Shown here: one piece after another, positions 1 to 17,922 of the stretch | How positions within the stretch are numbered: the first letter of the stretch is position 1 | Layout of the letters: every line of letters starts with the position of its first letter | Virus record (IMG/VR): IMGVR_UViG_2526164632_000023 | DNA from: a virus | Lineage: Duplodnaviria > Heunggongvirae > Uroviricota > Caudoviricetes | Direction: 5' to 3' (one strand) | Length of the DNA: 17,922 nucleotides | The notes under the pieces: generated by a model | The model's input: only the letters and a program-made list of their open reading frames with translations | Told to the model about the DNA's origin: nothing | The model's database searches: none | Position numbers and translations under genes: made by a program

Positions 1-1227
1 GTGGCTGGCACAAACAAACTGAGTGATAAAAAATTAAGATCGCTTCTCGGCGTAAAGCGGGATTCAGTAATTACCATTGCGGATGGTGAAGGATTAAGCA
101 TCAAAGTATCCATGATGGGATGCATTAGTTGGGTTTTCTCTTATCGTCTTGGTGGGCGTGGGAGCAAGTTAGAGCGCATTGTTCTTGGGCGTTACCCTGA
201 CATGTCGTTGAAAATGGCTAGGGAGAAGAGGGAACTATGCCGAAAATGGTATGCGGACGGGCTGAATCCACGACTTGAATTAGAACTTAGCGCAGAAGAA
301 AACCTTAACCCCGTAACTGTCCATGATGCCCTTGAATATTGGCTAATTCATTACGCAAGAAAAAAACGTAGTGACGAGGAACTGGTGCGGGCGCAATTAC
401 GTAAGCATATTTATCCGCGTCTTGGCCACTATCCGTTATCCCGGTGTGAAACGCGTCACTGGGTGGCATGTTTTGATGAAATTAACCAGTTCAGGCCAAT
501 CACTGCCGGGCGAATGTTCCAGATTTGTAAACAGGCCTTAAGATTCTGCAAGGTTCGCCGTTATGCCTCATGTGATGCCCTGGCTTTTATGACAATCCAG
601 GATGTAGGGCAACCATCGGGGCAGCGTGATAGGGTGCTGTCAGATAGTGAGTTAGCTGATGTATGGCGGTGTACTTATAGCGATGAACAGCAATTTTATT
701 ATCTTCGTCTGCTTAAGTTGCTTGTGCTGTTTGGGGCGCGAACAATGGAAGTAAGATTATCACGGTGGAGTGAATGGGATTTTCAGTCATGGATTTGGAC
801 GGTTCCTAAAGAACACAGCAAAACTCGTGAAAAAATAGTTCGTCCAATTCCAGAGGGCATTCGCCCATGGATTGAGGATCTAAAAAAGGAAACGGGAAAA
901 ACAGGAATTGTACTGGGTGAAGAACGTTCCCGCCAGGCTGCTTCGCTTAAAGGGCGTAGGCTATACAAAGATTTTCATCATAATGAGCCATGGACGCTTC
1001 ACGATTTGCGCAGAACATTTTCTACAGGTTTAAATAATATGGGTATTGCGCCACATATTGTAGAGCTTTTACTTGGTCATGCATTGCCGGGGGTGATGGC
1101 TATTTATAACCGTAGTCTGTACTTACCTGAGAAAATGGATGCGTTGAATAAGTGGTATGGCCGATTAGAACTTCTGGCGGGTAATCATCAAAATGTGGTG
1201 CTGTTACCTGTATCGAATAGAGGTTAA
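1..1227 (+). CDS. int: Tyrosine recombinase / integrase, P4-type (satellite/PICI integrase); 5' end lies at the window edge and may be truncated by a few codons
   Basis: 408-aa ORF. N-terminus LSDKKLRSLL...DGEGLSIKV...WVFSYRLGG matches the P4-type integrase arm-binding domain; C-terminus HDLRRTFSTGLNNMGIAPHIVELLLGHALPGVMAIYNRSLY carries the R/H/R/Y catalytic residues. First gene of the island. Confidence 0.9.
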   Translation: MAGTNKLSDKKLRSLLGVKRDSVITIADGEGLSIKVSMMGCISWVFSYRLGGRGSKLERIVLGRYPDMSLKMAREKRELCRKWYADGLNPRLELELSAEENLNPVTVHDALEYWLIHYARKKRSDEELVRAQLRKHIYPRLGHYPLSRCETRHWVACFDEINQFRPITAGRMFQICKQALRFCKVRRYASCDALAFMTIQDVGQPSGQRDRVLSDSELADVWRCTYSDEQQFYYLRLLKLLVLFGARTMEVRLSRWSEWDFQSWIWTVPKEHSKTREKIVRPIPEGIRPWIEDLKKETGKTGIVLGEERSRQAASLKGRRLYKDFHHNEPWTLHDLRRTFSTGLNNMGIAPHIVELLLGHALPGVMAIYNRSLYLPEKMDALNKWYGRLELLAGNHQNVVLLPVSNRG

Positions 1228-1318
1228 ACTGATATTACGGGCATAGGTCGGCCAACCGAAAAGCGGGAAACCCTACCCGCCTGGCTCGTAAAGTATTTAG
1301 GGCGTTGAGGGTAGCGCA

Positions 1319-1429
1319 ATGGCTAACGACATTAAAATTCCTTTTCAGTATTGCAACATTGAACGTGCATCAAGATTGCTGGGTTGCGAGATTAGCGATC
1401 TCGTGAATTTAGGTGTTACTAAAAAATAG
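1319..1429 (+). CDS. Very small ORF (36 aa) with helix-turn-helix-like segment; may be an N-terminal fragment of the downstream gene
   Basis: ATG 1319 to TAG 1427-1429, MANDIKIPFQYCNIERASRLLGCEISDLVNLGVTKK; ERASRLLGCEISDL resembles an HTH recognition segment. Ends in an A6 run; one extra A would fuse it in frame to the 1471 ORF. Below the ORF-track size cutoff. Confidence 0.2.
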   Translation: MANDIKIPFQYCNIERASRLLGCEISDLVNLGVTKK

Positions 1430-1470
1430 CTTTATGCCTAAATTTATTTGATGCTCGCGCTGTTTTATAT

Positions 1471-2247
1471 ATGAATACTGATAGCGAGTCTGCAACTGCT
1501 TGGTTTGATACCAGAAATGCAAAATCGACCACATCACTGATGGGGAACAATATTACGGAATACTCCAGATTTCATCTTTTCAGATACAATTATAATGAGG
1601 AGACAGATGAAACTATACACGCGCCTTTATTCGGTCAAGACTCAGAAAACGGATGCTTTAGCTCTATTGGTAGGGCTTATGGATTGTGGCGCCTTTGGAG
1701 TGGGCTGGAAGAGCTACAAAATTTTGGAGAGTATTCCCTAAGTGGTTTTGAATTAACCCCGTGTCATCCAGAAACTGATAATCCTGCCGTACAACTTTTA
1801 ATGGTTGGTGAAGATAGTGATTATGATGAAGAAGACGATCAAATATTAAAGAATAATATTTCTATAAATGACTTGTGGATTACCGCTCATGATATAAGGC
1901 GACTTCTTGACTGTGGTGGCGATTATTTTACGCTAACAGATAATTTTGAATCTGTAGAACCTCACAAGATGAATGGCAATGAAATTGTGCACCATTCTGC
2001 TGAAAGACATGCAAGAAATCGAGAGCAAATTTTAATGGTTGCTATGCGTTTTAAAGAAGAGCAACAAAATACTTTTAATGAGACCTGCAGAAAAAACGAT
2101 GGAACGATTAACTATTCTGCTTGGGCTCGTGAGTTGATCGCCAGACCTGATTGGTTCATTAATAGTGAATTGCCAATAAAAACAGAAACAAAAATAGCAG
2201 CAATTTTAAGTAATGCTCATAAGAGGCCGAGTGAAAGATCGCAGTAA
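1471..2247 (+). CDS. Hypothetical protein, AT-rich orphan/accessory gene (no recognisable domain)
   Basis: 258-aa uninterrupted ORF with visibly lower GC than its neighbours, acidic stretch GEDSDYDEEDDQ, no motif I recognise. Sits between int and alpA. Confidence 0.6.
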   Translation: MNTDSESATAWFDTRNAKSTTSLMGNNITEYSRFHLFRYNYNEETDETIHAPLFGQDSENGCFSSIGRAYGLWRLWSGLEELQNFGEYSLSGFELTPCHPETDNPAVQLLMVGEDSDYDEEDDQILKNNISINDLWITAHDIRRLLDCGGDYFTLTDNFESVEPHKMNGNEIVHHSAERHARNREQILMVAMRFKEEQQNTFNETCRKNDGTINYSAWARELIARPDWFINSELPIKTETKIAAILSNAHKRPSERSQ

Positions 2248-2269
2248 GCCTTACTCATATACTCCTAAG

Positions 2270-2302
2270 CATACTGATATATTTATAAGCATTATCAGTA
2301 TG
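2270..2302. repeat. Perfect inverted repeat (10-bp arms CATACTGATA / TATCAGTATG, 13-nt spacer); terminator or operator candidate
   Basis: Read directly: catactgata at 2270-2279, reverse complement tatcagtatg at 2293-2302; 23 bp after the stop of the 1471-2247 ORF and upstream of alpA. Confidence 0.5.
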
Positions 2303-2384
2303 TTTCTATGATTACTACTGTGTTTTAATCCAGTATTAAAGATTGCAAAATAGCCTCCGCAAGCATAGATACAGTGGAGGCAAT

Positions 2385-2669
2385 ATGACAAAAACCACAT
2401 TCATTCCCCCAACTCCAGAACAACGCCGGGCGCTTCTTGAAGAATACGGTTTTGAATTTGATCGCCGTATCCGTGAAAAGGAATGCCAGGAAATCACCAG
2501 TCTGTCGCGCTCAACTCGCTTCAAAATGGAAAATGAAGGGCGTTTCCCGCCTCGTTGTCATTTCGGGCGCAATAGCTGTGCGTGGCTTCTCTCTGATGTG
2601 CTTTGGTGGGTTCGTAACCCACCTGCTGTAGATAAAGTCAATAATCCGTACGGTAAGAAAGCTGCATAA
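2385..2669 (+). CDS. alpA: AlpA-family phage/island transcriptional regulator (HTH, excisionase-like)
   Basis: ITSLSRSTRFKMENEGRFPPRCHFGRNSCAWLLSDVLWWV matches the AlpA/Xis-type HTH. Start chosen at ATG 2385, 6 nt after a GGAGG Shine-Dalgarno (2376-2380), rather than the ORF-track start at 2343. Confidence 0.75.
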   Translation: MTKTTFIPPTPEQRRALLEEYGFEFDRRIREKECQEITSLSRSTRFKMENEGRFPPRCHFGRNSCAWLLSDVLWWVRNPPAVDKVNNPYGKKAA

Positions 2670-2696
2670 GGGGGGAGTTATGACACATAAAACAAA

Positions 2697-2716
2697 GGCG
2701 ACCGGGGGCGGTCGCC
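2697..2716. terminator. GC-rich hairpin between convergent genes (candidate terminator for the minus-strand operon)
   Basis: ggcgaccg / cggtcgcc 8-bp stem with GGGG loop; on the minus strand it is followed by a T-rich tract. Lies between the alpA stop and the stop of the minus-strand ORF at 2781. Confidence 0.4.
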
Positions 2717-2780
2717 AATGGGAAAACACTAAACATAAGCCCGAACATCATAGTGATTTGCTGGCTGGTGGGCAATGTGA

Positions 2781-2969
2781 TCAGTCAGATTTGGTTCGTT
2801 CCAAGGTTTGCAACGAGAGCTTTTTCCTGTGCTCTTTAAGGAATTGCTCAAGGGCAAAAGCACATGGCGCGAATCTTTCTGATTCATGCTCTATCTTTCT
2901 GCGCCGTCTTTTCCGTGCCGGTGATAATGTTTTGGTCAATTCTTTATCGGTCATTGTGTTGTCCTGCAT
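2781..2969 (-). CDS. Small highly basic hypothetical protein (57-62 aa), downstream of the RHH gene on the minus strand
   Basis: ORF MQDNTMTDKELTKTLSPARKRRRRKIEHESERF...; an alternative start at the second Met (coordinate 2954) has an AGGA upstream. No recognisable family. Confidence 0.3.
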   Translation of the reverse strand: MQDNTMTDKELTKTLSPARKRRRRKIEHESERFAPCAFALEQFLKEHRKKLSLQTLERTKSD

Positions 2970-3011
2970 AGCAATGCGCCGTAGTTACTCACACCACGGC
3001 GCTGGTGATGG

Positions 3012-3190
3012 TTACTCCTGCTCTTTGGCCTTGCGACGCTGGCGGCGTTTGATCTCACCTTTAACGGCAGTAACTATAAATTGCGCCTTGCTTTCACCTT
3101 CATCTAAATTTTTTCTAAGTCTGCAACAACATCATGCGGGAATCTGGCATTTAACTGTTGCGACTTATTATTTGTTGAACCTGTTGCCAT
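3012..3190 (-). pseudogene. Ribbon-helix-helix (CopG/Arc/MetJ-like) DNA-binding protein gene, interrupted by an apparent +1/-1 frameshift in a homopolymer run
   Basis: Minus-strand ATG at 3190 gives MATGSTNNKSQQLNARFPHDVVADLEKI then a stop. The adjacent frame continues DEGESKAQFIVTAVKGEIKRRQRRKAKEQE to a TAA at 3012-3014. Adding one base in the A3/T6 run at 3106-3114 restores a 59-aa product with beta-strand, helix, G-x-S turn and second helix. Confidence 0.5.
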
Positions 3191-3301
3191 TACTGAATCC
3201 TCTCTAAGTTGGTGCGATTCAGTATACACAAAAAAAATTTCAGAGAAAGAGTTGAAGTGCGATTCACTTACTGATGGGTTAAAAACGAATGGTGCGATGC
3301 A
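3191..3301. promoter_or_regulatory. Divergent control region with operator-like repeats between the RHH gene and the rightward early operon
   Basis: Inverted repeat TACTGAATC (3191-3199) / GATTCAGTA (3216-3224); three direct copies of GTGCGAT(T/G)CA at 3212-3221, 3257-3266 and 3292-3301; A8 tract at 3229-3236. Confidence 0.45.
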
Positions 3302-3380
3302 CCAAACAACAACGCCCCGCAGTGGTGGCACACATGCAGGGCGTCTAACCACCAACGATAGCGAAAGTATCGAGGTAGCT

Positions 3381-3584
3381 ATGAGAAATTATACCAGACA
3401 CCCGCAAGGGCGGGACTCGTACAACCTGAATAAATACATCTGGCGTTTTATCGCCCTGAGCACGGCACAACCGCGCGTGATTACCATTGAGGCCACCAGC
3501 GAACAGGAAGCACGCCAGCAATCTCCTGATGACTGCGTGATGGTATTCGCCGCCCGTATTCGTCAGGGGGTGCGCCATGCATGA
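3381..3584 (+). CDS. Hypothetical small protein (67 aa), first gene of rightward early operon
   Basis: ATG 3381 preceded by GAGGTAG; the ORF-track extension back to 3252 uses a TTG inside the operator repeats with no RBS. No family recognised. Confidence 0.35.
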   Translation: MRNYTRHPQGRDSYNLNKYIWRFIALSTAQPRVITIEATSEQEARQQSPDDCVMVFAARIRQGVRHA

Positions 3585-3792
3585 TGACCGTTATTTTAAA
3601 TCAATGAGCCATGCAGAAAACGCACTGACTAACAGTGAATGTTTGAGGCAAATATTTCTTATCTGGCTTGATGGTTTAAGTGATGCGCCGGAAGATGAGC
3701 GTGAGTCTAATCTTGCTGGTGCGTTTATTTCATTACTCGATACGGTAATCGTCGAATTAAATAAAGCGATCGAAATTCACGATAAAAAATAA
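3577..3792 (+). CDS. Hypothetical small protein (71 aa)
   Basis: ORF overlaps the upstream stop (coupled arrangement); no family recognised. Confidence 0.4.
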   Translation: MHDDRYFKSMSHAENALTNSECLRQIFLIWLDGLSDAPEDERESNLAGAFISLLDTVIVELNKAIEIHDKK

Positions 3793-3808
3793 ACGCGGAA
3801 TAAAAACC

Positions 3809-4096
3809 ATGAAACAGAAAATTTCTGGCTTTACTGCCAGCGGCCCCGCTCGGCCTGAAATCCGCCCCGGCGATATTTTCCGGGATAACTATGGCGGCAC
3901 GGTAACGATAAAAGGCGTGGTAGAACGGCACATTACTTACCGCCGTGAAGGTTATGAATATGACTGCGTGATGCCTGTTTATCAGTTCCGGCGTGATTTC
4001 ACGCTGGTGGGCCATCGTAAAGCCGTAAATCAGAAACGTGCAGCAAGTCATATCCGCAAAATTCGTGAAATGCTGGTCGCAGGGGGTAAAAAATGA
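3809..4096 (+). CDS. Hypothetical protein (95 aa), translationally coupled to the replication ATPase
   Basis: Stop overlaps the start of the 4093 ORF (ATGA). Confidence 0.5.
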   Translation: MKQKISGFTASGPARPEIRPGDIFRDNYGGTVTIKGVVERHITYRREGYEYDCVMPVYQFRRDFTLVGHRKAVNQKRAASHIRKIREMLVAGGKK

Positions 4097-5499
4097 AACT
4101 GGCACCGAACGTAAAACTGTTACCGAAAGATAAACACACTGAGGCGGTTATTTTTGCGGGTGATAATGCTCACTCCTTTGCAGAACATTACATGATTGCA
4201 CAGGCCAAAAAAGCAGGCGATCCCATCCCTCCGGTTTACCTGGGCCGTTATCAGTTAAGCGAACTGGACAACCTGCAGATTGTTGATGAGGGGCGATACA
4301 GGGTAACGGTGATACGCGCCGGAAATATTGACGAAGCGCAGCTGTTAACCATAGCGACAAAACTGGCGATCGCCGGAGTCCAGGAAGCGCGGCTGCTTTC
4401 TGAAAACTTCGAATTACTGGAGAAATGGACCGACCAGCTTCCACGGCTACGGGAGACATGGGAGAGAGGGGAAAGCCTGATCATGAACGGAGGAAAACAA
4501 AAAATCACGCTACCGATTTCATGGGGTTCTGAGGGATTCGACGCGCAGCAAAGCTACGTAATTAAGGGGCTTATTCCGGCTGAATCATTATGCAGCACCT
4601 ACGGGGCCAGCGGTTCTTATAAATCGTTCCTGGCTATTTCCTGGTCGTGCCATGTTGCCACAGGTATGGCATGGGGAGGCCGCAGGGTAAGTAAGGGCGC
4701 GGTTATCTATATCGCTGGCGAAGGCAGTATGGGCGTAAAACGCCGCGTTAAGGCGTGGGAGATAACCCACGACAAGGTGGTTACGGATTTGTGCATCGTT
4801 AACGCGCCTGTCTTCCCTGCATCGCCTGACTATGTGGAGCAGGTTATCAGGACTGCCGGACTTGTTAAGAGCAGAACGGGCGAAAATGTGCGGCTGATTG
4901 TGATCGACACGCTGGCCCGTTGCTTTGGTGGGAATGATGAAAATGATTCCCGTGATATGGGCGCATTTATCCAGGGGTGTGACGCGATAAAGCAGGCCAC
5001 AGGGGCCACGGTACTGGTGGTTCACCATTCCGGCAAGGATGAAACAAAGGGGGCGCGAGGTTCCAGCGCATTCCGCGCTGCACTGGATGCAGAGTACCGA
5101 ATCAGCCGGGAAAATTCAGACGTTACAGCACTGGTGGCGGCGTGTACGAAGATGAAAGACGCAGAGGAGCCAAAAGAGAGCGCATACGACCTTAAAAGCG
5201 TGGAGGTGTTTACCGATACCGATGGCGAAGAGATTGTGTCCATGGTGGTGATTGACGTTCCCCGCGCCCCTGCTGAACTGGAGCGCATAGAGGAGGCCGG
5301 GAACAAGACGGAAAATCACACGGCTTTATGGGGTTGTATCCGGTCACGTATACAGCATGGTGATAAATGCACGATCCCGCTGCTACGTGATGACATGAAA
5401 AAGCTGGGATATGACACAAAACACCTTAAACGATGGTTAGCCAAACTGGAAAAAGACGGCGTGATTTGCGTCGATGGGGATGATGTTCACCCACTGTAA
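4093..5499 (+). CDS. Replication initiator / RecA-fold AAA ATPase (RepA-like helicase, AAA_25-type) of the island
   Basis: 468 aa. Walker A GASGSYKSFLAISW, Walker B LIVIDTLARCFGG, VLVVHHSGKDETKGARGSSA motif typical of RepA-like helicases; followed directly by an iteron array. Confidence 0.8.
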   Translation: MKLAPNVKLLPKDKHTEAVIFAGDNAHSFAEHYMIAQAKKAGDPIPPVYLGRYQLSELDNLQIVDEGRYRVTVIRAGNIDEAQLLTIATKLAIAGVQEARLLSENFELLEKWTDQLPRLRETWERGESLIMNGGKQKITLPISWGSEGFDAQQSYVIKGLIPAESLCSTYGASGSYKSFLAISWSCHVATGMAWGGRRVSKGAVIYIAGEGSMGVKRRVKAWEITHDKVVTDLCIVNAPVFPASPDYVEQVIRTAGLVKSRTGENVRLIVIDTLARCFGGNDENDSRDMGAFIQGCDAIKQATGATVLVVHHSGKDETKGARGSSAFRAALDAEYRISRENSDVTALVAACTKMKDAEEPKESAYDLKSVEVFTDTDGEEIVSMVVIDVPRAPAELERIEEAGNKTENHTALWGCIRSRIQHGDKCTIPLLRDDMKKLGYDTKHLKRWLAKLEKDGVICVDGDDVHPL

Positions 5500-5700
5500 A
5501 AAGTGGGCGTTAAAAGTGGGAATAGTGGGTAATTTAACTGGAATTTAACAAAATCGCCCACTTTCCCACGTGTATACATCCCAAAAAGTGGGCACTAAAA
5601 AAATTCTTATGAAACAGCACGATATAAAACCACAAAATCCCAGGTGGGACGAAGTGGGAAACCATGAAAAGTGGGTAGAAAAAGTGGGCACAGGTGGGCG
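5490..5700. repeat. Iteron array (about 10 copies of (A/G)GTGGG, mostly as AAAAGTGGGNA, two inverted), candidate replication origin
   Basis: Read directly: AGTGGG at 5502, 5515, 5524, 5587, 5653, 5670, 5683; GGTGGG at 5643, 5693; inverted CCCACT at 5490 and 5557. Immediately downstream of the rep gene. Confidence 0.6.
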
Positions 5701-5701
5701 C

Positions 5702-5953
5702 ATGACCAGAAAAACCAGAGATAAGACAACACCAAAATATCGCGCATTAGACATGACAGAGCACGCCTTAAAGGTGGCAATCAGAACGATAGACCGCCAC
5801 GCCGGAGAAGGATACGCGAAAGCACATCCCGAACTGATAAGCGCATTCATGATCACGGCGGCGGCAAATTTTGCCACACTGACAGAACGGGAGATTGCCG
5901 AAGCGGAACAGGTGACAACCATCAACGTTAAAACCGGAGAGCAGACAGCATGA
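5702..5953 (+). CDS. Hypothetical protein (83 aa)
   Basis: Start moved to ATG 5702, just past the iterons; the ORF-track N-terminal 44 aa would be translated through the repeat array. Stop overlaps the ssb start (ATGA). Confidence 0.45.
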   Translation: MTRKTRDKTTPKYRALDMTEHALKVAIRTIDRHAGEGYAKAHPELISAFMITAAANFATLTEREIAEAEQVTTINVKTGEQTA

Positions 5954-6375
5954 CAGCACAGATAGCGGCTTACGGGCGGCTGGTGGCTGACCCGCAGCTA
6001 AAGACCACCAGCAAAGGGACACAAATGGCGATGGCGAGTATGGCGGTTCCCCTGCCATGCAGCCAGGCAGATGACGGAACGGCGACGATGTGGTTATCTG
6101 TCCTGGCGTTTGGCAGACAGGCCGACGCACTGGCAAAACACCACAAAGGCGAACTGGTGAGCGTGGCGGGTAACATGCAGGTGAGCCAGTGGACAGGCCA
6201 GAACGGGGAAACGCGGCAGGGCTGGCAGGTTATTGCAGACAGCGTAATCAGTGCGCGAACGGCGCGACCGGGCGGCAAAAAAGGTCAACAGGGCCAGGCC
6301 ACTGACGCACTGAACAGGGCAAAACAACAGACAAGCCAGCACGATGACCCGTACGGGGATAACATACCGTTTTAA
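5950..6375 (+). CDS. ssb: Single-stranded DNA-binding protein
   Basis: 141 aa; OB-fold-like N-terminal region, Gly/Gln-rich linker, acidic C-terminal tail ending DDPYGDNIPF (canonical SSB tail ends DDDIPF). Confidence 0.8.
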   Translation: MTAQIAAYGRLVADPQLKTTSKGTQMAMASMAVPLPCSQADDGTATMWLSVLAFGRQADALAKHHKGELVSVAGNMQVSQWTGQNGETRQGWQVIADSVISARTARPGGKKGQQGQATDALNRAKQQTSQHDDPYGDNIPF

Positions 6376-6411
6376 TTCACAACAGCGAACAGAGTAATTA
6401 CGGGGGAAGGC

Positions 6412-6954
6412 ATGACAACGCTGACCATTAACCGGAAGCCGAAAGGCATTTACGGCACGCCGCAGAAAACGACGCAGGCGGCGCAAGAGCAGGATAAAAC
6501 CACATCGGCGCATAAAGTGATACCCGATAATCAGAACGCACAGCAGAGCCGCAAACAGAAGACCGCAGGGGCGACACCGTGGCAGCATATGACCAAAAGA
6601 CAGCGCAAAAACCGCCGACGCGTTAACCGCCTCACTGAGATGTGGCCTGACTTATTCAGCCATAAAGCACCGAAGCCGCTTAAGGTGGGGATATTCGACG
6701 ACCTGATGCAGGATATCGCCGTCAGGGGGCTGGCATTCGGGTCGGGGGTATTACGTGCGACGCTGGCATCCTATGCGCAGTCTCCGCGCTATTACCGCGC
6801 CCTGATAGCTGGTGGCGCACGTTACGACCTGAAAGGCCAGCCATGTGGGGAAGTGACACCACAGGAACAGCAGGAGGCAGAAACACGGCTGATGGTGCTG
6901 AATGAGAAGCACAAGCGCCAGCGCCGGGCAGCAAAGGGGGATACATGCCAGTGA
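6412..6954 (+). CDS. ProQ/FinO-domain RNA-binding protein
   Basis: Central region PLKVGIFDDL...LRATLASYAQSPRYYRALIAGGARYDLKGQPCGEVTPQEQQEAE aligns by eye with the ProQ/FinO N-terminal domain as I remember it (PLKIGIF.DL ... LRSALRLYT.S.RY ... RVDLDGNPCGEL). Basic N- and C-terminal extensions. GGGGAAGG RBS before ATG 6412. Confidence 0.8.
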   Translation: MTTLTINRKPKGIYGTPQKTTQAAQEQDKTTSAHKVIPDNQNAQQSRKQKTAGATPWQHMTKRQRKNRRRVNRLTEMWPDLFSHKAPKPLKVGIFDDLMQDIAVRGLAFGSGVLRATLASYAQSPRYYRALIAGGARYDLKGQPCGEVTPQEQQEAETRLMVLNEKHKRQRRAAKGDTCQ

Positions 6955-7193
6955 CATTTGAAGAAGTTCAGCAACATAAAAAGCTTCATGGTTTTGATGA
7001 TCTGGAAACCACGACAGCAAAAAAATATCGTCGGTTGCTTTCTTCCGATGCGTTATTTTTTGTGGATCATCATGATTTTCTGCGTAGCTCACTGACCGGG
7101 GAAATTTTCGCAACCAACCGTGAGCAGGTGGAAGCGATGATCGAATATTTGTGGAAAATAAGACGCAGAATGCGGGAGCCAGTGAAACAATAA
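6945..7193 (+). CDS. Hypothetical protein (82 aa), last gene of early operon
   Basis: Start overlaps the previous stop; followed by a terminator hairpin. Confidence 0.5.
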   Translation: MPVTFEEVQQHKKLHGFDDLETTTAKKYRRLLSSDALFFVDHHDFLRSSLTGEIFATNREQVEAMIEYLWKIRRRMREPVKQ

Positions 7194-7202
7194 AGCGATA
7201 AA

Positions 7203-7229
7203 GGCCCGGATTTTTTCCGGGTCTTTTTT
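7203..7229 (+). terminator. Rho-independent terminator after early operon
   Basis: CCCGGA / TCCGGG stem with T-rich loop, followed by a T run (aaggcccggattttttccgggtctttttt). Confidence 0.5.
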
Positions 7230-7264
7230 CAGGTTTTGTAAATTATTTGTTCGTGGTTGTTCCA

Positions 7265-7272
7265 GGTTGTTC
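7265..7272. repeat. Target-site duplication (left copy) GGTTGTTC
   Basis: Identical 8-mer directly abuts both IS ends (7265-7272 and 9976-9983). Confidence 0.8.
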
Positions 7273-7357
7273 GTAAGCGCATCATTTAAACCGTCTTTCG
7301 CCTCCCTTTCCTGTTTCCGATACTAATGTCCATTTTCGCAGTAAAAGGACATTTAAG

Positions 7358-8008
7358 ATGAATGCACGAAAAGCGGTACTGGCAGATAATCCAGAATTGA
7401 TCCTGCGTGTGCTACAGCTGAGATTTGACGAGTCACTGTCGTACCCGCGCATTTCTGCGCAGACTGGTGTCAGCAAAACCGCCATTTTTTCTCTGGTGAG
7501 GCGATTTCACCAGGTATTCACTGACTGGCCTCTTTCCGGTGAATATTCCTGCGGGCAACTGGCCCGGGCTCTTTTCCCGGGGCGATACCCTTCAGCCCCG
7601 ACCGTGACTCAGCCTGTGAAAGCAGAGAAACCCCGCCGGAACCGATTTTCACCGGAGTTTAAATGGAGACTGGTTCAGCAAACTCTTTTACCCGGTGCCT
7701 GTGTCGCACAAATAGCTCGAGAGAATGGAATTAACGATAACCTGCTCTTTAACTGGCGGCATCTCTGGCGTAACGGTGGCCTGCAACCGCCCGGCGAACA
7801 TGAAACATCGCTACTTCCCGTGACGTTAACTCCGGAGCCGGATAATAAAATCCCGGCACCAGTGCAGATACCTGAACAGATAAATACACTGCCAGACAGT
7901 CTGTGCTGCGAGCTGGTTCTGCCGGCCGGAACTCTCAGGCTGAAAGGTGAACTGACACCGGCGTTATTACAGACACTTATCCGCGAAATGAAAGGGAGCA
8001 GCCACTGA
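7358..8008 (+). CDS. tnpA: IS66-family accessory protein TnpA (orfA)
   Basis: 216 aa with HTH-like N-terminus; position and sequence typical of IS66 orfA; stop overlaps the tnpB start. Confidence 0.8.
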   Translation: MNARKAVLADNPELILRVLQLRFDESLSYPRISAQTGVSKTAIFSLVRRFHQVFTDWPLSGEYSCGQLARALFPGRYPSAPTVTQPVKAEKPRRNRFSPEFKWRLVQQTLLPGACVAQIARENGINDNLLFNWRHLWRNGGLQPPGEHETSLLPVTLTPEPDNKIPAPVQIPEQINTLPDSLCCELVLPAGTLRLKGELTPALLQTLIREMKGSSH

Positions 8009-8355
8009 TGATATCTCTCCCTGCCGGTTCGCGTATCTGGCTGGTTGCCGGTATCACCGATATGCGAAATGGCTTTAACGGCCTGGCCTCAAAAGTTCAG
8101 AACGTCCTGAAGGATGACCCGTTCTCCGGGCATCTGTTCATCTTCCGCGGACGCCGGGGTGACCAGATAAAAGTGCTGTGGGCTGACAGTGACGGACTGT
8201 GCCTCTTCACCAAACGCCTGGAGCGGGGCCGCTTCGTCTGGCCGGTCACCCGCGATGGAAAGGTTCACCTTACTCCGGCTCAGTTGTCCATGCTTCTCGA
8301 AGGCATCGACTGGAAGCACCCGAAACGAACGGAACGCGCTGGCATCCGCATATAA
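8008..8355 (+). CDS. tnpB: IS66-family accessory protein TnpB (orfB)
   Basis: 115 aa, MISLPAGSRIWLVAGITDMRNGFNGLA...LWADSDGLCLFTKRLERGRF is the conserved IS66 orfB signature. Confidence 0.9.
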   Translation: MISLPAGSRIWLVAGITDMRNGFNGLASKVQNVLKDDPFSGHLFIFRGRRGDQIKVLWADSDGLCLFTKRLERGRFVWPVTRDGKVHLTPAQLSMLLEGIDWKHPKRTERAGIRI

Positions 8356-8374
8356 CCCGTTGTAAAGTGAGGAT

Positions 8375-9945
8375 ATGGACACCTCACTTGCTCATGAGAA
8401 TGCCCGCCTGCGGGCACTGTTGCAGACGCAACAGGACACCATCCGCCAGATGGCGAAATACAACCGCCTGCTCTCACAGCGGGTGGCGGCTTATGCTTCC
8501 GAAATCAACCGGCTGAAGGCGCTGGTTGCGAAACTGCAGCGCATGCAGTTCGGTAAAAGCTCAGAAAAACTTCGCGCTAAAACCGAACGGCAGATACAGG
8601 AAGCACAGGAGCGAATCAGCGCACTTCAGGAAGAAATGGCGGAAACGCTGGGTGAGCAATATGACCCGGTACTGCCATCCGCCCTGCGCCAGTCTTCAGC
8701 CCGTAAACCGTTACCGGCCTCACTTCCCCGTGAAACCCGGGTCATCCGGCCGGAAGAGGAATGCTGCCCGGCCTGTGGTGGTGACCTCAGTCCTCTGGGG
8801 TGTGATGTGTCAGAGCAACTGGAGCTTATCAGCAGCGCCTTTAAGGTTATCGAAACACAACGTCCGAAACTGGCCTGTTGTCGGTGCGACCATATCGTGC
8901 AGGCAACAGTACCTTCAAAACCCATTGCACGCAGTTATGCCGGAGCGGGGCTTCTGGCCCATGTTGTTACCGGGAAATATGCAGACCATCTGCCGTTATA
9001 CCGCCAGTCAGAAATATACCGTCGCCAGGGCGTGGAGCTGAGCCGCGCCACGCTGGGGCGCTGGACAGGTGCCGTTGCTGAACTGCTGGAGCCGCTGTAT
9101 GACGTCCTGCGCCAGTATGTGCTGATGCCCGGTAAAGTCCATGCTGATGATATCCCCGTCCCGGTCCAGGAGCCGGGCAGCGGTAAAACCCGGACCGCCC
9201 GGCTGTGGGTCTACGTCCGTGATGACCGTAACGCCGGTTCGGAAATGCCCCCGGCGGTCTGGTTCGCGTACTCACCGGACCGGAAAGGTATCCATCCACA
9301 AAATCATCTGGCCGGTTACAGCGGTGTGCTTCAGGCCGATGCTTACGGTGGTTACCGGGTGTTATACGAATCCGGCAGAATAACGGAAGCCGCGTGTATG
9401 GCTCATGCCCGGAGAAAAATCCACGATGTGCATGCAAGAGTGCCCACCGACATCACCACGGAAGCCCTGCAGCGTATCGGTGAACTGTATGCCATAGAGG
9501 CAGAATCCGGGGATGTACAGCAGAACAGCGTCTGGCGGCAAGAAAAGCCAGAGCTGCGCCACTGATGCAGTCACTGTATGACTGGATACAGACTCAGATG
9601 AAAACACTGTCGCGTCACTCGGATACGGCAAAAGCGTTCGCATACCTGCTGAAACAGTGGGATGGCCTGAACGTGTACTGCAGTAATGGCTGGGTGGAAA
9701 TCGACAACAACATCGCAGAGAACGCCTTACGGGGAGTGGCCGTAGGCCGGAAAAACTGGCTGTTCGCGGGTTCCGACAGCGGTGGCGAACATGCGGCGGT
9801 GTTGTACTCGCTGATCGGCACATGCCGTCTGAACAATGTGGAACCAGAAAAATGGCTGCGTTACGTCATTGAGCATATCCAGGATTGGCCGGCAAACCGG
9901 GTACGCGATCTGTTGCCCTGGAAAGTTGATCTGACCTCTCAGTAA
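8375..9945 (+). pseudogene. tnpC: IS66-family transposase TnpC, split by an apparent 1-nt frameshift near 9500-9510
   Basis: ORF 8375-9565 has the leucine-zipper N-terminus, CPACGG...CCRC zinc-finger motif and DDE core; ORF 9565-9945 in another frame carries the conserved C-terminus [26 protein letters not shown]. The second frame is open back to 9484, so the shift lies in 9484-9565. Confidence 0.8.
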
Positions 9946-9975
9946 ATATCAATACGGTTCTGGCGAGCCGCTTAC

Positions 9976-9983
9976 GGTTGTTC
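9976..9983. repeat. Target-site duplication (right copy) GGTTGTTC
   Basis: See left copy at 7265-7272. Confidence 0.8.
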
Positions 9984-10177
9984 GGTGATTCTGGCTGATG
10001 TTTACATACTGATTTTTATGTATATGTTGGCGTGTGGCACTCAGACGTGAGCCGCCACAATGCCGCCTGACCCCCTGCGCGATGCCGGGTTGATCTGCGA
10101 GATGCCGAGAGTGTCGGGCGGCGCTCCCCCCGTGTTGGTTTCACGTCCTGAATCTTAACCAATGCGAGAAAACATTC

Positions 10178-11323
10178 ATGAAGAAATTAATCGAACTCCG
10201 CCAGCAAAAAACCGCCCTGAAAAACCAGATGCGATCCCTGCTGGAAAAAGCCGACAATGAAAACCGCAGCCTGAACGATGACGAAGGCAAACAGTTTGAT
10301 GAACTGCGTGCAAAAGCCGATTCCCTCGACACAGAAATTTCCCGCCTCGAGTCTGTGGCTGATGAAGAACGTAACCAGCCTGGTGTTCCCGTCGAAGATA
10401 AAATCACCAAAAATGAGCTACGCTCTTACATTCTGACCGGGGAAACCCGCAACCTGTCCGGCAGTGTTCCGGCTGATGGTGGTTATACGGTTATCCCGGA
10501 ACTGAACAGAGAAATTATGCGTCAGCTTTCTGATGAGTCGGTGATGCGTAAAATCTGTACTGTTAAAACCATTCACAGTAATGAATTTAAGCAACTGGTT
10601 TCTGCCGGGGGTGCGGTCGTGGGACACGGCGAAGAAGGTGCGGCACGTAACCAGACGGCAACCCCAAAACTGAATGAAGTCAGTATCCGCCTGTATCCGA
10701 TCTACGCTTACCCGAAAACCACTCAGGAAATTATCGATTTTTCCGAAGTCGATATTATGGGCTGGTTATCTTCTGAAATTGGCGACACTTTCGTTGATAC
10801 CGAAGAAACGGATCTGGTTTCCGGTGATGGCGAGAAAAAAGCCAAAGGTTTCCTGACTTTCCCGCGCACTACGGATAATGACAAAACCCGTCCTTTCGGT
10901 ACGCTCCAGACGAAAAAAGTGACTGGCAGTCTCAGCGCCGATATGCTGATTGACCTGAAATTTACGCTGCGCAATAAGTACCGCAAAAAAGCTGTATGGG
11001 TGATGAACTCAAATACAGCCGCCTCCGCACAAAAACTGAAAAATGCCACTGGTGATTACATCTGGCGCGATCGTTTACAGGCTGGTGATCCTGATTCTCT
11101 GCTGGGGCTTCCGGTTGAATATCTGGAATTTATGCCGGACGGTGTGATTGCAGTCGGTGACTTTAAGCGCGGTTATTTCATCGTTGACCATAAAACCGGT
11201 ACGCGTACCCGTCCGGATTTCAGCGAGCCTGGATTCATTAACATCTATACCCAGAAATATCTGGGCGGTGGTGTGGTGGATTCGAACGCCATCAAGATTC
11301 TGGAAATTCAGGCTGGCAAGTAA
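10178..11323 (+). CDS. Major capsid protein, HK97 fold, with N-terminal coiled-coil delta/scaffold domain
   Basis: 381 aa; coiled-coil-like N-terminus MKKLIELRQQKTALKNQMRSLLEKA...; GGYTVIPE and LLGLPVEYLEFMP...GDFKRGYFIVDHKTG motifs typical of HK97-family capsid proteins. Confidence 0.85.
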   Translation: MKKLIELRQQKTALKNQMRSLLEKADNENRSLNDDEGKQFDELRAKADSLDTEISRLESVADEERNQPGVPVEDKITKNELRSYILTGETRNLSGSVPADGGYTVIPELNREIMRQLSDESVMRKICTVKTIHSNEFKQLVSAGGAVVGHGEEGAARNQTATPKLNEVSIRLYPIYAYPKTTQEIIDFSEVDIMGWLSSEIGDTFVDTEETDLVSGDGEKKAKGFLTFPRTTDNDKTRPFGTLQTKKVTGSLSADMLIDLKFTLRNKYRKKAVWVMNSNTAASAQKLKNATGDYIWRDRLQAGDPDSLLGLPVEYLEFMPDGVIAVGDFKRGYFIVDHKTGTRTRPDFSEPGFINIYTQKYLGGGVVDSNAIKILEIQAGK

Positions 11324-11331
11324 TGAGCAAA

Positions 11332-11352
11332 GGGGGCTTCGGCCTCCTTTTT
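11332..11352 (+). terminator. Hairpin with UUCG tetraloop plus T5 tract between capsid and protease genes (candidate partial terminator)
   Basis: gggggc-ttcg-gcctcc (one G-U pair) followed by ttttt, 9 nt after the capsid stop. Confidence 0.45.
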
Positions 11353-11372
11353 CAGCTTTATGGAGTACACCG

Positions 11373-11933
11373 ATGAAAAACACCGATTTTGAAATCCGTA
11401 CATCTGAACTGACCGCCAGCGATAAAAAACTGGTGGGTTATGCCGTTCGCTGGAACAGCCTTTCAGAAATTATCTGGGACGAGTTTCGCGAACAGTTCAC
11501 GCCGGGGGCTTTTGCTGACTATCTGGCGGCGGGTAATGATGTGCGCTGTCTGTATGAGCATGACTATACCCAACTGCTGGGGCGTACCAAATCCGGCTCA
11601 CTGGTACTGACTGAGGATAACACCGGGCTACGTTTTGAACTGACACCGCCAAATACCCAGCTTGGAAAAGATGTGCTTACGCTGGTGGAACGTGGCGATA
11701 TTACAGGAATGAGCTTTGGCTTTCGCGCATTATGCGAGGAGTGGAATATCGCGCAAAAACCGTATCTGCGTACTGTAACCGCCGCAGAACTCCGTGAAAT
11801 CACGATAACATCGATGCCTGCTTATCCCGAATCCGGCGTGGAGATTGCCCACCGTTCGTTGTTTGCACAGTACCCTGAATTACGCCCGGCAGGAAATAAT
11901 CGTCATCGCTGGGCTGAACTGGCGGGGTTGTGA
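11373..11933 (+). CDS. Prohead maturation protease, HK97 family (S78/U35-like)
   Basis: Start at ATG 11373 with GGAG 8 nt upstream. KLVGYAVRWNS...FTPGAFADYL...LYEHDYTQLLGRTKSGSLVLTEDNTGLRFE...GDITGMSFGF matches the HK97 prohead protease family. Confidence 0.85.
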   Translation: MKNTDFEIRTSELTASDKKLVGYAVRWNSLSEIIWDEFREQFTPGAFADYLAAGNDVRCLYEHDYTQLLGRTKSGSLVLTEDNTGLRFELTPPNTQLGKDVLTLVERGDITGMSFGFRALCEEWNIAQKPYLRTVTAAELREITITSMPAYPESGVEIAHRSLFAQYPELRPAGNNRHRWAELAGL

Positions 11934-11934
11934 T

Positions 11935-13149
11935 ATGTGGTGGCCTTTTAGTCGTAAAAAAAGCGATCTGCGTAACCTGTCCATTGATGATTTTCTGGCG
12001 TTGTCTGGTGTACCAAATACCGGATCCGGAGAATATGTTTCTGCCGGGACGGCTGAATCATTGCCTGCTGTGATGAACGCGGTTTCTGTCATCGCTGAGG
12101 CGGTGGCCACGATGCCGTGTTACCTGTATCTGGTACGCAATGATAAGGGCAGAGAGGCGCGGGAATGGCTGGACAGTCACCCGGTAGATATTCTGCTGAA
12201 TGAGCAGCCTAATTCGTGCCTGACACCTTACCAGTTTAAACGCACAATGATGCGTCACTGCCTGCTGAACGGTAACGCCTATGCGGTTATTGAGTGGGGG
12301 CGGGACGGGCAGCCAAAATCACTTCATCCTTATGCGCCGGGGTGTGTTGTACCGGAACGCACAGGCACACACAAATACCGCTATACCATCACCGAACCCT
12401 GTACAGGAACGGTGCGCACGTATTTACAGGAAGAAGTTCTGCATCTCCGCTATGCCTCGGATGATGGCTTTCTGGGGCGTTCCCCCGTCACGATTTGCCG
12501 TGAGGCGCTGGGGCTTGGCCTTGCTCAACAGCGCCACGGAGCCAGCATTATGAAAGATGGCATGATGGCGGCAGGGATTATCACGTCAGGTGAATGGCTG
12601 GACGGCGTGAAAGGTAAACAGGCATTAGACGCACTGGAACGCTACAAGGGGGCGAAAAATGCCGGAAAAACGCCAATCCTTGAAGGGGGCATGGATTACA
12701 GGCAGCTGGGGATGAGTAACCAGGATGCGGAATGGCTGGCCTCCCGTCGCTTCTCCATTGAAGACATCGCCAGGATGTTCAACGTGTCGCCGATTTTTCT
12801 TCAGGAATACAGCAACAGCACCTACAGCAATTTCAGTGAGGCGAGCCGCGCATTTCTGACCATGACAATGCGCCCGTGGCTGGCGAACTTCGAACAGCAA
12901 ATCAAGGCCGCTTTGCTGGTGACTTCTCCCGTACCTGGTACCCGTTATCTGGTTGAGTTTGATTCAGCCGATTTACTGCGCGCCACACCCACCGAACGTT
13001 ATGCCACGTATGAGAAAGGGATTAAGAGCGGGATCATGAATCCGAACGAAGCTCGCGAACGCGAGGGTATGCCGCCGCGTGAAGGTGGTGATGAGTTCAG
13101 CCAGGCATGGAAACAGACTGTGAAAATTAAAGGGAGAAAAGATGAGTGA
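11935..13149 (+). CDS. Portal protein, HK97 family
   Basis: About 404 aa from ATG 11935, immediately after the protease stop; sequence typical of HK97-type portal proteins. Confidence 0.85.
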   Translation: MWWPFSRKKSDLRNLSIDDFLALSGVPNTGSGEYVSAGTAESLPAVMNAVSVIAEAVATMPCYLYLVRNDKGREAREWLDSHPVDILLNEQPNSCLTPYQFKRTMMRHCLLNGNAYAVIEWGRDGQPKSLHPYAPGCVVPERTGTHKYRYTITEPCTGTVRTYLQEEVLHLRYASDDGFLGRSPVTICREALGLGLAQQRHGASIMKDGMMAAGIITSGEWLDGVKGKQALDALERYKGAKNAGKTPILEGGMDYRQLGMSNQDAEWLASRRFSIEDIARMFNVSPIFLQEYSNSTYSNFSEASRAFLTMTMRPWLANFEQQIKAALLVTSPVPGTRYLVEFDSADLLRATPTERYATYEKGIKSGIMNPNEAREREGMPPREGGDEFSQAWKQTVKIKGRKDE

Positions 13150-13444
13150 AGCCAGAATTACACCTGATGAAGTCAGGGCACATCTTCGACTTGATGATGA
13201 TTTATCCGGTGAAGGCGAACTTCTGAAAATGTATACCGATGCGGCGCTGGAAGCCTGCCAGAAGCATATCGGGAAACGTTTTGAAGACGGGCTGGAATTT
13301 ACCCCGGCAATGCGTGTTGGTTGCCTGATGTACATCGCTTTCCTGTACGAGAACAGGGAAGCAGTTTCACCAGTGGAGCAGTCTGAACTGCCTATGGCTA
13401 TTTCTGCGCTCTGGTCGGTTTATCGTGATGTGGGGGTGTACTGA
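13142..13444 (+). CDS. Head-tail connector / gp6-like adaptor protein
   Basis: 100 aa, ITPDEVRAHLRLDDD...GELLKMYTDAALEACQKHIGKRF pattern typical of gp6-like head-tail connector proteins; start overlaps the portal stop. Confidence 0.65.
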   Translation: MSEARITPDEVRAHLRLDDDLSGEGELLKMYTDAALEACQKHIGKRFEDGLEFTPAMRVGCLMYIAFLYENREAVSPVEQSELPMAISALWSVYRDVGVY

Positions 13445-13884
13445 TGCCGTGGCAACCATTAAGGCGATGCACTGAGCCGGGCTGTAATAAGCGCGTGAAG
13501 TCCGGCAAGTGTGAAGAGCACAGACGGGCTGTATGGCGTGCAGAGGATGCCAGACGGGGACACCGCCGCGCGCGCGGGTATTCCCGACAGTGGGACAAAT
13601 ACCGCGCCCTGTACCTGAGCAAAAACCCGTTATGCGTGCGTTGTCTGGCTAAGGGGATTTATACGCCAGCTCTTGTGGTGGATCACATCATCCCCATCAA
13701 TGGCGGCGGTGATGTTCTCTTCTGGCCTGAGTGGAACCACCAGGCATTGTGCCAGACGTGCCACAACCGTAAGACGACACGGGAAGATCCAGCCACGAAA
13801 GCGAACCGTAAGGCGGGCATGTATCGCGAGCAGGAAGAACGGGCAGCACACCGTAACGACTGGATGTATGGCGATGATGACTGA
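13444..13884 (+). CDS. HNH endonuclease (packaging-associated)
   Basis: Cys-rich; CVRCLAKGIYTPALVVDHIIPINGGGD...WNHQALCQTCHNRKT contains an HNH-type D-H...N...H arrangement; sits beside terS/terL as in HNH-dependent cos packaging modules. Confidence 0.8.
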   Translation: MPWQPLRRCTEPGCNKRVKSGKCEEHRRAVWRAEDARRGHRRARGYSRQWDKYRALYLSKNPLCVRCLAKGIYTPALVVDHIIPINGGGDVLFWPEWNHQALCQTCHNRKTTREDPATKANRKAGMYREQEERAAHRNDWMYGDDD

Positions 13885-14053
13885 ACAGGAGCAAACCAGG
13901 CTGATACGTGGACTGATAAGGCAGCGTGACTTATGGAAGACACAGGAGACAGGGCACAAAGCCAACAGGACAGGGCGCACAAAACGCACCACAGCGAAGC
14001 GATTAACCGACCGTGACCGCGAGGTCATGGAATGTTTTCGCAATCGCTGGTGA
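13868..14053 (+). CDS. Small Arg/Thr-rich hypothetical protein (about 61 aa)
   Basis: In-frame ATGs at 13868/13874/13877 overlapping the HNH stop; MAMMTEQEQTRLIRGLIRQRDLWKTQETGHKANRTGRTKRTTAKRLTDRDREVMECFRNRW. Could be spurious. Confidence 0.25.
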   Translation: MAMMTEQEQTRLIRGLIRQRDLWKTQETGHKANRTGRTKRTTAKRLTDRDREVMECFRNRW

Positions 14054-14172
14054 GGCCGTCAGAGGGGGTGGGGGTGGTTTTCAGGACGAAACCGTCCCTG
14101 CCGGACACCGACCGCCTCCTCAAATTTTTGTGCACGGGAATTTTTTTGAAAATAATTGGGCGAAAAAAGAAC
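14054..14172. other. Candidate cos/packaging-initiation region between HNH and terS
   Basis: 119-bp non-coding gap with G-rich block (gagggggtgggggtgg), hairpin ggacg-aaac-cgtcc and T-rich tracts, positioned where cohesive-end sites lie in HNH-dependent HK97-like modules. Confidence 0.3.
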
Positions 14173-14529
14173 ATGGCAAGACCACCAAAAGCCCCCGCTT
14201 ACCTGGATGAAATCGCGGTCAGGCAGTGGAAGGAAAAATCGCGCCAGCTTTCCGGACGGGAAGACCTTACCCCCGCCGACTGGAGCAATCTGGAGCTGTA
14301 TTGTGTTAACTACTCCATATACCGCAAAGCCGTCGAAGACCTTGCCACGCGCGGGTTCAGCATTGTTAACAGTCAGGGCAGCGAGAGCAGAAACCCCGCC
14401 CTGAGCGCAAAGGCTGACGCTGAAAGAATAATGATCAAAATGGCTTCTTTGCTGGGTTTTGACCCGGTAAGTCGCCGCAGAAATCCACCGGAAACAGAGG
14501 AAGAGGACGAGCTTGACCGCCTGGCATGA
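14173..14529 (+). CDS. Terminase small subunit, P27 family
   Basis: Start at ATG 14173 (MARPPKAP...). LTPADWSNLELYCVNYSIYRKAVEDLATRGF...SRNPALSAKADAERIMIKMASLLGFDPVSRRR matches the P27-type TerS pattern. Confidence 0.75.
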   Translation: MARPPKAPAYLDEIAVRQWKEKSRQLSGREDLTPADWSNLELYCVNYSIYRKAVEDLATRGFSIVNSQGSESRNPALSAKADAERIMIKMASLLGFDPVSRRRNPPETEEEDELDRLA

Positions 14530-16174
14530 GTACGCAGAAGGCGTAAAAAACGGCAAAATTACGGCCTGTAAACGACTGAAACAGGCCGTTAAACGGTATT
14601 TTTCTGACCTTGAAAACCCCCTTTACACGTTCGATCCGGAGGTCGTGGAGCGGTTTATTGCCTTTTCCAGGGTGTGTCCGCACGTAAAAGGCGCAATGCG
14701 CGGTAGCCCCATTGAGCTGGAGCCGTGGCAGCAGTTCGCCTTTGCGTGCATCCTGGGCTTTAAGGTTAAGGCCACCGGACGGCGCAAATACACCAGCGCA
14801 TTCATTGAAGTGCCGCGAAAAAATGCCAAATCCACGGTCGCCGCTATCCTGGCTAACTGGTTTCTGGTTATGGAAAACGGGCAGCAGGATATTTACACCG
14901 CCGCCGTGAGTCGTGATCAGGCGCGGATCGTGTTTGATGATGCGCGTCAGATGTGCCTTTTATCCCGACCGTTACGAAAGCGGGTAAATATTCAGGCACA
15001 CAAGGTGATACACCCGAAAACCAACAGCCTGTTAAAGCCACTGGCAGCAAAAGCGGCAACCATTGAAGGTACAAACCCGAGTCTTGCCATTGTGGATGAA
15101 TATCACCTGCACCCTGACAACGGGGTTTATTCCGCGCTTGAACTGGGAATGGGGGCGCGTCCGGAGGGGCTGTTATTTGCCATCACCACATCGGGGAGCA
15201 ACGTTGTTTCAGCCTGTAAACAACACTATGACTATTGCTGCCAGATACTGGATGGTGAAGAGGTGAACGAATCCATGTTCGTGCTGATTTACGAGCTGGA
15301 TGATGAAAGCGAGGTTGACGATCCGGCGATGTGGATAAAGGCGAATCCCAATATCGATGTTTCCGTCGATCGTGAAAAACTGGCCTCAACCATCCAGAAA
15401 GCGCGGGGTATTCCGTCGCAGTGGGTGGAAATGCTCACCAAGCGATTCAATATCTGGTGTCAGGGGGCTACGCCGTGGATGGGTAACGGTGCATGGGCGG
15501 AGTGCGCCGGAACGTTCGCGGAGGCGGATTTATACGGTCAGGAGTGCTACGCGGGGCTGGACTTATCATCAACCAGCGATATTTCCAGCGTGTGCTATGC
15601 CTTTCCGGTCGGTAAAAAGATTATGCTGGTTTCCCGTCACTATCTGCCGGAATTTCAGCTACAGAACCCCGCCAATAAAAACCGCGCCATCTATCGCCAG
15701 TGGGTAAAGGCGGGCTGGATACGCACAACACCGGGTGACTGCATTGATTATGACCGTATCCGTGATGACATCATGGCGGATGCAGAGAATTTCAATATCA
15801 GGCTGGTGGGCTTCGATACATGGAACGCCACGCACCTGAGGACGCAGCTACAGGGGGCAGGATTTGAGGTGGAGCCGTTCCCGCAAACATACCTTCGTTT
15901 CAGTCCGGCGGCGAAATCGTTCGAAGTTTTTGTTAACCGGAAGGTGATTGTGCATCGTGGCGATCCGGTGCTGGCCTGGTCAATGAGTAATGTTGTGATG
16001 CAGAGTGACGCGAACGCCAATATCAAGCCGAACAAGAAAAAATCATCCAACAAGATAGACCCGAGCGTTGCGGCTCTGATGGCTTTTGGCACATTCCAGG
16101 CAGAGCATGAGGAATTTGCATTTGATATGAGCGACAGCCACAAAGAGCGGCTTGCGGCGTTTGATGGGGTATGA
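14513..16174 (+). CDS. Terminase large subunit
   Basis: 553 aa; N-terminal ATPase and C-terminal nuclease regions typical of TerL; overlaps the terS end by 17 nt. Confidence 0.9.
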   Translation: MTAWHEYAEGVKNGKITACKRLKQAVKRYFSDLENPLYTFDPEVVERFIAFSRVCPHVKGAMRGSPIELEPWQQFAFACILGFKVKATGRRKYTSAFIEVPRKNAKSTVAAILANWFLVMENGQQDIYTAAVSRDQARIVFDDARQMCLLSRPLRKRVNIQAHKVIHPKTNSLLKPLAAKAATIEGTNPSLAIVDEYHLHPDNGVYSALELGMGARPEGLLFAITTSGSNVVSACKQHYDYCCQILDGEEVNESMFVLIYELDDESEVDDPAMWIKANPNIDVSVDREKLASTIQKARGIPSQWVEMLTKRFNIWCQGATPWMGNGAWAECAGTFAEADLYGQECYAGLDLSSTSDISSVCYAFPVGKKIMLVSRHYLPEFQLQNPANKNRAIYRQWVKAGWIRTTPGDCIDYDRIRDDIMADAENFNIRLVGFDTWNATHLRTQLQGAGFEVEPFPQTYLRFSPAAKSFEVFVNRKVIVHRGDPVLAWSMSNVVMQSDANANIKPNKKKSSNKIDPSVAALMAFGTFQAEHEEFAFDMSDSHKERLAAFDGV

Positions 16175-16422
16175 CGAGAATGAGCGAAACCGAACTACTA
16201 AAAATAATCCGCCGCGTTACCGGAATCAGCCAGCAGCATGACGAACAGGCCACGCAGCCGGACAGCGTGACCGCCGAAAATTATGTGCGTGTTGTAGCGG
16301 AAGTGATGCGCCGTAATGGTATCCAGCTTAATGATGTGGATATGCGCAACATACGGATCCGCGTTCTGGAAATGCTGGCATACCGTCGCCGCGTGGAGAT
16401 GTATCGGGAGAAGGAAAAATAA
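16171..16422 (+). CDS. Hypothetical protein (83 aa) downstream of terL
   Basis: Start overlaps the terL stop (ATGA); no family recognised. Confidence 0.45.
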   Translation: MTRMSETELLKIIRRVTGISQQHDEQATQPDSVTAENYVRVVAEVMRRNGIQLNDVDMRNIRIRVLEMLAYRRRVEMYREKEK

Positions 16423-16457
16423 CTTACCACTGGAAGAAGCCGGAGCGGTTGCGGCGG

Positions 16458-16650
16458 TAACTGGTTGATATTTTCGAAATTCGCCAGCGGCGAACATCGG
16501 GGAAACCAGCCTAACCCGTTGATATTTTCGGGAACAGCCAACGGCTGAGGCCGGATCAACCGACTATCTTTCAGATAGTCACAAACTACGAAATTTTCAC
16601 AGTTTAATTACTCGCCAGCTTAATCGCTAACTCACTGATATTTTCGGAAA
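16458..16650. repeat. Three direct copies of a ~20-bp unit TAAC(N4)TGATATTTTCG(R)(R)AA, with a fourth partial copy at 16767-16779
   Basis: Exact 11-mer TGATATTTTCG at 16466-16476, 16520-16530 and 16636-16646; 15-mer GCCTAACCCGTTGAT at 16509-16523 and 16765-16779; palindrome GACTATCT-TTC-AGATAGTC at 16562-16580. Confidence 0.6.
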
Positions 16651-16790
16651 CCTCGATTTGAGGAGACCGGAACGTCTACATGGCTGCATCACCATAACGA
16701 TGATTTAGCCCACCAGCAACCATAACGATTTCCGTTACAGTTGATGTGCTTTTTTGCTGGTAAGGCCTAACCCGTTGATTCTTCCACAAT

Positions 16791-16848
16791 CCCCCATTGG
16801 GGGAGGCTGGACGGCCTGCTGTGGGCTTTTCCACCATTGGTGGAAAAG
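16791..16848. repeat. Two palindromes centred on CCA-T-TGG (CCCCCATTGGGGG and CTTTTCCACCATTGGTGGAAAAG)
   Basis: Read directly: 6-bp arms at 16791-16803 and 11-bp arms at 16826-16848, each around a single central T. Confidence 0.5.
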
Positions 16849-17385
16849 TGGCGCGACTACAGGGCTGGATCATCAATATGGTGACGCAGCAACAGAGTGA
16901 CCATTAGTCACCTTGTTCTAACTCGCTGTATTCGTTTAATTTCCACCAACTGCGGAAATTGAGAAACTCACCCGCCAGATTCTGAATGGTGAAAATCACC
17001 GGGGATCTGAATAGGCATTTCCTCTATGGAGGTCGCACCGTTTTCGGGAGAAGGTGCGATCATGTTCGTCATACCGGTTCCGTTGAAATGAAATAGCCTT
17101 GTATGGGCATCATCACCATGCAGGGGATCAAAATCTCTGTAGCTTCATGTTGCCGGGACCGCCAGCCTCGCCAAATTTTTGCGTTTGTGAAAAACGAAAA
17201 TTATTACGTGCTTTGCCCTCTCCTGTTTCTGATGTTGTATACTCGCGGCCTTCTAATTGTGCTGGTGCTTTTTTGAGATTGTGGCGCTGTGTATCGATCC
17301 GTATATCATTCGGTGTATCACTTTTGATAAATTGCTACGTGTGAATTTGTTTTTAACTGACAAAAATCAGTGAGTTATGTGAATT

Positions 17386-17922
17386 ATGAAACATATTGTA
17401 GAAGTAATGATCCCCGAAGCGGAGATTAAAGCGCGTATCGCCGAACTGGGTCGTCAGATTACTGAGCGTTACAAAGACAGCGGCAGCGATATGGTGCTGG
17501 TGGGTCTGCTGCGTGGCTCATTTATGTTTATGGCGGACCTGTGCCGTGAAGTTCAGGTATCTCATGAAGTCGACTTTATGACCGCCTCCAGCTACGGTAG
17601 CGGCATGTCCACCACCCGTGATGTGAAAATCCTCAAAGATCTGGATGAAGATATCCGTGGCAAGGACGTGCTGATTGTTGAAGATATCATCGACTCGGGG
17701 AATACACTGTCGAAAGTGCGTGAGATCTTAAGCCTGCGCGAACCGAAGTCGCTGGCGATTTGTACGCTGCTGGATAAACCGTCCCGTCGTGAAGTGAACG
17801 TCCCGGTAGAATTTATCGGTTTCTCGATCCCGGATGAGTTTGTGGTGGGTTACGGCATTGATTACGCACAGCGTTACCGTCATCTGCCGTATATCGGCAA
17901 AGTGATTCTGCTGGACGAGTAA
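17386..17922 (+). CDS. hpt: Hypoxanthine phosphoribosyltransferase (chromosomal core gene)
   Basis: 178-aa product is near-identical to E. coli Hpt as I remember it ([55 protein letters not shown]...); complete, with stop at the window end. Confidence 0.95.

Follow-up and report, generated by a model that had tools for sequence, protein, structure and literature searches.

Phage-inducible chromosomal islands that form capsids (cf-PICIs) were published in 2022-2023 as a kind of phage satellite. Their prototype is EcCIEDL933 from Escherichia coli O157:H7 EDL933 (Alqurainy et al., 10.1101/2022.09.08.507074; He et al., 10.1101/2025.02.11.637232), for which the life cycle and a T=4 capsid are documented and a cryo-EM capsid structure is published. 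Transfer of EcCIEDL933 needed every packaging gene tested. In all three experimentally tested cf-PICIs, the two genes for head-tail joining are present (the papers speak of adaptor and connector), and the two encoded proteins set tail specificity. Classical Gram-negative PICIs (e.g., EcCICFT073) have an int-alpA-replication left half with the origin 3′ of rep, and AlpA is both the inducer and the excision activator in Gram-negative PICIs. PICIs integrated in hpt were published in 2023, with 49 satellites reported at this site (Mageeney et al. 2023, PMC10111431); the searched text of that paper does not describe capsid formation for them.

The window examined here, the whole 17,922-nucleotide stretch of the IMG/VR record IMGVR_UViG_2526164632_000023, carries an E. 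coli chromosomal island of this already described kind, and its cf-PICI identity is supported by profile searches of the window's proteins against Pfam, PHROGs, and NCBIfam as well as by comparison with EcCIEDL933. The features sought were those of He et al. 2025 and SatelliteFinder (de Sousa et al. 2023). The island measures 17,578 bp between its att cores, or ~14,867 bp without an insertion sequence (IS), and both values lie within the ~10-18 kb range published for cf-PICI searches. The left half is arranged as integrase-alpA-replication and the right half as capsid-protease-portal-connector-HNH-terS-terL. It thereby has an integrase at one end, the alpA-type regulation module of Proteobacteria, a replication module (a primase or replicase by definition, here a RepA-type AAA_25 helicase with an iteron origin), its own major capsid, prohead protease, and portal, and an HNH protein with small and large terminases. 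Per protein, the packaging module is 56-93% identical to that of EcCIEDL933, the value given for the Proteobacterial clade being 50-90%. The island is an ordinary cf-PICI with two exceptions: one head-completion gene is missing, and an IS lies in the conserved pre-capsid block. The main result is a clean annotation, by which the stretch should be labelled a phage satellite rather than a defective prophage. The account as a whole, an EcCIEDL933-clade cf-PICI in hpt with a prototype-like life cycle and an IS that probably weakens packaging, is held with high confidence.

Gene order in the island and EcCIEDL933 is the same from int through the 93-aa gene after terL, and the two are collinear gene for gene except for a head-completion gene (PF05521), which is present in EcCIEDL933 and missing from the island. 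Protein identities are 74% for the capsid, 61% for the protease, 80% for the portal, 56% for the connector, 84% for HNH, 88% for TerS, 93% for TerL, 86% for the 93-aa gene product, 69% for SSB, 49% for AlpA, and 48% for the integrase. Both elements also have a gene-free right end of ~0.9 kb with the same box-plus-hairpin repeats, and they share the conserved block that lies upstream of the capsid gene. However, EcCIEDL933 replicates with a DUF927 replicase and TAACCCGCA iterons, whereas the island has a RepA-type helicase and RGTGGG iterons. EcCIEDL933 harbors PerC at the position where the island has ProQ/FinO, and it is inserted between roxA and phoQ rather than in hpt, the integration gene that the island shares with the PICIs of Mageeney et al. 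2023. An AT-rich gene between int and alpA is extra in the island, and an IS66-family insertion is found in this island copy but not in EcCIEDL933. The original prediction, made from the letters and their open reading frames, had read the stretch as a cf-PICI-like island with a P4-type integrase, AlpA, a RepA-like ATPase with iterons, ssb, a ProQ/FinO gene, an IS66 insertion, and an HK97-type head and packaging set running into chromosomal hpt. All of these are present and match the expected families, and its proposed comparison with described cf-PICIs yielded the collinearity above.

Unlike classical PICIs, which use helper capsid proteins and lack portal, connector, HNH, and terL, the island encodes these components. 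They resemble the module of phage HK97, with which the island shares an HK97-fold capsid, an S78 protease, a portal, a gp6-like connector, and HNH-assisted TerS/TerL cos packaging. In contrast to HK97, the island lacks genes for tails, lysis, or a lysogeny switch, its capsid genes precede hnh-terS-terL, and the capsid of its prototype is small (T=4). Across the whole window, Pfam and PHROGs searches return no match to tail, holin, or endolysin families, in line with the predicted lack of tail, baseplate, holin, and endolysin genes. The four complete genomes closest to it hold the same island, and there too its flanks are free of tail and lysis genes: it sits between the core genes gcd and hpt, with hpt-can-yadG as its right-hand neighbors (the left flank of the window itself lies outside view). 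The tail, lysis, and immunity modules contiguous with head genes that define an ordinary temperate prophage are found neither in the window nor in those flanks; contiguous tail and lysis genes just outside the window are what the original prediction had named as evidence against itself.

A decaying HK97-like prophage, stripped of its tail and lysis genes and never a satellite, would also draw its head and packaging genes from HK97-type phage families, and degraded copies are indeed known: one lacks the capsid gene (L013), another has a portal-terL fusion (L006), and in one relative the portal gene is interrupted by a stop codon. However, the same compact layout and ends recur in many genomes at several att sites, and the left half is of the PICI type (an inward-facing int, alpA, and rep with its origin). 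Nothing in the phage collection reaches 76% nucleotide identity to the packaging module, whose best matches there are small satellite-like records of 10-17 kb; only satellite-sized records reach 65-75% DNA identity, and the connector is at most ~39% identical to that of any true phage in the collection. Moreover, the prototype with this layout is a satellite by experiment. Prophage decay is therefore a very improbable origin.

The leftmost gene encodes a 408-aa P4-type tyrosine integrase (1-1227, +; Pfam Arm-DNA-bind_3, Phage_int_M, and Phage_integrase), found at an identity of at least 99.6% in 9 of 5,426 complete E. coli genomes. It is followed by an int-alpA RNA motif (Rfam RF02996; 1236-1302, +) with a score of 55.2 bits (gathering score, 35.8; E=3e-9), the AT-rich accessory gene (1319-2247, +; 309 aa in relatives and frameshifted here), and alpA (2385-2669, +; Pfam Phage_AlpA, E=6e-12). 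On the basis of the RefSeq annotation of relatives, two small divergently transcribed genes come next (2781-3190, −), a 57-aa hypothetical gene and a YlcI/YnfO-family gene (3012-3190, −; NCBIfam NF041551). An Icd-like gene, a 75-aa hypothetical gene, and a DUF4222 gene (together 3297-4096, +; NCBIfam phage_ICD_like, phrog_6196) precede the replicase, with the DUF4222 gene at 3809-4096 (+; Pfam E=1.5e-23).

The RepA-family replicative helicase (AAA_25; 4093-5499, +; Pfam E=4e-43) shares 46% identity over its N-terminal 122 aa with the N-terminus of the EcCIEDL933 DUF927 replicase. The replication origin, a cluster of RGTGGG iterons, lies just 3′ of repA (5490-5698): these 209 bp hold 11 of the 33 RGTGGG sites in the window, and the total of 33 is reached in none of 200 shuffles. 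Islands with other rep genes have different iterons at the same location, indicating that each rep type is accompanied by its own iterons. The left half ends with an 83-aa hypothetical gene, SSB (5950-6375, +; Pfam SSB), the ProQ/FinO-domain gene (6412-6954, +; Pfam ProQ), and an 82-aa hypothetical gene (together 5702-7193, +; phrog_1231, phrog_1957).

The packaging module begins with the HK97-fold major capsid gene (10178-11323, +; Pfam E=8e-61), whose product matches PDB 9gyi at E=5e-185. This entry bears only the label "Major head protein" and is taken to be the EcCIEDL933 capsid because its 385 aa equal the length of the EcCIEDL933 capsid gene product. The S78 prohead protease (11373-11933, +; Pfam E=1e-44), the portal (11935-13149, +; Pfam E=2e-91), the gp6-like head-tail connector (Pfam PF05135; 13142-13444, +), and the HNH endonuclease (13444-13884, +; Pfam HNH) follow. 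A 61-aa gene (13868-14053, +; phrog_3173) has a small, equally placed counterpart in EcCIEDL933, with 78% identity between the products. The conserved intergenic stretch before terS (14054-14172) is a candidate cos region on weak evidence, its position being inferred. A 161-bp alignment across it (14030-14190) is 93% identical to EcCIEDL933, and the linear record of a related element, vB_KppS-Ant, has both of its ends within this pre-terS stretch. The module continues with a P27-type TerS (14173-14529, +; Pfam Terminase_4), TerL (14513-16174, +; Pfam TerL_ATPase and TerL_nuclease), and the conserved 93-aa gene (16180-16460, +; phrog_1561), which is frameshifted here. Beyond it are four box-plus-hairpin units (16455-16811, +), each made of an 18-nt box, TAACnnGyTGATatTTyC, and a hairpin. 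The box is conserved while the stem sequence varies; the units occur at the same place in EcCIEDL933 and two other islands and have no match in Rfam. Together with a TTGTTC block before the capsid gene, these conserved noncoding elements could be of interest to those working on satellites.

The predicted "full" capsid and packaging set is one gene short. Of the two head-tail joining genes of the prototype, PF05135 is present and PF05521 is absent, so that the island departs from the two-gene definition of a cf-PICI; in SatelliteFinder (de Sousa et al. 2023), which counts 11 core components, elements short of one or two are still accepted, as Types B and C. The EcCIEDL933 head-completion protein has no tblastn match in the window, and the connector gene abuts both the portal and HNH genes, leaving no space for a PF05521 gene. 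The same junction is found in 146 of 5,426 complete E. coli genomes at 94-99.9% identity, and in both complete examples that were inspected (L014 and L015) the neighboring genes are intact. Head completion in this sub-lineage must either come from the helper or be a step that can be dispensed with. It is tentatively proposed, as one possibility and not the favored expectation, that cf-PICIs without this gene form a functional sub-class that takes both the head-completion protein and the tail from the helper. Such elements would differ from EcCIEDL933, EcCIGN02175, and KpCIDSM30104, which pirate only tails and make self-sufficient tail-less capsids; the helper, rather than the island, would set the choice of tail and the stability of free DNA-filled capsids.

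The sub-lineage might instead be a dead-end deletion variant that passes on by vertical descent only and makes no stable, DNA-filled, tail-competent heads. The gene's presence in the prototype and two other tested cf-PICIs, the role of the joining-protein pair in tail compatibility, and the requirement for each tested packaging gene in EcCIEDL933 transfer would agree with this. Against it stand the frequency and near-identity of the junction, the intact neighboring genes, and the varied settings of the packaging module, which is joined to three different replication modules and found at no fewer than three att sites. A nearly identical island is also found in lineages with different hpt alleles: compared with the O166:H15 copy, the island has 6 SNPs in ~14.9 kb and the adjoining 537-bp hpt has 5, which fits recent horizontal spread. 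Collectively, these observations fit ongoing mobility, and a dead end is considered unlikely. That a common sub-lineage does without a member of the protein pair reported to set tail compatibility could interest satellite workers.

Upstream of the capsid gene, a terminator-like hairpin (7203-7229, +) is followed by a 39-nt conserved block in which TTGTTC occurs three times (7234-7272, +). A single mismatch separates it from its EcCIEDL933 counterpart, whereas only about half of the remaining intergenic sequence is identical; judged from this conservation, the block is probably a control site of the packaging operon. At its 3′ edge lies a 2,703-bp IS66-family (IS679-like) insertion (7273-9975, +; Pfam HTH_Tnp_1, TnpB_IS66, and DDE_Tnp_IS66) with tnpA, tnpB, and tnpC (7358-9945, +), the last frameshifted at 9506. 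The borders were fixed by comparison with an empty site in a relative; the 8-bp target duplication, GGTTGTTC, is at 7265-7272 and 9976-9983, and an annotated IS679-family copy matches the element at 98.6% identity. The IS separates the block from a candidate sigma-70-like promoter of the packaging operon (10001-10028, +; TTTACA-16-TATGTT), which is proposed from its consensus match only (9 of 12 positions).

The block is now 2.7 kb from the packaging operon and the island has grown to 17.6 kb (18% longer than the IS-free form and 14% longer than EcCIEDL933); therefore, the IS in this copy probably disturbs operon control and weakens regulated capsid production and packaging. No effect is expected on excision or replication. 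A neutral IS, with the operon driven by its own promoter or by read-through from the IS, 17.6 kb fitting the capsid, and normal transfer, is possible but rather doubtful. The promoter-like site between the IS and the capsid gene, the co-orientation of the IS with the operon, which could sustain read-through, the intact packaging genes, a virion-derived relative of 16.5 kb, and the published size range of up to 18 kb are all compatible with neutrality. However, the insertion lies exactly at the edge of the sole strongly conserved block in the intergenic region, and the added length also speaks against it. A disturbing effect of the IS thus remains the preferred reading. Independent IS66-family insertions occur in the regulatory DNA of the same island in two strains, which offer natural mutants for testing the conserved noncoding elements.

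The right end of the island falls within hpt (17386-17922), the chromosomal gene predicted there. The att core was defined by comparing attL, attR, and the empty K-12 site; the attR core, TATGAAACATATTGTAGAAG (17385-17404, +), is made up of the hpt start codon and the first codons of that gene. The island starts ~194 bp upstream of window position 1, placing attL outside the window. The island supplies the 5′ upstream region of hpt and changes codon 4 from ACT to ATT; this replacement 5′ end keeps hpt intact after integration by the P4-type integrase. A direct repeat flanking the island (D2; 17291-17326, +; 83% identical) is a probable integrase arm-type repeat, with its 36-nt partner directly upstream of int, outside the window.

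By homology to EcCIEDL933, alpA would be switched on by a helper phage, as in the helper-dependent AlpA induction of classical Gram-negative PICIs, and the island would then excise. Replication would proceed from the RGTGGG iteron origin via the RepA-type helicase and SSB, and the capsid-to-terL operon would be expressed. The HK97-fold capsid protein, prohead protease, and portal would build small capsids (T=4 in the prototype), while HNH, TerS, and TerL would cut the island's own cos site for packaging of unit-length DNA (~14.9 kb). The gp6-like connector would then sit on the portal, and helper tails and lysis functions would complete and release the particles.

Compared with near-identical relatives, the window has five one-base deletions: A7 to A6 in the AT-rich accessory gene (1421), T7 to T6 in the YlcI/YnfO-family gene (3109), A7 to A6 in the 75-aa hypothetical gene (3784), a loss within a G-run in tnpC (9506), and A6 to A5 in the 93-aa gene (16415). 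Because all five are single-base losses in homopolymer runs, they are probably sequencing errors. One of them corresponds to the frameshifted RHH gene of the original prediction; the frameshift is there, but the gene is assigned to the YlcI/YnfO family.

The ORFs of the window lie nearly all on the plus strand, and the long ones match exactly the families named in the original prediction. The integrase (1–1227) has all three of the domains usually seen in P4-type integrases. The left half also contains an int–alpA RNA motif recognized by Rfam (1236–1302), a RepA-type AAA_25 helicase (4093–5499), and profile matches to AlpA (2385–2669), DUF4222, and SSB. A ProQ/FinO gene, three IS66-family genes, an HK97-type capsid, an S78 prohead protease, a portal, and a gp6-like connector occupy the middle, while HNH, a P27-type TerS, TerL, and hpt (17386–17922) make up the right half. 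Capsid, portal, and terminase were expected to belong to HK97-type families, and profile matches to these were obtained. The other small ORFs belong to phage or satellite families without assigned function (PHROGs, NCBIfam), apart from an Icd-like gene and a YlcI/YnfO gene. Searches of the window proteins against Pfam and PHROGs give no match to tail, holin, or endolysin families, and the island is flanked in its relatives by gcd and hpt, in agreement with the anticipated lack of tail and lysis genes. No tRNA gene is found in the window, and PADLOC returns no match for the small island genes.

The prototype capsid-forming phage-inducible chromosomal island (cf-PICI), EcCIEDL933, was located directly in NZ_CP008957.1, between roxA and phoQ; a short “phage” record with ATCC 43895 as its listed host was rejected as a source because it is not from EDL933. 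A protein-by-protein comparison shows that the window island and EcCIEDL933 are collinear. Identity is lowest for the integrase (48%), AlpA (49%), connector (56%), DUF4222 (58%), and protease (61%), intermediate for SSB (69%), capsid (74%), a 61-aa gene (78%), and portal (80%), and highest for HNH (84%), the 83-aa and 93-aa genes (86% each), TerS (88%), and TerL (93%). Among solved structures, the capsid is closest to PDB 9gyi (E=5e-185), followed by Rhodobacter gene-transfer-agent capsids. The 9gyi entry, labelled only “Major head protein”, is taken to be the EcCIEDL933 capsid on the basis of its length and the published cryo-EM work.

EcCIEDL933 is induced in an AlpA-dependent fashion, forms its own T=4 capsids, and requires only tails from its helper (Alqurainy et al. 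10.1101/2022.09.08.507074; He et al. 10.1101/2025.02.11.637232). Each packaging gene tested is needed for its transfer, and mutation of the small hypothetical gene 1792 severely reduces transfer but does not abolish it (same sources). Published cf-PICI searches consider size, integrase, regulation, replication, a packaging set, and the absence of tail and lysis genes (He et al. 2025; SatelliteFinder, de Sousa et al. 2023), and the window island has all that they call for save a second head–tail joining gene. Together with the collinearity, this supports the cf-PICI interpretation first proposed, and the island is a further member of an already described kind. It differs from EcCIEDL933 in lacking the head-completion gene, in its RepA-type replicon, in its ProQ/FinO gene, in its hpt site, and in carrying an IS within a conserved non-coding block.

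The portal–HNH interval of EcCIEDL933 harbors a PF05521 head-completion gene and a PF05135 gp6-like connector, whereas that of the window island harbors the PF05135 gene alone. This connector gene overlaps its neighbours at both ends, the portal stop on one side and the HNH start on the other, leaving no gap, and the EcCIEDL933 head-completion protein finds no match in the window by tblastn. The set originally described as full thus holds for capsid, protease, portal, connector, HNH, TerS, and TerL but not for the PF05521 gene. In the cited work, the three cf-PICIs tested by experiment each have both joining genes, and tail compatibility is determined by the pair (10.1101/2022.09.08.507074; 10.1101/2025.02.11.637232).

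The absence of the PF05521 gene is not a private defect, since a 701-nt portal–connector–HNH probe has an uninterrupted match, at 94–99.9% identity, in 146 of 5,426 complete genomes; most of the remaining genomes matched by the probe have the extra gene. Islands with the PF05521-less junction use hpt, fis, and the tRNA-Ile adjacent to mug as att sites, and they carry three kinds of replication module, each with its own iterons downstream. The window island and its O166:H15 copy differ by 6 SNPs in ~14.9 kb, while the window hpt (537 positions) has 5 differences from that of the O166:H15 strains (JNE070796 and L003) and 1 from that of K-12, so the island is far more alike between strains than the adjoining chromosome. 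The spread over 146 genomes, several att sites, and three replication modules, as well as this SNP contrast, fits a mobile and presumably functional sub-lineage.

Two individual islands deserve mention. In strain OkiPb01701 (L014, 13222–20698), a head-completion-less cf-PICI is followed within ~500 bp by a 5′-truncated terL and HK97-like prophage head and tail genes, an arrangement that could be a tandem integration or a satellite–prophage fusion. In JNE070796, the portal of a near-identical island has an internal stop (L002 position 12511, equivalent to window 12219; C in the window, A in the strain) and is annotated as a pseudogene in RefSeq.

Outside E. coli, the one close relative recovered by a capsid-protein scan of the genome collection is a truncated Rosenbergiella remnant. 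On the contig of Rosenbergiella sp. YN46 (L006, 3192–6926), a deletion fuses the portal to the end of terL. The remnant capsid is 89% identical to that of the window and is therefore closer than the EcCIEDL933 capsid; it comes from another bacterial family. Among phage records, nothing exceeds ~75% DNA identity to the packaging module, and the best matches are small satellite-like records. No helper can be named because the connector is at most 39% identical to that of any true phage. LR881103.1 (“Escherichia phage vB_KppS-Ant”, 16,548 bp) is deposited as a phage and has a cf-PICI layout with integrase, primase, and capsid to terL; it possesses both head–tail joining genes and, after terL, a 765-aa gene annotated as tape measure.

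Near-identical relatives, covering at least 85% of the window length at 99.7–99.9% identity, occur in four complete E. coli genomes: two named O166:H15 strains, AST240, and AST20. In these, the island separates gcd from hpt, two genes that are neighbours in K-12. Aligning both junctions to the unoccupied K-12 locus identifies the att core as TATGAAACATAYTGTAGAAG, the beginning of the hpt coding sequence with its start codon, which places attR where the predicted junction with chromosomal hpt falls. The right end of the island provides hpt with a new upstream sequence and its initial codons, and codon 4 reads ATT instead of ACT after insertion. The left site, attL, is situated ~194 bp before window position 1, so the reported interval is truncated on that side. 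In the circular form, the core is flanked on both sides by a 36-nt repeat (GTATCGA..GGTGTATCACTTTTG), which is likely an integrase arm site. The integrase is rare, with at least 99.6% identity in 9 of 5,426 complete E. coli genomes. The hpt gene has been reported as a site of PICI integration, and one survey counts 49 elements there (Mageeney et al. 2023, PMC10111431).

Iterons had been proposed along with the RepA-like gene, and 11 of the 33 RGTGGG sites in the window indeed fall within 209 bp after repA; the total of 33 is reached by no shuffle of the window. Iteron regions are found downstream of the replication gene in the window (~5490–5700), EcCIEDL933 (L005, 36170–36541), OkiPb01701 (5471–5682), and a further island, L015 (5708–5996). 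The iteron follows the type of replication gene: RGTGGG accompanies RepA, TAACCCGCA accompanies DUF927, and CTGTTCACC accompanies the primase type. Despite their different iterons, the RepA and DUF927 proteins have in common an N-terminal domain of ~125 aa that is 46% identical.

The predicted IS66 insertion is borne out by three IS66-family genes, defined ends (GTAAGCG...CGCTTAC), a target duplication (GGTTGTTC), and an empty site in an IS-free relative. The element (7273–9975) shares 98.6% identity with a copy annotated as IS679-family in strain JNE21-003, a difference of 1.4%. That copy occupies another position in the island, bordering the origin iterons on their 3′ side (L001, 13709–16413). 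Given the different positions, these are independent insertions in two strains. None of the complete genomes in the collection has an IS at the window's insertion site.

The IS interrupts a 273-bp spacer upstream of the capsid gene. The spacer contains a terminator-like hairpin (7203–7229), a 39-nt block with three TTGTTC repeats (7234–7272), and a promoter-like site (10001–10028). The block has 1 mismatch to EcCIEDL933 (L005, ~37870–37910), while the remainder of the spacer is about half identical. Judging from position and conservation, the TTGTTC block is likely a control site of the packaging operon; the IS parts it from the promoter-like site and the operon, which would be disturbed in the window copy. 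With the insertion, the island measures 17.6 kb instead of 14.9 kb. Among the relatives observed, those derived from virions reach 16.5 kb, and published cf-PICI searches cover sizes up to 18 kb (He et al. 2025, 10.1101/2025.02.11.637232); packaging may be affected by the added length.

Relative to two or three near-identical independent genomes, the only indels in the alignments are five single-base deletions, all of which shorten homopolymers: A7 to A6 at 1421 (AT-rich gene), T7 to T6 at 3109 (YlcI/YnfO gene), A7 to A6 at 3784 (75-aa gene), G5 to G4 at 9506 (tnpC of the IS), and A6 to A5 at 16415 (93-aa gene). Three of the ~9 runs of at least 7 bases expected from the relatives are shortened in the window. 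Real pseudogenisation would account for the broken frames but is unlikely, as five of five have the form of homopolymer undercalls; the pattern probably reflects undercalling rather than gene decay. The supposed frameshifted RHH gene, a member of the YlcI/YnfO family (NCBIfam), is therefore probably intact in the organism.

The site cos of HK97-type phages usually precedes terS. An alignment spanning the stretch from the 61-aa gene to terS is 93% identical to EcCIEDL933, and both ends of the linear record of the related element vB_KppS-Ant fall in the spacer before terS. These observations hint at a candidate cos site between the 61-aa gene and terS.

After the 93-aa gene, the right end is gene-free for 0.9 kb and contains four same-strand units (16455–16811), each an 18-nt box, TAACnnGyTGATatTTyC, followed by a hairpin whose stems vary between units yet remain complementary. 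Six copies occupy the equivalent place in EcCIEDL933 (L005, 44758–45180), and others occur in L013 (13510, 13814) and L015 (13513, 13817). The units might be taken for integrase arm sites, but this is unlikely because they are common to cf-PICIs with different integrases (48% identical) and different att sites. At a permissive threshold, Rfam gives only a chance-level match in this non-coding region.

The AT-rich gene belongs to a small family confined to Enterobacterales, with no annotated domain. Its structure is modelled confidently and has no significant structural neighbour, and PADLOC matches it to no defence family. It is placed in the int–alpA interval, a frequent location of PICI accessory genes.

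Follow-up and report, generated by a model that had tools for sequence, protein, structure and literature searches.

We propose that a gene located between int and alpA of a phage satellite, which we refer to as X, and which a one-base error has almost certainly split into two open reading frames in the present sequence, is a fixed component of the integration and induction module of the satellite and acts as a DNA-binding partner of AlpA in the switch that governs excision and induction. We give this reading a probability of about one half. The gene lies at positions 1319-2247 of the window, i.e., the whole stretch of 17,922 nucleotides that was analyzed.

A single gene of 309 codons that appears as two open reading frames

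Comparison of the window with its relatives indicates that X (1319-2247, plus strand) encodes a protein of 309 amino acids and that it appears as two ORFs with one A absent. The upstream ORF of 36 aa (1319-1429, plus strand) represents the N-terminal winged helix-turn-helix (HTH) portion of X, truncated by the frameshift. Its terminal letters are ACT AAA AAA TAG, in which the run of six adenines (A6) at positions 1421-1426 of the plus strand is the frameshift site; in the alignment, all relatives read carry seven (A7). The downstream ORF of 258 aa (1471-2247, plus strand), whose first letters are ATGAATACTGATAGC, is present as the initial annotation described it and corresponds to codons 52-309 of X, comprising a beta-rich middle domain, an acidic linker and a conserved C-terminal helical domain. 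It does not stand as a separate gene, its ATG being codon 52 of X and carrying no Shine-Dalgarno sequence upstream. The suggestion that one extra A would fuse the two ORFs into a protein of 309 aa is borne out by Escherichia coli AST240, ATCC 43886 and FDAARGOS_1283, in all three of which the run was read base by base as A7 and lies in an annotated CDS of 930 nt; in AST240 the counterpart of X is an identical locus encoding the protein WP_032199958.1. The A-run was compared with the genomes of relatives, the E. coli collection searched being one without the source genome of the window.

The missing base is one of several of its kind. All nine matches with at least 99% identity to the query exceed it in span by 1-2 nt, and the indels that distinguish the window from its nearest references are without exception 1-nt homopolymer deletions (5 of 5), each frameshifting a separate CDS, beside only 11 substitutions in ~15 kb. 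Besides the A-run in X, the shortened runs lie at 3109-3114, 3784-3789, 9509-9512 and 16415-16419. One of the five deletions falls in a copy of IS679 that has no other difference from the reference. As the relatives carry A7 and all five indels are 1-nt homopolymer deletions that break genes, we conclude that the split of X is almost certainly a sequencing or assembly error of one base. A genuine A6 allele would make X a true pseudogene in this island, or the run a slippery one that serves phase variation, transcriptional slippage or programmed frameshifting. It is true that A-runs are mutational hotspots and that an island into which IS679 has inserted may be decaying, yet a genuine allele would sit poorly with five such deletions in five separate genes against so few substitutions, and A6 was seen in none of the relatives read. 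Moreover, the sequence ACT AAA AAA ATA is unlike the canonical X XXY YYZ slippery site, and the K-K-I codons that it spells are ordinary coding sequence conserved in the family; we consider a genuine A6 highly improbable. Homopolymers are under-called in this assembly, and caution is due with its remaining short or split ORFs.

X belongs to a conserved family with a predicted N-terminal winged HTH

The product was initially regarded as an orphan, a description that does not hold for the full-length protein. The phrog_7144 profile matches the full length of the 309-aa X (E 4.7e-36), its positions 4-311 (of 313) aligning with residues 3-301, and the 258-aa piece found in the window matches the HMM of the X family with an E value of 3e-117. 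The family amounts to 21 clusters at 90% identity; at 50% identity it has 335 representatives, with lengths of 230-370 aa in nearly all cases. Judged by these matches, X is a member of an uncharacterized conserved-hypothetical family (phrog_7144, no Pfam entry). Sequence searches of Pfam, NCBIfam, PADLOC and the PDB with both the 258-aa and the 309-aa products returned no match, the PADLOC-DB models gave zero families at E values up to 1, and profile searches of the PDB with two alignments of the X family returned nothing significant.

The AF2 model of X has a mean pLDDT of 83. Its N-terminal domain is a strand-helix-turn-helix-wing of the Xis/MerR/AlpA type, and the structural matches to X are only winged HTHs, those of Xis, BldC, MerR, AlpA, RdfS and TniQ; Foldseek of the model against the PDB and BFVD gave no match at E ≤0.001. 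The 36-aa ORF had been noted as HTH-like, and the model agrees with this, placing it in the N-terminal winged HTH. At the sequence level the window protein has no match to Pfam HTH_17 above the gathering score, and sub-threshold matches to HTH_17 or MerR, in register, were found in 3 of 10 N-termini of the family (E 0.16-0.32). The middle domain is poorly conserved and the C-terminus is conserved, and neither the structure searches nor the PDB profile searches yielded a known match for either of these domains. A duplicated HTH, composed of the N-terminal one and of residues 179-198 with their similar RLLGC and RLLDC motifs, was considered and rejected (hhalign probability 1.5%).

The markedly low GC content ascribed to the ORF is real: 38.1% for the 258-aa ORF compared with 45.2% for int and 48.1% for alpA, the other island genes ranging between 48 and 52%. 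This composition is shared by the genes found in the same slot elsewhere, which lie ~7-18 points (typically 10-15) under both int and alpA in 12 of 12 loci measured, regardless of the GC content of the host. Since the slot gene is AT-rich in all 12 loci, the low GC of X is no mark of recent arrival.

X has a fixed place downstream of P4-type integrases

In the window, int, X and alpA are all on the plus strand. The upstream partner of X (1-1227) encodes a P4-type tyrosine integrase of 408 aa (Pfam Arm-DNA-bind_3, Phage_int_M and Phage_integrase), annotated as a tyrosine recombinase in AST240; it ends at 1227 and X begins at 1319. The downstream partner, alpA (2385-2669), begins at 2385 and encodes the regulator of satellite excision and induction, of 94 aa including an N-terminal extension of 30 aa (Pfam Phage_AlpA, E 4.7e-12). 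The island that hosts these genes, between gcd and hpt, encodes the integrase, AlpA, a RepA-type helicase, the major capsid protein, a prohead protease, portal and adaptor proteins, HNH, TerS and TerL. With int, alpA, a replication gene, a complete capsid and packaging module and no tail or lysis genes, and measuring ~15 kb without IS679, where ~10-15 kb is typical, it is a capsid-forming PICI (cf-PICI).

The same order recurs wherever the family was found. X is co-oriented with, and directly downstream of, a P4-type int in all of the ~28 distinct loci read, down to ~20% identity, and none of these loci has a family member away from an integrase. The next gene is alpA, or a short ORF at the position of alpA, in all of them except L112. 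The replication modules beside X vary and include RepA helicase, D5 primase, DUF927 and Toprim/DUF3631. The junction of int and X takes one of two forms, either an ATGA overlap of 4 nt or an intervening int-alpA RNA. A locus search with a closer X alignment led to five Xenorhabdus loci. The X homologue of satellites integrated at fis, which hhalign matches to the X family with a probability of 98.6% (E 1e-15), has the 4-nt overlap with int; a scan of viral contigs for the att repeat of the fis end returned enterobacterial fis-integrated satellites and no PICMI. From this synteny X appears to be a fixed component of the integration and induction module in a subset of Enterobacterales satellites with P4-type integrases (PICIs and cf-PICIs).

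That it is a subset agrees with the expectation that the int-alpA interval would vary between related islands. Canonical EcCIEDL933-like cf-PICIs of E. coli have no gene between int and alpA, EcCIMP1 has no annotated CDS there, and one E. coli island carries a DUF6387 gene (PF19924). DUF6387 takes the same slot either after the int-alpA RNA (L110) or overlapping int in fis-integrated satellites, and it resembles X in size and is equally low in GC, yet the two are unrelated by sequence (hhalign probability <1%). YfjH of E. coli K-12 CP4-57 (318 aa), which lies between intA and alpA, was considered as a relative of X and rejected, being on the opposite strand and scoring 0.2% in hhalign.

The int-alpA RNA precedes X and is inherited with it

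The spacer between int and X is occupied by the int-alpA RNA motif (Rfam RF02996; 1236-1302, plus strand), a three-stem structured RNA that cmscan recovers over the full model (1-71) at 55.2 bits (E 3e-9), the gathering score being 35.8, and whose last base lies 16 nt before the start codon of X. Between loci with X proteins of only 30-47% identity the spacer retains 77-79% identity, and it shows compensatory changes, for example from GCGGG/CCCGC to GCAAG/CTTGC. In ~10 distinct loci an X-family gene lies directly downstream of RF02996; in the loci read the motif precedes X or DUF6387, never alpA directly. No description of the function of this RNA was found in the literature searched.

The block made of the int-alpA RNA, X and alpA is 88% identical in nucleotide sequence to that of an island at another att site, the Int of which is only 59% identical. 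In Mantel tests X correlates with AlpA (r 0.53, with 0 of 5000 permutations as high) more than with Int (r 0.20, 154 of 5000 permutations as high). We dropped the idea that X is an att-site-specific partner of Int because the co-evolution of the two is weak (r 0.12-0.20). X tracks neither Int nor the att site, an observation that speaks against an att-specific arm-binding factor.

A positional analogue in PICMIs and the question of cargo

The closest precedent for X, by position and not by homology, is the iolg (icg) gene of Vibrio PICMIs (Barcia-Cruz et al. 2024, PMC10803314). In PICMI115 this gene of unknown function shares an ATGA overlap with int, precedes alpA and is required for excision and transfer; its deletion was rescued there by supplying int together with iolg (PMC10803314), which leaves some room for a polar effect on int. 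Genes of the iolg type are present in 25 of 35 PICMI subfamilies and fall into 13 families (PMC10803314). X and iolg alike are single genes of unknown function that lie between int and alpA on the same strand, either overlapping int by ATGA or contiguous with it, and the X family includes both arrangements. In both kinds of island the slot is taken by one of several families with no relation to each other, and it is vacant in some elements. The two also differ: the island of X is a 15-kb capsid-forming PICI whereas a PICMI is a minimalist element of 6 kb, X here comes after the int-alpA RNA whereas iolg of PICMI115 overlaps int, and a requirement in excision was demonstrated for iolg of PICMI115 only. 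Searches with the X family found no homologues in Vibrionaceae, and a profile search seeded with the int-overlapping homologues returned Enterobacterales only.

The initial annotation took the gene for accessory cargo of the int-proximal region, such as an anti-phage gene, and had regarded conservation at this position in all related islands, together with core-like composition, as evidence against that view. What we find is mixed, in that the position is fixed wherever X occurs, but X is missing from some related islands and differs in composition from the core genes. X could in principle be an exchangeable single-gene anti-phage or host-fitness function that occupies a hotspot and is unrelated to the life cycle of the satellite. 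The slot is empty in the canonical cf-PICIs, holds DUF6387 in another island and 13 families in PICMIs, yet what it holds is always a single gene, mostly of 230-370 aa within a range of ~230-430 aa, that runs in the direction of int and is joined to it by an ATGA overlap or the conserved RNA leader, whereas known hotspots carry varied, multi-gene cargo, often on the opposite strand. The persistently low GC of X and the BREX genes that lie downstream in an island sharing this int and int-alpA RNA are compatible with cargo, but the family is seen only as int followed by X (and then alpA) while the replication modules around it change. Although PADLOC, Pfam and NCBIfam gave no match, the 2023 version of PADLOC cannot list undiscovered systems. 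[quoted passage not shown] On balance the comparison does not support the proposal of accessory or anti-phage cargo, and we consider it very unlikely.

Repeats and hairpins between X and alpA

The perfect 10-bp inverted repeat reported past the end of the gene is present, with CATACTGATA at 2270-2279 and TATCAGTATG at 2293-2302. It is part of a longer structure that lies 20 nt past the stop codon of X (2267-2305, plus strand), with arms of 13 nt that are 92% complementary (2267-2279 and 2293-2305) and a spacer, or loop, of 13 nt. Folded as RNA it has an energy of -14.1 kcal/mol, and most other loci have a hairpin of different sequence at the equivalent position. The hairpin is probably the end of the int-X transcript, and conceivably the repeat is an operator; a simple sigma-70 and terminator scan of the X-alpA interval gave nothing convincing. 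The repeats had been thought to bracket the gene. This was rejected, as the 5' copy, AATACTGATA (9/10 matches), sits inside the true coding sequence of X. With up to one mismatch, CATACTGATA occurs in 4 copies compared with 0.69 expected, a number reached in 2 of 200 shuffles, and two of the four copies are the inverted repeat itself. The core ACTGATA is over-represented, with 10 copies compared with 1.35 expected (0 of 200 shuffles), five of which, among them those at 1228, 1477 and 1774, fall within 1228-2299, i.e., between the int stop and alpA. Further downstream, in the alpA leader hairpin (2353-2381, plus strand), GCCUCCGC (2353-2360) pairs with GUGGAGGC (2374-2381), burying the Shine-Dalgarno sequence of alpA. 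Minimum-free-energy folds show leader hairpins of similar architecture and other sequence in ~12 of 16 loci.

These repeats raise the possibility that X represses alpA, as a Gram-negative analogue of the SaPI repressor Stl: its HTH, bound to the inverted repeat and the ACTGATA sites, would hold alpA off until a helper-phage protein engages the variable middle domain and releases it. X and Stl are alike in being adjacent to int, ~250-300 aa long and highly diverse as families, with an N-terminal HTH and divergent other domains, and in X the poorly conserved middle is followed by a conserved C-terminus. No sequence or whole-fold similarity between the two was found, and Stl is transcribed divergently from its operon, whereas X is co-directional with alpA and all downstream genes. 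The inverted repeat between X and alpA, which in many loci has a spacer of 11-17 nt unlike a typical terminator loop, changes in sequence together with X and AlpA, X and AlpA co-vary and are passed on as one block, and the equivalent region in Morganella has four copies of ACAGGTG(T); however, such repeats could equally be sites of AlpA autoregulation, as AlpA activates its own promoter. In the fis-integrated satellites the spacer between X and alpA is only 14-57 nt long, leaving little room for a promoter and an operator. The route by which helper phages activate alpA is an open question that a sensor would answer, yet cf-PICIs that lack X remain phage-inducible through alpA, and loss of the positional analogue iolg abolished excision instead of inducing it. 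We hold an Stl-like role to be unlikely.

A broader version of this idea would make X and the int-alpA RNA together the missing layer of control over when alpA is turned on in Gram-negative satellites, X being an Stl-like sensor whose middle domain reads the helper signal, the RNA setting the dosage of X, and DUF6387 and the other iolg families serving as sensors for other helpers. We mention it as a speculation that we judge distinctly unlikely.

A proposed role of X in excision and induction

We favor the reading in which X is coupled to the integrase and cooperates with AlpA. X would be produced together with the integrase, presumably from one transcript. At the loci with an overlap it would be translationally coupled to int, and here it would be expressed by way of the structured int-alpA RNA leader. 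The hairpin past the stop codon of X would terminate the int-X transcript, leaving alpA to separate, phage-inducible control. Through its N-terminal winged HTH of the Xis/MerR/AlpA type, as modeled, X may bind DNA, and it would act with AlpA and Int at the switch from the integrated to the excised satellite, either by joining the excision complex in an accessory or architectural capacity or by setting the level of alpA or the activity of int. Because of its position and of the one positional analogue that was tested, iolg of PICMI115, we suggest that X probably helps to control or carry out excision of the satellite.

X differs from the known excisionases. Excisionases, RDFs and AlpA (lambda-type Xis, TorI, Tn916 Xis and RdfS; HTH_17) are 55-95 aa long, whereas X has 309 aa with two further domains that have no known match, falls below the Pfam HTH_17 threshold and resides in an island that already encodes a bona fide AlpA.

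Some observations on the slot go against a role in excision. Canonical cf-PICIs of E. coli have no slot gene and rely on int and alpA alone for excision and transfer, so that the need for X is not universal. The unrelated DUF6387 can take the place of X, and a slot gene that is AT-rich everywhere also fits exchangeable cargo.

Open questions named for Gram-negative satellites are by what route a helper phage triggers alpA and in what way the int-coupled gene works with Int and AlpA during excision (PMC10803314). Our analysis links the X family to RF02996, a link previously unremarked, and shows that the slot can instead be taken by an unrelated gene, DUF6387. A confident structure model and a fixed place between int and alpA make the X family a tractable enterobacterial model.

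Results

The 258-aa open reading frame between int and alpA, which the initial annotation took as a gene of its own (1471-2247, starting ATGAATACTGATAGC), is a fragment of a 309-aa gene, hereafter X (1319-2247, +). As its ATG at 1471 is codon 52 of X and no Shine-Dalgarno sequence precedes it, the 5' copy of the repeats thought to bracket the gene falls within coding sequence. The N-terminal part of X is read as a 36-aa ORF (1319-1429) whose 3' end reads ACT AAA AAA TAG, and the suggestion that one extra A would fuse the two frames was borne out by relatives of the window. A megablast search with 1200-2450 found the X locus in 12 of 5,426 complete E. coli genomes; nine of the 12 matches are at least 99% identical, and all nine span 1-2 nt beyond the query length. 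Three of them were read base by base (AST240, ATCC 43886 and FDAARGOS_1283); all carry A7 at the position of the A6 run of the window, and in each a single CDS of 930 nt and 309 aa is annotated (WP_032199958.1 in AST240 and ATCC 43886; WP_039273118.1 in FDAARGOS_1283, whose locus is the 88%-identical variant).

Alignment of the whole window with the AST240 island revealed 11 substitutions and four indels. Each indel is a 1-nt deletion on the window side, within a homopolymer run and within an annotated CDS (A7 to A6 at 1421-1426, in X; T7 to T6 at 3109-3114; A7 to A6 at 3784-3789; A6 to A5 at 16415-16419). A fifth, G5 to G4 at 9509-9512, splits the IS679 transposase and is the sole difference between this IS679 copy and reference copies. 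The genes frameshifted by the five are X, a YlcI/YnfO family gene, two hypothetical genes and the transposase. As every one of these indels is a homopolymer deletion that breaks a gene, the alignments indicate that the window assembly under-calls homopolymers, and the split in X is almost certainly an assembly artefact. The window does read A6 at 1421-1426, but we consider it improbable that this run is real, and equally improbable that X is a true pseudogene or carries a slippage site there.

The window is a capsid-forming PICI between gcd and hpt. It opens with int (1-1227, +), X and alpA, followed by the YlcI/YnfO family gene, an Icd-like gene and a DUF4222 gene, then by a RepA-type helicase, SSB and a ProQ/FinO-like gene (6412-6954, +; the identical gene in AST240 is annotated as encoding a ProQ/FinO-family RNA-binding protein). 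IS679, an IS66-family element (7273-9975) without counterpart in the AST240 island, separates these satellite replication genes from the major capsid protein, prohead protease, portal, adaptor, HNH, TerS and TerL genes, past which the next gene is the chromosomal hpt. Its terminal repeats read GTAAGCG/CGCTTAC, and an 8-bp duplication of the target, GGTTGTTC, flanks it at 7265-7272 and 9976-9983.

Searches of Pfam, NCBIfam, PADLOC and PDB sequences gave no match to the 309-aa X. It is nevertheless not the orphan it had been called, matching phrog_7144 (unknown function) end to end (E 4.7e-36). A word-indexed search retrieved 21 clusters of relatives, those named being from Enterobacter, Photorhabdus, Arsenophonus and Morganella, and a profile search over 1.84 billion representatives retrieved 335 clusters (E up to 0.001), almost all of them 230-370 aa in length, with Pantoea, Salmonella, Providencia and Pseudaeromonas among the named sources and all labelled "hypothetical protein". 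An AlphaFold2 model of an orthologue 89% identical to X, built from a 19-sequence alignment (mean pLDDT 82.9), has a strand-helix-helix-strand unit at residues 11-52 and then a middle domain rich in beta structure (56-165); past a linker that is disordered and acidic (166-176) come a small strand-strand-helix unit (179-198) and a C-terminal four-helix domain (226-300) that holds both of the best-conserved motifs, HHSAERHAxNRE and CRKxDGxINYSAWAREL. Of these parts only the N-terminal one could be assigned: the model supports a winged HTH of the Xis/MerR/AlpA type there, in keeping with the HTH noticed earlier in the 36-aa ORF.

Position is the strongest evidence on X. In every locus read a P4-type integrase gene lies immediately 5' of X on the same strand, and an AlpA/HTH_17 gene, or a short ORF in the alpA position, lies immediately 3', the sole exception being the E. 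coli Ec1120 locus L112. These loci come from E. coli (the gcd/hpt site, and the yhdJ site with two subtypes), Morganella, Photorhabdus, Xenorhabdus, a Klebsiella "phage" record and ten metagenomic contigs whose members are 18-35% identical to X, and the adjoining replication modules vary (RepA helicase, D5-type primase, DUF927, Toprim/DUF3631). In fis-integrated satellites of IMG/VR, int and the next gene overlap by 4 nt (ATGA), and in 11 distinct loci that next gene is of the X family (hhalign probability 98.6%, E 1e-15, 248 columns). Another group of genes overlapping int consists of DUF6387, unrelated to X (hhalign below 1%). DUF6387 (PF19924) overlaps int by 1-4 nt in L052, L064, L074, L084 and L092, and in L110 (2619-3425) it occupies the same slot after the RNA motif described below. 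The EcCIEDL933-type cf-PICIs, common in E. coli, share with the window island the downstream regulation and replication genes, which occur in 1,876 genomes, and have an int-alpA gap of 363 nt with no gene inside. The interval is thus variable between related islands, as had been anticipated, holding X, DUF6387 or nothing. The initial annotation saw in such a position, and in the low GC of the ORF, an exchangeable cargo or defence gene; this accessory role is probably wrong, as X has no PADLOC match and is locked to int in all loci read.

The low GC itself was confirmed (38.1% for the 258-aa ORF vs 45.2% for int and 48.1% for alpA; 48-52% in the rest of the island). However, in all 12 loci measured (the window, L002, L005, L009, L010, L014, L022, L024, L028, L063, L110 and L111), whose host backgrounds extend from Photorhabdus (42% GC) to E. 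coli, the slot gene, X or DUF6387, lies about 7-18 and typically 10-15 GC points below both neighbours. As the trough is present whatever the host GC, it is a standing property of the slot and not a sign of recent acquisition by the window island.

The block of RNA motif, X and alpA is 88% identical in nucleotides between the window and the yhdJ-site island, whose proteins are 90.6% (X), 84% (AlpA) and 59% (integrase) identical to those of the window and whose replication genes differ. Across 17 loci the divergence of X follows that of AlpA (Mantel r 0.53, 0 of 5,000 permutations as high) more than that of Int (weakly, r 0.20, 154 of 5,000), both correlations being inflated by shared ancestry of the loci. 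This argues for X acting together with AlpA or with DNA sites of its own block rather than with any one att site.

In loci with no overlap between X and int, the two are separated by a spacer of about 90 nt, which is 77-79% identical, with compensatory stem changes, between loci whose X proteins share only 30-47% identity. Rfam RF02996 ("int-alpA RNA") is called there, at 1236-1302 (+) in the window (55.2 bits vs a gathering score of 35.8) and likewise in L002, L005, L010, L024 and L028; the Rfam scan gave no call in X-less cf-PICIs, CP4-57 or EcCIMP1. An nhmmer survey of the compared loci placed the motif before an X-family gene in about 10 distinct loci, before DUF6387 in one and before an IS remnant and BREX genes in another (L112). 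Where X or DUF6387 is present in the loci read, the motif is directly 5' of that gene and not of alpA; it may act as 5' leader for the gene in the slot, replacing the ATGA overlap. We found no description of its function in the literature searched. L112 (gcd site, 1301-5109) has the integrase type, int-alpA RNA and att site of the window, with an IS3-like remnant and BREX genes (WYL regulator, DUF1819, DUF1788) in place of X and alpA. Other Rfam sRNAs were called in related satellites, namely in the Photorhabdus island L010 (STAXI and EFASI, 12101-12290 and 12817-12944) and in EcCIMP1 (C4 antisense RNA and isrK, L108 1100-1327).

The inverted repeat reported past the ORF is present (CATACTGATA at 2270-2279, TATCAGTATG at 2293-2302). 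Most loci have a hairpin just past the X stop codon, unrelated in sequence (-12 to -25 kcal/mol); some resemble intrinsic terminators with a short loop and T-rich tail, and in the window the loop is 13 nt and the tail weak. A second hairpin (2353-2360 / 2374-2381) buries the alpA Shine-Dalgarno sequence as its 3' arm, an architecture found with differing sequences and a 12-17-nt loop in about 12 of 16 loci (besides the window, L002, L005, L009, L010, L011, L014, L020, L024, L058, L061 and L072), which suggests translational control of alpA, the shuffle control being weak. AlpA is 93-94 aa long, extended at its N-terminus by about 26-30 aa, in islands with X or DUF6387 after the int-alpA RNA (window alpA, 2385-2669), and 62 aa long in X-less cf-PICIs (L011/L013). 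The heptamer ACTGATA occurs 10 times in the window vs 1.35 expected (0 of 200 shuffles as many), at 1228, 1477, 1774, 2273, 2293(-), 3980(-), 4249(-), 5833, 13912 and 16634, half of the copies falling within 1228-2299, between the int stop codon and alpA. The equivalent interval of the Morganella locus L005 has a different motif, ACAGGTG(T), in four copies. Both repeats could be protein-binding half-sites.

Discussion

The closest described counterpart of X is iolg/icg of the Vibrio PICMI satellites, a gene of unknown function between int and alpA that in most cases overlaps int by ATGA and that 25 of 35 subfamilies carry, as 13 unrelated families (PMC10803314). Excision and transfer of PICMI115 need iolg alongside int and alpA (PMC10803314). 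By every positional criterion X belongs with this class, the likeness drawn here being one of position. We propose, with a probability of about 0.5, that X would be an integrase-coupled DNA-binding partner of AlpA in an excision/induction switch. The predicted winged HTH and the ties with AlpA could also belong to an Stl-like repressor or sensor of alpA, a role that we consider unlikely. We read the hairpin past the X stop codon of the window as the probable end of an int-X transcript, insulating alpA, which fits the finding that in PICMI int and iolg are constitutive and alpA is phage-induced (PMC10803314); it may also serve as an operator.

X belongs to a class of genes known since 2024 and is not categorically new. 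Its family is widespread, position-locked and tied to the orphan Rfam motif RF02996, and a few experiments could assign function to both.

Follow-up and report, generated by a model that had tools for sequence, protein, structure and literature searches.

A frameshifted YlcI/YnfO-family regulator gene and a putative repressor/operator switch in a capsid-forming PICI-type phage satellite of Escherichia coli

Switches built from a small ribbon-helix-helix (RHH) repressor and its operators are already known as a kind. The immI region of phage P22 comprises two such repressors, Mnt and Arc, together with the divergent promoters P_ant and P_mnt and the sar antisense RNA. The immI region of phage P1 contains the c4 antisense RNA, icd and ant, and the CI RNA of P4 is placed in the C4 family of Rfam; both C4 and CI RNAs come from the sense leader and work via short complementary boxes. 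The YlcI/YnfO protein family likewise has a name already, and the frameshifted gene is in itself ordinary. The published account of regulation in Gram-negative PICIs includes the activator AlpA only and leaves open whether a repressor exists, while the papers on capsid-forming PICIs (cf-PICIs) mention neither a repressor, nor an RHH protein, nor an antisense RNA, which places a module with such elements outside the published model. In the literature searched, no function was described for YlcI/YnfO proteins, and neither a repressor nor an antisense RNA was found in the Gram-negative PICI/cf-PICI model.

The DNA analysed here, referred to as the window, is a stretch of 17,922 nt that corresponds, with identical sequence, to contig AIHC01000035.1 of assembly GCA_000250255.2, a draft of the 2011 era. 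Judged from its gene content, the stretch is a phage satellite of the cf-PICI type, integrated into E. coli with gcd and hpt on either side. When it was compared with the component list given for cf-PICIs (PMC10085698), an integrase, a regulator, a helicase and an own packaging set were found, and tail and lysis genes were absent. The order of the genes was taken from the ORFs of the window and from RefSeq, in which an island of E. coli O166:H15 with 99.9% identity is annotated:

1-1227: integrase gene, the first gene of the island order (ORFs and RefSeq annotation of the relative)
1236-1302: int-alpA RNA, directly 3' of the integrase gene (Rfam RF02996, 55 bits, E = 3e-9)
upstream neighbours of the control region: gene of a 309-aa hypothetical protein, then an AlpA-like regulator gene (2385-2669)
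rightward operon: genes for Icd-like, DUF4222, RepA-type helicase, SSB and ProQ/FinO-like proteins
7273-9975: insertion of IS679 (IS66 family) between the early and packaging modules, with the 8-bp target duplication GGTTGTTC
after IS679: packaging module with capsid, protease, portal, connector, HNH, TerS and TerL genes, followed by hpt

The same element type and the same left-arm order of int, alpA and early operon are found in Gram-negative PICIs and cf-PICIs (EcCICFT073, EcCIEDL933), and islands of E. coli O157:H7 and O103 carry an identical YlcI protein. A single nucleotide missing at 9506, outside any homopolymer, divides the IS679 transposase in two. The portal gene is intact in the window, with TGC at 12219; in the closest complete-genome relative a TGA internal stop is present there and the gene is annotated as a pseudogene.

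The gene that faces the rightward operon has two features that are needed for what follows:

3012-3190, minus strand: YlcI/YnfO-family (RHH-like) regulator gene, frameshifted (ORFs and alignment with relatives)
3109-3114: homopolymer, T6 on the plus strand and A6 in the sense of the gene; A7 in every relative examined

The ATG at 3190 opens MATGSTNNKSQQLNARFPHDVVADLEKI, i.e., 28 codons (3190-3107) closed by a stop at 3106-3104, and the adjacent frame carries the remainder, ...NLDEGESKAQFIVTAVKGEIKRRQRRKAKEQE, up to the stop at 3012. An earlier reading of this DNA, made from the letters alone and called here the original prediction, had described exactly this arrangement of a 28-codon RHH-type N-terminus with the rest of the domain in the adjacent frame, and both parts are indeed present. 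It had also located the break at a homopolymer run of 3106-3114; the break does lie in a run, but this run is T6 at 3109-3114 only, since the longer interval reads AAA followed by TTTTTT. Alignment with relatives of 99.9% and 95% identity, both with an intact 59-aa ORF, identified a 1-nt deletion in the A7 run as the cause of the break. The protein of the intact relatives, WP_000190566.1 (59 aa), is annotated as "YlcI/YnfO family protein," and the frame-repaired protein of the window scores 63.3 bits against NCBIfam NF041551 (cutoff 30) and also matches phrog_949. A search of Pfam gave no match for the repaired regulator, including no direct match to DUF3950, the Pfam family related to NF041551. 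Members of the YlcI/YnfO family, which occur in prophages of the DLP12/Qin type and in enterobacterial islands, have the same length and share with the repaired protein the EIKRRQR tail, conserved in common by 120 homologues among the matches listed. The copy in the window differs in being interrupted. Across Enterobacterales the homologues, 120 among the matches listed, measure about 53-103 aa and mostly 59-61 aa, so the 28-aa product is not the native length, and the possibility that it might be, which had been named as one that would overturn the prediction, is excluded by these lengths. The family protein is a single ORF of about 59-61 aa, and the window copy, stopping after 28 codons, is either a pseudogene or an assembly error.

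The assignment of the regulator to the RHH proteins is based on its N-terminus. In a profile comparison its residues 8-32 fall in register with residues 5-29 of P22 Arc (P = 3.4e-4, probability 38%), and within the same match of 38% probability Q12, N14 and R16 align to the three residues of Arc that contact bases, so that the N-terminal strand has the same Q/N/R contact triad as Arc; the sequence homology to the P22 proteins is limited to this N-terminal match of about 25 residues. In an AlphaFold model of the monomer (pLDDT 69) the N-terminus is extended, and helices are formed after it by residues 19-30 and 35-58. Neither the single sequence of the regulator nor its profile matched any PDB sequence, and no match for its model was returned by Foldseek. 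Although these scores are weak, the regulator likely adopts the RHH fold of the Arc/MetJ/CopG type, and it would most likely bind as a dimer. The register with Arc, including the base-contacting residues, thus supports the earlier view of a small RHH-like protein.

Upstream of the regulator gene lies a region dense in repeats, in which the following elements were distinguished:

3191-3224: inverted repeat TACTGAATC / GATTCAGTA, arms at 3191-3199 and 3216-3224, 9 nt, 100% complementary
3212-3222: candidate operator O1, GTGCGATTCAG, which abuts and overlaps the -10 (TATACT, 3226-3221, minus strand) of the regulator's own promoter
3252-3280, plus strand: predicted rightward promoter P_R, with -35 TTGAAG (3252-3257), a 17-nt spacer and the -10 at 3275-3280
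3257-3267: candidate operator O2, GTGCGATTCAC, within the P_R spacer and directly behind the -35
3292-3302: candidate operator O3, GTGCGATGCAC, near-palindromic, at about +5 to +15 of the predicted P_R transcript

The sequence GTGCGAT(T/G)CA starts at 3212, 3257 and 3292; these three exact copies compare with 0.09 expected, and three were reached in none of 200 shuffles. Both the three direct repeats and the inverted repeat had been pointed out before, and both are confirmed. One arm of the inverted repeat lies between the Shine-Dalgarno sequence (SD) and the ATG of the regulator gene and the other lies across O1 and the -10, and the core TACTG...CAGTA persists at loci with other types of operator. 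O3 was also flagged as a small hairpin with a T-tract on the minus strand.

Control regions were compared from Proteus, Pectobacterium, Dickeya, Xenorhabdus, Pseudocitrobacter and Serratia/Rouxiella as well as from other E. coli islands, and a conserved scaffold emerged, composed of the regulator -10 TATACT and, for P_R, the -35 TTGA(A/C/G)G and the -10 T-A-n-n-n-T, which are 17 bp apart. A simple sigma-70 scan did not pick up these promoters, which were deduced from conservation. In an alignment of P_R from 12 loci of five genera, TTGA.G and T..A...T are invariant with the exception of G3276 in the window. On this scaffold a motif of 10-11 bp is present in three copies, about 34, 79 and 105-115 nt from the regulator ATG across loci. 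Its sequence covaries with residues 9-18 of the regulator across six specificity groups from several genera, five of which pair as follows:

motif TGAATCGCAC, residues 9-18 KSQQLNARFPH
motif TGTCTTACAC, residues 9-18 KSQSVTARIAH
motif TGTCAGCCAC, residues 9-18 KSKKLEARVPH
motif TGTGGCCCAC, residues 9-18 KSQALKARVPH
motif TGAACACCAC, residues 9-18 RSLQVSVRLPL

The sixth group (KSQQKTARIPL) is formed by two cf-PICI loci, L029 and L030, in which O1 is unlike O2 and O3: at 1230-1373 of L029 and 491-634 of L030, O1 is TGAACGCCAC and O2/O3 are GTGACTTGCAC, with one copy inverted, which suggests that this control region may be a recombinant or may have a second specificity. The fixed positions of the repeats on the promoters and their covariation with the N-terminal strand strongly support, at the level of sequence, that the repeats are operators of the regulator on a divergent promoter pair, to which it would bind and from which it would repress; they equally support the repressor/operator switch over the replication operon that had been proposed in the original prediction. 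This covariation makes the YlcI/YnfO protein a concrete, testable candidate for such a PICI repressor, and the natural specificity groups provide a small ready set of matched repressor/operator pairs.

Downstream of the regulator, two further features were found on the same strand:

2781-2954, minus strand: small basic ORF of 57 aa (62 aa when 2969 is taken as its start)
2687-2716, minus strand: terminator-like hairpin with a T-tract, stem 2716-2697 of 8 pairs (7 GC), tail TTTGTTTTAT

The small ORF had been given as 2781-2969; it exists, but the relatives in RefSeq carry the shorter 57-aa form of 2781-2954, annotated as hypothetical, and it falls into phrog_21027, of function unknown. It is probably co-transcribed with the regulator, and the hairpin at 2687-2716 would, by its position, end a leftward operon of two genes. 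The order of RHH gene and then small ORF, together with the shared terminator and a potentially autoregulatory O1, resembles the operon of a type II toxin-antitoxin system, and it had been suggested that the two genes form a regulator/toxin-like pair. Such an addiction pair, instead of or besides a transcriptional switch, is however very improbable in our estimate. The ORF has no match in Pfam, NCBIfam or PADLOC, i.e., in toxin or defence families, its only match being the PHROG of unknown function, and while it is kept open with in-frame indels in islands of the E. coli type, it is absent downstream of the regulator at eight loci of other genera (Proteus, Pectobacterium, Dickeya, Xenorhabdus, Pseudocitrobacter, Serratia/Rouxiella), thus the partner is neither a recognised toxin nor co-conserved. 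It lacks third-codon-position bias and a clear signature of purifying selection was not seen, and two of the three operators lie on the rightward promoter, off the pair's own promoter. The suggestion of a toxin pair is thus not borne out.

The start of the rightward operon overlaps with a second candidate element of control, on the opposite strand:

3381-3584, plus strand: Icd-like gene (67 aa in this form), which opens the rightward operon (NCBIfam NF033153, 71 bits; phrog_6196)
3303-3396, minus strand: putative cis-antisense small RNA with its promoter (fold and covariation)
3396-3388, minus strand: extended -10 of the antisense RNA, TGGTATAAT or TGGTATGAT across loci, within codons 2-5 of the Icd-like gene
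near 3382-3380, minus strand: predicted start of the antisense RNA
3380-3347, minus strand: stem-loop 1
3345-3311, minus strand: terminator hairpin, with a U-tail to about 3303

The DNA from O3 up to the Icd-like start codon is highly conserved. The SD and AUG of the Icd-like gene have their complement in the 5' end of this putative RNA. The region folds as a single sequence with z = -3.55, and in an alignment of 18 loci RNAalifold predicted 24 pairs, of which 6 show compensatory changes. In this alignment 99.2% of the cells are paired, and the paired percentage, the covariation score and the number of double-change cells were each reached by none of 500 shuffles; the pair-count and pair-type measures were reached by 18 and 72 of the 500, respectively. 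Canonical pairs make up 99.2% on the minus strand, with 66 G.U cells among them, vs. 81.9% on the plus strand, and because of this higher canonical pairing the structure is assigned to the antisense transcript. A structured leader as an element of the sense strand was considered and rejected, since the G.U pairs become C.A mismatches on the plus strand. A longer form of the Icd-like ORF, starting from 3297 and annotated in some records, was also rejected; its upstream frame is not conserved. A search of Rfam with cmscan returned no known RNA for the control region (2300-3700), either at the gathering threshold or at E <= 10, and the sole Rfam match in the window is the int-alpA RNA.

From these elements a model of early control may be proposed. 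A leftward operon, which would encode the 59-aa YlcI/YnfO protein with its RHH-like N-terminus and then the small ORF, would face the rightward early operon (Icd-like, DUF4222, RepA-type helicase, SSB and others), and the YlcI/YnfO dimer would bind the three cognate 11-bp operators. Since O1 is positioned on the regulator's own -10 and O2 and O3 on P_R, occupancy of O1 is predicted to bring about autoregulation, and occupancy of O2, in the P_R spacer, and O3, just past the P_R start, to repress the early operon. The conserved cis-antisense RNA, about 80 nt long, is a candidate for a second layer, in which it would base-pair to the Icd-like ribosome-binding site. The arrangement appears analogous to that of P22 immI in two respects: a small RHH repressor is encoded divergently from the operon it would control, with operators on overlapping divergent promoters, and a short cis-antisense RNA would cover the ribosome-binding site of the first, regulated gene. 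It differs from P22 in that there is one RHH gene and not two, in that three dispersed 11-bp sites take the place of the Arc/Mnt operators, and in that the operon controlled would be the Icd-like/replication operon of a satellite, whereas in P22 it is an antirepressor. A similar analogy may be drawn with P1 immI and P4, in which an Icd-like first gene has its translation start targeted by a small RNA. Unlike the C4 and CI RNAs, the transcript proposed here is a true, if putative, cis-antisense RNA, and it has no match to the Rfam C4 family at the gathering threshold or at E <= 10.

It has then to be asked whether the frameshift is a property of the island or of its assembly. Relative to the closest island, the window has four indels, all of them -1 changes in A/T runs of 6-7 bases (1421, 3109, 3784 and 16415), and its arms have 12 substitutions, only one of which, G3276, lies in the left 7.3 kb. 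The A7-to-A6 change at 1421 splits the gene of the 309-aa hypothetical protein into ORFs 1319-1429 and 1471-2247, and the indels at 3784 and 16415 alter the C-termini of small ORFs. Three of the four are unique to this assembly, i.e., the allele at 1421 was found in none of 9 complete genomes, the A6 allele at 3109 in none of 71 complete E. coli genomes that carry this regulator allele, and that at 16415 in none of 552; the allele at 3784, with a 71-aa product, is also present in an unrelated metagenome island. The core genome was compared with that of E. coli O111:H2 strain 12A over 8.3 kb on the left and 1.5 kb on the right only, where one substitution and one indel (left) and one substitution (right) were counted. 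The indel falls in a housekeeping gene on the same contig, speE, about 5 kb left of the window (position 3199 of locus L031), where it is an A8-to-A7 frameshift at codon 5. The fraction of runs affected rises with their length, from 1 of 26 A6 runs through 3 of 10 A7 runs to 1 of 2 A8 runs. Altogether, unique indels outnumber unique substitutions in this assembly, which is unusual for real divergence. Furthermore, a Logan re-assembly of SRR096442, from the same strain, has A7 instead of A8 at 3230 and a contig that begins exactly at the 1421 run, which suggests that the reads disagree on the length of the runs. We therefore lean, somewhat beyond even chances, to the view that the missing A is a homopolymer under-call of a 2011-era draft and that the repressor of the island is in reality intact.

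The competing view, already allowed for in the original prediction, is that the frameshift is real, that slippage in the A7 run has put the repressor out of action, and that the island is a locked, decaying remnant; we consider it a substantial possibility, but the less probable one. It gains from the position of G3276, an A-to-G change at -11 of the -10 of P_R, by which TAGGTT of the relatives becomes TGGGTT in the window. The G is present in none of 37 complete genomes with the region, and 11 other loci, drawn from five genera, all have the A. The very promoter that the repressor should silence would thus be changed, as expected of compensation for repressor loss: de-repression of the Icd-like/replication operon, which would otherwise be toxic, may have been neutralised by G3276 as a promoter-down mutation, or the promoter may have died first and the repressor drifted after. 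The insertion of IS679 with its target duplication is certainly real and demonstrates that the island is decaying, and A6 at 3109 is called in the NCBI assembly as well as in that of Logan. Slippage has natural hot spots in A/T runs of 7 bases, and both the 3784 allele and the A7 allele of speE exist in other genomes, the latter in 8 of 5,426 complete genomes; next to its frameshift speE also has a unique missense change, GGGDG to GGDDG, in a glycine-rich motif (position 3444 of L031), and may be a genuine pseudogene. Against this, the allele is a singleton, a spurious ORF across the T6 run is recorded for SRR096442 only, and the density of unique -1 homopolymer deletions relative to substitutions, with a housekeeping gene included, is implausible. 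The heterogeneity of run length between Logan and NCBI points the same way, and the coincidence with the promoter was noticed after the fact. A stronger form of the same view would hold that the YlcI/YnfO protein, the operators and the antisense RNA constitute the immunity (master-repressor) switch of Gram-negative PICIs and cf-PICIs, and that the window is a genuine repressor-null allele kept viable by the compensatory G3276. If true, this would make the window a natural genetic experiment linking repressor and promoter; we regard this combination as unlikely.

It had further been supposed that the repressor might be phase-variable, and the A-run could then be a functional device, serving phase variation or, through a programmed -1 slip of the ribosome or the RNA polymerase on GAAAAAAT, the low-level synthesis of full-length protein. 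Lys-tRNA on A-runs is slippery, and a -1 shift on A6 recreates the exact wild-type ...EKNLDEG.... The run has, however, no polymorphism of length in the 71 genomes, the longest A-run is of 3-6 bases in other alleles and genera, neither a downstream stimulatory structure nor a canonical in-frame X XXY YYZ heptamer was found, and all relatives among the matches listed encode the protein in a single frame. With no polymorphism, and the tract absent in homologues, the locus lacks what defines a phase-variable contingency locus, and the supposition of phase variability falls on the same counts, A6 being missing from the complete genomes and the A-run not conserved in the family. We hold such a device to be extremely improbable, and the A-run is an accident of codon choice in this allele. 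The frameshift was accordingly judged not to be a regulatory device. It is of little weight either way, as an assembly error or as one more lesion in a decaying island, and the surrounding switch is of greater weight. The explanation that accounts best for the whole is a cf-PICI early-control switch combined with an artefactual frameshift, and we hold this joint statement with evenly divided confidence.

A further locus, L041 (CP061258.1), carries the same left arm, composed of integrase, the 309-aa gene, AlpA, the 59-aa regulator, helicase and SSB, next to a different packaging module with a lambda-type capsid E, a decoration protein and Nu1. Since the left arm is joined there to a different packaging module, the control module is common to cf-PICIs and classical PICIs.

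Follow-up and report, generated by a model that had tools for sequence, protein, structure and literature searches.

The described E. coli PICIs and cf-PICIs, EcCICFT073 and EcCIEDL933, follow a common island plan of int, alpA and rep with a downstream iteron origin, and cf-PICIs such as EcCIEDL933 also carry a module of capsid, protease, portal, HNH and terminase genes. In Gram-negative PICIs, induction runs via AlpA, whose expression is triggered by the helper; no master repressor has been reported for E. coli PICIs, for which the matter is described as 'unclear' (PMC6092414). The published descriptions of EcCICFT073 and EcCIEDL933 leave the small ORFs between alpA and rep uncharacterised and do not mention an antisense RNA, and in our search of the literature, Icd-like proteins, DUF4222 proteins and antisense RNAs of PICIs came up nowhere but in annotation lists.

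Small RNAs that control a leading cistron are well characterized in other mobile elements. In the immI region of phage P1 (c4 RNA, icd, ant1/2), expression of ant needs translation of icd, which c4 RNA blocks, as annotated in the P1 record. FinP of F-like plasmids is an antisense RNA of ~79 nt that folds into two stem-loops, the second of which is a terminator. CopA of R1/IncFII plasmids blocks the short upstream cistron tap, on which repA depends through translational coupling, while the promoter of the IS10 antisense RNA, RNA-OUT, lies inside the 5' end of the coding sequence that it regulates.

The window analysed here, 17,922 nucleotides of IMG/VR record IMGVR_UViG_2526164632_000023, is by its gene content and surroundings an E. 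coli capsid-forming PICI (cf-PICI), sited between gcd and hpt. It shares the island plan of EcCICFT073 and EcCIEDL933 and, with the latter, the capsid-to-terminase module. Annotation and Pfam/NCBIfam searches identified int, an int-alpA RNA, alpA, rep, SSB, capsid, protease, portal, HNH and terminase. Int and alpA occupy one end, rep is accompanied by an iteron origin, and the structural module includes a connector, TerS and TerL; tail genes are absent from the island, as judged from the annotation of a 99.8%-identical island and from Pfam/NCBIfam. A scan of the whole window at Rfam gathering thresholds returned the int-alpA RNA (1236-1302) as its sole match. An island in E. coli AST240 is 99.8-99.9% identical to that of the window, which has four single-base deletions relative to it; these are probably sequencing errors, because every one falls in an A/T homopolymer. 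The window's copy of the island also carries an IS66-family insertion. Given this insertion and a substitution in the -10 of the sense promoter described below, the activity of this copy is uncertain. Replication is served by two features:

4093..5499, plus strand: rep, 468 aa, a RepA-type (AAA_25) replicative helicase (PF13481, 4e-43), annotated as 'helicase RepA family protein'
5487..5702, no strand assigned: probable origin of replication, with at least nine AAAGTGGG iterons in both orientations around an AT-rich core at 5525-5555 (repeat search)

The layout of this origin agrees with that described for E. coli PICI origins (PMC6092414). Ahead of rep lie the three small genes that are the subject of this study:

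3381..3584, plus strand: ORF1, Icd-like, 67 aa, pI 10, first cistron of the operon, with an ATG start preceded by GAGG at 3372-3375
3435-3566, plus strand: Icd-like domain of ORF1, residues 19-62 (NF033153)
3577..3792, plus strand: ORF2, acidic (pI 4.7), 71 aa as read, with three predicted helices (PHROG 2196)
3809..4096, plus strand: ORF3, DUF4222/RgdR family, 95 aa, pI 10.3, in ATGA overlap with rep

The first-pass annotation had described ORFs of 67, 71 and 95 aa within 3381-4096, heading the replication operon from a place between the operator region and the replication ATPase, with the last ORF translationally coupled to rep. All of this was borne out, the ORFs lying at 3381-3584, 3577-3792 and 3809-4096 behind a promoter with operator-like repeats, the overlap of ORF3 with rep being ATGA and rep starting at 4093. 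Conservation in related elements, whose lack it had named as a refutation, was found as well: for each of the three ORFs, homologues occur in IMG/VR contigs and across hundreds of E. coli genomes. The three evolve as coding sequence, since third codon positions vary most and pN/pS is 0.38 for ORF1, 0.58 for ORF2 and 0.62 for ORF3. By these measures, the replication operon of this phage satellite begins with three genuine and conserved leader genes. The remark that none matches a family had to be given up, as profile searches place ORF1 in NF033153, ORF2 in PHROG 2196 and ORF3 in DUF4222. Without any of the regulation proposed below, the three ORFs would be ordinary, already annotated small satellite genes.

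Gene order was counted in 109 related islands and gene overlaps in ~120 IMG/VR loci; a search of genome contigs with ORF1 yielded 4 loci, and a DNA pattern on IMG/VR was used instead. Across the 109 islands, an icd-like gene is followed by 0–5 variable small acidic ORFs, then by the DUF4222 gene and rep, with DUF4222 immediately 5' of rep in 100 islands and in front of three unrelated rep types. The stop codon of ORF1 overlaps the next start by 8, 11 or 4 nt (113 of ~120 loci), the stop preceding DUF4222 lies 4-6 nt from its start (91 of 106), and DUF4222 overlaps rep in 105 of 106. Since stop and start codons overlap or nearly abut throughout, ribosomes that translate ORF1 would be handed along the chain to rep.

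Transcription of this chain appears to begin in a region that also holds repeats and a divergent gene:

3011..3190, minus strand: YlcI/YnfO-family small protein, divergent, candidate operator-binding repressor, annotated in the 99.8%-identical island
3212-3221 and 3257-3266, no strand assigned: operator-like repeats GTGCGATTCA (repeat search)
3252..3280, plus strand: putative sigma-70-type sense promoter, with -35 TTGAAG at 3252-3257, a 17-nt spacer and -10 TGGGTT at 3275-3280
3292-3301, no strand assigned: operator-like repeat GTGCGATGCA, within the palindrome TGGTGCGATGCACCA at 3290-3304

The sense promoter is treated as putative because a simple consensus scan of the window did not flag 3252..3280. 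It aligns with TTGACG/TTGACA and TAACAT/TAAAGT in relatives, and its -10 reads TAGGTT in the sister island of AST240, the window having G3276 in place of a conserved A. The operator-like repeats (3212..3304) bracket this promoter; their positions are kept between lineages and their sequence differs. A homologue of the YlcI/YnfO-family gene is present in 84 of 120 IMG/VR loci, and in 78 loci its allele corresponds one-to-one with a repeated 9-mer around the promoter. This correspondence suggests that the divergent protein probably binds the operator repeats. In the window the gene is frameshifted by a T missing at 3109, in a homopolymer.

ORF1 matches NCBIfam NF033153 with 72.2 bits over residues 19-62 (cut-off 25), a family to which P1 Icd scores 52.6 bits. 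In a single pairwise comparison, ORF1 and P1 Icd are 32% identical over 50 aa (E = 7e-7); the relationship is a distant one, because tblastn of the whole phage collection with ORF1 did not recover P1. A sequence search of the PDB with ORF1 gave no match. By analogy with P1 Icd, ORF1 once expressed probably delays host cell division, a role extrapolated from a relative of 32% identity. In AST240, the RefSeq start of ORF1 is the ATG at 3297, giving 95 aa, and most relatives are annotated at 66-68 aa. The 95-aa form was rejected, as its extra 28 codons coincide with covarying RNA hairpins and their translation is unconserved (68 variants among 78 sequences). A start at 3381 is thus the better one on comparative grounds, because the upstream extension covaries as RNA and is not kept as protein. 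Within codons 1-18 of ORF1, third positions are invariant and first and second positions vary. A minus-strand ORF of 77 aa (3345-3578) was also considered and ruled out, since codons 19-69 vary in the frame of ORF1.

The hairpins in front of ORF1 point to an antisense RNA over its start, a feature that the earlier annotation had missed. Its predicted parts are as follows:

3303..3381, minus strand: predicted cis-antisense RNA of ~79 nt (consensus fold, pair counts, strand asymmetry)
3388..3396, minus strand: extended -10 of the antisense RNA (TGGTATAAT), in ORF1 codons 3-6, with a predicted start at ~3381
3381-3346, minus strand: SL1 of the antisense RNA, 13 bp, with a 7-nt variable loop at 3361-3367
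3345-3311, minus strand: terminator-like hairpin of the antisense RNA (consensus fold)
3310-3300, minus strand: U-rich tail of the antisense RNA, the 9 nt after the hairpin being 53% T on the minus strand

In the consensus structure, 98.4% of cells are paired and 9 pairs show compensatory changes; none of 500 shuffles did as well. When more diverged taxa are added, the figures are 96.9% paired and 14 compensatory pairs. The 78 sequences were retrieved by a 16-nt exact pattern inside SL1, so the invariance of SL1 among them is partly by construction, and covariation in SL1 comes from only a few diverged sequences that were aligned to the model. Pairing is strongly asymmetric between strands: paired cells amount to 98.4% on the minus strand and 82.5% on the plus strand, which carries at least three mismatches in every sequence, and of G-U cells the minus strand has 322 and the plus strand a single one. 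The minimum free energy of the minus strand is -36.4 kcal/mol (z = -3.7). A covariance model built on this structure finds a single copy in the window, at 3303..3381 with 112.6 bits, and matches in four further taxa. Islands of this type also occur in strains such as CFT073, EDL933 and Nissle 1917; in Nissle (NZ_CP035486.1) the corresponding leader is at roughly 2,538,210-2,538,295, minus strand. Under a permissive Rfam scan, the region 2950-4150 matched no family, with two chance-level plus-strand matches (R1162 antisense RNA, 16 bits; a microRNA).

The candidate promoter of this RNA is similarly conserved. The motif TGNTATAAT has one match in the window, 7 nt upstream of the first helix, where 0.45 matches per window are expected by chance. 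Either TGGTATGAT or TGGTATAAT is present in 71 of 78 unique relatives, and the T, A, T and final T of the -10 are invariant even where the ORF1 protein differs. In the window the extended -10 is perfect, and its TATAAT falls in the codons for Asn-Tyr-Thr-Arg. No recognisable -35 was found upstream of the extended -10. The U-tract is interrupted (GUUGUUUGG), and a simple terminator scan of the window did not flag the hairpin. Through the 5' arm of SL1 (3374-3381) and adjacent bases, the RNA is complementary to the GAGG at 3372-3375 and to the A of the ATG at 3381. A conserved cis-antisense RNA of ~79 nt thus appears to gate ORF1, and we infer from these features that it is made and represses its target.

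The minus-strand hairpins could instead serve as a terminator in both directions, as an insulator separating the divergent promoters, or as structure of the sense leader, the ORFs then being expressed simply from a repressor-controlled promoter. The plus strand, too, is more stable when folded than its shuffled versions (-25.1 kcal/mol, z = -3.2), and at the chance expectation given above a consensus -10 may arise fortuitously. Against this stand the G-U pairs, the plus-strand mismatches and the -10, whose spacing to the first helix is fixed and which is conserved at synonymous sites; moreover, the minus strand has no downstream gene in need of a terminator at this place. A terminator or leader structure is for these reasons an unlikely account.

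The nearest parallel for an RNA-gated icd gene is P1 immI. There, as at this locus, the first cistron encodes an Icd-family protein of ~70 aa and overlaps, by its stop codon, the start of the gene that is served, and the icd ribosome-binding site is the target, a predicted one in the window, of a small structured RNA (~77-79 nt in both P1 and the window). The two differ in the origin of the RNA, c4 being cut from the same transcript and acting via short a/b sites, whereas the RNA predicted here comes from the opposite strand and is fully complementary to its target. They also differ in what lies downstream, an antirepressor in P1 and a replication helicase in the window, with two further cistrons between. 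That the leader might itself yield a same-strand processed immunity RNA of the P1 c4 or P4 CI type, pairing upstream of the icd-like gene, is suggested by the icd homologue coming first after a structured leader of ~94 nt, which mirrors P1 immI, and by Icd-like genes in P4-like satellites (PMC13612085). However, neither C4 nor another Rfam family matched either strand of 2950-4150 at E <= 10, C4 was likewise missing at gathering threshold over the whole window, and the covariance model of the window RNA found nothing in P1 immI. Base-pair asymmetry favours the opposite strand, and the hairpin loop varies while CCACC, to which the loop of the window would be complementary, stays constant. A c4-type RNA is, on this evidence, very improbable.

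An RNA acting from the opposite strand has counterparts in plasmids and transposons. Like FinP, whose target in traJ runs from the 5' leader across the ribosome-binding site into the first codon(s), the window RNA is predicted to cover the same parts of the first gene of an operon; the target of FinP is a transfer activator, whereas that of the window RNA heads a replication operon, and the likeness is drawn without a claim of sequence homology. FinP acts with FinO, and a ProQ/FinO-domain protein is encoded by the window's island too (Pfam), yet its gene is present in just 20 of 120 related loci (~17%). The scheme proposed for the window, in which an antisense block of a leader cistron would bear on a replication gene, is that of CopA, tap and repA. 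It departs from CopA/tap in that the leader cistron is a conserved protein with a likely function of its own and in that two more proteins precede rep. The antisense -10 within ORF1 codons 3-6 is placed as the promoter of RNA-OUT is. The window element is a chromosomal phage satellite, in contrast to the R1 plasmid and IS10.

Between the icd-like and DUF4222 genes, 0-5 small ORFs from many unrelated clusters occupy a variable slot, 87-94% of them acidic. ORF2 appears to be one of several interchangeable small acidic proteins of this slot, and a member of a narrow family. It matches phrog_2196, a family with no assigned function, over residues 4-70 (E = 2.3e-22) and has no Pfam or NCBIfam match. 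One very large protein search gave 8 close relatives; a search of 1.8 billion representatives gave 15 matches, and the long, multi-stretch matches among these are apparently noise from helical or low-complexity sequence. The AF2 model has 3 helices (pLDDT 78), and Foldseek against the PDB found no fold match for it (best E 2.1). ORF2 is found in 48 of the 109 islands, in every case just before DUF4222. By hhalign it is linked solely to one other slot family (c15, 84%), the families c5, c10 and c4 being unlinked to it. In AST240 the protein has 75 aa, and the window lacks one A in the A-run at 3784; 75 aa is probably the true length once this homopolymer is corrected, and the corrected stop would fall 5 nt before the ATG of ORF3. 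A specific acidic partner of DUF4222 was considered for the slot and ruled out, as nearly all small ORFs of the region are acidic.

Helper-interaction or derepression factors were the earlier proposal for this position, the three proteins sensing or binding helper proteins to switch the island on. The slot pattern is typical of diversifying phage/host interaction, and ORF2 has no detectable homologue of known function. ORF1 and ORF3, on the other hand, are conserved and occur in nearly all islands, as would be expected of housekeeping genes of the island's own cycle more than of genes specific to a helper. Gram-negative PICI induction, moreover, goes through AlpA and not through genes at this position (PMC6092414), and Pfam, NCBIfam and PHROG profile searches gave no similarity to anti-repressors. 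No evidence for the proposal was found, and we regard it as quite unlikely; the variable slot occupied by ORF2 is the sole part still compatible with helper interaction.

ORF3 matches Pfam DUF4222 (PF13973) with 82.5 bits over residues 16-67 (gathering score 27) and is 61% identical over 92 aa to RgdR (ECs1581 of E. coli O157:H7; island OI-51/CP-933C). RgdR and its relative C1493 of CFT073 share with ORF3 their Pfam family, size and a pI of ~10, and rgdR is placed as ORF3 is, directly in front of the gene for a RepA-family helicase; its int-alpA island adjoins roxA. Since they are alike in length, highly identical and found at the same place in their islands, ORF3 and RgdR are orthologues. They differ at the RGD motif, present at residues 20-22 of RgdR and read as R19-P20-G21-D22 (RPGD) in ORF3. 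This motif is peculiar to EHEC and is no defining feature of the DUF4222 family in Pfam, and residue 20 is important for RgdR activity (PMC3378721). The predicted fold of ORF3 is an SH3/Tudor/KOW-like five-stranded barrel with a basic C-terminal helix; a sequence search of the PDB gave no match.

RgdR is known from its effects on host type III secretion and motility, not from a satellite cycle. ORF3 could accordingly be chiefly a host-directed regulator of type III secretion and motility, carried as cargo with no part in island replication and placed before rep for convenient co-expression. RgdR and the CFT073 orthologue C1493, when expressed, activate LEE1, repress motility and bind DNA non-specifically (PMC3378721). 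However, most carriers are without LEE, the window variant has no RGD motif, and neither the three unrelated rep types behind DUF4222 nor its near-invariant overlap with rep is expected of cargo. Temperate phages of the e14/SfIV-like type also have a DUF4222 ORF 5' of the replication gene O and overlapping it. Cargo is thus an improbable role for ORF3. RgdR, known only as a virulence 'prophage regulator' of EHEC, is now placed before the replication genes of satellites and phages, and because this position is conserved in both, its virulence effects are suggested to be a side-effect of a replication-linked function.

The reading that we favour, somewhat above even confidence, is that translation of ORF1, the first cistron, is gated by the antisense RNA and relayed from there to rep, and that the three ORFs are leader cistrons of the PICI replication operon. 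It starts from what is observed at the locus, namely gene identities, conserved order and coupling geometry, minus-strand RNA structure, a promoter motif and complementarity to the ribosome-binding site; the biochemical roles of ORF2 and ORF3 are ones that we infer. Entry into the operon would be controlled at two levels. At the first, the promoter bracketed by lineage-specific operator repeats would be held by the YlcI/YnfO-family protein that probably binds them. At the second, the two-hairpin cis-antisense RNA of ~79 nt, made from the extended -10 in ORF1 codons 3-6, would pair with the leader and block translation of ORF1. This would in turn block expression of rep via lost coupling, and probably also polarity, and island replication would be held off until induction. 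A point against this reading is that type III secretion changes when rgdR is deleted from EHEC that has not been induced (PMC3378721), so that the operon is leaky or ORF3 has its own promoter.

E. coli PICIs and cf-PICIs are widespread gene-transfer vehicles, and for how they may be kept quiescent the locus offers testable candidates: an operator/repressor pair covarying by lineage, a conserved antisense RNA that would cover the first cistron's ribosome-binding site, and a tightly coupled chain to rep. A broader proposal, which we put forward tentatively and consider rather less probable than the favoured reading, is that Gram-negative PICIs and cf-PICIs are silenced by a two-tier immunity module. 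In its first tier, three matching operator repeats would be the target of a repressor of the YlcI/YnfO family, ribbon-helix-helix-like and specific to its lineage; in the second, a FinP-like cis-antisense RNA would block the icd-like cistron and hence, by translational coupling, rep. About eight discrete 7-nt loop alleles would serve as specificity (incompatibility) determinants among co-resident islands, for which the seven same-genome pairs available, two of them identical, are too few for power. DUF4222/RgdR may then be a general partner of replication-gene expression, common to satellites and temperate phages.

Three small genes of 67, 71 and 95 aa, the last coupled to rep, had been proposed to lead the replication operon in the first-pass annotation. 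They lie at 3381-3584 (ORF1, 67 aa), 3577-3792 (ORF2, 71 aa) and 3809-4096 (ORF3, 95 aa), and ORF3 shares an ATGA overlap with rep (4093-5499). Their conservation in related islands had been left to be checked; among 5,426 complete E. coli genomes, ~1,800-1,960 carry homologues, as do more than 120 IMG/VR contigs. The statement that none matches a recognised family must be revised: ORF1 is Icd-like (NF033153), ORF3 is a DUF4222 protein, and ORF2 matches PHROG 2196 only. Judged by these profile matches, all three proteins are members of known families, and we regard the identities as close to certain. Third codon positions are the most variable in the codon alignments of ORF1, ORF2 and ORF3 (76, 37 and 86 unique sequences, respectively), which give pN/pS values, as uncorrected proportions, of 0.38, 0.58 and 0.62. 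The ORFs are a real, conserved gene set, not chance ORFs. Among relatives, pS is much lower in ORF1 (0.17) than in ORF2 (0.58) or ORF3 (0.49), which suggests either that the leader and ORF1 form a conserved module swapped by recombination, or that the two are under additional constraint at the nucleotide level.

The architecture of the operon was followed across 109 related loci, all extending as far as a gene of 300 aa or more. Its order is an icd-like gene, zero to five small ORFs from many unrelated clusters, DUF4222 and rep, with DUF4222 immediately 5' of rep in 100 of the 109. The rep gene itself is primase-like in 64 loci, a RepA helicase in 24 and of a third type in 17. The stop of ORF1 overlaps the next start by 8, 11 or 4 nt (113 loci), the stop of the gene preceding DUF4222 falls 4-6 nt before the DUF4222 start in 91/106, and DUF4222 overlaps rep in 105/106.

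The window represents a chromosomal island of E. coli that lies between gcd and hpt, and its gene plan, which matches that of the described capsid-forming phage-inducible chromosomal island (cf-PICI) EcCIEDL933, marks it as a capsid-forming PICI by gene content:

1-1227, tyrosine integrase gene
1236-1302, plus strand, int-alpA RNA motif (Rfam RF02996, 55 bits), directly 3' of the integrase gene
3' of the int-alpA RNA and before the YlcI/YnfO-family gene, AlpA-family regulator gene
3011-3190, minus strand, YlcI/YnfO-family gene, divergent from the rightward operon
rightward operon, three small ORFs, RepA-type helicase, iteron-rich origin-like region, SSB and ProQ/FinO-domain protein
7274-9975, IS66-family element, with TnpA at 7358-8008, TnpB at 8008-8355 and a transposase split into 8375-9565 and 9565-9945
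complete head module, capsid, protease, portal, connector, HNH, TerS and TerL

The origin-like region (5487-5702), just after rep, holds at least nine copies of AAAGTGGG in both orientations, flanking an AT-rich core at 5525-5555, and is probably the island's replication origin. The sister island of E. coli strain AST240 is 99.9% identical, except for the 2.7-kb IS66-family insertion, absent there, which sits between an 82-aa ORF and the capsid gene with a GGTTGTTCG duplication at both sides. Against AST240, the window shows four single-base deletions, at 1421, 3109, 3784 and 16415, which are probably sequencing errors because all lie in A/T homopolymers of six or more bases, a pattern typical of such error. 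Through the deletion at 3784, ORF2 has 71 aa instead of 75 and ends 16 nt, not 5, before ORF3; those at 3109 and 1421 frameshift the YlcI/YnfO gene and a hypothetical gene (1471-2247), and that at 16415 alters the C-terminus of an 83-aa ORF by frameshift.

A block upstream of ORF1, ending in GAGG-N5-ATG, is common to relatives; the sense promoter, and the elements of a predicted RNA that this block holds on the minus strand, are as follows:

3252-3280, plus strand, sigma-70-like promoter, TTGAAG, 17 nt, TGGGTT, aligning with better matches in relatives
3396-3388, minus strand, extended -10 TGGTATAAT, the sole such site in the window
3381-3346, minus strand, first stem-loop of 13 bp with a 7-nt loop, 7 nt past the extended -10
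3345-3311, minus strand, GC-rich hairpin followed by a U-rich tail, directly after the first stem-loop

The RNA predicted from these elements, running from ~3381 to ~3303, contains the complement of the Shine-Dalgarno sequence of ORF1 and of the first base of that gene's start codon. RNAalifold on 78 unique sequences recovers the two-hairpin structure, with 98.4% of cells paired and nine pairs showing compensatory changes, values that no shuffled alignment matched; an exact 16-mer from within the first stem-loop served to retrieve the loci, which makes the invariance of that stem in this alignment partly a matter of construction. Once diverged sequences were added, 14 of 26 pairs became compensatory, three of them in the first stem-loop, in an alignment fitted to the model. 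The structure is specific to the minus strand: 322 cells are G-U there, versus a single one on the plus strand. In the plus-strand reading the G-U cells turn into C-A mismatches, pairing drops to 82.5% and every sequence has at least three mismatches. Folding energies in the window are -36.4 kcal/mol (z = -3.7) for the minus strand and -25.1 kcal/mol for the plus strand. The -10 reads TGGTATGAT or TGGTATAAT in 71 of the 78 sequences; the predicted promoter has no -35, and the U-tract after the terminator-like hairpin is interrupted. Besides a single copy in the window, a covariance model detects the structure in E. ruysiae, Shigella flexneri, O157:H7 and Tenebrionibacter but not in P1 immI. 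Neither strand matches any Rfam family, the RNA does not belong to the C4 RNA family, and its sequence was not found in the literature searched. We consider the existence of the antisense RNA likely. Among the window and its relatives, the 7-nt loop of the first stem-loop (3361-3367) falls into about eight distinct alleles (sequences on the plus strand: ACGAGAG, GCAACAG, GCGAAAG, GCAAGAT, GAAAGAG, GAAAGCG, GCAGAAG, GCAAGAG), which reassort with variants of the terminator hairpin; the loop could be a specificity determinant.

The sense promoter is associated with three copies of GTGCGAT(T/G)CA, upstream of, within and just downstream of it. In other lineages the positions are kept and the repeat sequence differs: in a set of 78 loci, every allele of the divergently encoded protein pairs with its own 9-mer, repeated two to four times around the promoter (GTGTTCAAC in 22/22 loci for one allele, 5/5 for another, and GGTGCGATT in 3/3 for the window's allele). 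Because its alleles covary with the operator repeats, the YlcI/YnfO-family protein is a strong candidate for an operator-binding repressor. Position 3276, the second base of the sense -10, is G in the window and A, the consensus, in AST240 and other relatives (TGGGTT versus TAGGTT), a predicted promoter-down change if real.

Against NCBIfam NF033153, ORF1 reaches 72 bits and P1 Icd itself 53; ORF1 aligns with P1 Icd at 32% identity over 50 residues, and its Icd domain starts at codon 19. The RefSeq start in AST240 (3297) was rejected, as the extra codons overlie the covarying RNA structure and encode a non-conserved peptide; most relatives are annotated at 66-68 aa. In codons 1-18, variation is confined to first and second positions and third positions are invariant; this inverts the pattern expected of coding sequence and fits an overlapping promoter zone. 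Codons 7-12 contain an inverted repeat, CCCGCAAGGGCGGG (3401-3414), nearly invariant in nucleotides among 76 relatives and placed at -20 to -33 of the predicted antisense promoter; proteins may bind there, or the repeat may form an mRNA hairpin (-10 kcal/mol). In some islands a partial 'Icd-like' pseudogene sits between alpA and the leader; in others the protein takes a 178-184-aa form, with ~115 extra residues separating the conserved N-terminus from the Icd domain (loci L006:2041-2320, L009:1676-2155 and L131:2326-2919; IMG/VR loci such as L019 and L111). These may be duplicated leader modules or translated non-coding segments.

ORF2 is acidic (pI 4.7) and predicted to fold into three helices; a structure search with the predicted model found no relative, and two very large protein searches returned very few sequence relatives. 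Its family occurs in 48 of the 109 loci, nearly always directly before DUF4222; if a remotely related cluster is counted too, the slot is so occupied in 58/106, and elsewhere unrelated families take it.

ORF3 matches DUF4222 with 82.5 bits. Searching phage genomes by tblastn revealed an unannotated 73-aa DUF4222 ORF (68.7 bits) in e14/SfIV-like temperate phages, at 2489-2710 in phage vB_EcoM-720R4 (L132) and at the same place in SfIV (L133), in an 11-nt overlap with the start of replication gene O. With phage gene O and three rep types following it, DUF4222 is linked to a position 5' of at least four unrelated kinds of replication gene. The phage ORF lies in a different frame inside annotated ymfM (2352-2690). 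SOS-inducible filamentation has been reported for ymfM of e14, and which of the two frames is functional perhaps deserves attention. ORF3 is also 61% identical to a 99-aa O157:H7 protein that precedes a RepA-family helicase in an int-alpA island adjoining roxA, and has RPGD where that protein has an RGD motif (residues 20-22). Matched by description, the O157:H7 protein appears to be RgdR/ECs1581 of O-island 51/CP-933C (PMC3378721). Both RgdR and C1493, its orthologue in CFT073, bind DNA non-specifically, activate LEE1 and act as repressors of motility (PMC3378721).

The predicted arrangement functionally resembles several known systems. P1 c4/icd/ant has a first cistron from the same protein family and RNA control at its ribosome-binding site; icd opens the P1 immI operon, and the P1 record describes it as an inhibitor of cell division on which expression of the overlapping ant depends. 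IS10 RNA-OUT has its antisense promoter within the 5' coding region of its target. In R1, CopA exerts antisense control of the leader cistron tap, coupled to repA, as ORF1 would be to rep. In FinP/traJ/FinO, a two-hairpin antisense RNA of ~79 nt covers the ribosome-binding site, as the RNA predicted here would; the island also has a ProQ/FinO-domain gene (6412-6954, plus strand; PF04352, 8.5e-24), present in only 20 of 120 related loci. The ProQ/FinO family comprises chaperones for structured antisense RNAs.

In the proposed scheme, the antisense RNA would pair with the leader and block translation of ORF1. Since the start of every cistron coincides with or adjoins the stop of the one before, translation of rep would fall with that of ORF1, and its transcription probably too, via polarity. 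Induction, which in PICIs needs AlpA (PMC6092414), would have to overcome both the repressor and the antisense RNA. Once made, ORF1 would also delay cell division; ORF2 would be an exchangeable accessory, and ORF3 would help the replication gene that follows it, of whichever type, to be expressed or to function. We lean, if only slightly, towards this scheme as a whole.

In the PICI and cf-PICI literature searched, these ORFs are uncharacterised, no repressor is described and no antisense RNA is mentioned. The gene set alone is only moderately interesting, two of its three genes being in named families; its value is raised by a well-supported candidate antisense RNA and a covarying repressor/operator pair, and by the finding that RgdR/DUF4222 precedes replication genes in both satellites and phages. 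To our knowledge, no master repressor of Gram-negative PICIs is known, and the YlcI/YnfO-family (ribbon-helix-helix-like) protein is a candidate for that role, in a lineage-specific form.

Follow-up and report, generated by a model that had tools for sequence, protein, structure and literature searches.

The array of short repeats that directly follows the rep gene in the 17,922-nucleotide stretch of viral DNA analysed here (the window) very probably serves a phage satellite of the capsid-forming PICI type as its replication origin. The array fills a 202-bp non-coding gap between the end of rep (position 5499) and the start of the next open reading frame (5702), and the comparison of related loci gives good support to the view that Rep recognizes these repeats (iterons) through its C-terminal winged-helix domain. 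The residue at position 444 of Rep co-varies with the iteron word, and His444 caps the predicted recognition helix of that domain; it is on these two grounds that the array is read as a putative Rep-binding origin. A sequence-only reading of the same DNA had proposed an origin from the succession of rep and iterons, and this proposal is supported by an array design that recurs at 74 loci, by the residue co-variation, by the divergence of domain and array as a cassette, and by the published plan of PICI origins.

The cluster of (A/G)GTGGG that had been noticed after rep is real. When both strands are counted, GTGGG occurs 12 times in 210 bp (5490-5698), 11 of the copies being exact RGTGGG, whereas 1000 Markov-1 simulations gave a mean maximum of 3.1 GTGGG per 210 bp and a largest value of 6. 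RGTGGG occurs 33 times in the whole window (shuffles: 16.0 +/- 4.1), 11 of these copies falling within 5490-5698; no second GTGGG cluster was found in the window. The longer form AAAGTGGG has six copies in the window (0.69 expected), all located in 5500-5688. The earlier statement that the repeats are mostly of this long form was too strong, since only 6 of the 12 copies have it, although all six that the window contains do belong to the array.

Nine GTGGG copies are direct (5503, 5516, 5525, 5588, 5644, 5654, 5671, 5684 and 5694) and three are inverted (5490, 5557 and 5565). The array begins 3 nt past the rep stop with a left block of three direct AGTGGG iterons on the plus strand (5502-5529; copies at 5502, 5515 and 5524), which is followed by a short AT-rich spacer (5533-5556, 75% A+T), by an inverted iteron pair, CCCACTTTCCCAC, on the minus strand (5557-5569), by the alternating pyrimidine-purine element TGTATACA (5571-5578), and by a sixth, direct iteron (5587-5592, plus strand) that closes the left half. 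A central iteron-free spacer of 45 bp with 71% A+T (5598-5642) then leads to the right block of five direct iterons on the plus strand (5643-5698; copies at 5643, 5653, 5670, 5683 and 5693). Six iterons are accordingly found to the left of the central spacer and five to the right. Both members of the inverted pair belong to the left half and the right half has none, whereas in some relatives, L008 and L079 for example, a single inverted copy follows the spacer directly on its right. The position of the inverted pair is conserved, its sequence being CTCAC in loci of the GTGAG class, and TGTATACA, which does not vary in the E. coli relatives, is a possible point of duplex bending or initial melting. 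The iteron core measures 5-8 nt and the spacing 9-17 nt, and it is because of this irregular spacing that Tandem Repeats Finder did not report the array. The inverted copy at 5490-5495 (minus strand) is doubtful: it lies inside the last rep codons (His-Pro-Leu-stop) and is discounted because relatives of its own class or of another (L002, L003, L004 and L005) have not retained it as an iteron, which suggests that it is probably a coding coincidence rather than a functional iteron. The sequence-only reading had counted two inverted copies and included this one; the inverted pair at 5557-5569 is real, and the second copy of the pair (CGTGGG) had escaped the RGTGGG rule.

No DnaA box was found inside 5490-5700 with one mismatch allowed, no match to the IHF consensus was found inside the array, and Rfam gave no match to a structured RNA there. 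The single-strand folding of the array (z = -2.4) is explained by the pairing of inverted with direct iterons and was not counted in favour of a hairpin origin.

Relatives of the window comprised five E. coli loci (L002-L006, 76-80% identity) and 80 further loci from a one-genome-per-species collection, which span many Enterobacterales genera and two marine gammaproteobacteria (an Oceanospirillaceae MAG and Candidatus Njordibacter). The region after rep was examined in 84 cases, namely the window, L002-L006 and all of the 80 fetched loci except two, the contigs of which are too short to reach the rep stop. A clear array lies directly after rep at 74 of these loci, in hosts that include Escherichia, Xenorhabdus, Pantoea, Kosakonia, Pectobacterium, Morganella, Serratia and the Oceanospirillaceae MAG; the other 10 regions were left unclassified, their 260 bp after rep holding too few copies of any one word, and some of them are frameshifted or shortened. 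At the 74 loci the median number of copies is 8 (range 4-12), the first copy lies a median of 1.5 nt past the rep stop, the median span is about 190 bp, and the longest stretch without iterons has medians of 60 nt and 71% A+T. The order that recurs is three direct copies, one or two inverted copies, a TGTATACA-like element, one direct copy, an AT-rich gap and four or five direct copies. The element, in the general form YRTATAYR, occurs at 64 of the 74 loci, compared with 10% of shuffled regions; its median distance from the stop is 65 nt, and unlike the iterons it is independent of iteron class. The E. coli relatives keep a gap of ~200 bp, along with the positions and orientations of the repeats. 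The word changes as a whole: the window and L003 use GTGGG, L002 and L004 use GTGAG, and L005 and L006 use GTGGGGA. The three positions of the left block are occupied in all relatives, each with its own word, and all copies of the iteron word switch together between loci.

The last 330 residues of Rep were aligned for 69 classified loci. A few loci that were assigned to TGGGGG on the strength of 3-4 copies (L061 and L072-L074) are marginal members of their class. Residue 444, which in the window is His in the motif K-H-L-K-R-W-L (codon CAC, 5422-5424, plus strand), has the highest normalized mutual information with iteron class among the 330 columns, 0.92, against 0.71 for the next-best column. 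Asn444 goes with GTGAG at 22 of 22 loci, His444 with GTGGG at 10 of 10, Lys or His444 with TGGGGG at 29 of 29, and Ser444 with GTGCGGC at 8 of 8. The variable fourth base of the iteron, GTG-N-G, agrees with residue 444 in 69 of 69 loci, and 444 is the only one of the 330 columns that fully determines this base. In a neighbour-joining tree built from the helicase core, the base and the residue group each show at least 9 independent switches. In agreement with the rule, a Klebsiella locus outside the 69-locus set combines the motif R-K-S-F with about ten copies of TGCGGC in the same layout. A second His of the E. coli Reps, H422, which is Asn in the GTGAG-class loci L002 and L004, lies outside the top co-varying columns across genera, and no claim is made for it.

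The DNA of L002 and L003 is 96-100% identical up to about Rep residue 418, and the identity is 71-83% across exactly the stretch that codes for the C-terminal domain and the array. In pairwise comparisons only the C-terminal domain of Rep tracks the iteron class; DUF4222, the N-terminal domain of Rep, its core and the downstream ORF were rejected as iteron readers because none of them does so. The stretch that encodes the winged-helix domain (residues 397-468; 5281-5496, plus strand) directly adjoins the iterons, and for this reason the sequence comparisons are taken as evidence that domain-coding stretch and array are inherited and exchanged as one specificity cassette.

In Rep itself, a 468-aa initiator-helicase encoded at 4093-5499 on the plus strand, residues 1-130 or so form an N-terminal domain, about 146-320 a helicase core of the RecA type (RepA/AAA_25), and about 405-468 a winged-helix domain at the C-terminus. 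Pfam matched AAA_25 alone (E = 4e-43), PHROG 2850 matched over the full length, and RSF1010 RepA (1g8y) matched residues 155-320 (E = 5e-5). In the AlphaFold model of the whole protein the C-terminal ~62 residues have a pLDDT of 77-90, residues 314-396 are below 50 and the helicase core is poorly predicted. Because a fold search with this model was dominated by matches to the RecA-like core (T7 gp4, RadA/Rad51) and was uninformative on the C-terminal domain, this domain was modelled and searched alone, which gave a pLDDT of 85. The modelled order of helix 407-421, strand 427, helix 428-437, helix 445-454, strand 458-461 and strand 464-467 is that of a winged helix, and Foldseek matched the domain to DtxR/IdeR, to the winged-helix domains of MCM8 and archaeal MCM, and to PcaR, LexA, histone H1 and FtsK-gamma, with probabilities of 0.9-1.0 and TM-scores of about 0.6-0.7, the E-values being weak (0.025-0.16). 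His444 immediately precedes the third helix (445-454), the predicted recognition helix. In winged-helix proteins it is the N-terminal end of the recognition helix that enters the major groove, and we infer that residue 444 would contact base 4 of the iteron. Fusions of a RepA (AAA_25) core with a winged-helix domain are found in more than 2,200 database proteins, which bear generic names only.

The plan of the array agrees with that given for Gram-negative PICIs by Fillol-Salom et al. (2018, PMC6092414), who place these origins on the 3' side of rep and describe an AT-rich region flanked by two sets of iterons, and EcCICFT073, the only Gram-negative PICI origin tested experimentally, has a rep-ori fragment that supports plasmid maintenance. 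The putative origin of the window resembles that of EcCICFT073 in directly following the initiator gene on its 3' side and in having short iterons in two groups that flank an AT-rich segment, and the two islands share the scaffold of int, alpA, an Icd-like gene, DUF4222, initiator, origin, small ORF and SSB; the two initiators have in common an N-terminal domain of about 130 residues (46% identity) and nothing beyond. In contrast, the core of the EcCICFT073 initiator is D5_N / DUF5906 / Pox_D5 (SF3-type), that of the window Rep is AAA_25 RepA, and the iterons differ as well, being GGTAGA(C/T)A in a gap of 288 bp in EcCICFT073 and GTGGG in 202 bp in the window. A text search of the supplements of PMC6092414 gave no match for iteron sequences or for the gcd-hpt insertion site.

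A similar arrangement exists in SaPIs: PMC9371898, citing Ubeda et al., describes their origins as 6-12 iterons of five or six bases directly after rep with an AT-rich centre, which has iterons of opposed orientation on either side. SaPI Rep is one protein that serves as initiator and self-loading helicase and reads the iterons with a C-terminal winged-helix domain (Qiao et al. 2022, PMC9371898). The window resembles SaPIs in the number and size of its iterons, in their position after rep, in the AT-rich centre and, as far as sequence comparison indicates, in their reading by the winged-helix domain of Rep. It differs in that the inverted copies of the window are restricted to the left half, and in that SaPI Rep has an AAA+ core (SF3/MCM-like, 3'-5') whereas the core of the window Rep is RecA-type SF4 and related to RSF1010 RepA; no sequence homology was detectable between the two Rep proteins.

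The helicase core is homologous to that of the IncQ plasmid RSF1010, as the match to 1g8y indicates, and initiation in RSF1010, as proposed here for the window, is iteron-directed without DnaA boxes. In RSF1010 a separate protein, RepC, binds iterons of about 20 bp, and a dedicated primase (RepB') acts at ssiA and ssiB. In the window, by contrast, the DNA-binding domain is predicted to be fused to the helicase and the iteron core is 5-8 nt, and an IncQ replicon was ruled out by the finding that none of the island ORFs scanned is a homolog of RepC or RepB. Rep_3-type plasmids (pPS10, R6K, RK2, F) have initiators with two winged-helix domains, iterons of about 17-22 bp and DnaA boxes; a Rep_3-type origin was ruled out as well, there being no Rep_3 domain in Pfam searches, no long iterons and no DnaA boxes. 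The earlier description of rep followed by iterons as the standard origin of satellites and plasmids holds for its satellite part, where the PICI plan matches, but is loose for its plasmid part, the array not being of the Rep_3 type. The alpha protein of satellite P4 is a multidomain protein, a primase and SF3 helicase, with a C-terminal DNA-binding domain that recognizes short repeated words at ori (PMC6092414), and it needs a second repeat cluster, crr. The island is likewise an enterobacterial phage satellite with a predicted C-terminal DNA-binding domain on its helicase, but the window has no second cluster of GTGGG.

By analogy with SaPI Rep (PMC9371898), from whose origin model the unwinding role of the AT-rich spacer is also taken, melting, helicase self-loading and initiation would all take place at the array. 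Induction of the island by a helper phage would lead to its excision, after which the winged-helix domains of Rep would bind roughly 11 iterons, six on the left and five on the right, and Rep oligomers would assemble, probably one hexamer per side. This assembly would distort and melt the AT-rich spacer at 5598-5642, the presumed DNA-unwinding region, and/or TGTATACA, the Rep helicase would load itself onto the single-stranded DNA, and the SSB of the island would coat the opened strands. Because no primase is evident in the island, priming and synthesis would presumably depend on enzymes of the host or the helper phage.

Nevertheless, the co-variation speaks for Rep reading the repeats and not for a start of replication there, and the repeats might serve only as a Rep-binding operator or copy-control array, with replication starting elsewhere; bound Rep would then repress or tune transcription or translation of the small ORF and SSB genes, or pair two copies of the element in the manner of iteron plasmids. 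The last iteron, AGGTGGG, does sit at the expected ribosome-binding site of the 5702 ORF, and plasmid iterons commonly double as control sites. We nonetheless consider this explanation improbable, since no sigma-70-like promoter was found in or beside the array (the one terminator-like site is at chance level), the two blocks around an AT-rich spacer together with a conserved TATA-like element are the design of an origin, and the window offers no second GTGGG cluster as an alternative one. Moreover, deletion of the equivalent region in the tested PICI lowered plasmid maintenance, as reported in PMC6092414. A control role could coexist with origin function of the array.

Less probable than an operator is a packaging or other site read by TerS, by the small downstream protein, by DUF4222 or by a helper protein. 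Since the island encodes its own TerS, TerL and HNH, a packaging site must exist somewhere, and the array is flanked by small ORFs without known function that might provide another reader. The iteron class, however, goes with the C-terminal domain of Rep rather than with the adjacent proteins: loci that differ in class still share 95-99% identity in DUF4222, the downstream ORF keeps 82-92% identity whatever the class, and L002 and L003 have the same type of capsid-protease gene but different iterons. The 83-aa product of the downstream ORF is not the iteron reader either, because EcCICFT073, whose iterons are quite different and unrelated, has it at 74% identity. In addition, the array always abuts rep, far from terS (14032), and a set of 47-nt repeats at 16455-16811 is a better candidate for packaging or attachment sites.

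The start of the next gene at 5702, which had been proposed from the sequence, was borne out by position 1 of the PHROG 1231 profile, which aligns at residue 45 of the ORF that opens at 5570 and hence at the ATG at 5702, and by RefSeq, which annotates this ATG in an identical island. A non-functional region, i.e. a translated N-terminal extension from the GTG at 5570, whose open frame does run into the 5702 ORF in the window, or a chance low-complexity repeat, is scarcely credible, since relatives have stop codons that cut the in-frame extension off after 2-25 codons, PHROG 1231 and RefSeq both start at 5702, the clustering is far beyond random expectation, and the array design is kept across genera while the word changes in concert.

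With the array read as an origin, its plan is one already published for PICIs (PMC6092414, PMC9371898), and the general picture of PICI replication is unchanged. What is added, on the level of sequence comparison, is the match between a single residue and a single iteron base and the joint exchange of DNA-binding domain and origin; no test of this initiator core or of its iterons was found in the literature searched. The comparisons would locate the origin and its specificity determinant for satellites that are widespread in E. coli and other enterobacteria and whose replication has so far not been dissected. These satellites mix three modules independently, namely the N-terminal domain, the helicase core, and the DNA-binding domain with the origin, which bears on the compatibility of satellites in one cell. 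The match between residue and base predicts that the substitution H444N retargets Rep from GTGGG to GTGAG origins. More tentatively, and with the balance tilted slightly against it, the AAA_25-winged-helix fusions may form a distinct class of self-loading SF4 helicase-initiators, in which a single residue where the recognition helix begins would largely determine specificity (Asn reading A, His or Lys G, and Ser C at iteron position 4) and the cassette of domain plus iterons would be swapped naturally. If this were true, satellites in the same cell would avoid replication cross-talk, and the pair of origin and initiator would be naturally programmable.

The setting of the array agrees with that of a satellite island. 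Upstream of rep lie a tyrosine integrase gene (1-1227), the int-alpA RNA (1236-1302), which is the sole Rfam match in the window, the AlpA gene (2343-2669; PF05930) and the DUF4222 gene (3809-4096, plus strand; Pfam E = 1.5e-23), whose stop overlaps the start of rep (ATGA). The first gene past the array is the small conserved ORF (5702-5953, plus strand; 83 aa, PHROG 1231), and the SSB gene (5950-6375, plus strand; Pfam SSB, E = 4e-16; PHROG 44) completes the replication module; it is followed in the gene order of the window by a ProQ/FinO protein gene, by an IS66-family insertion at about 7.3-10 kb and, 3' of the latter, by capsid, protease, portal, adaptor, HNH, TerS and TerL genes. DUF4222 is part of the conserved replication module: EcCICFT073 and every E. 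coli relative have it directly 5' of the initiator gene, whatever the type of initiator. The gene scan of the window found no tail or lysis genes before hpt, and no primase was recognizable in the island. The stretch from rep to the small ORF (4093-5953 in the window) is found at 100% identity in an E. coli genome, in an island between gcd and hpt that lacks the IS66 insertion and differs from the window between int and rep. Capsid-forming PICIs were defined here by int, alpA, a replication module, capsid, protease, portal, adaptor, HNH, TerS and TerL, by the absence of tail and lysis genes, by a length of about 15 kb and by a specific chromosomal site; this gene set is complete in the window, whose content agrees with the published capsid-forming PICI type (bioRxiv 10.1101/2022.09.08.507074). 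Judged by its genes and by the identical stretch, the window is a satellite of the capsid-forming PICI type whose insertion site in E. coli lies between gcd and hpt. A DNA search of a phage collection gave essentially no matches, and a related 17-kb element has been deposited as a closed circle of 16,971 bp.

The N-terminal domain of Rep, the initiator-helicase of the island, comprises residues 1-130 (window 4093-4480) and is predicted to adopt a confident fold (pLDDT about 76-93), and it has no match in Pfam. This domain is common to initiators with very different helicase cores, at 46-57% identity, being present in the D5/SF3-type initiator of the E. coli island EcCICFT073 as well as in DUF927 proteins of Klebsiella plasmids and one Klebsiella phage. 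The N-terminal domain of Rep recombines independently of the helicase core.

The array of GTGGG iterons directly downstream of rep ends with an AGGTGGG copy (5692-5698) that is separated by 3 nt from the downstream ATG at 5702, and this last iteron occupies the position expected for the ribosome-binding site of the small ORF that starts there. Therefore, the iteron word also limits the sequence that can serve as the translation signal of the downstream gene. Three GGTGGG words were also observed within about 170 bp in or adjoining the alpA region (2605-2772), but this weak enrichment, with none of the three words in the AAAGTGGG form, is probably due to chance.

Rep and iterons are also found in the 16,971-bp K. 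pneumoniae 'plasmid' pKp_Goe_795-4 (CP018459.1), a circular, non-mobilizable element that harbors, in addition, integrase, capsid and terminase genes and a gene with the annotation 'tail tape-measure protein'. This element looks like a complete cf-PICI-type satellite and seems to represent an excised episome that was deposited as a plasmid.

An IS66-family element lies between the PHROG 1957 ORF and the capsid gene (about 7250-10000), with accessory ORFs at 7358-8008 and 8008-8355 and a transposase in two pieces (8375-9565 and 9565-9945), and this insertion may break the transcription of the packaging genes. The related E. coli island L001, whose stretch from rep to the ORF at 5702 is identical to that of the window, lacks the IS66-family element.

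Directly 3' of the integrase gene, an int-alpA RNA motif (Rfam RF02996) was detected on the plus strand at 1236-1302, with 55 bits versus a gathering score of 35.8. At the other end of the island, four copies of a unit of about 47 nt, TAAC(C/T)NNNTGATATTTTCG with a short GC-rich palindrome after it, are located between the last island ORF and hpt (16455-16811), and one further copy, partial and inverted, immediately precedes hpt (17362-17377). These repeats could be packaging (cos) or attachment-arm sites, and all three exact matches to the IHF consensus in the window fall within the copies at 16455-16811.

Follow-up and report, generated by a model that had tools for sequence, protein, structure and literature searches.

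The island and its early operon

The 17.9-kb window, by which is meant the whole stretch of DNA that was analysed, is a capsid-forming phage-inducible chromosomal island (cf-PICI) of E. coli lying between gcd and hpt, as assigned with Pfam, PHROG, NCBIfam and RefSeq, and its island is 99.7% identical to that of the O166:H15 strain JNE21-003. It has the features by which a cf-PICI is recognised, namely a length of about 15 kb, int, alpA and a replication gene with an ori (Table 1). The island encodes its own capsid, protease, portal, connector, HNH, TerS and TerL proteins, and the Pfam and PHROG assignments contain no tail or lysis genes.

The gene considered here, ProQ_sat, belongs to the early rightward operon. 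The putative promoter of this operon was inferred from an alignment of leader variants together with the sequence; its -10 element reads TAGGTT in the sister strain, and operator-like repeats lie on both sides. No terminator-like site was found on the plus strand between about 3288 and 7200, and the genes of the operon overlap or are closely spaced. The ATG of orf82 overlaps the stop codon of ProQ_sat (ATGccaGTGA), which suggests translational coupling. The operon ends 250 nt downstream of the ProQ_sat gene, on the same transcript, in an intrinsic terminator (dG -22.3 kcal/mol, z -5.1) whose 11-bp stem follows an A-rich stretch and precedes a U-tail; structures of this generic type are what FinO domains bind. 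The position between ssb and the end of the early operon, as given in the sequence-only reading, is thus borne out by the ssb gene 36 nt upstream, the orf82 overlap and the terminator.

Table 1. Features of the island, with positions in the window
Feature	Position	Strand	Remarks
Integrase	1-1227		
int-alpA RNA motif	1236-1302		Rfam RF02996
orf258	between int-alpA RNA motif and AlpA-like gene		
AlpA-like excisionase/regulator	2385-2669		
Short leftward operon			YlcI/YnfO-like gene and 62-aa ORF; strong terminator at end, 2716-2697
Putative early rightward promoter	3252-3281	+	-35 TTGAAG at 3252, 17-nt spacer, -10 TGGGTT at 3275
Early operon		+	Order: icd-like, orf71, DUF4222, repA, ori, orf83, ssb, proQ, orf82, terminator
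Candidate cis-antisense RNA	3303-3383	-	~80 nt, two hairpins; covariation; no Rfam entry
SL1 of candidate antisense RNA	3381-3346	-	Covers icd-like Shine-Dalgarno and start
SL2 of candidate antisense RNA	3345-3311	-	U-rich tail after
-10-like box of candidate antisense RNA	3396-3388	-	TGGTATAAT
icd-like gene	3381-3584	+	First of early operon; RefSeq shows protein genes only in region
RepA-type helicase (AAA_25)	4093-5499	+	Replication initiator of island; Pfam E 4e-43; RefSeq 'helicase RepA family protein'
Probable ori	5498-5700	.	About six direct and inverted copies of iteron AAAAGTGGG (repeat search)
ssb (PF00436)	5950-6375	+	Pfam E 4e-16
ProQ_sat ribosome-binding site	6402-6410	+	Shine-Dalgarno-like GGGGGAAGG
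ProQ_sat CDS	6412-6954	+	180 codons (180 aa), ATG to TGA; RefSeq WP_000209990.1; ORF, Pfam, RefSeq in sister strain
N-terminal tail, residues 1-55	6412-6576	+	Disordered (pLDDT <50), net basic
FinO domain, residues ~62-172	6595-6927	+	R115, Y127, R137 and long C-terminal helix
orf82 (phrog_1957)	6945-7193	+	ATG overlaps ProQ_sat stop
Intrinsic terminator of early operon	7200-7229	+	AAAGGCCCGGA-UUUUU-UCCGGGUCUUU-UUU
IS679 insertion	7274-9975		
Late operon	after IS679		Capsid, protease, portal, connector, HNH, TerS, TerL

Identity and predicted structure of ProQ_sat

The only Pfam domain of ProQ_sat is ProQ/FinO (PF04352), which is matched by residues 68-172 over profile positions 5-108 of 109 with an E-value of 8.5e-24 and a score of 84.1 bits, against a cut-off of 27. 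The significant sequence matches in the PDB are exclusively FinO-domain proteins and include the N-terminal domain of ProQ (5nb9, 7.7e-12), FinO (1dvo, 6.4e-11), NMB1681 (3mw6, 1e-9) and RocC (7rgt). An AlphaFold2 model, made with 31 homologues, has a pLDDT of 85-95 for residues 56-176, with residues 1-54 disordered; it places helices at 62-77, 94-105, 111-122, 125-133 and 150-176, and strands at 136-138 and 144-147. The best 27 matches of the model in a Foldseek search of the PDB are all FinO-domain structures, with target TM-scores of up to 0.84. A ProQ/FinO domain flanked by basic tails had been proposed from an alignment by eye, with a profile and structure search as the check, and both searches lead to the FinO domain and to nothing else. 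The tails are indeed rich in K and R, with nine K/R against three D/E in residues 1-61 and a C-terminus reading KHKRQRRAAK; residues 62-73 are KRQRKNRRRVNR. Despite its disorder, the N-terminal tail is kept within the subfamily (MTxLTINRKPKGIYG... in the family alignment).

In E. coli ProQ, experiment has shown R58, Y70 and R80 to be essential for RNA binding (PMC10168233). The equivalent residues of ProQ_sat, R115, Y127 and R137, are at least 90% conserved among the 31 homologues, and the equivalent of ProQ K35, K91, is invariant in the subfamily, whereas the secondary stem contacts of ProQ, K54 and R62, are replaced by S111 and A119, which are not basic. Judged by its sequence and model, ProQ_sat is a genuine FinO-domain protein, with a fold that is predicted to be intact and with the triad for binding RNA 3' ends kept. 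It almost certainly works as a FinO-domain RNA binder that is produced from the early operon on induction. The domain call itself is not new, as RefSeq already names the protein 'ProQ/FINO family protein'.

Comparison with known FinO-domain proteins

Work on FinO-domain proteins has dealt with those of plasmids (FinO, FopA and PcnR) and those of chromosomes (ProQ, RocC and NMB1681). By sequence comparison ProQ_sat is an orthologue of neither FinO nor ProQ. In layout it resembles FinO of the F-like conjugative plasmids, whose partners are the FinP antisense RNA and traJ mRNA: the two are similar in length (180 and 186 aa), each has a basic N-terminal extension, a FinO core and a long C-terminal helix, and their 95 aligned columns are 34% identical (hhalign probability 98.3%), the Foldseek match to 1dvo having an rmsd of 2.0 A. 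Both reside on mobile elements and are often missing or defective in related elements, and the ProQ_sat island has a candidate antisense RNA of two hairpins over the ribosome-binding site of its lead gene. In contrast to FinO, however, ProQ_sat falls short of the cut-off of the NCBIfam FinO model, with 67.9 bits where 136 are required, and it is found on a chromosomal satellite rather than at the end of a tra operon. There is no Rfam match to FinP in the window, and the candidate antisense RNA is not co-inherited with the protein. Similarity between the N-terminal motifs LTLKRKTEG of FinO and LTINRKPKG of ProQ_sat proved not to be significant.

FopA of the IncI1 plasmid pCol1B9 and PcnR of IncI2 control copy number through an antisense RNA directed against the rep leader (PMC9977716; PMC8053102). 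Here, too, a FinO-domain protein is found beside the replication functions of a mobile replicon, and the logic proposed below for ProQ_sat, stronger antisense repression of the operon to which the initiator belongs, would be the same. The differences are that the antisense candidate lies over the icd-like gene, about 700 nt upstream of repA, and not over the rep leader, that ProQ_sat is dispensable, and that plasmid relatives in general reach at most about 43% identity over the domain.

ProQ of E. coli and Salmonella provides the best structure-linked sequence match (5nb9, 38% identity over 88 aa), and its residues R58, Y70, R80, K35, G37 and D41 are conserved in ProQ_sat. However, ProQ_sat lacks the linker and the C-terminal Tudor-like domain, scores 59 bits against an NCBIfam ProQ cut-off of 127, lacks basic residues at the K54 and R62 equivalents, and carries a 55-residue N-terminal tail that is absent from ProQ. 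The minimal ProQ proteins (Neisseria NMB1681 and Legionella Lpp1663) and RocC resemble it in being essentially single-domain, and NMB1681 and RocC are its best structural matches (target TM-scores of 0.80 for 3mw6_B and 0.84 for 7rgt_F). These proteins, 24-32% identical to ProQ_sat, are encoded on chromosomes and serve in housekeeping or in the regulation of competence, whereas ProQ_sat is satellite cargo with extra basic tails.

Distribution of the subfamily

A search of 1.84 billion cluster representatives returned 2110 FinO-family relatives at E <= 1e-3 and just seven at E <= 1e-30, the latter figure indicating that the ProQ_sat subfamily is compact. DNA resembling the gene is present in 1095 of the 5426 complete E. 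coli genomes, at 1565 sites and in up to nine copies per genome; all of these sites are chromosomal, with no plasmid-borne copy among them. All E. coli matches listed carry the annotation 'ProQ/FINO family protein'. The existence of 293 homologous 90% clusters, together with the matches in these genomes, excludes a chance open reading frame. The copies in Salmonella and Citrobacter are likewise found in PICIs, while relatives in phage genomes are remote (at most 40% identity) and those on plasmids are mostly below 45% identity. The subfamily is narrow, enterobacterial and confined to phage-inducible chromosomal islands. Papers on satellites name ProQ/FinO genes at the level of annotation only (PMC13612085, PMC13230959), and no functional or experimental study of a satellite FinO-domain protein was found in the literature searched.

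An optional cargo cassette

The surroundings of the gene were compared in 80 IMG/VR loci chosen by their ProQ_sat protein and 80 chosen by their icd-like protein, each scored for the genes of the window; IMG/VR scans were the source of this set, a scan of genome contigs having given just five loci. Most of the satellites selected by icd have no ProQ_sat, yet their ssb, orf82 and capsid/terminase module are 90-100% identical to those of the window. In sibling cf-PICIs that lack ProQ_sat, or that have PerC in the same slot, the neighbouring genes are 96-100% identical, and in one ProQ_sat-less locus (L148) even the integrase and AlpA are the same. Junction alignments reveal three states of the slot between ssb and orf82: an empty one with a 20-nt spacer, one with the ProQ_sat ORF preceded by a 36-nt spacer that carries its own ribosome-binding site, and one with a PerC-family gene. 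The two cargos are mutually exclusive in cf-PICIs, all 22 ProQ+ loci being PerC- and 15 of the 19 ProQ- loci being PerC+. In classical PICIs, which have no capsid genes, 61 of 62 loci have a PerC gene downstream of ProQ and overlapping it. PerC has been treated as an accessory, host-directed regulator or cargo of PICIs (PMC11773190).

The similarity of the ProQ-PerC modules begins about 10-16 nt before the ATG, so that the cassette has no promoter of its own and needs read-through from the early operon; the ribosome-binding site and the ORF make up essentially the entire insert. Production of ProQ_sat is therefore tied to transcription of the early operon, which follows induction of the satellite, and the gene is probably silent in the uninduced island. 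Three unrelated kinds of replication protein (RepA helicase, DUF927 and D5 primase) are encoded upstream of it in different islands, and every ProQ_sat locus with sufficient upstream sequence is an icd-DUF4222-type island that has the early leader with the antisense candidate described below. Across 52 distinct variants of the gene the ORF has stayed intact, and frameshifted copies occur in two degraded islands (L003 and L004).

Comparative sequence evidence thus makes the ProQ_sat gene optional cargo and not a core gene. RNA-level control of island replication or packaging, or of helper-phage or host transcripts, had been suggested as its function, but a gene that is optional among near-identical islands, with siblings that lack it or carry PerC instead, cannot be a core controller of island replication or packaging.

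The search for an RNA partner

None of five non-coding features, the int-alpA RNA, the leftward terminator, the early leader, the ori and the region 16430-17100, tracks with ProQ_sat across the IMG/VR locus set, and a dedicated, co-inherited partner in the style of FinP is therefore not supported. By sequence similarity, the int-alpA RNA is present in none of the 80 loci selected by ProQ and in one ProQ-less locus. The cassette does not carry a small RNA, the insert being the 36-nt spacer and the ORF and nothing more, and the 52 gene variants contain no window of reduced synonymous diversity that would betray an RNA element inside the ORF. Four minus-strand 'terminator-like' matches at 6539-6617 most likely reflect base composition, as they fall where the ORF encodes many K and R residues. 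An RNA of the P1 c4 or P4 CI type upstream of the icd-like gene was sought in Rfam on both strands, with no match even at E <= 10, and a minus-strand hairpin at 3304-3290, considered as an antisense terminator, is an island-specific operator-like palindrome that is not conserved as a terminator, the conserved candidate for that role being SL2 with the U-rich tail after it.

The sequence-only reading had also proposed a search for structured antisense transcripts, in particular in 16430-17100 and in the rep leader. The first of these regions did not yield a source: it contains two palindromes and four copies of a 47-nt repeat whose hairpins vary, these hairpins lack U-tails, and the region is present with and without ProQ_sat. 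Folding of 16420-16500 is no better than that of shuffled sequence (z -1.2), and the region is more likely a set of DNA sites, perhaps with a role in packaging. The search did lead to a candidate supported by covariation at the leader of the early operon.

The putative early promoter is separated from the ATG of the icd-like gene (3381) by some 90 nt, which form two conserved hairpins. Read on the minus strand across 59 distinct leader variants, 96.3% of cells are paired, as against 80.7% on the plus strand. The minus strand is favoured because 249 G.U cells would be C.A mismatches on the plus strand, and RNAalifold gives -25.0 kcal/mol for the minus and -5.7 kcal/mol for the plus strand. SL2 has double compensatory changes at 10 of its 14 pairs, one variant being wholly different in sequence. 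None of 500 shuffles reached the observed covariation, and sliding the partner columns reduces pairing to 35-54%. SL1 is complementary to the Shine-Dalgarno sequence and to the stretch directly 5' of the icd-like start codon. A -10-like box, TGGTATGAT or TGGTATAAT, is present at the right distance in 57 of the 59 variants; its extended consensus is TGGTAT[G/A]AT, overlapping icd codons 3-6. The U-tail after SL2 is interrupted, with a mean of 52% U.

The predicted minus-strand antisense RNA at 3383-3303 is the best candidate ligand of ProQ_sat, and it is not specific to ProQ-bearing islands. The candidate is present in all 72 ProQ-less satellites examined, so that co-occurrence lends no support to a pairing with ProQ_sat and the RNA cannot be ProQ_sat-dependent. 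As predicted from the sequence, the architecture of the leader is that of FinP/traJ and Inc/repZ, the RNA pairs with which FinO-domain proteins of plasmids are known to work (PMC9977716; PMC8053102; PMC8136791).

Discussion

By analogy with the plasmid systems, ProQ_sat may be a FinO-like chaperone of the leader antisense RNA that exerts feedback on the early and replication genes, a possibility that we put forward tentatively, as the likeliest of the readings considered but still less probable than not. Like FinO, FopA and PcnR, ProQ_sat would bind a short cis-antisense RNA at its 3' end, where a terminator-type stem-loop is followed by a U-tail. The best candidate for this RNA is the two-hairpin one, about 80 nt long, whose template faces the 5' UTR, the Shine-Dalgarno sequence and the start codon of the icd-like gene. 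Binding would stabilise the antisense RNA and speed its pairing with the leader of the early operon. Because ProQ_sat is a product of that same operon, the outcome would be negative feedback on early and replication genes, a form of copy-number or timing control. FinO domains bind by RNA structure rather than sequence and the antisense hairpin varies from island to island, so one copy of ProQ_sat could serve all co-resident satellites in trans, and host ProQ may act as a fallback or substitute. Action in trans and such a fallback would together explain why most islands do without ProQ_sat. Functional finO is similarly patchy among the F-like plasmids.

Several observations weigh against the antisense mechanism. 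If ProQ_sat is made only after induction, it cannot contribute to silencing of the island before that point. Islands can do without the cassette, and it alternates with PerC, which PMC11773190 treats as host-directed cargo. Two of the stem contacts of ProQ, K54 and R62, have the non-basic equivalents S111 and A119. Finally, the RNA is a prediction, with a promoter that overlaps conserved codons and a U-tail that is interrupted.

The main rival, which we consider somewhat unlikely, places the targets outside the island. ProQ_sat would then be cargo that works as a broad, ProQ-like binder of terminator hairpins on host, helper-phage or competitor-element RNAs, for example host sRNAs and 3' UTRs, phage antisense RNAs or FinP-like plasmid RNAs, and on induction the cell or the helper would be reprogrammed to the benefit of the satellite. 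The variable slot, with presence or absence of the gene among near-identical islands, is what such cargo would predict, as are the sharing of that slot and of the tandem arrangement with PerC, itself an accessory host-directed regulator of PICIs (PMC11773190), the lack of a cis partner co-inherited with ProQ_sat and the presence of up to nine copies in one genome; in addition, minimal FinO-domain proteins can bind RNA globally (PMC7272453). However, a promoter-less gene that is probably silent in the absence of induction is a poor fit to cargo for lysogenic conversion, the PADLOC defence models gave no match to ProQ_sat or its neighbours at E <= 0.01, and no candidate external target was found in this analysis. 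A target nearer to hand is the terminator at 7200-7229, canonical in form and on the same transcript 250 nt downstream. ProQ_sat bound there, and possibly at the 3' ends of the late operon, would shield the polycistronic mRNAs from 3' exonucleases and so raise satellite expression, as ProQ does at some mRNA 3' ends. FinO domains do recognise such structures (PMC10168233; PMC9674577), but the same terminator and orf82 are found in ProQ-less siblings, so that protection is not required, and host ProQ could already do the job; we judge message protection improbable.

A role in replication would make the location after the ori and ssb a matter of function rather than of a cargo slot, with ProQ_sat acting at the ori alongside SSB, primase or helicase on RNA primers or R-loops. 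The gene always lies downstream of a replication gene and ori in both island architectures, and it adjoins ssb in cf-PICIs and in some classical PICIs. Nevertheless, many ProQ+ classical PICIs have no ssb, the replication proteins upstream are of three unrelated kinds, siblings dispense with the gene, and we know of no FinO-domain protein that acts directly in DNA replication; such a role is very improbable. Least probable of all, and by a reckoning that leaves it hardly any weight, is that ProQ_sat is a neutral or decaying passenger with no current function. The frameshifted copies of the degraded islands L003 and L004 are what decay would look like, whereas the intact ORF in 52 distinct variants, the invariant or nearly invariant RNA-binding residues and the conservation of even the disordered N-terminal tail are not.

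A FinO-domain RNA chaperone on a mobile element is a well-known kind of protein, and there is nothing unusual in the gene call, which existing annotation already contains. The novelty lies in the setting, with a FinO-domain subfamily specific to satellites that behaves as swappable cargo alongside PerC and is carried by about one-fifth of complete E. coli genomes. If host or helper RNAs are the targets, this would be a new kind of satellite cargo. The candidate antisense RNA provides a concrete, testable hypothesis. If ProQ_sat partners the leader antisense RNA, satellites would have RNA-level control analogous to plasmid fertility inhibition or copy-number control, and this would affect how frequently the islands are mobilised, together with their virulence or defence cargo. 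It is conceivable, if rather unlikely, that PICIs run a FinOP-like post-transcriptional switch, in which each island has its own allele-specific, FinP-like antisense RNA over the ribosome-binding site of the early operon and a subset supplies a generic, trans-acting ProQ_sat. ProQ_sat would then act in trans on all co-resident satellites, and possibly on antisense RNAs of helpers or plasmids. Such a switch would set satellite induction thresholds, copy number or cross-immunity, and would be the first described case in phage satellites of a layer of regulation that depends on an RNA chaperone.

Candidate RNAs and operators of the early region

Besides the ProQ cassette (the FinO-domain gene with its ribosome-binding site), the window carries several non-coding features (table below), among them a candidate cis-antisense RNA facing the first early gene, icd-like, across its 5' UTR, its Shine-Dalgarno sequence and its start. 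The two hairpins of this RNA, SL1 and SL2, show strong covariation, and the 249 G.U cells in these hairpins are compatible with the minus strand alone. Essentially every PICI of the window island's family has this RNA, the sequence of SL2 being island-specific, and Rfam has no family for it.

Non-coding and mobile features of the window
Feature	Position	Strand	Description
int-alpA RNA motif	1236-1302	+	Rfam RF02996; 55.2 bits vs gathering score 35.8
Intrinsic terminator of leftward YlcI operon	2697-2716	-	strong; GGCGACCGCCCCCGGUCGCC then UUUGUUUU
Divergent promoter region	3205-3305		three operator-like repeats GTGCGATTCA, at about 3211, 3257 and 3291
Candidate cis-antisense RNA	3303-3383	-	~80 nt; two hairpins with covariation; unannotated
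-10-like box of candidate antisense RNA	3388-3396
Direct and inverted repeats	5498-5700		about six copies of AAAAGTGGG, directly 3' of repA
IS679 (IS66 family)	7274-9975		8-9 bp target duplication
Four direct repeats	16455-16811		47 nt; TAAC..GTTGATATTTTCG, short hairpin, GGCCGGA
Palindrome, two copies	16828-16958		TTTCCACCATTGGTGGAAA; after the 47-nt repeats

The operator-like repeats of the adjoining divergent promoter region are swapped as a set in other islands for different palindromes, such as GTGTTCAACAC or GTGTAAGACAC, a set-wise exchange which suggests that each island has repressor-operator pairs of its own. At the putative early -10 the window has TGGGTT, as against TAGGTT in JNE21-003, the sister strain. 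Within the leftward operon the YlcI/YnfO-like gene is frameshifted at 3109-3114 by the loss of one base in a homopolymer (T6 in the window, T7 in the sister strain), so that the gene may be a true pseudogene, unless the missing base is an error of sequencing. The terminator of this operon (dG -17.5 kcal/mol, z -5.1), convergent with the 3' end of alpA, is a further generic FinO-type ligand. The int-alpA RNA motif, which starts directly past the integrase stop codon, was no more stable than shuffled controls when folded as a single sequence (z -0.2) and showed no linkage to the ProQ cassette.

Repeats and insertion sequence

The repeats that follow repA are probably the replication origin of the island. 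Since they occupy this stretch, the ORF mechanically listed at 5570-5953 probably has its true start at 5702, giving an 83-aa product (phrog_1231). The non-coding stretch between terL and hpt is the site of the 47-nt repeats, whose hairpins vary in sequence among all four copies while keeping their pairing, and of the two palindromes. U-tails are absent from both kinds of element, which may be DNA sites for packaging or related to attachment.

IS679 separates the early terminator, about 45 nt before it, from the capsid gene, which follows about 200 nt after it; its transposase is broken by a frameshift into ORFs 8375-9565 and 9565-9945. The otherwise identical island of JNE21-003 has an intact IS679 elsewhere, in the ori region that separates repA from orf83, and in three other strains the island is without any IS.

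The ssb|orf82 slot

The same ProQ/FinO gene as in the window recurs, frameshifted, at L003 (E. coli 2013C-4991) and L004 (E24377A). Both copies lie in degraded islands beside H-NS-family, 'inovirus Gp2', AlpA and IS genes, in surroundings with no recognisable PICI. In classical PICIs, which lack capsid genes, ProQ and PerC form an overlapping tandem cassette. In capsid-forming PICIs, compared at loci L099, L104, L108, L119, L125, L127, L128, L141 and L148 (the last an IMG/VR element), the ssb|orf82 junction (6376-6944 in the window) occurs in three states, namely empty, with ProQ/FinO, or with a PerC-family gene. This junction is a cargo hot spot of the capsid-forming PICIs.

Follow-up and report, generated by a model that had tools for sequence, protein, structure and literature searches.

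IS679 insertion just upstream of the putative capsid-operon promoter of a cf-PICI in Escherichia coli

The window, as the whole stretch of 17,922 nucleotides analysed here is called, holds an island whose early and capsid modules are parted by a 2.7-kb segment. The locus raises the question of what this segment is, whether it was truly inserted there, and what it may do to the genes downstream. The reading that we favour, at a probability of roughly 90% for the explanation as a whole, is that IS679 recently transposed into a capsid-forming PICI (cf-PICI) just upstream of its capsid-operon promoter, possibly lowering induction or packaging of this island copy. The features on which the argument draws are collected in Table 1.

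Table 1. Features at and around the IS679 insertion, in window coordinates
Feature	Position	Strand	Details
Last early-module gene, 82-aa protein, PHROG 1957	6945-7193	+	function unassigned
Intrinsic-terminator-like hairpin and T-run, early-operon end	7200-7229	+	-19 kcal/mol, z = -4.63 (RNA fold)
TTGTAAAT box, upstream edge of conserved capsid-promoter block	7236-7243	+	
Three 10-bp-phased direct repeats	7246-7272	+	TTTGTTC (7246), GTTGTTC (7256), GTTGTTC (7266)
Target-site duplication, left copy	7265-7272	.	GGTTGTTC
IS679 (IS66 family)	7273-9975	+	2703 bp; same orientation as island genes
Left terminal inverted repeat	7273-7297	+	GTAAGCGCATC...
tnpA (IS66 accessory protein)	7358-8008	+	Pfam HTH_Tnp_1, 7.5e-17; identical gene is tnpA in RefSeq
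tnpB (IS66 Orf2-like accessory protein)	8008-8355	+	Pfam TnpB_IS66, 2.8e-40
tnpC 5' part	8375-9565	+	leucine zipper, zinc finger, DDE_Tnp_IS66 profile positions 1-204/284; frame lost after 9505
1-bp deletion in tnpC	9505/9506	+	intact IS679 GCAGAAGTCCGG, window GCAGAATCCGG
tnpC 3' part	9565-9945	+	DDE_Tnp_IS66 profile positions 209-283 and IS66 C-terminal element; other frame
Right terminal inverted repeat	9951-9975	-	...GAGCCGCTTAC
Target-site duplication, right copy	9976-9983	.	GGTTGTTC; re-creates promoter-proximal repeat
Capsid-operon promoter-like site	10001-10028	+	TTTACA, 16-nt spacer, TATGTT
Invariant 25-mer hairpin, predicted capsid mRNA start	10034-10058	+	exact copies in at least 120 viral contigs
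Leader stem P2	10062-10122	+	10062-10070 pairs with 10114-10122; encloses variable insert
Second invariant leader block	10136-10147	+	TGGTTTCACGTC; GGTTTC can pair with GAAACC just before start codon
Major capsid gene, HK97-type, first of packaging module	10178-11323	+	Pfam Phage_capsid, 8.2e-61; RefSeq

The segment is an element of the IS66 family, specifically IS679, and its transposition is an already known, ordinary kind of event. Alignment with the 2704-bp IS679 of plasmid RIP71a (NZ_MN626601), labelled in RefSeq as 'IS66-like element IS679 family transposase', resulted in matches at 2703 of 2704 positions, with one gap and 100% identity otherwise. The two copies share the tnpA-tnpB-tnpC order, the GTAAGCG-type ends and an 8-bp target duplication, and the single base by which the window copy is shorter leaves its tnpC frameshifted. 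At least 80% of the element is present in 1,293 plasmid records, and IS679 was reportedly first described on pB171. The ends were aligned directly, a generic repeat finder being unable to rank such imperfect repeats, and they match as inverted repeats in 7/7 terminal bases (GTAAGCG...CGCTTAC) and 17/25 of the first bases. A GTAAGCG start has also been reported in classic IS66 members (PMC12888890). The initial annotation, made from the bare sequence, had described a 2703-bp IS66-family insertion with such ends and had named ends unlike those of the family as evidence that would speak against it; the IS679 identity, the terminal bases and the Pfam matches bear the description out, and the ends are those of the family. 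Its claim of a tnpA-tnpB-tnpC triad holds in that all three genes were recovered with Pfam, tnpC through LZ_Tnp_IS66, zf-IS66, DDE_Tnp_IS66 and DDE_Tnp_IS66_C (NCBIfam transpos_IS66, 3.4e-93), but tnpC is not one ORF, being split by the 1-bp deletion. This deletion occurs at 0 of 5,428 IS679-like places in 1,705 E. coli genomes. The uninterrupted 523-aa transposase ORF taken as the mark of autonomy is absent from the window copy, which bears on autonomy and not on family membership; with tnpC frameshifted, the element as sequenced could move only with TnpC from another copy. The deletion may be an assembly error, since the window contains four further 1-bp homopolymer deletions (at 1420, 3108, 3783 and 16414), each breaking a coding sequence that is intact in sister islands.

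To reconstruct the empty site, window positions 6773-7272 were joined to 9984-10483, which leaves out the IS and a single copy of the 8-mer. The reconstructed site is present in one piece, at 100% over 1000 bp, in four E. coli chromosomes and is uninterrupted in 58 genomes at 80% coverage or more, and the IS is absent from three near-identical islands (99.9%). A search of 5,426 complete genomes returned no copy of the left junction; FDAARGOS_1059 and O111:H2 12A have the identical IS variant without the island arrangement. An exact empty site together with a junction seen in no complete genome shows a genuine insertion that is both recent and private. The alignment to IS-free copies that had been proposed as a check thus restores the uninterrupted site, the 8-mer on both sides is a true target duplication as first supposed, of the length customary in the IS66 family, and the feared opposite, relatives all carrying the same segment without duplicated flanks, is contradicted by the IS-free genomes. 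A third, native copy of the 8-mer lies at 7255-7262, because the target belongs to a tandem repeat, and the window holds three copies against 0.79 expected. The 2.7-kb segment might instead be an assembly artefact, a multicopy IS misplaced by the assembler; the assembly does look error-prone, with the homopolymer deletions and the private tnpC deletion, and IS679 is multicopy in many strains. Misplacement would, however, not yield a precise 8-bp target duplication at both junctions around complete IS ends, and this explanation is very improbable.

On its gene content, the element that received IS679 is a cf-PICI integrated into an E. coli chromosome within the 5' end of hpt. It encodes int, alpA, a RepA helicase, SSB, HK97 capsid, protease, portal, connector, HNH, TerS and TerL, together with an int-alpA RNA. 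The PICI core is represented by Int (Arm-DNA-bind_3, Phage_integrase), AlpA (PF05930), the RepA-type AAA_25 helicase and the Rfam int-alpA RNA, and the island's own HK97-type packaging module by Pfam Phage_capsid, HNH and Terminase_4 and by the RefSeq annotation of identical genes. The 26 annotated island genes include no tail or lysis genes. This is the composition described for cf-PICIs (bioRxiv 10.1101/2022.09.08.507074), which have the same int/alpA/replication genes and HK97 packaging module, a length of ~15 kb, their own att and no tail or lysis genes; the window island differs in the IS between the early and packaging modules, the RepA-type helicase and the integration in hpt. The first 20 nt of hpt serve as the att site; without the IS, the island measures 14,871 bp between the 20-bp att copies, in line with the size of about 10-15 kb expected of a cf-PICI. 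A 15-bp repeat considered as the att site proved wrong, the empty-locus comparison giving the 20-bp start of hpt. The gene content and the RefSeq annotation likewise place the IS between the early and capsid modules, as had been proposed.

The insertion lies past the early terminator, inside the third phased repeat and 17 bp upstream of the promoter-like -35, with 202 bp between the IS679 end and the capsid ATG, in agreement with the placement given in the initial annotation (after the early-operon terminator and about 200 bp upstream of the capsid gene). The promoter-like site starts 18 bp after the duplication; no other sigma-70-like match was found within 6900-10300, and its TAnnnT and TTTAC/TTTTC hexamers occupy a fixed position in 118 loci. 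TGTAAA stands at -86/-87 from the invariant 25-mer in 114/118 loci, and the spacing of the TTGTAAAT box, the repeats and the promoter is fixed in ~114 of the 118 related islands, even at 60-70% capsid identity. The sequence of the repeats varies between island lineages, their phasing and position being kept. The terminator hairpin is retained in relatives with the same upstream gene, and this 82-aa gene precedes the capsid promoter in 70/103 related loci; its product has no match in Pfam, NCBIfam or PDB. The resulting ~90-bp control block is interrupted in none of the relatives, and a comparison with the phage collection returned three short matches only. Accessory genes are often inserted directly upstream of the block in relatives. 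These comparisons support a regulatory function for the insertion site, and the phased repeats are presumed to be a regulator-binding array that is now separated from the promoter. Of the late promoter or activator site that was expected here, the regulatory site is upheld by the conserved block of fixed spacing, and the repeats are a candidate activator array.

Two island proteins were considered as binders of the repeats, and neither could be linked to them more closely than their physical proximity explains. AlpA is not supported, since a single repeat class is found alongside AlpA proteins whose identity to the window AlpA is 44%, 60% or 100% (ARI 0.41). The 82-aa protein is the best island-gene correlate of repeat class (ARI 0.83), but one repeat class pairs with five clusters of this protein, and the correlation is attributed to linkage because the adjacent non-coding DNA reaches an ARI of 0.73.

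Conservation extends into the capsid-operon leader. A capsid homologue lies downstream of the invariant 25-mer in 115/115 cases, and stem P2 shows compensatory changes in 8/9 pairs, with 60 double-change cells compared with 16.9 ± 3.2 in shuffles. No Rfam family matched the leader at E ≤ 1, the int-alpA RNA elsewhere in the window being the only match, and our literature search found no description of a cf-PICI capsid-operon control region or of how cf-PICIs time their own capsid genes. We put forward tentatively, at somewhat less than even odds, that IS679 hit an undescribed, family-wide capsid control region comprised of the box, the phased repeats that differ between lineages, a promoter at a fixed position and a structured leader, the last with a 25-nt hairpin that is invariant, a stem supported by covariation and a helix that may sequester the start site. 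If true, the strain would in effect be a natural mutant deleted for the upstream part of this region, and it is the region that would be novel. Its layout resembles lambda Q/qut late control and Pseudomonas aeruginosa AlpA antitermination (PMC7969949), in that the early operon ends with a small gene and a terminator, after which come a promoter that has specific DNA sites close by, a conserved leader and, last, the late structural genes; the likeness is one of layout, and membership is not claimed. In contrast to lambda Q/qut, the island sites are upstream of -35 and not between -35 and -10, the leader shows no U-rich terminator, and no island protein resembles Q.

The favoured reading, a recent transposition that possibly lowers induction or packaging, would act by two routes. 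The insertion puts the box and two repeats 2.7 kb from the capsid promoter, and should the phased repeats serve as an activator array, the capsid operon would be induced less strongly; from this we infer that the packaging module may be silenced or uncoupled, as the initial annotation had considered. The island also grows from 14.9 to ~17.6 kb (18%). The cf-PICI capsid, T=4 and 47.5 nm, is described as suited to 15.5 kb (bioRxiv 10.1101/2025.02.11.637232), and the enlarged island may exceed it, although a genome of 113-118% of normal length might still fit. Either weaker induction or an oversize genome would be expected to lower transfer of the IS-bearing copy. Against disruption stands the observation that the duplication restores the promoter-proximal repeat and that the -35/-10 and the leader are intact, so that the promoter may still work.

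The insertion could be real but neutral, the core promoter, the one restored repeat and the leader being sufficient and 17.6 kb still fitting the capsid. IS679 has indeed left the core promoter, the leader and every packaging gene untouched, and some lineages have only one or two repeats of the GTTGTTC form. However, the ~90-bp block is fixed in spacing (114/118 loci) and never interrupted despite accessory insertions just upstream, which argues that its contiguity matters, and we regard neutrality as rather unlikely. A change in the opposite direction is less probable still, with only a slight chance of being right: the repeats could be a repressor operator, or transcripts could read through from the IS, making the capsid operon constitutive or helper-independent. 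IS679 is co-oriented with the island genes and no convincing terminator separates the capsid gene from the tnpC stop (9945), so read-through into the capsid operon is possible; cf-PICIs have also been reported to produce packaged capsids when no inducing phage is present. Yet a search for a promoter-like site inside IS679 found none, and the repeats are centred near -60 to -80, a typical activator position.

The finding itself is of small weight, being one more IS679 hop that maybe inactivated one satellite copy, and it marks the copy as one that may be defective in capsid expression or packaging. The by-product may be weightier, as the conserved promoter block and the structured leader offer a concrete, testable target for capsid-gene timing, and the IS-bearing copy and its IS-free twins provide a ready-made comparison. 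The same island (99.7%) in E. coli O166:H15 JNE21-003 (NZ_AP041809) carries a different IS679 variant elsewhere. That insertion is likewise intergenic, co-oriented and flanked by an 8-bp duplication, but it lies after repA, with the duplication GCGCATGA, and the element has 38 substitutions and an intact tnpC. Since both the site and the IS variant differ from those in the window, the two insertions are independent events, and IS679 has struck this island twice in related enterotoxigenic-type strains. No clear target consensus emerged among 18 distinct IS679 left flanks, three of which begin with GGTTG, a hint of preference only.

The element was identified as IS679 (IS66 family), an already known insertion sequence. 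It is identical but for one absent G to the 2704-bp IS679 of plasmid RIP71a, a reference copy carrying the RefSeq label 'IS66-like element IS679 family transposase', and this identity, together with three IS66 proteins recognized by Pfam, bears out the family assigned in the initial annotation. Direct comparison of the ends showed inverted repeats that are perfect over the terminal 7 bases and match at 17 of the first 25. The 8-mer GGTTGTTC borders the element on both sides and occurs three times in the window versus 0.79 expected, the third copy being native since the target lies within a tandem repeat. The element and one 8-mer copy were deleted in silico and the 1000-bp product was compared with genomes. 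This alignment to IS-free copies, as initially proposed, was decisive and rebuilt the uninterrupted site: four E. coli chromosomes contain it as one unbroken match at 100%, and it is uninterrupted in 58 genomes, confirming the suggested 8-bp target duplication. The left junction of the IS was found in none of the 5,426 complete genomes searched. The intact empty site in other genomes and a left junction found in none indicate a genuine insertion, private to the source strain, with a probability of about 0.9 or higher for the insertion itself.

Features of the window (positions in the window; empty cells, no value)
Feature	Position	Description
Integrase		first of the listed island genes
int-alpA RNA	1236-1302 (+)	RF02996 (Rfam), 55 bits; directly downstream of integrase gene
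alpA	2385-2669	PF05930
Small early genes		after alpA
RepA-type helicase, SSB		early side, before capsid module
ProQ/FinO-domain protein	6412-6954	
82-aa protein	6945-7193	PHROG 1957
Terminator-like hairpin	7200-7229	-19 kcal/mol, z = -4.6
TTGTAAAT box	7236 onward	upstream edge of conserved block
Three 10-bp-phased repeats	7246, 7256, 7266	TTTGTTC, GTTGTTC, GTTGTTC
GGTTGTTC, native copy	7255-7262	
GGTTGTTC, flanking copies	7265-7272, 9976-9983	
IS element	7273-9975	2703 bp, ends GTAAGCG...CGCTTAC
tnpA	7358-8008	HTH_Tnp_1 (Pfam)
tnpB	8008-8355	TnpB_IS66 (Pfam)
tnpC	8375-9565 + 9565-9945	LZ_Tnp_IS66, zf-IS66, DDE_Tnp_IS66, DDE_Tnp_IS66_C (Pfam)
Sigma-70-like site	10001-10028	TTTACA-N16-TATGTT
-35, then TAnnnT -10		conserved block of related loci
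Capsid-operon leader	10034-10177	
25-mer GTGGCACTCAGACGTGAGCCGCCAC	10034-10058	starts 5 nt past -10
9-bp stem	10062-10070 / 10114-10122	
TGGTTTCACGTC	10136-10147	second invariant block
Packaging genes, in order		HK97-type capsid, protease, portal, head-tail connector, HNH, TerS, TerL
hpt	17385-17922	

All three genes of the proposed tnpA-tnpB-tnpC triad were found by Pfam, but tnpC lies in two ORFs, not one, broken by the G absent between 9505 and 9506. Positions 1-204 of the DDE_Tnp_IS66 profile fall in the first ORF (Pfam), and positions 209-283 and the C-terminal element in the second; from this copy, as sequenced, a full-length transposase cannot be produced. None of the 5,428 IS679-like places found across 1,705 E. 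coli genomes shares this deletion, which arose either by very recent mutation or as an error. Four more single bases are missing from A/T homopolymers of the window (1420, 3108, 3783, and 16414) when it is aligned with a 99.9% identical island, and each loss frameshifts a CDS whose counterpart in the sister record is intact. These suggest an error-prone assembly, casting doubt on the tnpC frameshift and making its reading as an assembly error plausible. The tnpC deletion itself lies outside any homopolymer, and therefore both error and mutation stand.

In annotated sister records the island lies between gcd and hpt, and comparison with an empty gcd-hpt locus gave the first 20 nt of hpt as the att site and a length of 14,871 bp without the IS. 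No tail or lysis genes are found among the island genes. Gene content, att site and size as found here define a capsid-forming PICI (cf-PICI; bioRxiv 10.1101/2022.09.08.507074), and the island is assigned to this known family. The portal gene (window 12219) is intact; that of the IS-free island in strain JNE070796 carries a nonsense C to A change (position 11011 of that locus, L004) and is annotated as a pseudogene. Against the O166:H15 sister strains, hpt shows 5 differences in 537 positions and the island is 99.9% identical; such divergence beside a near-identical island points to a probably different chromosomal background, consistent with recent horizontal spread.

The early operon ends in a strong terminator-like hairpin, and the sole sigma-70-like site between 6900 and 10300 begins 18 bp past the right duplication. 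Related loci were drawn from IMG/VR in two sets, 61 via the capsid protein and at least 120 via the invariant 25-mer. Of 118 loci, 114 have TGTAAA at -86/-87 relative to the 25-mer, a spacing that is fixed despite capsid proteins only 60-70% identical to that of the window in most loci. The repeat sequence is lineage-specific, whereas phasing and position are constant across lineages. Accessory genes are frequent directly upstream of the box, and nothing interrupts the block from box to 25-mer in any locus examined. This conserved block supports the original placement of the insertion at a regulatory site between the early terminator and the capsid gene. The IS is located in the third repeat and has moved the box and the other two repeats to a distance of 2.7 kb from the promoter. 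The hit site may form part of an undescribed cf-PICI late-control region, a tentative reading with the odds somewhat against it.

The 25-mer, an invariant hairpin-forming sequence, was found in at least 120 viral contigs, and a capsid homologue lies downstream in 115/115 loci. The 9-bp stem that follows shows compensatory changes at 8 of its 9 pairs among 30 distinct leaders; double-change cells number 60 versus 16.9 +/- 3.2 in shuffles (0/500 reach 60), and slid controls collapse. TGGTTTCACGTC has complementarity to two places, the GAAACC immediately ahead of the start codon, with which it could pair, and the first hairpin's loop; both predicted helices are invariant and thus provide no covariation by which to assess the pairing. 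No Rfam family matches the leader, a possible cis-regulatory RNA of cf-PICIs that would be as yet undescribed.

The core promoter, leader and packaging genes are all intact, and the upstream block is split. The position of the phased repeats near -60 to -80 suggests an activator array, in which case induction of the capsid operon would be weakened. The IS lengthens the island by 18%, to about 17.6 kb; a unit of this size may package poorly because the cf-PICI capsid (T=4, 47.5 nm) has been described as fitting 15.5 kb. Induction could instead be left unimpaired, as the target duplication restores one repeat on the promoter side and read-through into the capsid operon is possible, the IS being co-oriented with no convincing terminator found after tnpC; the longer island may also still fit the capsid. 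A real loss of island function is judged close to an even chance. The initial interpretation is thus borne out in part: insertion, family, duplication and regulatory location hold, and silencing of the packaging module is a possible outcome.

Candidate repeat-binding proteins were assessed by whether the clustering of any island protein tracks repeat class (ARI). AlpA was not supported as the binder, with one repeat class co-occurring with AlpA proteins 44%, 60%, and 100% identical to that of the window (ARI 0.41). The 82-aa protein, found upstream of the capsid promoter in 70/103 related loci and with no match in Pfam, NCBIfam or PDB, is the best correlate among all ORF families (ARI 0.83). 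Five different clusters of this protein occur with one and the same repeat class, and a spurious ORF merely overlapping adjacent DNA reaches 0.73; its correlation could therefore be accounted for by linkage. The binding factor could also be encoded by a helper phage. The ProQ/FinO-domain gene lies two genes upstream of the capsid leader, on which an RNA-chaperone role is conceivable; a close homologue occurs in only 8 of 121 loci.

The island layout resembles that of lambda Q/qut late control (small gene, terminator, promoter with specific sites, leader, late genes) and of AlpA antitermination in P. aeruginosa, although we claim membership in neither. The P. aeruginosa AlpA binding element lies between -35 and -10 (PMC7969949), unlike the putative binding sites of the island, and the island capsid leader shows no evident terminator. 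A different variant of IS679 occupies the same island in E. coli O166:H15 JNE21-003, at an intergenic position downstream of repA (7209-9912 of that locus, L003); it has 38 substitutions, an intact tnpC and the duplication GCGCATGA. Judged by variant and site, this is an independent second event, indicating that IS679 insertion into the island recurs. The insertion in the window is an ordinary event of an already known kind. Sixteen contig ends in the draft genome of Escherichia sp. MOD1-EC7003 (L066-L082) stop inside the left end of IS679, a sign of its large expansion in that strain. With all sources pooled, 3 of 18 distinct left flanks start with GGTTG, that of the window being one of the three.

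Follow-up and report, generated by a model that had tools for sequence, protein, structure and literature searches.

The capsid and protease genes of an E. coli phage satellite, a capsid-forming phage-inducible chromosomal island (cf-PICI), are separated by a stable hairpin with a short U run, which on balance probably serves as a leaky intrinsic terminator and, at the same time, as a stem that protects the 3' end of the capsid mRNA. The finding is real but ordinary, since the annotation of HK97 already has a structure of this kind behind the capsid gene. The window, i.e. the whole stretch of viral DNA that was analysed (IMG/VR record IMGVR_UViG_2526164632_000023), has a length of 17,922 nucleotides.

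The window is a cf-PICI of E. coli. Positions 10000–12000 are 100% identical to an island on the E. coli AST240 chromosome that lies between gcd and hpt, and the gene set is that of a cf-PICI: int, AlpA, a RepA-type helicase and SSB, then the genes from capsid to terL. The integrase gene (1–1227; Arm-DNA-bind_3, Phage_int_M and Phage_integrase matches) stands at the island end, with an AlpA-type regulator ORF beside it (2343–2669; PF05930 Phage_AlpA, E 6e-12). The int-alpA RNA (1236–1302) alone passed the gathering score when the whole window was searched against Rfam. A gene annotated as a helicase of the RepA family (4093–5499; AAA_25 match) fills the primase/replicase-type role. A ProQ/FinO-family protein is encoded at 6412–6954, and the replication/regulation module is closed by a terminator-like hairpin (7200–7226, + strand; 11-bp stem and a long T run; from the strict scan described below). 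An IS66-family element of 2.7 kb (7273–9975) is inserted upstream of the packaging operon's candidate promoter. The AST240 copy of the island is uninterrupted, and none of 5,426 complete E. coli genomes carries the island-IS junction.

Measured from int to its final ORF, the island is about 16.5 kb with the IS and about 13.8 kb without it. The cf-PICI criteria used were those of the preprint of Alqurainy et al. (2022) and of the SatelliteFinder model of de Sousa et al. (2023), and include a size of about 10–15 kb and the absence of tail, holin or lysis genes. Pfam searches identified the island's own capsid, protease, portal, HNH, terS and terL genes, and no PHROGs match to tail or lysis families was obtained among the nine island proteins scanned (seven otherwise unassigned ORFs, the adaptor and the ProQ/FinO protein). 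A second head-tail joining gene is absent: the window has the adaptor (Ad1 type, 13142–13444) and no Hc1, a gene that the E. coli 042 element also lacks. Since an element with 10 of the 11 core components still counts as Type B in the published scheme, the missing Hc1 does not bar membership. Helper-phage induction and small capsids that take phage tails have been demonstrated, in the cited preprints, only for EcCIEDL933 and a small number of other elements.

The packaging genes are all on the + strand. The product of the major capsid protein gene (10178–11323; Pfam PF05065 Phage_capsid, E 8e-61) has the HK97 fold and an N-terminal delta/scaffold domain, and is labelled 'phage major capsid protein' by RefSeq at the 100% identical AST240 locus. 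The gene is followed by those for the prohead serine protease (11373–11933; PF04586 Peptidase_S78, E 5e-45) and the portal (11935–13149; PF04860 Phage_portal, E 2e-91), the portal start being the position equivalent to the RefSeq start in the identical locus. Then come the head-tail adaptor (Ad1 or gp6-like connector; 13142–13444; PF05135 Phage_connect_1 and PHROG 40 'head-tail adaptor Ad1'), an HNH endonuclease with a packaging accessory role (13444–13884; PF01844), the small terminase of the P27 family (14173–14529; PF05119 Terminase_4, start from the RefSeq annotation) and the large terminase with its ATPase and nuclease parts (14513–16174; PF03354 and PF20441). Pfam thus agrees with the order given in the initial annotation (capsid, protease, portal, connector, HNH, terS, terL). 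Its description of this order as the reverse of that in phages held for the first part only: the capsid-protease-portal genes are inverted, and stand upstream of an HNH-(cos)-terS-terL block that is arranged as in phages. When gene order was compared in related islands, the capsid-first order was found to be common to EcCIEDL933 and all of about 88 close relatives, and was therefore already known. It is the published family layout of proteobacterial cf-PICIs and no peculiarity of this window; as a published hallmark, it adds little as found. Those who described EcCIEDL933 remarked on the 'different genetic organisations' of the island and its helper phage HK106.

EcCIEDL933 (CP-933C or O-island 51) is the prototype cf-PICI of E. 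coli O157:H7. Like the window, it carries capsid, protease, portal, connector(s), HNH, small ORF, terS, terL and small ORF in this order, downstream of the int-alpA-replication genes, and in both elements a DUF4222 gene precedes the replication gene. The capsids share about 74% protein identity, and the DNA about 71% across the junction. The two differ in integration site (roxA-phoQ for EcCIEDL933, gcd-hpt for the window island), in replication gene (DUF927 versus the RepA-family helicase) and in connectors (Hc1 head closure and adaptor genes versus Ad1 only), and a PerC-like gene of EcCIEDL933 stands where the window has the ProQ/FinO-family gene. At the same capsid-protease position EcCIEDL933 has a hairpin, GAAGGGGCT-TAAA-AGCCCCTTT, followed by the T-rich AGTGTTTT; unlike that of the window, its loop is not UUCG. 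It also has a homologous structured leader (described below), with compensatory changes in helix P1. CP-933C is mentioned only in passing in a study of ciprofloxacin.

The UUCG hairpin and T5 tract first noticed between the capsid and protease genes were confirmed in the sequence and by folding. The hairpin occupies the 49-nt gap between the two genes, on the coding strand, at one of the operon's only two non-overlapping junctions. The terminator-like structure (11329–11350, + strand) has 9 bp and reads AAAGGGGGC-TTCG-GCCTCCTTT as DNA and AAAGGGGGC-UUCG-GCCUCCUUU as RNA. Its GC core (11332–11347) consists of 6 bp, five G-C and one G.U wobble (G11334.U11345), around a C(UUCG)G loop (11338–11341), and is lengthened by three A-U pairs, the first three T of the T5 tract (11348–11352, + strand; read from the sequence) being able to pair with A11329–11331. 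After the stem, UUUUU is followed by CAGCUUU, with five U within the first 8 nt. The hairpin was present in the MFE and centroid folds in both 63-nt and 161-nt contexts, for which the z-scores of the whole-segment fold energy were modest (−1.9 and −2.2, respectively). Simple-stem energies were −13.3 kcal/mol for the full hairpin and −9.9 kcal/mol for the GC core.

A strict terminator scan (hairpin dG ≤ −10 kcal/mol and either a T run of ≥4 or ≥6 T in 8) gave four sites in the 17.9 kb, both strands included, versus 0.9 per shuffled window; the capsid-protease hairpin is one of the four. The capsid-protease site was not listed by a looser scan of the window, probably because that scan extends the stem into the T run. 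The hairpin is single copy in the window, and a repeat or mobile origin was ruled out on this ground. An Rfam search of 9976–11420 (E ≤ 10) returned chance-level matches, that of the hairpin being confined to the end of an sRNA model, a generic terminator. From the T run to the protease ATG there are 20 nt, which contain only the protease Shine-Dalgarno sequence GGAG (11362–11365, + strand, 7 nt before the ATG; read from the sequence); in most related junctions this is kept as TGGAGTCC or TGGAGTAC. So short a gap leaves no room for a promoter. An internal protease promoter was rejected, as a consensus scan of the + strand from 10028 to 12220 found no promoter-like sites.

Relatives were collected by an IMG/VR search with a capsid alignment; a search of genome contigs with a single capsid protein gave one useful locus (Rosenbergiella). 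A hairpin of ≤ −9.6 kcal/mol, 1–14 nt past the capsid stop, was found in 84 of 88 loci (52 of 56 unique junctions), and likewise in 105 of the 109 loci of a second sample, chosen by the leader motif. Hairpin-bearing cf-PICIs span many enterobacterial and Morganellaceae-like lineages. The intergenic flanks differ widely among loci. The loop is UNCG in 30 unique junctions and GAAA, GAAAA, AAAA or ACAGC in others. L010 and L023 have A-U where the window has its G.U pair, and in most relatives 3–5 T follow the GC core. In one group the same junction holds an unrelated stem, GCGTTCCTG-TGATCT-CAGGAGCGC, with a T run, and the hairpin is still kept where an HNH_3 homing-endonuclease ORF has been inserted between it and the protease gene. 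It is missing in L043/L047, L048 and L052 (gaps of 5–19 nt), from which it follows that the hairpin is not indispensable. In a stem covariation test the G-run and C-run arms paired almost equally when slid by +1 to +3, and MAFFT had placed the sequences with 5-nt loops out of register in that alignment; the case for conservation rests on position and on non-homologous replacement. Selection on the structure is indicated, since about 96% of the loci retain it despite turnover of the flanks and an unrelated hairpin has taken its place in one lineage. Generality to all HK97-fold capsid genes was rejected, as no intergenic hairpin was found after the capsid gene of the Firmicutes relatives L004–L008 (about 25% identity).

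Upstream of the capsid gene, a candidate sigma-70 promoter of the packaging operon lies at 10001–10028 (+ strand; TTTACA, 16-nt spacer, TATGTT), with 9 of 12 matches in the consensus scan. A −10-like TATAT(G/C)TT is conserved across the islands and the −35 is not; the site would function as the promoter. The capsid gene has a start without a Shine-Dalgarno sequence. The capsid operon is headed by a conserved, structured leader RNA of about 140 nt (10034–10173, + strand) with helices P1 (10034–10058), P2 (10062–10071/10113–10122) and P3 (10137–10145/10165–10173). RNAalifold gave changes on both sides in 13 of 19 predicted pairs, 94.7% of the cells pair in the named structure versus about 40% with the partners slid, and none of 500 shuffles reached the observed score. 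The P1 motif was located 118–144 nt upstream of the capsid ATG in 118 of 120 IMG/VR contigs, and the only genes that the leader was seen to precede are capsid genes of cf-PICIs. Only chance-level Rfam matches were obtained (9976–11420 of the window and 12050–12300 of L014; E ≤ 10). The leader, which came to light because the hairpin was checked, is apparently an undescribed structured RNA, more novel than the hairpin, and deserves a study of its own.

Partial termination and/or 3' stabilisation that favours the capsid mRNA is the reading that best fits the evidence from the sequence. A fraction of the RNA polymerases would stop at about 11350–11354, and the product would be a roughly 1.3-kb capsid-only mRNA ending in the stable C(UUCG)G hairpin. 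The remaining polymerases would read through and yield the protease, portal, adaptor, HNH and terminase mRNA, so that capsid message would exceed downstream message. Such an excess would fit a T=4 shell with about 235 capsid per 12 portal subunits; the capsid of EcCIEDL933 is T=4, with 240 MCP positions and one penton replaced by the portal. We infer termination at the hairpin, its partial nature and its setting of the protein ratio. Sequence features of an intrinsic terminator are present (GC-rich stem, short loop and a U-rich tract directly after the stem). A d'Aubenton-Carafa-type score, which is a rough guide only with modern energy parameters in the old discriminant, was +13.8 for the hairpin, +28.9 for the island's terminator at 7200–7226 and +31 for the trp attenuator, and the U tract of the hairpin is shorter than those of the other two. 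The short T run (3–5 T) suggests a weak to moderate terminator. Read-through would have to occur, because transfer of EcCIEDL933 needs all the packaging genes and no promoter-like site lies between. In strand-specific RNA-seq of EDL933 the homologous Z1847–Z1849 were silent (RPKM 0–4) in all 11 conditions, so that no step-down could be read.

The annotated 'putative terminator' behind the HK97 capsid gene (described below) is a precedent for this reading, and ST64B and phiP27 have hairpins there as well. In T7, the T-phi terminator is located after gene 10, which encodes the major capsid protein. The likeness lies in the principle that an inefficient terminator behind the structural gene in greatest demand increases the mRNA of that gene over that of the genes downstream. 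T-phi differs in that it works on the polymerase of T7, with an efficiency known from measurement; the window hairpin is putative and would act on the host RNA polymerase. Inefficient terminators that balance phage expression have been described for LUZ7, and cited for T7 (PMC9163698).

It is plausible, though unlikely, that the hairpin is mainly a stabiliser of the mRNA 3' end or a processing boundary, with little real termination and near-full read-through. After endonucleolytic cleavage the UUCG hairpin would block 3'–5' exonucleases while P1 of the leader guards the 5' end, and the capsid mRNA would outlive the downstream message; the predicted transcript start at the base of the P1 stem would leave this mRNA bracketed by two stems. 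The phages ST64B and phiP27 (P27-type terminase), the closest true-phage relatives of the capsid (about 33–36% identity), also have a stable GC hairpin in a 46–50-nt gap right after the capsid gene. Their gene order is canonical and, unlike intrinsic terminators, their hairpins have no U run, so that a stabiliser role fits them better than a terminator role. HK97 (NC_002167) has an annotated 'putative terminator' at 5192–5213, 6 nt after gene 5 (major head protein). This hairpin, GGGCGGG-GAAA-CCCGCCC followed by TTTT, is like that of the window a GC-rich tetraloop structure a few nt behind the capsid stop, in a morphogenesis operon that lies on one strand and whose downstream genes are essential. 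In the window the protease follows; in HK97, with its order terS-terL-portal-protease-capsid, it is the head-tail adaptor that comes next. Late transcription of HK97 is Q-antiterminated, and its annotated terminator therefore cannot act mainly by termination; no Q-type factor is known for cf-PICIs, whereas HK97 has one. Many cf-PICI relatives, too, have only 2–3 T after the stem. Most cf-PICI junctions, however, keep 3–6 T directly after the GC core, of which a pure stabiliser would need none, and the hairpin of the window is positive on the terminator discriminant. The terminator and stabiliser roles are compatible and not exclusive. Since HK97, ST64B and phiP27 carry a hairpin with the canonical order, it tracks the capsid gene and not the order, which weakens the proposal that the capsid-first order exists to allow control by a terminator.

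We consider it rather improbable that the hairpin is a conditional terminator, which would block leaky transcription from protease to terminase in the uninduced state and be overridden by processive antitermination after induction. The agent would be a put-like leader RNA, AlpA, a helper-phage factor or the island's ProQ/FinO-family protein. The covarying leader heads the operon in most islands, and T runs are somewhat longer in leader-bearing than in leader-less islands (on average 5.0 versus 4.0 T within the first 8 nt), but shared ancestry confounds this small difference, and strict coupling of leader and hairpin was not found among the related loci. AlpA of P. aeruginosa is a processive antiterminator (PMC7969949); the AlpA of the window (PF05930), however, matched none of the solved P. 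aeruginosa AlpA-RNAP complexes by sequence, its only hit being 8c3t, an 'AlpA family phage regulatory protein'. It was rejected as the antiterminator on this ground, the name alone being no evidence. Two papers (PMC12001967, PMC7367173) describe binding of FinO-domain proteins to intrinsic terminators, and the protein encoded at 6412–6954 could bind the terminator stem. Such a gene is present in only 5 of the 88 loci, however, and cannot explain a family-wide hairpin, so that it was rejected as the partner. The two preprints searched describe no antitermination element for cf-PICIs.

It is highly improbable that the hairpin is functionless in the island, a relic carried with the capsid gene from a phage ancestor: related phages have a hairpin at the equivalent place and the four relatives that lost it keep their downstream genes intact, but retention in nearly all loci while the flanking intergenic sequence turned over, and the swap in one lineage for an unrelated hairpin and T run, argue against it.

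With a leaky terminator and protecting 3' stem as the preferred reading, the conserved hairpin offers a handle on how a 14-kb satellite sets a capsid:portal stoichiometry of roughly 20:1, and is relevant to the engineering of cf-PICI capsids for delivery. There is also a slim chance that the share of polymerases getting past the capsid-protease terminator is set by the leader, the hairpin then being one half of a regulated read-through; the leader would work either in cis, as the put RNA of HK022 does, or via a bound factor. If this were so, the satellite would tune its output of capsid versus protease, portal and terminase upon induction.

The gene layout was derived from the ORF listing and Pfam scans of the window, in which nearly all genes lie on the + strand. 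A tyrosine integrase gene (1-1227) is followed, directly after its stop codon, by an int-alpA RNA (Rfam RF02996; 1236-1302, +; 55 bits against a gathering score of 35.8), an AlpA-family regulator (within 2343-2669), a DUF4222 protein, a RepA-type helicase (4093-5499), SSB, a ProQ/FinO-family protein (6412-6954, +; PF04352, E 9e-24) and a small conserved ORF (6945-7193). Beyond an IS66-family element (7273-9975) lie the genes for capsid (10178-11323), prohead protease (11373-11933), portal (11935-13149), an Ad1-type adaptor (13142-13444) and HNH (13444-13884), a small ORF, P27-type terS (14173-14529), terL (14513-16174) and a further small ORF; chromosomal hpt starts at 17386. No tail or lysis family was matched when nine window proteins, including seven otherwise unassigned ORFs, were compared with PHROGs. 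Positions 10000-12000 are 100% identical to the gcd-hpt island of E. coli AST240 and O166:H15 strains. By the definitions of Alqurainy et al. (bioRxiv 10.1101/2022.09.08.507074) and de Sousa et al. (PMC10085698), the window is a capsid-forming phage-inducible chromosomal island (cf-PICI), with 10 of the 11 core components, since the head-closure gene (Hc1) is missing. The Ad1-type adaptor likewise stands alone in the E. coli 042 island, whereas islands of the GN06667 type and of the type of the prototype EcCIEDL933 carry Hc1 between portal and adaptor (11207-11838 in related locus L009). EcCIEDL933 and E. coli 042 also differ from the window in having a PerC-like gene at the place of the ProQ/FinO-family gene, which was found in only 5 of 88 related loci.

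The gene order of the initial annotation was correct by the Pfam and ORF map, but it is the norm of the cf-PICI family and no peculiarity of the window: in the comparison with related islands, capsid came first in all loci, about 88, whose capsid was 58% or more identical. The EcCIEDL933-type island of O157:H7 reads capsid, protease, portal, head closure, connector, HNH, ORF, terS, terL, and capsid-first order also occurs in E. coli 042, GN06667 and UTAK-14 and in the deposited 'phages' vB_KppS-Ant and Pasteurella Pmp8. The nearest capsids among true phages are those of ST64B and phiP27 (33-36% identity); these phages and HK97 have the order (HNH-cos-)terS-terL-portal-protease-capsid-adaptor. 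The description of the island as the reverse of the usual arrangement thus held for capsid, protease and portal and not for the HNH-terS-terL block, which is unchanged; the difference lies in an inverted, upstream capsid-protease-portal trio. 'Different genetic organisations' of the island and its helper phage HK106 were already noted by those who described cf-PICIs (bioRxiv 10.1101/2022.09.08.507074), and the capsid-first order was known before.

The packaged vB_KppS-Ant genome starts with terS and ends after the ORF 3' of HNH, which places cos in the 119-nt gap before terS and not near the capsid gene. The phiP27 record annotates cos between HNH and terS, and the corresponding gap in the window (14054-14172) is probably the cos region. 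It is the only non-overlapping junction of the packaging operon besides that between capsid and protease; the remaining junctions overlap or abut. A hairpin-like site was also seen near this gap, at 14011-14030.

The capsid-protease gap is 49 nt long (11324-11372) and contains, on the + strand, the hairpin AAAGGGGGC-UUCG-GCCUCCUUU (11329-11350), a T5 run (11348-11352) lying partly within the hairpin and partly beyond it and, 9 nt after this run, the GGAG of the protease gene (11362-11365; ATG at 11373). The stable UUCG-loop hairpin reported earlier was recovered in the MFE and centroid folds of both 63-nt and 161-nt contexts, and its G11334.U11345 wobble can pair only in + strand RNA. A strict scan of both strands of the whole window returned four terminator-like sites (0.9 in shuffles), the second on the + strand being 7200-7226.

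Conservation was assessed in 80 IMG/VR loci from a capsid-alignment search, together with E. coli, Rosenbergiella, Klebsiella-type and Pasteurella loci. In 84 of 88 loci, representing 52 of 56 different junction sequences, a simple hairpin of -9.6 kcal/mol or lower lies 1-14 nt past the capsid stop. In a second sample, picked by a leader motif instead of the capsid, it was found in 105 of 109, and two of the four misses were bulged hairpins under-scored by the hairpin finder. The sequence from stop codon to stem is entirely different between lineages; the loop is UUCG, UACG, UGCG or UCCG in 30 distinct junctions and of the GAAA, GAAAA, AAAA or ACAGC type elsewhere; L010 and L023 have A-U in place of the window's G.U pair; in one lineage the same position is occupied by an unrelated stem, GCGTTCCTG-TGATCT-CAGGAGCGC, with a T run after it; and the hairpin is kept in four loci (L049, L072, L076, L077) in which an HNH_3 homing-endonuclease-type ORF, an insert of about 530 nt (e.g. 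L072 4209-4748), separates it from the protease gene. These features point to selection on the structure; counting covariation formally is uninformative, since the G/C homopolymer arms also pair when slid. The hairpin was absent from three junction types (L043/L047, L048 and L052; capsid-protease gaps of 5-19 nt), of which only L047 has the structured leader described below. As an element the hairpin is of a known kind, to which it adds a new and well-conserved example; the words 'terminator' and 'promoter' are absent from both cf-PICI preprints.

In most junctions the GC core is followed by a run of 3-5 T. A d'Aubenton-Carafa-style discriminant, rough because modern energies were put into the old formula, gave +13.8 for the window hairpin, +28.9 for the upstream terminator of the island and +31 for the trp attenuator, and on this score the post-capsid hairpin looks like a weak to moderate terminator. 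Both island terminators have stems extended by A-tract/U-tract pairing; FinO-domain proteins are binders of intrinsic terminator hairpins. Read-through must occur, because a scan of the + strand from 10028 to 12220 found no promoter-like site, the protease ATG follows the T run after only 20 nt, and every packaging-module gene mutated in EcCIEDL933 was reported necessary for transfer (bioRxiv 10.1101/2022.09.08.507074). The EcCIEDL933 shell has T=4 geometry and 240 capsid positions, the portal taking the place of one penton (cf-PICI preprint); capsid is needed in large excess over portal. The partial termination proposed initially is, with some confidence, our preferred reading: polymerase would stop in part at the hairpin, the remainder continuing into protease and onward, and the terminated capsid mRNA would keep a protected 3' end, raising its level over that of downstream mRNA. 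PMC9163698 documents leaky terminators as a means of balancing expression in phage LUZ7 and cites T7 for the same. In strand-specific RNA-seq of EDL933, Z1847-Z1849 were silent in all 11 conditions, in agreement with the reported failure of resident EDL933 prophages to induce EcCIEDL933 (bioRxiv 10.1101/2022.09.08.507074).

Post-capsid hairpins also occur in phages. In the RefSeq record of HK97, a 'putative terminator' (GGGCGGG-GAAA-CCCGCCC-TTTT) is marked at 5192-5213, 6 nt past gene 5, with others after the portal, tail-terminator and major-tail genes; ST64B and phiP27 have stable GC hairpins without a U run in a post-capsid gap of 46-50 nt. The hairpin is thus a feature of the capsid cistron's 3' end, whatever gene comes next, and the idea that the capsid-first order arose in order to make use of it loses weight. 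A gap of this kind is missing in distant Firmicutes relatives. That the island hairpin, with its T run, is purely a stabiliser or a processing boundary, roles for which a stem lacking a U run might serve, is unlikely. A conditional terminator overridden by antitermination is more doubtful: antitermination acting on the hairpin is one candidate role of the structured leader before the capsid gene (10034-10173), besides 5' stabiliser and translational control, and strict co-occurrence of leader and hairpin was not found across related loci. A functionless relic is highly improbable beside the signs of selection.

The 7200-7226 site (+), right after ORF 6945-7193, is a hairpin resembling a strong intrinsic terminator, with an 11-bp stem and a long T run. 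It closes the replication/regulation module, and the packaging operon therefore has its own promoter or needs antitermination. A candidate promoter (TTTACA, 10001-10006; TATGTT, 10023-10028) lies before the capsid gene. The IS66-family element (2703 bp; ends GTAAGCG and CGCTTAC) contains tnpA, tnpB and tnpC, the last of these split at 9565. Its insertion point lies 18 bp before the candidate -35, and an 8-bp target duplication, GGTTGTTC (7265-7272 and 9976-9983), flanks the element. Because the element separates the candidate core promoter from a conserved block comprising TTTTGTAAAT (7234-7243) and three 10-bp-spaced (T/G)TTGTTC(G/C) repeats, the packaging operon of this copy may be severed from whatever activates it. 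The otherwise identical AST240 island lacks the element, and the island-IS junction occurs in none of 5,426 complete E. coli genomes.

The leader was found by aligning the 300 nt upstream of capsid genes. It is about 140 nt long, with equivalents in L002, L009-L014 and about 120 IMG/VR loci, and comprises on the + strand P1 (10034-10058; GUGGC-A-CUCA-GACG-UGAG-CC-GCCAC), P2 (10062-10071 with 10113-10122), a long-range stem enclosing a variable insert, and P3 (10137-10145 with 10165-10173), ending 4 nt before the capsid ATG. Transcription from the candidate promoter would start at the base of P1; no Shine-Dalgarno sequence is recognisable before the capsid start codon. RNAalifold predicted P1 and P2, and 13 of its 19 pairs show changes on both sides; 94.7% of cells in the named structure pair, against about 40% when slid, and the observed covariation was reached by none of 500 shuffles. 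P3 is conserved with hardly any variation. G.U pairs are frequent, which fits a + strand RNA. The P1 core is present as a single copy per contig in at least 120 IMG/VR contigs, 118-144 nt upstream of a capsid ATG in 118, the other two being truncated by the contig boundary. The leader was not found in true phages by blastn and had no Rfam family match; only three of 50,697 phage records matched, all cf-PICI-like. Towards the end of the 106-kb record of Klebsiella phage P12620-1 (PQ569648.1), at 102124-103419, lie a leader and a capsid gene of cf-PICI type; the record may be chimeric through assembly, or a satellite may have been assembled together with its helper. Of the features described, the leader RNA is the one that may strike a specialist as new.

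Follow-up and report, generated by a model that had tools for sequence, protein, structure and literature searches.

A probable cos site in the non-coding gap upstream of terS in an Escherichia coli capsid-forming PICI

The 119-bp non-coding gap directly upstream of the small terminase gene (terS) in an Escherichia coli capsid-forming PICI (cf-PICI) is very probably the cos site of this island. The window, by which we mean the whole 17,922-nt stretch of DNA analyzed (IMG/VR record IMGVR_UViG_2526164632_000023), is an E. coli cf-PICI with its own HNH endonuclease, TerS, and TerL. A sequence-only reading of this DNA had named the gap as a candidate cos, and matches between a profile of cf-PICI gaps and the mapped cos sites of phi644-2/phiE125 and SfI/SfV/ST64B support that proposal. 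Our assignment rests on homology to these mapped sites and on the contig ends of virion-derived DNA from a relative. We infer the exact nick positions, the 3' polarity of the overhang, the pairing of proteins with sequence blocks, and the role of a G-rich block (G-block).

Gene content and order in the window are those of a cf-PICI. Gene calls from an open reading frame (ORF) listing, combined with Pfam and PHROG matches, gave the order capsid, protease, portal, connector, HNH, a 61-amino-acid (aa) ORF, the gap, terS (P27 family), and terL (Table 1). The RefSeq annotation of a 99.9% identical copy of the island lists integrase, regulators, primase, capsid, protease, portal, connector, HNH, small ORF, terS, and terL, and contains no tail or lysis genes. 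The cf-PICI layout of an integrase and replication module, head genes, and hnh-terS-terL within ~10–18 kb is thus present; the island measures ~14.2 kb without an insertion sequence (IS) and ~16.9 kb with it, and its left att site lies outside the window. The HNH–terS stretch was found in 534 of 5,426 complete E. coli genomes and was chromosomal every time. Published Proteobacteria cf-PICIs have their morphogenetic genes first, followed by hnh-terS-terL, and their packaged DNA is reported to have cohesive cos ends through which it forms concatemers. The suggestion of the sequence-only reading that the island packages by its own cos and its own HNH-TerS-TerL machinery is supported by this gene set and by the reported cohesive ends of cf-PICIs.

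Table 1. Positions of genes and of predicted cos elements in the window
Feature	Coordinates	Strand	Basis or remarks
Integrase	1–1227		ORF listing and Pfam
Major capsid protein	10178–11323		ORF listing and Pfam
Portal	to 13149		ORF listing and Pfam
gp6-like connector	13142–13444		ORF listing and Pfam
HNH endonuclease, accessory nuclease of terminase	13444–13884	+	PF01844, E=8.8e-10; phrog_144, E=7e-45
61-aa ORF, function not assigned	13868–14053	+	phrog_3173, E=5.6e-28; RefSeq hypothetical protein
Non-coding gap, probable cos region as a whole	14054–14172	none	Direct reading; indels not multiples of 3; profile matches to mapped cos sites
G-rich block GAGGGGGTGGGGGTGG, proposed cosQ-like recognition/termination element	14062–14077		Near-invariant; putative function
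31-nt spacer	14078–14108		5' end TTTTCAGGAC conserved, middle variable
Predicted 10-nt cohesive end 5'-CGACCGCCTC-3', 3' overhang by analogy	14109–14118		Uncertainty ~2–3 nt
A/T-tract block CTCAAATTTTTGTGCACGGGAATTTTTTTGAAAATAA, predicted left end of packaged DNA and cosB-like TerS site	14119–14155		Near-invariant
terS, small terminase, P27 family	14173–14529	+	PF05119, E=1.6e-23; phrog_83, E=3e-38
terL, large terminase (ATPase and nuclease)	14513–16174	+	PF03354, E=4e-26; PF20441, E=1.8e-52

Outside the packaging region, we observed a 2.7-kb IS66-family element (window positions 7274–9975) with three ORFs and a PF03050 transposase. Relative to an IS-free copy of the island, it sits between the replication module and the capsid gene, with a 9-bp alignment overlap that suggests target duplication. 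This insertion may cut the head and packaging operon off from its promoter, or may affect expression or packaged size, and an island that carries it may no longer be mobilized. Downstream of terL, the window has only an 83-aa ORF (16171–16422, phrog_1561), at the place where a Klebsiella relative (LR881103.1, positions 2036–4333) has a 2.3-kb ORF annotated as "tail length tape measure protein."

We consider the gap to be non-coding because its indels among relatives are 1, 8, 9, and 13 nt long and because RefSeq puts the terS start at the position equivalent to the ATG at 14173. These observations bear out the earlier description of a 119-bp non-coding interval; we note that an in-frame ATG farther upstream, at 14032, would give a 165-aa ORF in the window. 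That description also placed the interval between the HNH gene and terS, which is correct on the terS side, but the gene directly upstream is the 61-aa ORF and not HNH. The small ORF overlaps the 3' end of the HNH gene and has a C-terminus that relatives conserve (..RDRE.MECFRNRW). In Pasteurella cf-PICIs, SfV, and ST64B, HNH runs directly up to the gap with no such ORF, while Acinetobacter phage AbIPP1 has a different small ORF at this place.

The gap (14054–14172) reads GGCCGTCAGAGGGGGTGGGGGTGGTTTTCAGGACGAAACCGTCCCTGCCGGACACCGACCGCCTCCTCAAATTTTTGTGCACGGGAATTTTTTTGAAAATAATTGGGCGAAAAAAGAAC. Its homopolymer tracts include T5 (14125–14129), T7 (14141–14147), and A6 (14163–14168), and its second conserved block (~14109–14155) follows the pattern CC..CTCAAATTTTT..GCACGG..ATTTTTTTGAAAATAA. 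Within the A/T-tract block, two direct repeats, AATTTTTGTG and AATTTTTTTG, lie 16 nt apart (14123–14148) and flank GCACGGG; they are candidates for repeated contact points of a TerS ring. A small hairpin with arms GGAC (14084–14087) and GTCC (14094–14097) lies inside the spacer. The G-rich block, T tracts, and hairpin noted in the sequence-only reading are all present, but the hairpin is irrelevant to the assignment: it is weak, is not conserved, and falls where the gap varies, a single stretch.

Secondary structure could in principle give the gap a different role, with its G-rich and C-rich arms forming a hairpin followed by a T run, as in an intrinsic terminator or a structured RNA between the head and terminase genes. 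The minimum free energy fold of the DNA does pair GAGGGGGTGG with CCGCCTCCTC, followed by AAATTTTT, and a weak terminator-like match occurs at 14056–14071. However, the fold had a z-score of only −1.35, with 21 of 200 shuffles folding equally well, and the RNAalifold consensus of 26 sequences reached −4.3 kcal/mol, and its covariation term was 0.07. The T run begins three bases past the stem, and the hairpin first noticed sits in the variable spacer. We regard a terminator or structured RNA as extremely unlikely. Both the small hairpin and the G/C-arm stem were rejected as functional structures on the basis of fold z-score and zero covariation.

Conservation across relatives was concentrated in two blocks. 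We collected loci from IMG/VR, mostly prophage predictions from isolate genomes, through the TerS protein rather than a DNA motif, which yielded 48 distinct gap sequences. The G-block and the A/T-tract block were almost unchanged in these sequences and across Enterobacteriaceae. The first invariant block in the alignment was GGGGTGGGGG..GTTTTCAGGAC and the second was CC.CC.CCTCAAATTTTT..GCAC.G..ATTTTTTTGAAAATAA, with ~20 nt of variable sequence between them. In a larger set of 121 distinct sequences, column identity in 15-nt windows was 0.93–0.95 in the blocks versus 0.6–0.85 in HNH and the small ORF; this set was partly ascertained by a T7-GAAAATAA motif, and the protein-based set of 48 is the fairer test. 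Nearby coding DNA drops to ~70% identity between subgroups. We interpret this pattern as purifying selection that holds the blocks invariant while adjacent coding DNA drifts. The same layout is retained in Pasteurella cf-PICIs, in which TerS is just 60% identical and both blocks are recognizable. The ends of IMG/VR contigs were also considered as a proxy for DNA termini and discarded as uninformative; one metagenome contig, for example, starts 132 nt before terS and includes the whole gap.

The gap resembles cos sites that have been mapped experimentally in other phages. A profile built from cf-PICI gaps alone and searched with nhmmer matched phi644-2 with 20.8 bits (E=2.9e-5 in a 0.2-Mb search space), and the alignment spans the junction of the physical genome ends. 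The phi644-2 record ends in ...CCGGGAC CGCCCGCTTC and begins with GTCAAATTTTCACGCCCGCG, and the phi644-2 paper describes 10-base 3' extensions, CGCCCGCTTC, common to phiE125. Searched against the whole ST64B genome (40 kb, both strands), the profile gave one significant match (E=0.0033), GGACTGCCCGCCCCCTCGAATTTTTATACCCG, which falls in the HNH–terS gap; the ST64B record is circular with an arbitrary origin and was used for its sequence alone. In the corresponding segment of SfI, run-off sequencing of the termini of virion DNA revealed a 10-nt gap, 5'-TGCCCGCCCC-3', relative to the prophage, and the SfV site is said to be identical.

These mapped sites have features in common with the window and also differ from it. 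As in the window, the cos of phiE125 and phi644-2 lies between HNH and a P27-family terS. The phi644-2 overhang CGCCCGCTTC is identical to the window's CGACCGCCTC at 7 of 10 positions, with GAC directly before it and a G-block 32 nt upstream, matching the architecture of the window, and the left ends are alike (GTCAAATTTTCACGCCCGCG in phi644-2, CTCAAATTTTTGTGCACGGG in the window). In contrast, the A/T-tract block nearest terS differs (AAAAATGAAATTTAA versus ATTTTTTTGAAAATAA), the phage is a full-size siphovirus, and its TerS is ~34% identical. SfI, SfV, and ST64B share with the window the order HNH-gap-terS(P27)-terL and the succession of a G-block, a 31-nt spacer, the overhang, and then (C/A)TC(G)AATTTTT. 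The SfV proteins are 36% (TerS, E=7e-21) and 37% (HNH, E=1e-17) identical to those of the window. However, past the first T tract these phages and the cf-PICI block have unrelated sequences, HNH and cos are not separated by a small ORF, and the genomes are phage-sized with their own tail genes.

All of these comparisons predict the same register for the overhang. The phi644-2 and SfI/ST64B alignments, together with an independent MAFFT alignment, place it opposite 14109–14118, and counting 31 nt from the G-block leads to the same positions. The left genome end would therefore start at 14119 (CTCAAATTTTT...). This predicted register may be off by 2–3 nt, as short GC-rich strings were aligned without gaps to obtain it.

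The split of these blocks by genome ends also bears on whether they could be a promoter, operator, or translation-initiation region for terS-terL rather than a cut site. Conserved non-coding sequence beside a gene start is often regulatory, and the A/T-rich block contains TTGAAA 20–30 nt upstream of the terS ATG. However, the physical ends of phi644-2 divide the very same blocks, and the G-block lies 95 nt from the ATG; in cluster E mycobacteriophages it occurs at the genome end, with terS over 1 kb away. A scan found no sigma-70-like site on the + strand, and a lone match on the − strand was no better than shuffles. We consider a purely regulatory function very unlikely, although a regulatory role could coexist with cos. 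Promoter and terminator signals were set aside as explanations on the grounds that the scan performed no better than on shuffled sequence.

Similarity to an experimentally mapped cos was found for phi644-2 and ST64B/SfI but not for HK97. The HK97 cos is like the window in lying between HNH and terS, with a G-run 32 nt upstream of the overhang; the overhang itself (CGCCGCCAAA) is GC-rich and preceded by GAC, and a T7 tract follows ~24 nt downstream. However, HK97 TerS falls outside PF05119 and has no BLASTP similarity to the window TerS. DNA similarity at the HK97 cos was not significant (pairwise z-scores of −0.5 to 4.2), and nhmmer against the whole HK97 genome gave no match at cos. Since the DNA similarity is not significant and the TerS proteins are unrelated by both BLASTP and Pfam, we rejected HK97 as a sequence template and use it as support for layout and mechanism only, not for homology. 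A lambda-type cos, with a 12-nt 5' overhang, Nu1-type TerS, cosQ-cosN-cosB, and an IHF site, does not fit the window because the window TerS belongs to the P27 family, it has an HNH partner, and the homologous mapped sites have 3' overhangs. The arrangement in the window fits an HNH-dependent 3'-overhang cos, with the predicted site in a non-coding gap downstream of HNH and immediately upstream of terS, and with intact genes for HNH, TerS, and TerL (ATPase and nuclease) at the flanks. Other satellites with cos-dependent packaging include P4, cos SaPIs (SaPIbov5), and Rpp-type E. coli PICIs. These copy or redirect the terminase and cos of a helper, whereas the cf-PICI cos serves the island's own HNH-TerS-TerL and capsid.

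Virion-derived DNA from a relative is broken where the cut is predicted. Escherichia phage vB_KppS-Ant (LR881103.1) is a linear record of 16,548 bp whose first base lies 22 nt before terS and whose last lies in the G-block region. It derives from phage-preparation DNA obtained on K. pneumoniae DSM 30104, sequenced from a Nextera XT library, and was recognized as an induced prophage. KpCIDSM30104, a cf-PICI for which cohesive ends of the packaged DNA have been reported, comes from the same strain. From its gene content and origin strain, vB_KppS-Ant appears to be KpCIDSM30104. A scan of species-representative genomes gave one match, K. pneumoniae ATCC 13883, which we take to be the same type strain as DSM 30104. 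The last and first 3,000 nt of vB_KppS-Ant are 100% identical to the ATCC 13883 chromosome, where they lie 69 nt apart. These 69 nt, absent from the vB_KppS-Ant assembly, consist of 21 nt to the left of the predicted site, the 10-nt overhang, and 38 nt to its right, and the same 69 nt are present in six other relatives. The ends of vB_KppS-Ant thus bracket the predicted cut (21 nt before and 38 nt after the overhang), although we note that they are contig ends and not mapped termini. Tagmentation (Nextera) libraries lose the extreme ends of linear molecules, and the missing 69 nt are therefore the pattern expected of physical ends at the predicted cos. The vB_KppS-Ant paper describes this entity as a filamentous ssDNA phage.

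Other records from phage and metagenome preparations contain the same gap. In Klebsiella phage P12620-1 (PQ569648.1, 106.5 kb), a second virion-derived record, the last 15.9 kb (90644–106503) are a complete cf-PICI. The first bases of this segment are the terS start codon and its last lie 11 nt short of the small ORF's end, such that it too is broken in the same gap. The record appears to be a chimeric assembly, with the junction between the cf-PICI and unrelated phage sequence falling precisely on that codon. It is conceivable that the assemblies of vB_KppS-Ant and P12620-1 simply dropped out here, where the sequence is rich in G and in homopolymers. OR845787.1 and the metagenome contig mentioned above (L064) both span the gap intact, as expected for integrated or annealed copies. 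The first, 1.6 kb long and of low coverage, came from phage prepared on E. coli O157:H7 ATCC 43895; it carries HNH-gap-terS with a gap 82% identical to that of the window. We take ATCC 43895 to be strain EDL933, in which case the contig would be EcCIEDL933 DNA.

The same data speak to headful (pac) packaging, or a cos located elsewhere, under which the gap would be a conserved leftover of a phage ancestor. In its favor, certain phages with a P27-family TerS have no assigned packaging mode. However, vB_KppS-Ant virion DNA assembled into a linear molecule, not a circularly permuted one, whose unique ends fall in the gap, and cf-PICI DNA is reported to have cohesive ends. An HNH gene beside the terminase genes is the signature of cos-type HK97-like packaging, and purifying selection holds the blocks invariant next to coding DNA at ~70% identity. 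We therefore judge pac packaging or a distant cos to be highly unlikely, and we retain the gap as the probable cos. The sequence-only reading had named circularly permuted ends as the observation that would speak against it, and in this relative the assembly is linear with a defined break rather than a circle. The coverage step that it proposed to look for in virion DNA has a counterpart in vB_KppS-Ant, a linear contig that lacks the 69 nt around the predicted cut; this is consistent with ends at the gap, although contig breaks are indirect evidence.

A G-block at a fixed distance from the cut recurs in phages well beyond the cf-PICIs. In HK97, D3, phi644-2, Murphy, SfV, and ST64B, a G-block lies 31–32 nt upstream of the terminal 9–10 nt, which are preceded by GAC in most of the six. 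The spacer of the window is 31 nt long, and the window, KpCIDSM30104, and AbIPP1 fit at 30–31 nt, for an overall range of 30–32 nt. This rule was derived from our comparison and is not a published definition; the overhang of D3 and cluster E phages is presumably 9 nt, and we take the last 9 nt of cluster E genome ends (e.g., Murphy) to be the overhang, following PhagesDB. When phage records were searched by BLAST with the gap sequence, 152 cluster E mycobacteriophages matched 14058–14079 (GTCAGAGGGGGTGGGGGTGGTT) exactly over all 22 nt, the match ending 38 nt from the right genome end. Like the window, Murphy has a 31-nt spacer that ends in GAC before the terminal CGCTTGTCA, its G-block lies just past the last HNH gene, and its TerS belongs to PF05119. 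In contrast, cluster E phages have Actinobacteria hosts, an unrelated left-end sequence, and a terS 1 kb or more from the end.

Such identity over 22 nt of non-coding DNA between an E. coli satellite and actinophages was unexpected and points to a strongly constrained cos element. A literature search for a published G-block motif returned only irrelevant papers. It is a plausible but tentative idea, somewhat short of an even chance, that the G-block is a previously unremarked and near-universal cos element of HNH-assisted terminases in phages of Proteobacteria and Actinobacteria, set three helical turns upstream of the 3' overhang, with only the downstream TerS block having diverged. The G-block may be read by HNH or by the TerL nuclease domain. 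If this is true, the division between a G-block and a TerS block would explain how cf-PICIs keep a phage-type cutting core and yet package only themselves, and cos ends could be predicted by a sequence rule in uncharacterized HK97-like phages and satellites, of which there are thousands. We regard the broad conservation of the G-block at a set distance from the cut as the most interesting by-product of this analysis.

The mechanism that we propose for the island follows the HK97 model. In HK97, TerS recognizes a 15-bp A-tract site (+15 to +29) and arrests the motor, so that TerL, stimulated by the HNH protein gp74, cuts to leave a 10-nt 3' overhang. In the excised and replicated island, the P27-family TerS would bind the A/T-tract block (~14119–14155), which lies just upstream of its own gene and contains the two AATTTTT(G/T)TG repeats 16 nt apart. 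TerS would then position TerL together with the HNH endonuclease, and these two proteins would make staggered nicks at ~14108/14109 and 14118/14119, leaving the GC-rich 10-nt 3' overhang CGACCGCCTC. With 14119 as its starting point, packaging would run rightwards, taking in terS and terL first, then the att junction and int, and after these the replication and head genes as far as HNH. It would fill the island's own small capsids and would stop at the next cos. There the motor would meet the G-block first, three helical turns upstream of the cut, and the G-block probably halts or positions it.

Much of the framework for this finding has been published, including cf-PICIs themselves, their packaging by their own HNH-TerS-TerL, and their cohesive ends, and from HK97-like systems a cos would be expected between hnh and terS. 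We found no mapped cf-PICI cos in two cf-PICI preprints or in related papers, so the near-base-level placement and the three-block anatomy described here are a modest addition. Knowing the position of cos also helps to set right those database entries in which a packaged satellite is listed as a "phage." Its three blocks can be addressed separately, which makes the G-block, the overhang, and the A/T-tract block targets for tests of packaging specificity and for loading cos plasmids as cargo into cf-PICI particles. Movement of cf-PICIs between species relies on capsids of their own that take up no DNA but theirs, and cos is thus the cis element that defines what is transferred.

What the first reader, a model, noticed from the sequence alone, without database searches (positions are those of the whole stretch)
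16430..16900. Repeat- and palindrome-rich non-coding block at the right end of the island
Downstream of terL and its small companion ORF lie three exact copies of TGATATTTTCG embedded in a ~20-bp unit, a duplicated 15-mer GCCTAACCCGTTGAT (16509 and 16765), an 8-bp-arm palindrome (16562-16580) and two CCA-T-TGG palindromes (16791-16848). A related motif CTGATATTACGG sits right after the int stop codon (1229-1240). Repeats shared between the int-proximal and distal ends suggest integrase arm-type sites or attR; alternatively they are packaging or regulatory sites.
Basis: partly seen in the sequence, partly recalled or inferred. Interest (0 to 1): 0.55.

Follow-up and report, generated by a model that had tools for sequence, protein, structure and literature searches.

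The report
Phage-regulator mimic array in a satellite
The repeats are real but are not integrase or attachment sites: they are a string of short copies of a control segment (a palindrome next to a consensus site for the host protein IHF) that normally sits inside antirepressor-type genes (roi/rha/ant) of temperate phages, which suggests this phage-satellite island intercepts those phage regulators.

Summary
The main interpretation fails.

- **Attachment site.** Empty-site and occupied-site comparison puts the attR core at 17386-17404, the first 19 nt of hpt. The block is island DNA 540-930 bp inside it.
- **Arm-type motif.** The likely integrase arm motif is GGTGTATCACTT (17312-17323, plus two tandem copies upstream of int in a near-identical island).
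- **Distribution.** The block recurs, as a mosaic, at the right end of E. coli phage-inducible chromosomal islands (PICIs) with different integrases, replication genes and packaging modules.
- **Unit structure.** Each unit is a TAAC-N3-YTGAT box, which read in reverse is the IHF consensus, followed by a variable two-helix palindrome.
- **Homology.** Six window modules and two O157 island units have their best phage match (78-97% over 31-44 nt) inside a roi/rha/ant-type regulator gene. In all nine genes checked the match is antisense and within nt 67-211.
- **Precedent.** By my recollection, HK022 Roi and IHF bind this segment of roi. I could not verify this.

I read the block as a mimic array aimed at phage Roi/Rha/Ant regulators. 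A DNA decoy or sensor is most likely (0.38); an antisense 3'UTR is the main rival (0.25). Binding is inferred, not shown.

The parts
16171..16422 (+). Last ORF of the late operon (phrog_1561, function unknown). It is cut to 83 aa here by a 1-nt shorter A-run. The full-length 93-aa form in relatives ends at the TAA inside the first unit (equivalent to window 16459-16461).
16455..16501 (+). Unit 1. Box TAACTGGTTGATATTTTCG. Perfect IHF consensus TATCAACCAGTTA on the - strand (16458-16470). Palindrome TTCGCC-AGC-GGCGAA (16480-16494). Best phage match: antisense nt 123-165 of a Phage_pRha 'DNA-binding protein' gene of Stx2 phages (81% over 43 nt).
16509..16555 (+). Unit 2. Box TAACCCGTTGATATTTTCG. 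Perfect IHF consensus TATCAACGGGTTA (16512-16524, - strand). Palindrome CAGCC-AAC-GGCTG (16535-16547) with outer helix TTCGG/CCGGA. No phage counterpart found.
16562..16580 (.). Perfect 8-bp-arm palindrome GACTATCT-TTC-AGATAGTC. It also occurs in other islands (L092).
16584..16625 (+). Module with the quasi-palindrome AACTACGAAATTTTCACAGTT. Best phage match: antisense nt 136-177 of a Roi-like (ANT-domain) gene of Salmonella phage ST65 (81% over 42 nt).
16625..16671 (+). Unit 3. Box TAACTCACTGATATTTTCG (IHF consensus with 1 mismatch). Palindrome CCTCGATTTGAGG (16651-16663). Its sister units in other islands match antisense nt 122-157 of roi in HK620, H-19B, HK75, HK140, HK633 and Stx phages (91.7% over 36 nt, E 6e-5).
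16714..16744 (+). Hairpin module CAACCATAACGATTTCCGTTACAGTTG. It is 96.8% identical over 31 nt to antisense nt 148-178 of the ant gene (P22_AR_N domain) of VT2-Sakai, Min27, P27 and many other Stx phages.
16765..16811 (+). Unit 4. Box TAACCCGTTGATTCTTCC. Perfect IHF consensus AATCAACGGGTTA (16768-16780, - strand). Palindrome TCCCCCA-T-TGGGGGA (16790-16804). It is 87.5% identical over 40 nt to antisense nt 129-168 of phage Lahn2 roi.
16806..16849 (+). Module holding the 11-bp-arm palindrome CTTTTCCACCA-T-TGGTGGAAAAG. It is 93% identical over 44 nt to antisense nt 67-110 of the ant/Rha-family gene of Salmonella phage SSU5 and related plasmid-prophages (E 2e-8).
16683..16890 (.). Long imperfect inverted repeat (29-nt arms at 16683-16711 and 16862-16890, 83% complementary) that brackets the last modules.
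   Evidence: I1
17312..17323 (+). GGTGTATCACTT, the likely integrase arm-type site of the distal arm. Two exact tandem copies lie just upstream of int in the near-identical island L002 (5036-5059).
17362..17377 (-). Inverted fifth copy of the box (TAACTCACTGATTTTT; IHF consensus with 1 mismatch), 8 nt from the att core. It is a probable IHF site of the attachment-site arm.
   Evidence: (I4)
17386..17404 (+). attR core ATGAAACATATTGTAGAAG, the first 19 nt of hpt. This is the true right junction of the island.

Best explanation
The block is a cis-acting mimic array carried at the right end of the island, between the last late gene and the attachment-site arm. It is built from ~30-50-nt modules that are copies of one short segment found inside the 5' part of antirepressor-family genes (roi, rha, ant) of lambdoid, SSU5-like and P1-like (D6) phages. 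That segment is a two-helix palindrome placed about 10 nt from an IHF consensus.

In HK022 roi this is, to my recollection, where Roi and IHF bind within the gene, with IHF stabilising Roi binding. I therefore propose that the island DNA binds host IHF together with the Rha/Roi-type DNA-binding proteins made by a co-resident or helper phage. Each unit carries a different palindrome and so would match a different phage allele. Once the island replicates, the array would act as a multi-specificity decoy or sensor for those regulators.

Shown: the anatomy, the homology, the position and orientation of the matches in the phage genes, the wide distribution, and that the block is neither an att site nor a cos site. 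Inferred: protein binding and its consequence.
For: (1) The unit is a box plus a variable palindrome with compensatory changes.
- 65 distinct units were collected from 56 distinct downstream regions among 62 related loci.
- Examples: AGCGCAAAATTGCGCT versus AGCTCAAAATTGAGCT; GCGCAAAAATGCGC, GTGCAAAAATGCAC and CCCAAAAATGGG.
- A common outer helix, inner helix and internal loop are predicted for the units.

(2) The box read in reverse is WATCAANNNNTTR.
- The only 3 perfect matches in the whole window are in the block.
- 37 of 65 units are perfect and 13 have one mismatch.

(3) Six window modules and two units of the O157 island L003 have their best phage hit in a Phage_pRha, ANT or P22_AR_N regulator gene. 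The exceptions are window unit 2 (no hit found) and the 16562-16580 palindrome.
- SSU5 ant: 93% over 44 nt, E 2e-8.
- HK620 and Stx-phage roi: 91.7% over 36 nt, E 6e-5.
- VT2-Sakai ant: 96.8% over 31 nt, E 1e-4.
- Lahn2 roi: 87.5% over 40 nt, E 4e-4.
- D6 ant: E 2e-4.
- Weaker hits in Stx2_EH2201, Stx1_14744, Lys8385 and ST65.

(4) In all 9 genes checked, the match is antisense to the island's + strand and lies within nt 67-211 of the gene.

(5) roi of HK022, HK620, Stx2_EH2201 and Lahn2 all carry an IHF consensus at nt 153. In HK022, HK620 and Stx2_EH2201 a palindrome precedes it with the same order and spacing as in the island units.

(6) Rha-family products are known to interact functionally with IHF (PMC4936722). 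Roi and IHF binding inside roi is recalled from Clerget & Boccard 1996 (PMID 8763934), which I could not read here.

(7) Island unit 1 has perfect 6-bp arms where the coding phage copy is imperfect. This fits selection for symmetry rather than for matching the phage sequence.

(8) The block is found at the right end of PICIs with different integrases, replication proteins and packaging modules. 1469 of 5426 E. coli genomes hold some match to the 963-nt right-end region.
Against: - No binding data exist for the island DNA. The Roi/IHF footprint in HK022 is recalled from memory, and its exact coordinates are unknown to me.
- The IHF consensus in roi genes coincides with the conserved codons I-N-x-L-G (ATC AAY NNN TTR GG). 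Part of the 'site' could therefore be a coding by-product that the island copies inherited.
- 15 of 65 units depart from the consensus by 2 or more positions.
- The uniform antisense orientation (9 of 9) is not needed for a DNA decoy and fits an RNA mechanism better.
- IHF is abundant, so titrating it is unlikely to matter. What the island would gain by binding Roi/Rha is unknown.
- Perfect palindromes can also be maintained without selection, by template-switch correction of quasi-palindromes.
- The weaker phage hits (E 0.02 to 2) are persuasive only collectively.
Confidence: 0.38

Rival explanations
1. Antisense RNA array. The block is the 3' untranslated tail of the island's late (capsid and terminase) transcript. 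Each module is complementary to the mRNA of a different allele of phage roi/rha/ant. Pairing, nucleated at the matching hairpin loops, would lower or alter expression of those phage regulators. The island's own ProQ/FinO-family protein or the host's could act as chaperone.
For: - In all 9 phage genes checked, the match is antisense to the island's + strand, which is the strand on which all island genes are transcribed.
- The first unit overlaps the stop codon of the last gene, with no strong terminator before it.
- In islands that lack that gene, the block still follows a + strand gene.
- Complementarity runs 31-44 nt at 78-97%.
- Antirepressor genes are classic antisense targets (P22 sar-ant and P1 c4-icd-ant; my own knowledge).
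- The island encodes a ProQ/FinO-family protein at 6412-6954.
Against: - Transcription of the block is not shown, no discrete sRNA promoter or terminator was found, and there is no Rfam match.
- Hairpin mismatches show no strand bias (G-T 12 versus A-C 15). Unit folds are equally stable on both strands (Wilcoxon p 0.37).
- Several units are only ~80% complementary to the best known phage allele.
- The island copy is more palindromic than its phage counterpart, which complementarity alone would not select.
- The orientations are not independent if the array arose once and diversified by gene conversion.
- Many islands with the block lack a ProQ gene.
Confidence: 0.25
2. A BIME/RIB-like structural element with no link to phage proteins. 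IHF sites alternating with short imperfect palindromes at the 3' end of a transcription unit would stabilise the upstream mRNA, attenuate read-through into attP/int or host genes, or organise local DNA topology.
For: - The architecture is the same as a genuine BIME-1 found 2.5 kb from a sister island: REP, then an IHF-consensus linker, then an inverted REP, downstream of cueO.
- The position is at the end of a long unidirectional operon.
- Folding is strong on both strands.
- No strand bias is seen.
Against: - There is no sequence similarity to REP. The REP tail consensus is absent from every island block examined.
- It does not explain why the modules are homologous to one specific spot of phage roi/rha/ant genes.
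- Only weak terminator-like sites are present.
Confidence: 0.12
3. Non-functional or recombination-only patches. The modules would be scars of, or substrates for, exchange between islands and phage roi/ant genes (30-50-nt homologies are enough for Red-type recombination). Their palindromes would be kept perfect by template-switch repair rather than by selection.
For: - The whole right-end non-coding region is a mosaic of short modules shuffled between islands.
- Unit number varies from 1 to 8 in the loci scanned.
- No function has been demonstrated.
Against: - Only the ~45-nt palindrome-plus-box segment of the phage genes is retained, never flanking coding sequence.
- It is retained in more than a thousand genomes, at the same position and in one orientation.
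- Compensatory changes keep the stems intact.
Confidence: 0.12
4. Packaging signal. The boxes would be small-terminase (TerS) binding sites or a second cos site.
For: - Box B (CTAACCCG followed by a T-rich tract) resembles the mapped HK97 small-terminase site CTAACCCGATTTTTT, positions 15-29 after the cos cut.
- The block follows terL.
Against: - The island's own HK97-like cos region aligns upstream of terS at ~14066-14160, with a different candidate TerS site CACGGGAATTTTTTT.
- In islands that use lambda-type cos, the cosN sequence lies upstream of the block, as the literature describes (PMC9026076).
- The window has no lambda cosN.
- Islands with unrelated terminase systems share the block.
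- The box similarity is 8-10 nt and was noticed post hoc.
Confidence: 0.04
5. One reading: integrase arm-type sites or attR. A related possibility is a P4 crr-like replication enhancer, which occupies the same position in P4.
For: - The integrase has an arm-binding domain.
- In P4, a repeat block (crr) lies just beyond the distal arm of attP.
Against: - The attR core is at 17386-17404, so the block is 540-930 bp away.
- The block is shared by islands with other integrases and replication proteins.
- The real shared arm motif is GGTGTATCACTT.
- All 7 copies of the origin iteron AAGTGGG lie at 5501-5688, and none is in the block.
Confidence: 0.03

Closest known systems
Intragenic Roi/IHF binding region of phage HK022 roi, and the equivalent spot in roi/rha/ant genes of HK620, H-19B, Stx phages, SSU5 and D6
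   Same: Direct sequence homology (78-97% over 31-44 nt). The layout is the same: a palindrome ~10 nt from WATCAANNNNTTR. Palindromes are allele-specific.
   Different: Here the segment is non-coding, multiplied 4-7 times in tandem with different palindromes, and sits in a satellite island rather than in the regulator's own gene. No cognate Rha/Roi gene was found among the island ORFs scanned against Pfam.
BIME-1 / RIB (RIP) elements of E. coli (REP palindromes flanking an IHF site at 3' ends of operons)
   Same: IHF consensus alternating with ~30-nt imperfect palindromes, placed after the last gene of a transcription unit. Number and order of units vary.
   Different: No REP sequence. All units lie in one orientation rather than as inverted pairs. 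The element is restricted to the right ends of phage-inducible islands and is homologous to phage coding DNA.
Antisense RNA control of phage antirepressors (P22 sar-ant; P1/P7 c4-icd-ant)
   Same: The target class is the same (antirepressor-type genes), and the island modules are antisense to them. Hairpins on both partners.
   Different: Those RNAs are discrete, phage-encoded and act on their own phage. Here a satellite would carry a multi-allele array in a 3'UTR. No transcript has been shown.
Lambda/P4-type attP arms (arm-type Int sites plus IHF sites)
   Same: IHF-consensus boxes. One inverted box lies 8 nt from the core. The integrase has an arm-binding domain.
   Different: The array is 540-930 bp from the core, does not co-vary with the integrase, and its repeat is not the arm motif.
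HK97 cosB (small-terminase site CTAACCCGATTTTTT) and P4 crr
   Same: An 8-10-nt resemblance of box B to the HK97 site. The position matches that of crr in P4.
   Different: The island's cos-like region is elsewhere. No origin iterons occur in the block.

Membership tests
Integrase arm-type sites / attR | Lies within the att arm, typically no more than ~250 bp from the core | tested here: not met
   Core at 17386-17404. The units lie at 16455-16811.
Integrase arm-type sites / attR | The same motif is present on both the int-proximal and distal arms | tested here: not met
   TGATATTTTCG is absent near int. GGTGTATCACTT fulfils this criterion instead.
Integrase arm-type sites / attR | Co-varies with the integrase and attachment site | tested here: not met
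   The same units occur in islands at phoQ, allC, yejO and mdtJ that have a different arm motif, GGTGTAGTTAAT.
cos / terminase recognition site | Adjacent to and upstream of terS (or rpp), and contains the cleavage sequence | tested here: not met
   An HK97-like cos region aligns at ~14066-14160. Lambda cosN in other islands lies upstream of the block. There is none in the window.
BIME-1 / RIB | IHF consensus flanked by palindromic units at the 3' end of a transcription unit | tested here: met
BIME-1 / RIB | The palindromes are REP sequences (GCC[G/T]GATGCG...CTTATC[C/A]GGCCTAC) | tested here: not met
   The REP tail was found only in true BIMEs of the flanking chromosome, not in any block.
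Roi/Rha intragenic operator-IHF segment | Sequence homology to nt ~70-210 of a Phage_pRha, ANT or P22_AR_N regulator gene | tested here: met
   gene positions; domains
Roi/Rha intragenic operator-IHF segment | Palindrome next to an IHF consensus with the same order and spacing | tested here: met
Roi/Rha intragenic operator-IHF segment | Bound by the Roi/Rha protein and IHF | not testable with these tools
   The precedent is recalled from Clerget & Boccard 1996. That paper is not held.
Antisense regulatory RNA | Extended complementarity to a target mRNA | tested here: met
   In 9 of 9 phage genes checked the match is antisense, 31-44 nt long.
Antisense regulatory RNA | The element is transcribed, and its structure is conserved on one strand | tested here: inconclusive
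   No promoter was found and only weak terminator-like sites. There is no Rfam family and no strand bias. Read-through from the late operon is plausible but untested.
P4 crr-like replication enhancer | Shares iterons with the origin | tested here: not met
   AAGTGGG occurs 7 times, only at 5501-5688.

The most novel reading that the evidence does not exclude
Phage-inducible chromosomal islands of E. coli carry, at their right end, a diversifying library of mimics of the self-regulatory segment of helper-phage antirepressor-family genes (roi/rha/ant), one module per phage allele. With it they would capture those regulators as DNA together with IHF, or silence their mRNAs as an antisense 3'UTR. 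This would be a previously undescribed way for a satellite to sense or manipulate many different phages at once. New modules would be acquired by gene conversion from the phages themselves.
Probability: 0.4. Interest if true: 0.8.

Novelty: new variant of a known kind. Interest (0 to 1): 0.62.

Why it matters
How Gram-negative phage-inducible islands sense and manipulate their helper phages is still only partly understood. The papers I could read on these islands (PMC6092414, PMC6739421, PMC9026076, and the two capsid-forming-island preprints) do not mention this right-end block.

Some match to the 963-nt right-end region occurs in 1469 of 5426 complete E. coli genomes. A conserved non-coding array there that copies the control segment of phage Roi/Rha/Ant genes gives a concrete, testable link between satellites and a poorly understood class of phage regulators. 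The Rha/Roi proteins are known mainly for blocking phage growth when IHF is missing.

It would also matter for engineering these islands as delivery vehicles, because the block might be either dispensable or required. More practically, the work places the island's true junction, arm motif, cos-like region and origin.

Tried and rejected
- **attR or arm sites.** Rejected by junction mapping and by distribution across integrase types.
- **Int-proximal 'related motif' at 1229-1240.** Only an 8-mer is shared, and there is no box or palindrome.
- **Known RNA family.** No credible match. The only match up to E = 1 was a eukaryotic lncRNA family at E 0.44.
- **Promoters and terminators.** 0 promoter-like and 4 weak terminator-like sites.
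- **Lambda-type cos.** Absent from the window. It is present elsewhere in non-capsid-forming islands.
- **P4 crr-like enhancer.** The position is the same as in P4, but no origin iterons occur in the block.
- **Gene cassettes between units (integron-like).** No ORFs lie between units.
- **Type III antitoxin-like repeats.** No downstream toxin ORF.
- **REP/BIME membership.** No REP sequence.
- **Strand of a putative RNA.** No G-U versus A-C bias and equal fold energies on both strands.
- **HK97 TerS-site resemblance.** Real but short, and better explained by the roi homology.
- **Box pattern scan of viral contigs.** Returned a mix of islands and chance hits and was not informative.
- **Genome-contig scan with the small ORF.** Returned only one Shigella locus, so distribution outside E. 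coli and Shigella could not be assessed.
- **Original Roi paper.** Could not be read. Two further literature searches found no open text describing the Roi footprint.
Full report
**What the window is**

The window holds a capsid-forming phage-inducible chromosomal island (PICI). All the genes named here lie on the + strand:
- a tyrosine integrase with an arm-binding domain (1-1227);
- a RepA-type helicase (4093-5499);
- SSB (5950-6375) and a ProQ/FinO-family protein (6412-6954);
- an IS66-family insertion (ORFs at 7358-9565 were scanned);
- HK97-type head genes, an HNH endonuclease (13444-13884), a small terminase (TerS; to 14529) and a large terminase (TerL; 14513-16174);
- a small ORF of unknown function (phrog_1561; 16171-16422).

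The host gene hpt starts at 17386. The 963 bp between the small ORF and hpt are non-coding.

**Check of the observation**

- TGATATTTTCG occurs exactly three times in the window, all in the block. The expected count is 0.30, and 0 of 200 shuffles reach 3.
- The repeat is really a ~47-nt unit with four copies, at 16455, 16509, 16625 and 16765.
- The stretch folds far better than shuffled sequence on both strands (z about -7.5).
- The 'related motif' after int shares only CTGATATT with the units and has neither the rest of the box nor a palindrome. I treat it as chance.

**Where the island ends**

Almost all 5,426 complete E. coli genomes match the window only from 17385 onwards. Just 8 hold the whole right end. 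I compared an empty gcd-hpt site with both junctions of a near-identical island in strain ATCC 43886.
- The att core is ATGAAACATA[C/T]TGTAGAAG, the first 19 nt of the hpt coding sequence.
- attR is therefore 17386-17404.
- The block is island DNA 540-930 bp inside the junction. It is neither attR nor conserved chromosome.

The motif truly shared by the two arms is GGTGTATCACTT.
- Two tandem copies lie just upstream of int in L002, and one lies 63 bp from the attR core (window 17312-17323).
- The expected count is 0.15.
- Islands with another integrase have the analogous pair GGTGTAGTTAAT on both sides.

**The block is a backbone feature of these islands**

The first ~460 bp of the non-coding region recur, as a mosaic, in many other E. 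coli PICIs. Overall, 1469 of the 5,426 genomes hold some match to the 963-nt region. The hosts include:
- capsid-forming islands next to phoQ in O157:H7, next to allC and next to mdtJ;
- islands with lambda-type capsid, decoration and TerS genes but no terL;
- a 10.8-kb circular record that is an excised island with a DUF1441 gene;
- islands next to yejO that lack the small ORF altogether.

Integrases, replication proteins and packaging systems differ among these islands, but the block stays. This rules out integrase, initiator or terminase specificity.
- The window's origin iteron AAGTGGG occurs seven times at 5501-5688 and never in the block. A P4 crr-like role is therefore not supported, even though crr occupies the same position in P4.
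- Lambda-type cosN in the non-capsid-forming islands lies upstream of the block, as published for rpp islands (PMC9026076).
- This island's own HK97-like cos region aligns upstream of terS at ~14066-14160.

**Anatomy of the unit**

I collected 65 distinct units from 56 distinct downstream regions (62 related loci). Each unit has two parts.
- The first is a box, TAAC-N3-YTGAT, with a variable N3.
- The second is a two-helix palindrome: an outer helix such as TTCGG/CCGGA, a 3x3 internal loop, an inner 5-7-bp helix and an A/T-rich centre.

The inner palindrome differs between units (34 variants) but keeps its symmetry through compensatory changes.

Read on the other strand, the box is the IHF consensus WATCAANNNNTTR.
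- The only three perfect matches in the whole window are units 1, 2 and 4.
- Unit 3, and an inverted fifth box 8 nt from the att core, have one mismatch.
- Among the 65 units, 37 are perfect and 13 have one mismatch.

I found no strand bias that would point to an RNA on one particular strand. G-T versus A-C mismatches number 12 versus 15, and fold energies are equal on both strands (p 0.37). There is no Rfam match and no promoter-like site.

**The key result**

Searching the modules against phage genomes showed that they are copies of a short piece of phage antirepressor-type genes.
- The commonest unit matches roi of HK620, H-19B, HK75, HK140, HK633 and many Stx phages (91.7% over 36 nt, E 6e-5). 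The complete 47-nt unit is visible in HK620 roi.
- Window 16806-16849 matches the SSU5 ant gene (93% over 44 nt, E 2e-8).
- Window 16714-16744 matches the VT2-Sakai, Min27 and P27 ant gene (96.8% over 31 nt, E 1e-4).
- Unit 4 matches Lahn2 roi (87.5% over 40 nt, E 4e-4).
- Unit 1, the 16584-16625 module and two units of the O157 island match Rha/Roi-like genes of Stx phages, Lys8385 and Salmonella phage ST65 more weakly.
- The P1-like phage D6 has the segment in its icd-ant operon.

The encoded proteins carry Phage_pRha, ANT (KilAC) or P22_AR_N domains. In all nine genes examined, the match is antisense to the island's + strand and lies between nt 67 and 211 of the gene. That region encodes the part just after the helix-turn-helix.

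Four roi alleles (HK022, HK620, Stx2_EH2201, Lahn2) have an IHF consensus at nt 153. In HK022, HK620 and Stx2_EH2201 an allele-specific palindrome precedes it.

**What this implies**

From memory of Clerget & Boccard (J Bacteriol 1996, PMID 8763934), which is not readable here:
- HK022 Roi is a DNA-binding protein that binds a site inside its own gene, close to an IHF site;
- IHF stabilises that binding;
- Roi blocks phage growth in IHF-deficient hosts.

The same IHF dependence is described for the Rha products of phi80 and P22 (PMC4936722).

The island block is therefore best described as a tandem collection of mimics of this control segment, each with a different palindrome. I commit to a DNA-level mechanism: IHF plus phage Roi/Rha-type proteins bind the array, which acts as a multi-allele decoy or sensor once the island replicates. 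My confidence is 0.38. In its favour, the segment is, by my recollection, a known protein-binding site, and the island copies are at least as palindromic as the coding originals.

The strongest rival (0.25) is that the late transcript reads through the array, which then acts as an antisense RNA against roi/rha/ant mRNAs. That would explain the uniform antisense orientation, the position right after the last gene and the ProQ/FinO gene. It also has precedents in P22 sar and P1 c4 (my own knowledge). No transcript or strand-specific signal was found.

Less likely readings are:
- a BIME/RIB-like structural element, which has the same architecture but no REP sequence;
- neutral recombination patches;
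- a packaging signal, given the short resemblance of box B to the mapped HK97 small-terminase site;

**Caveats**

- Binding is inferred, not shown.
- The IHF consensus in roi coincides with the conserved codons I-N-x-L-G, so part of it could be inherited coding signal.
- Several phage hits are individually weak and persuasive only through their shared gene class, position and orientation.
- The orientations may not be independent if the array arose once.
- Palindromes can be kept perfect by template-switch repair.
- Distribution outside E. coli and Shigella could not be assessed.

**Novelty and verdict**

None of the PICI papers I could read mentions this block. I rate it a new variant of known kinds (operator decoys, antisense control of antirepressors, BIME-like arrays) and moderately to highly interesting.

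Noticed in passing
window 17100-17404; L001 2296-2520; L002 4880-4910: The island integrates into the first 19 nt of hpt. It therefore replaces the whole native hpt promoter and 5'UTR with island DNA, which carries a similar GTATACT -10-like element at ~17240. It also changes Hpt residue 4 from Thr to Ile (ACT to ATT in the core). In the integrated state the native hpt promoter points into int.
   Followed up: partly
window 14066-14160: Likely cos region of the capsid-forming island. It has a G-run, GACCGCCTCCTCAAA and a T7 tract, and it aligns with the HK97 cos junction. The candidate small-terminase site CACGGGAATTTTTTT differs from HK97's CTAACCCGATTTTTT, which fits the island's exclusive packaging specificity.
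   Followed up: partly
window 5499-5700: Replication origin just after the helicase gene. There are seven exact AAGTGGG iterons, in both orientations, around an A/T-rich stretch.
   Followed up: yes
window 7358-9945: An IS66-family insertion sequence (HTH_Tnp_1 ORF, and a DDE_Tnp_IS66 transposase at 8375-9565) interrupts the island between the ProQ-like gene and the capsid gene. It is absent from the otherwise similar island L002.
   Followed up: partly
window 16405-16461: The last ORF (phrog_1561) is truncated from 93 to 83 aa by a 1-nt shorter A-run than in L002-L005. In the full-length form the stop codon is the TAA of the first unit's TAAC box.
   Followed up: yes
window 6412-6954: The island encodes a ProQ/FinO-family RNA chaperone homologue. 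Some sister islands carry PerC-family regulators at this position instead. This could matter if the array acts as RNA.
   Followed up: no
L092 6380-6560: A yejO-adjacent island has an origin-like structure inside its right-end non-coding region. Three direct TTGCGGGTTA repeats, an A/T-rich core and three inverted copies are present. The repeat shares TAACCCG with box B.
   Followed up: no
L006 (NZ_CP148328.1, 10,790 bp) and L007 (NZ_CP031350.1): One 'plasmid' record is an excised circular island. Its attP is flanked on both sides by tandem GGTGTAGTTAAT arm motifs and TTGTTCG repeats. Other 'plasmid' records (L007, L008) contain chromosomal genes such as phoPQ and purB, so they look like misassigned chromosome pieces.
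   Followed up: partly
L005 7812-7823 and 8679-8690: A non-capsid-forming island carries two lambda-like cosN sequences. One lies upstream of terS, and an exact inverted one lies between terS and the small ORF. This recalls cos1 and cos2 of EcCICFT073.
   Followed up: partly
window 16509-16530 versus HK97 1-30 (L214): Box B and its left flank (CGCTAACCCG in sister units) match 10 contiguous nt of the HK97 left end, which includes the mapped small-terminase binding site. This may be coincidence, or a hint that roi segments and cosB share a motif.
   Followed up: partly
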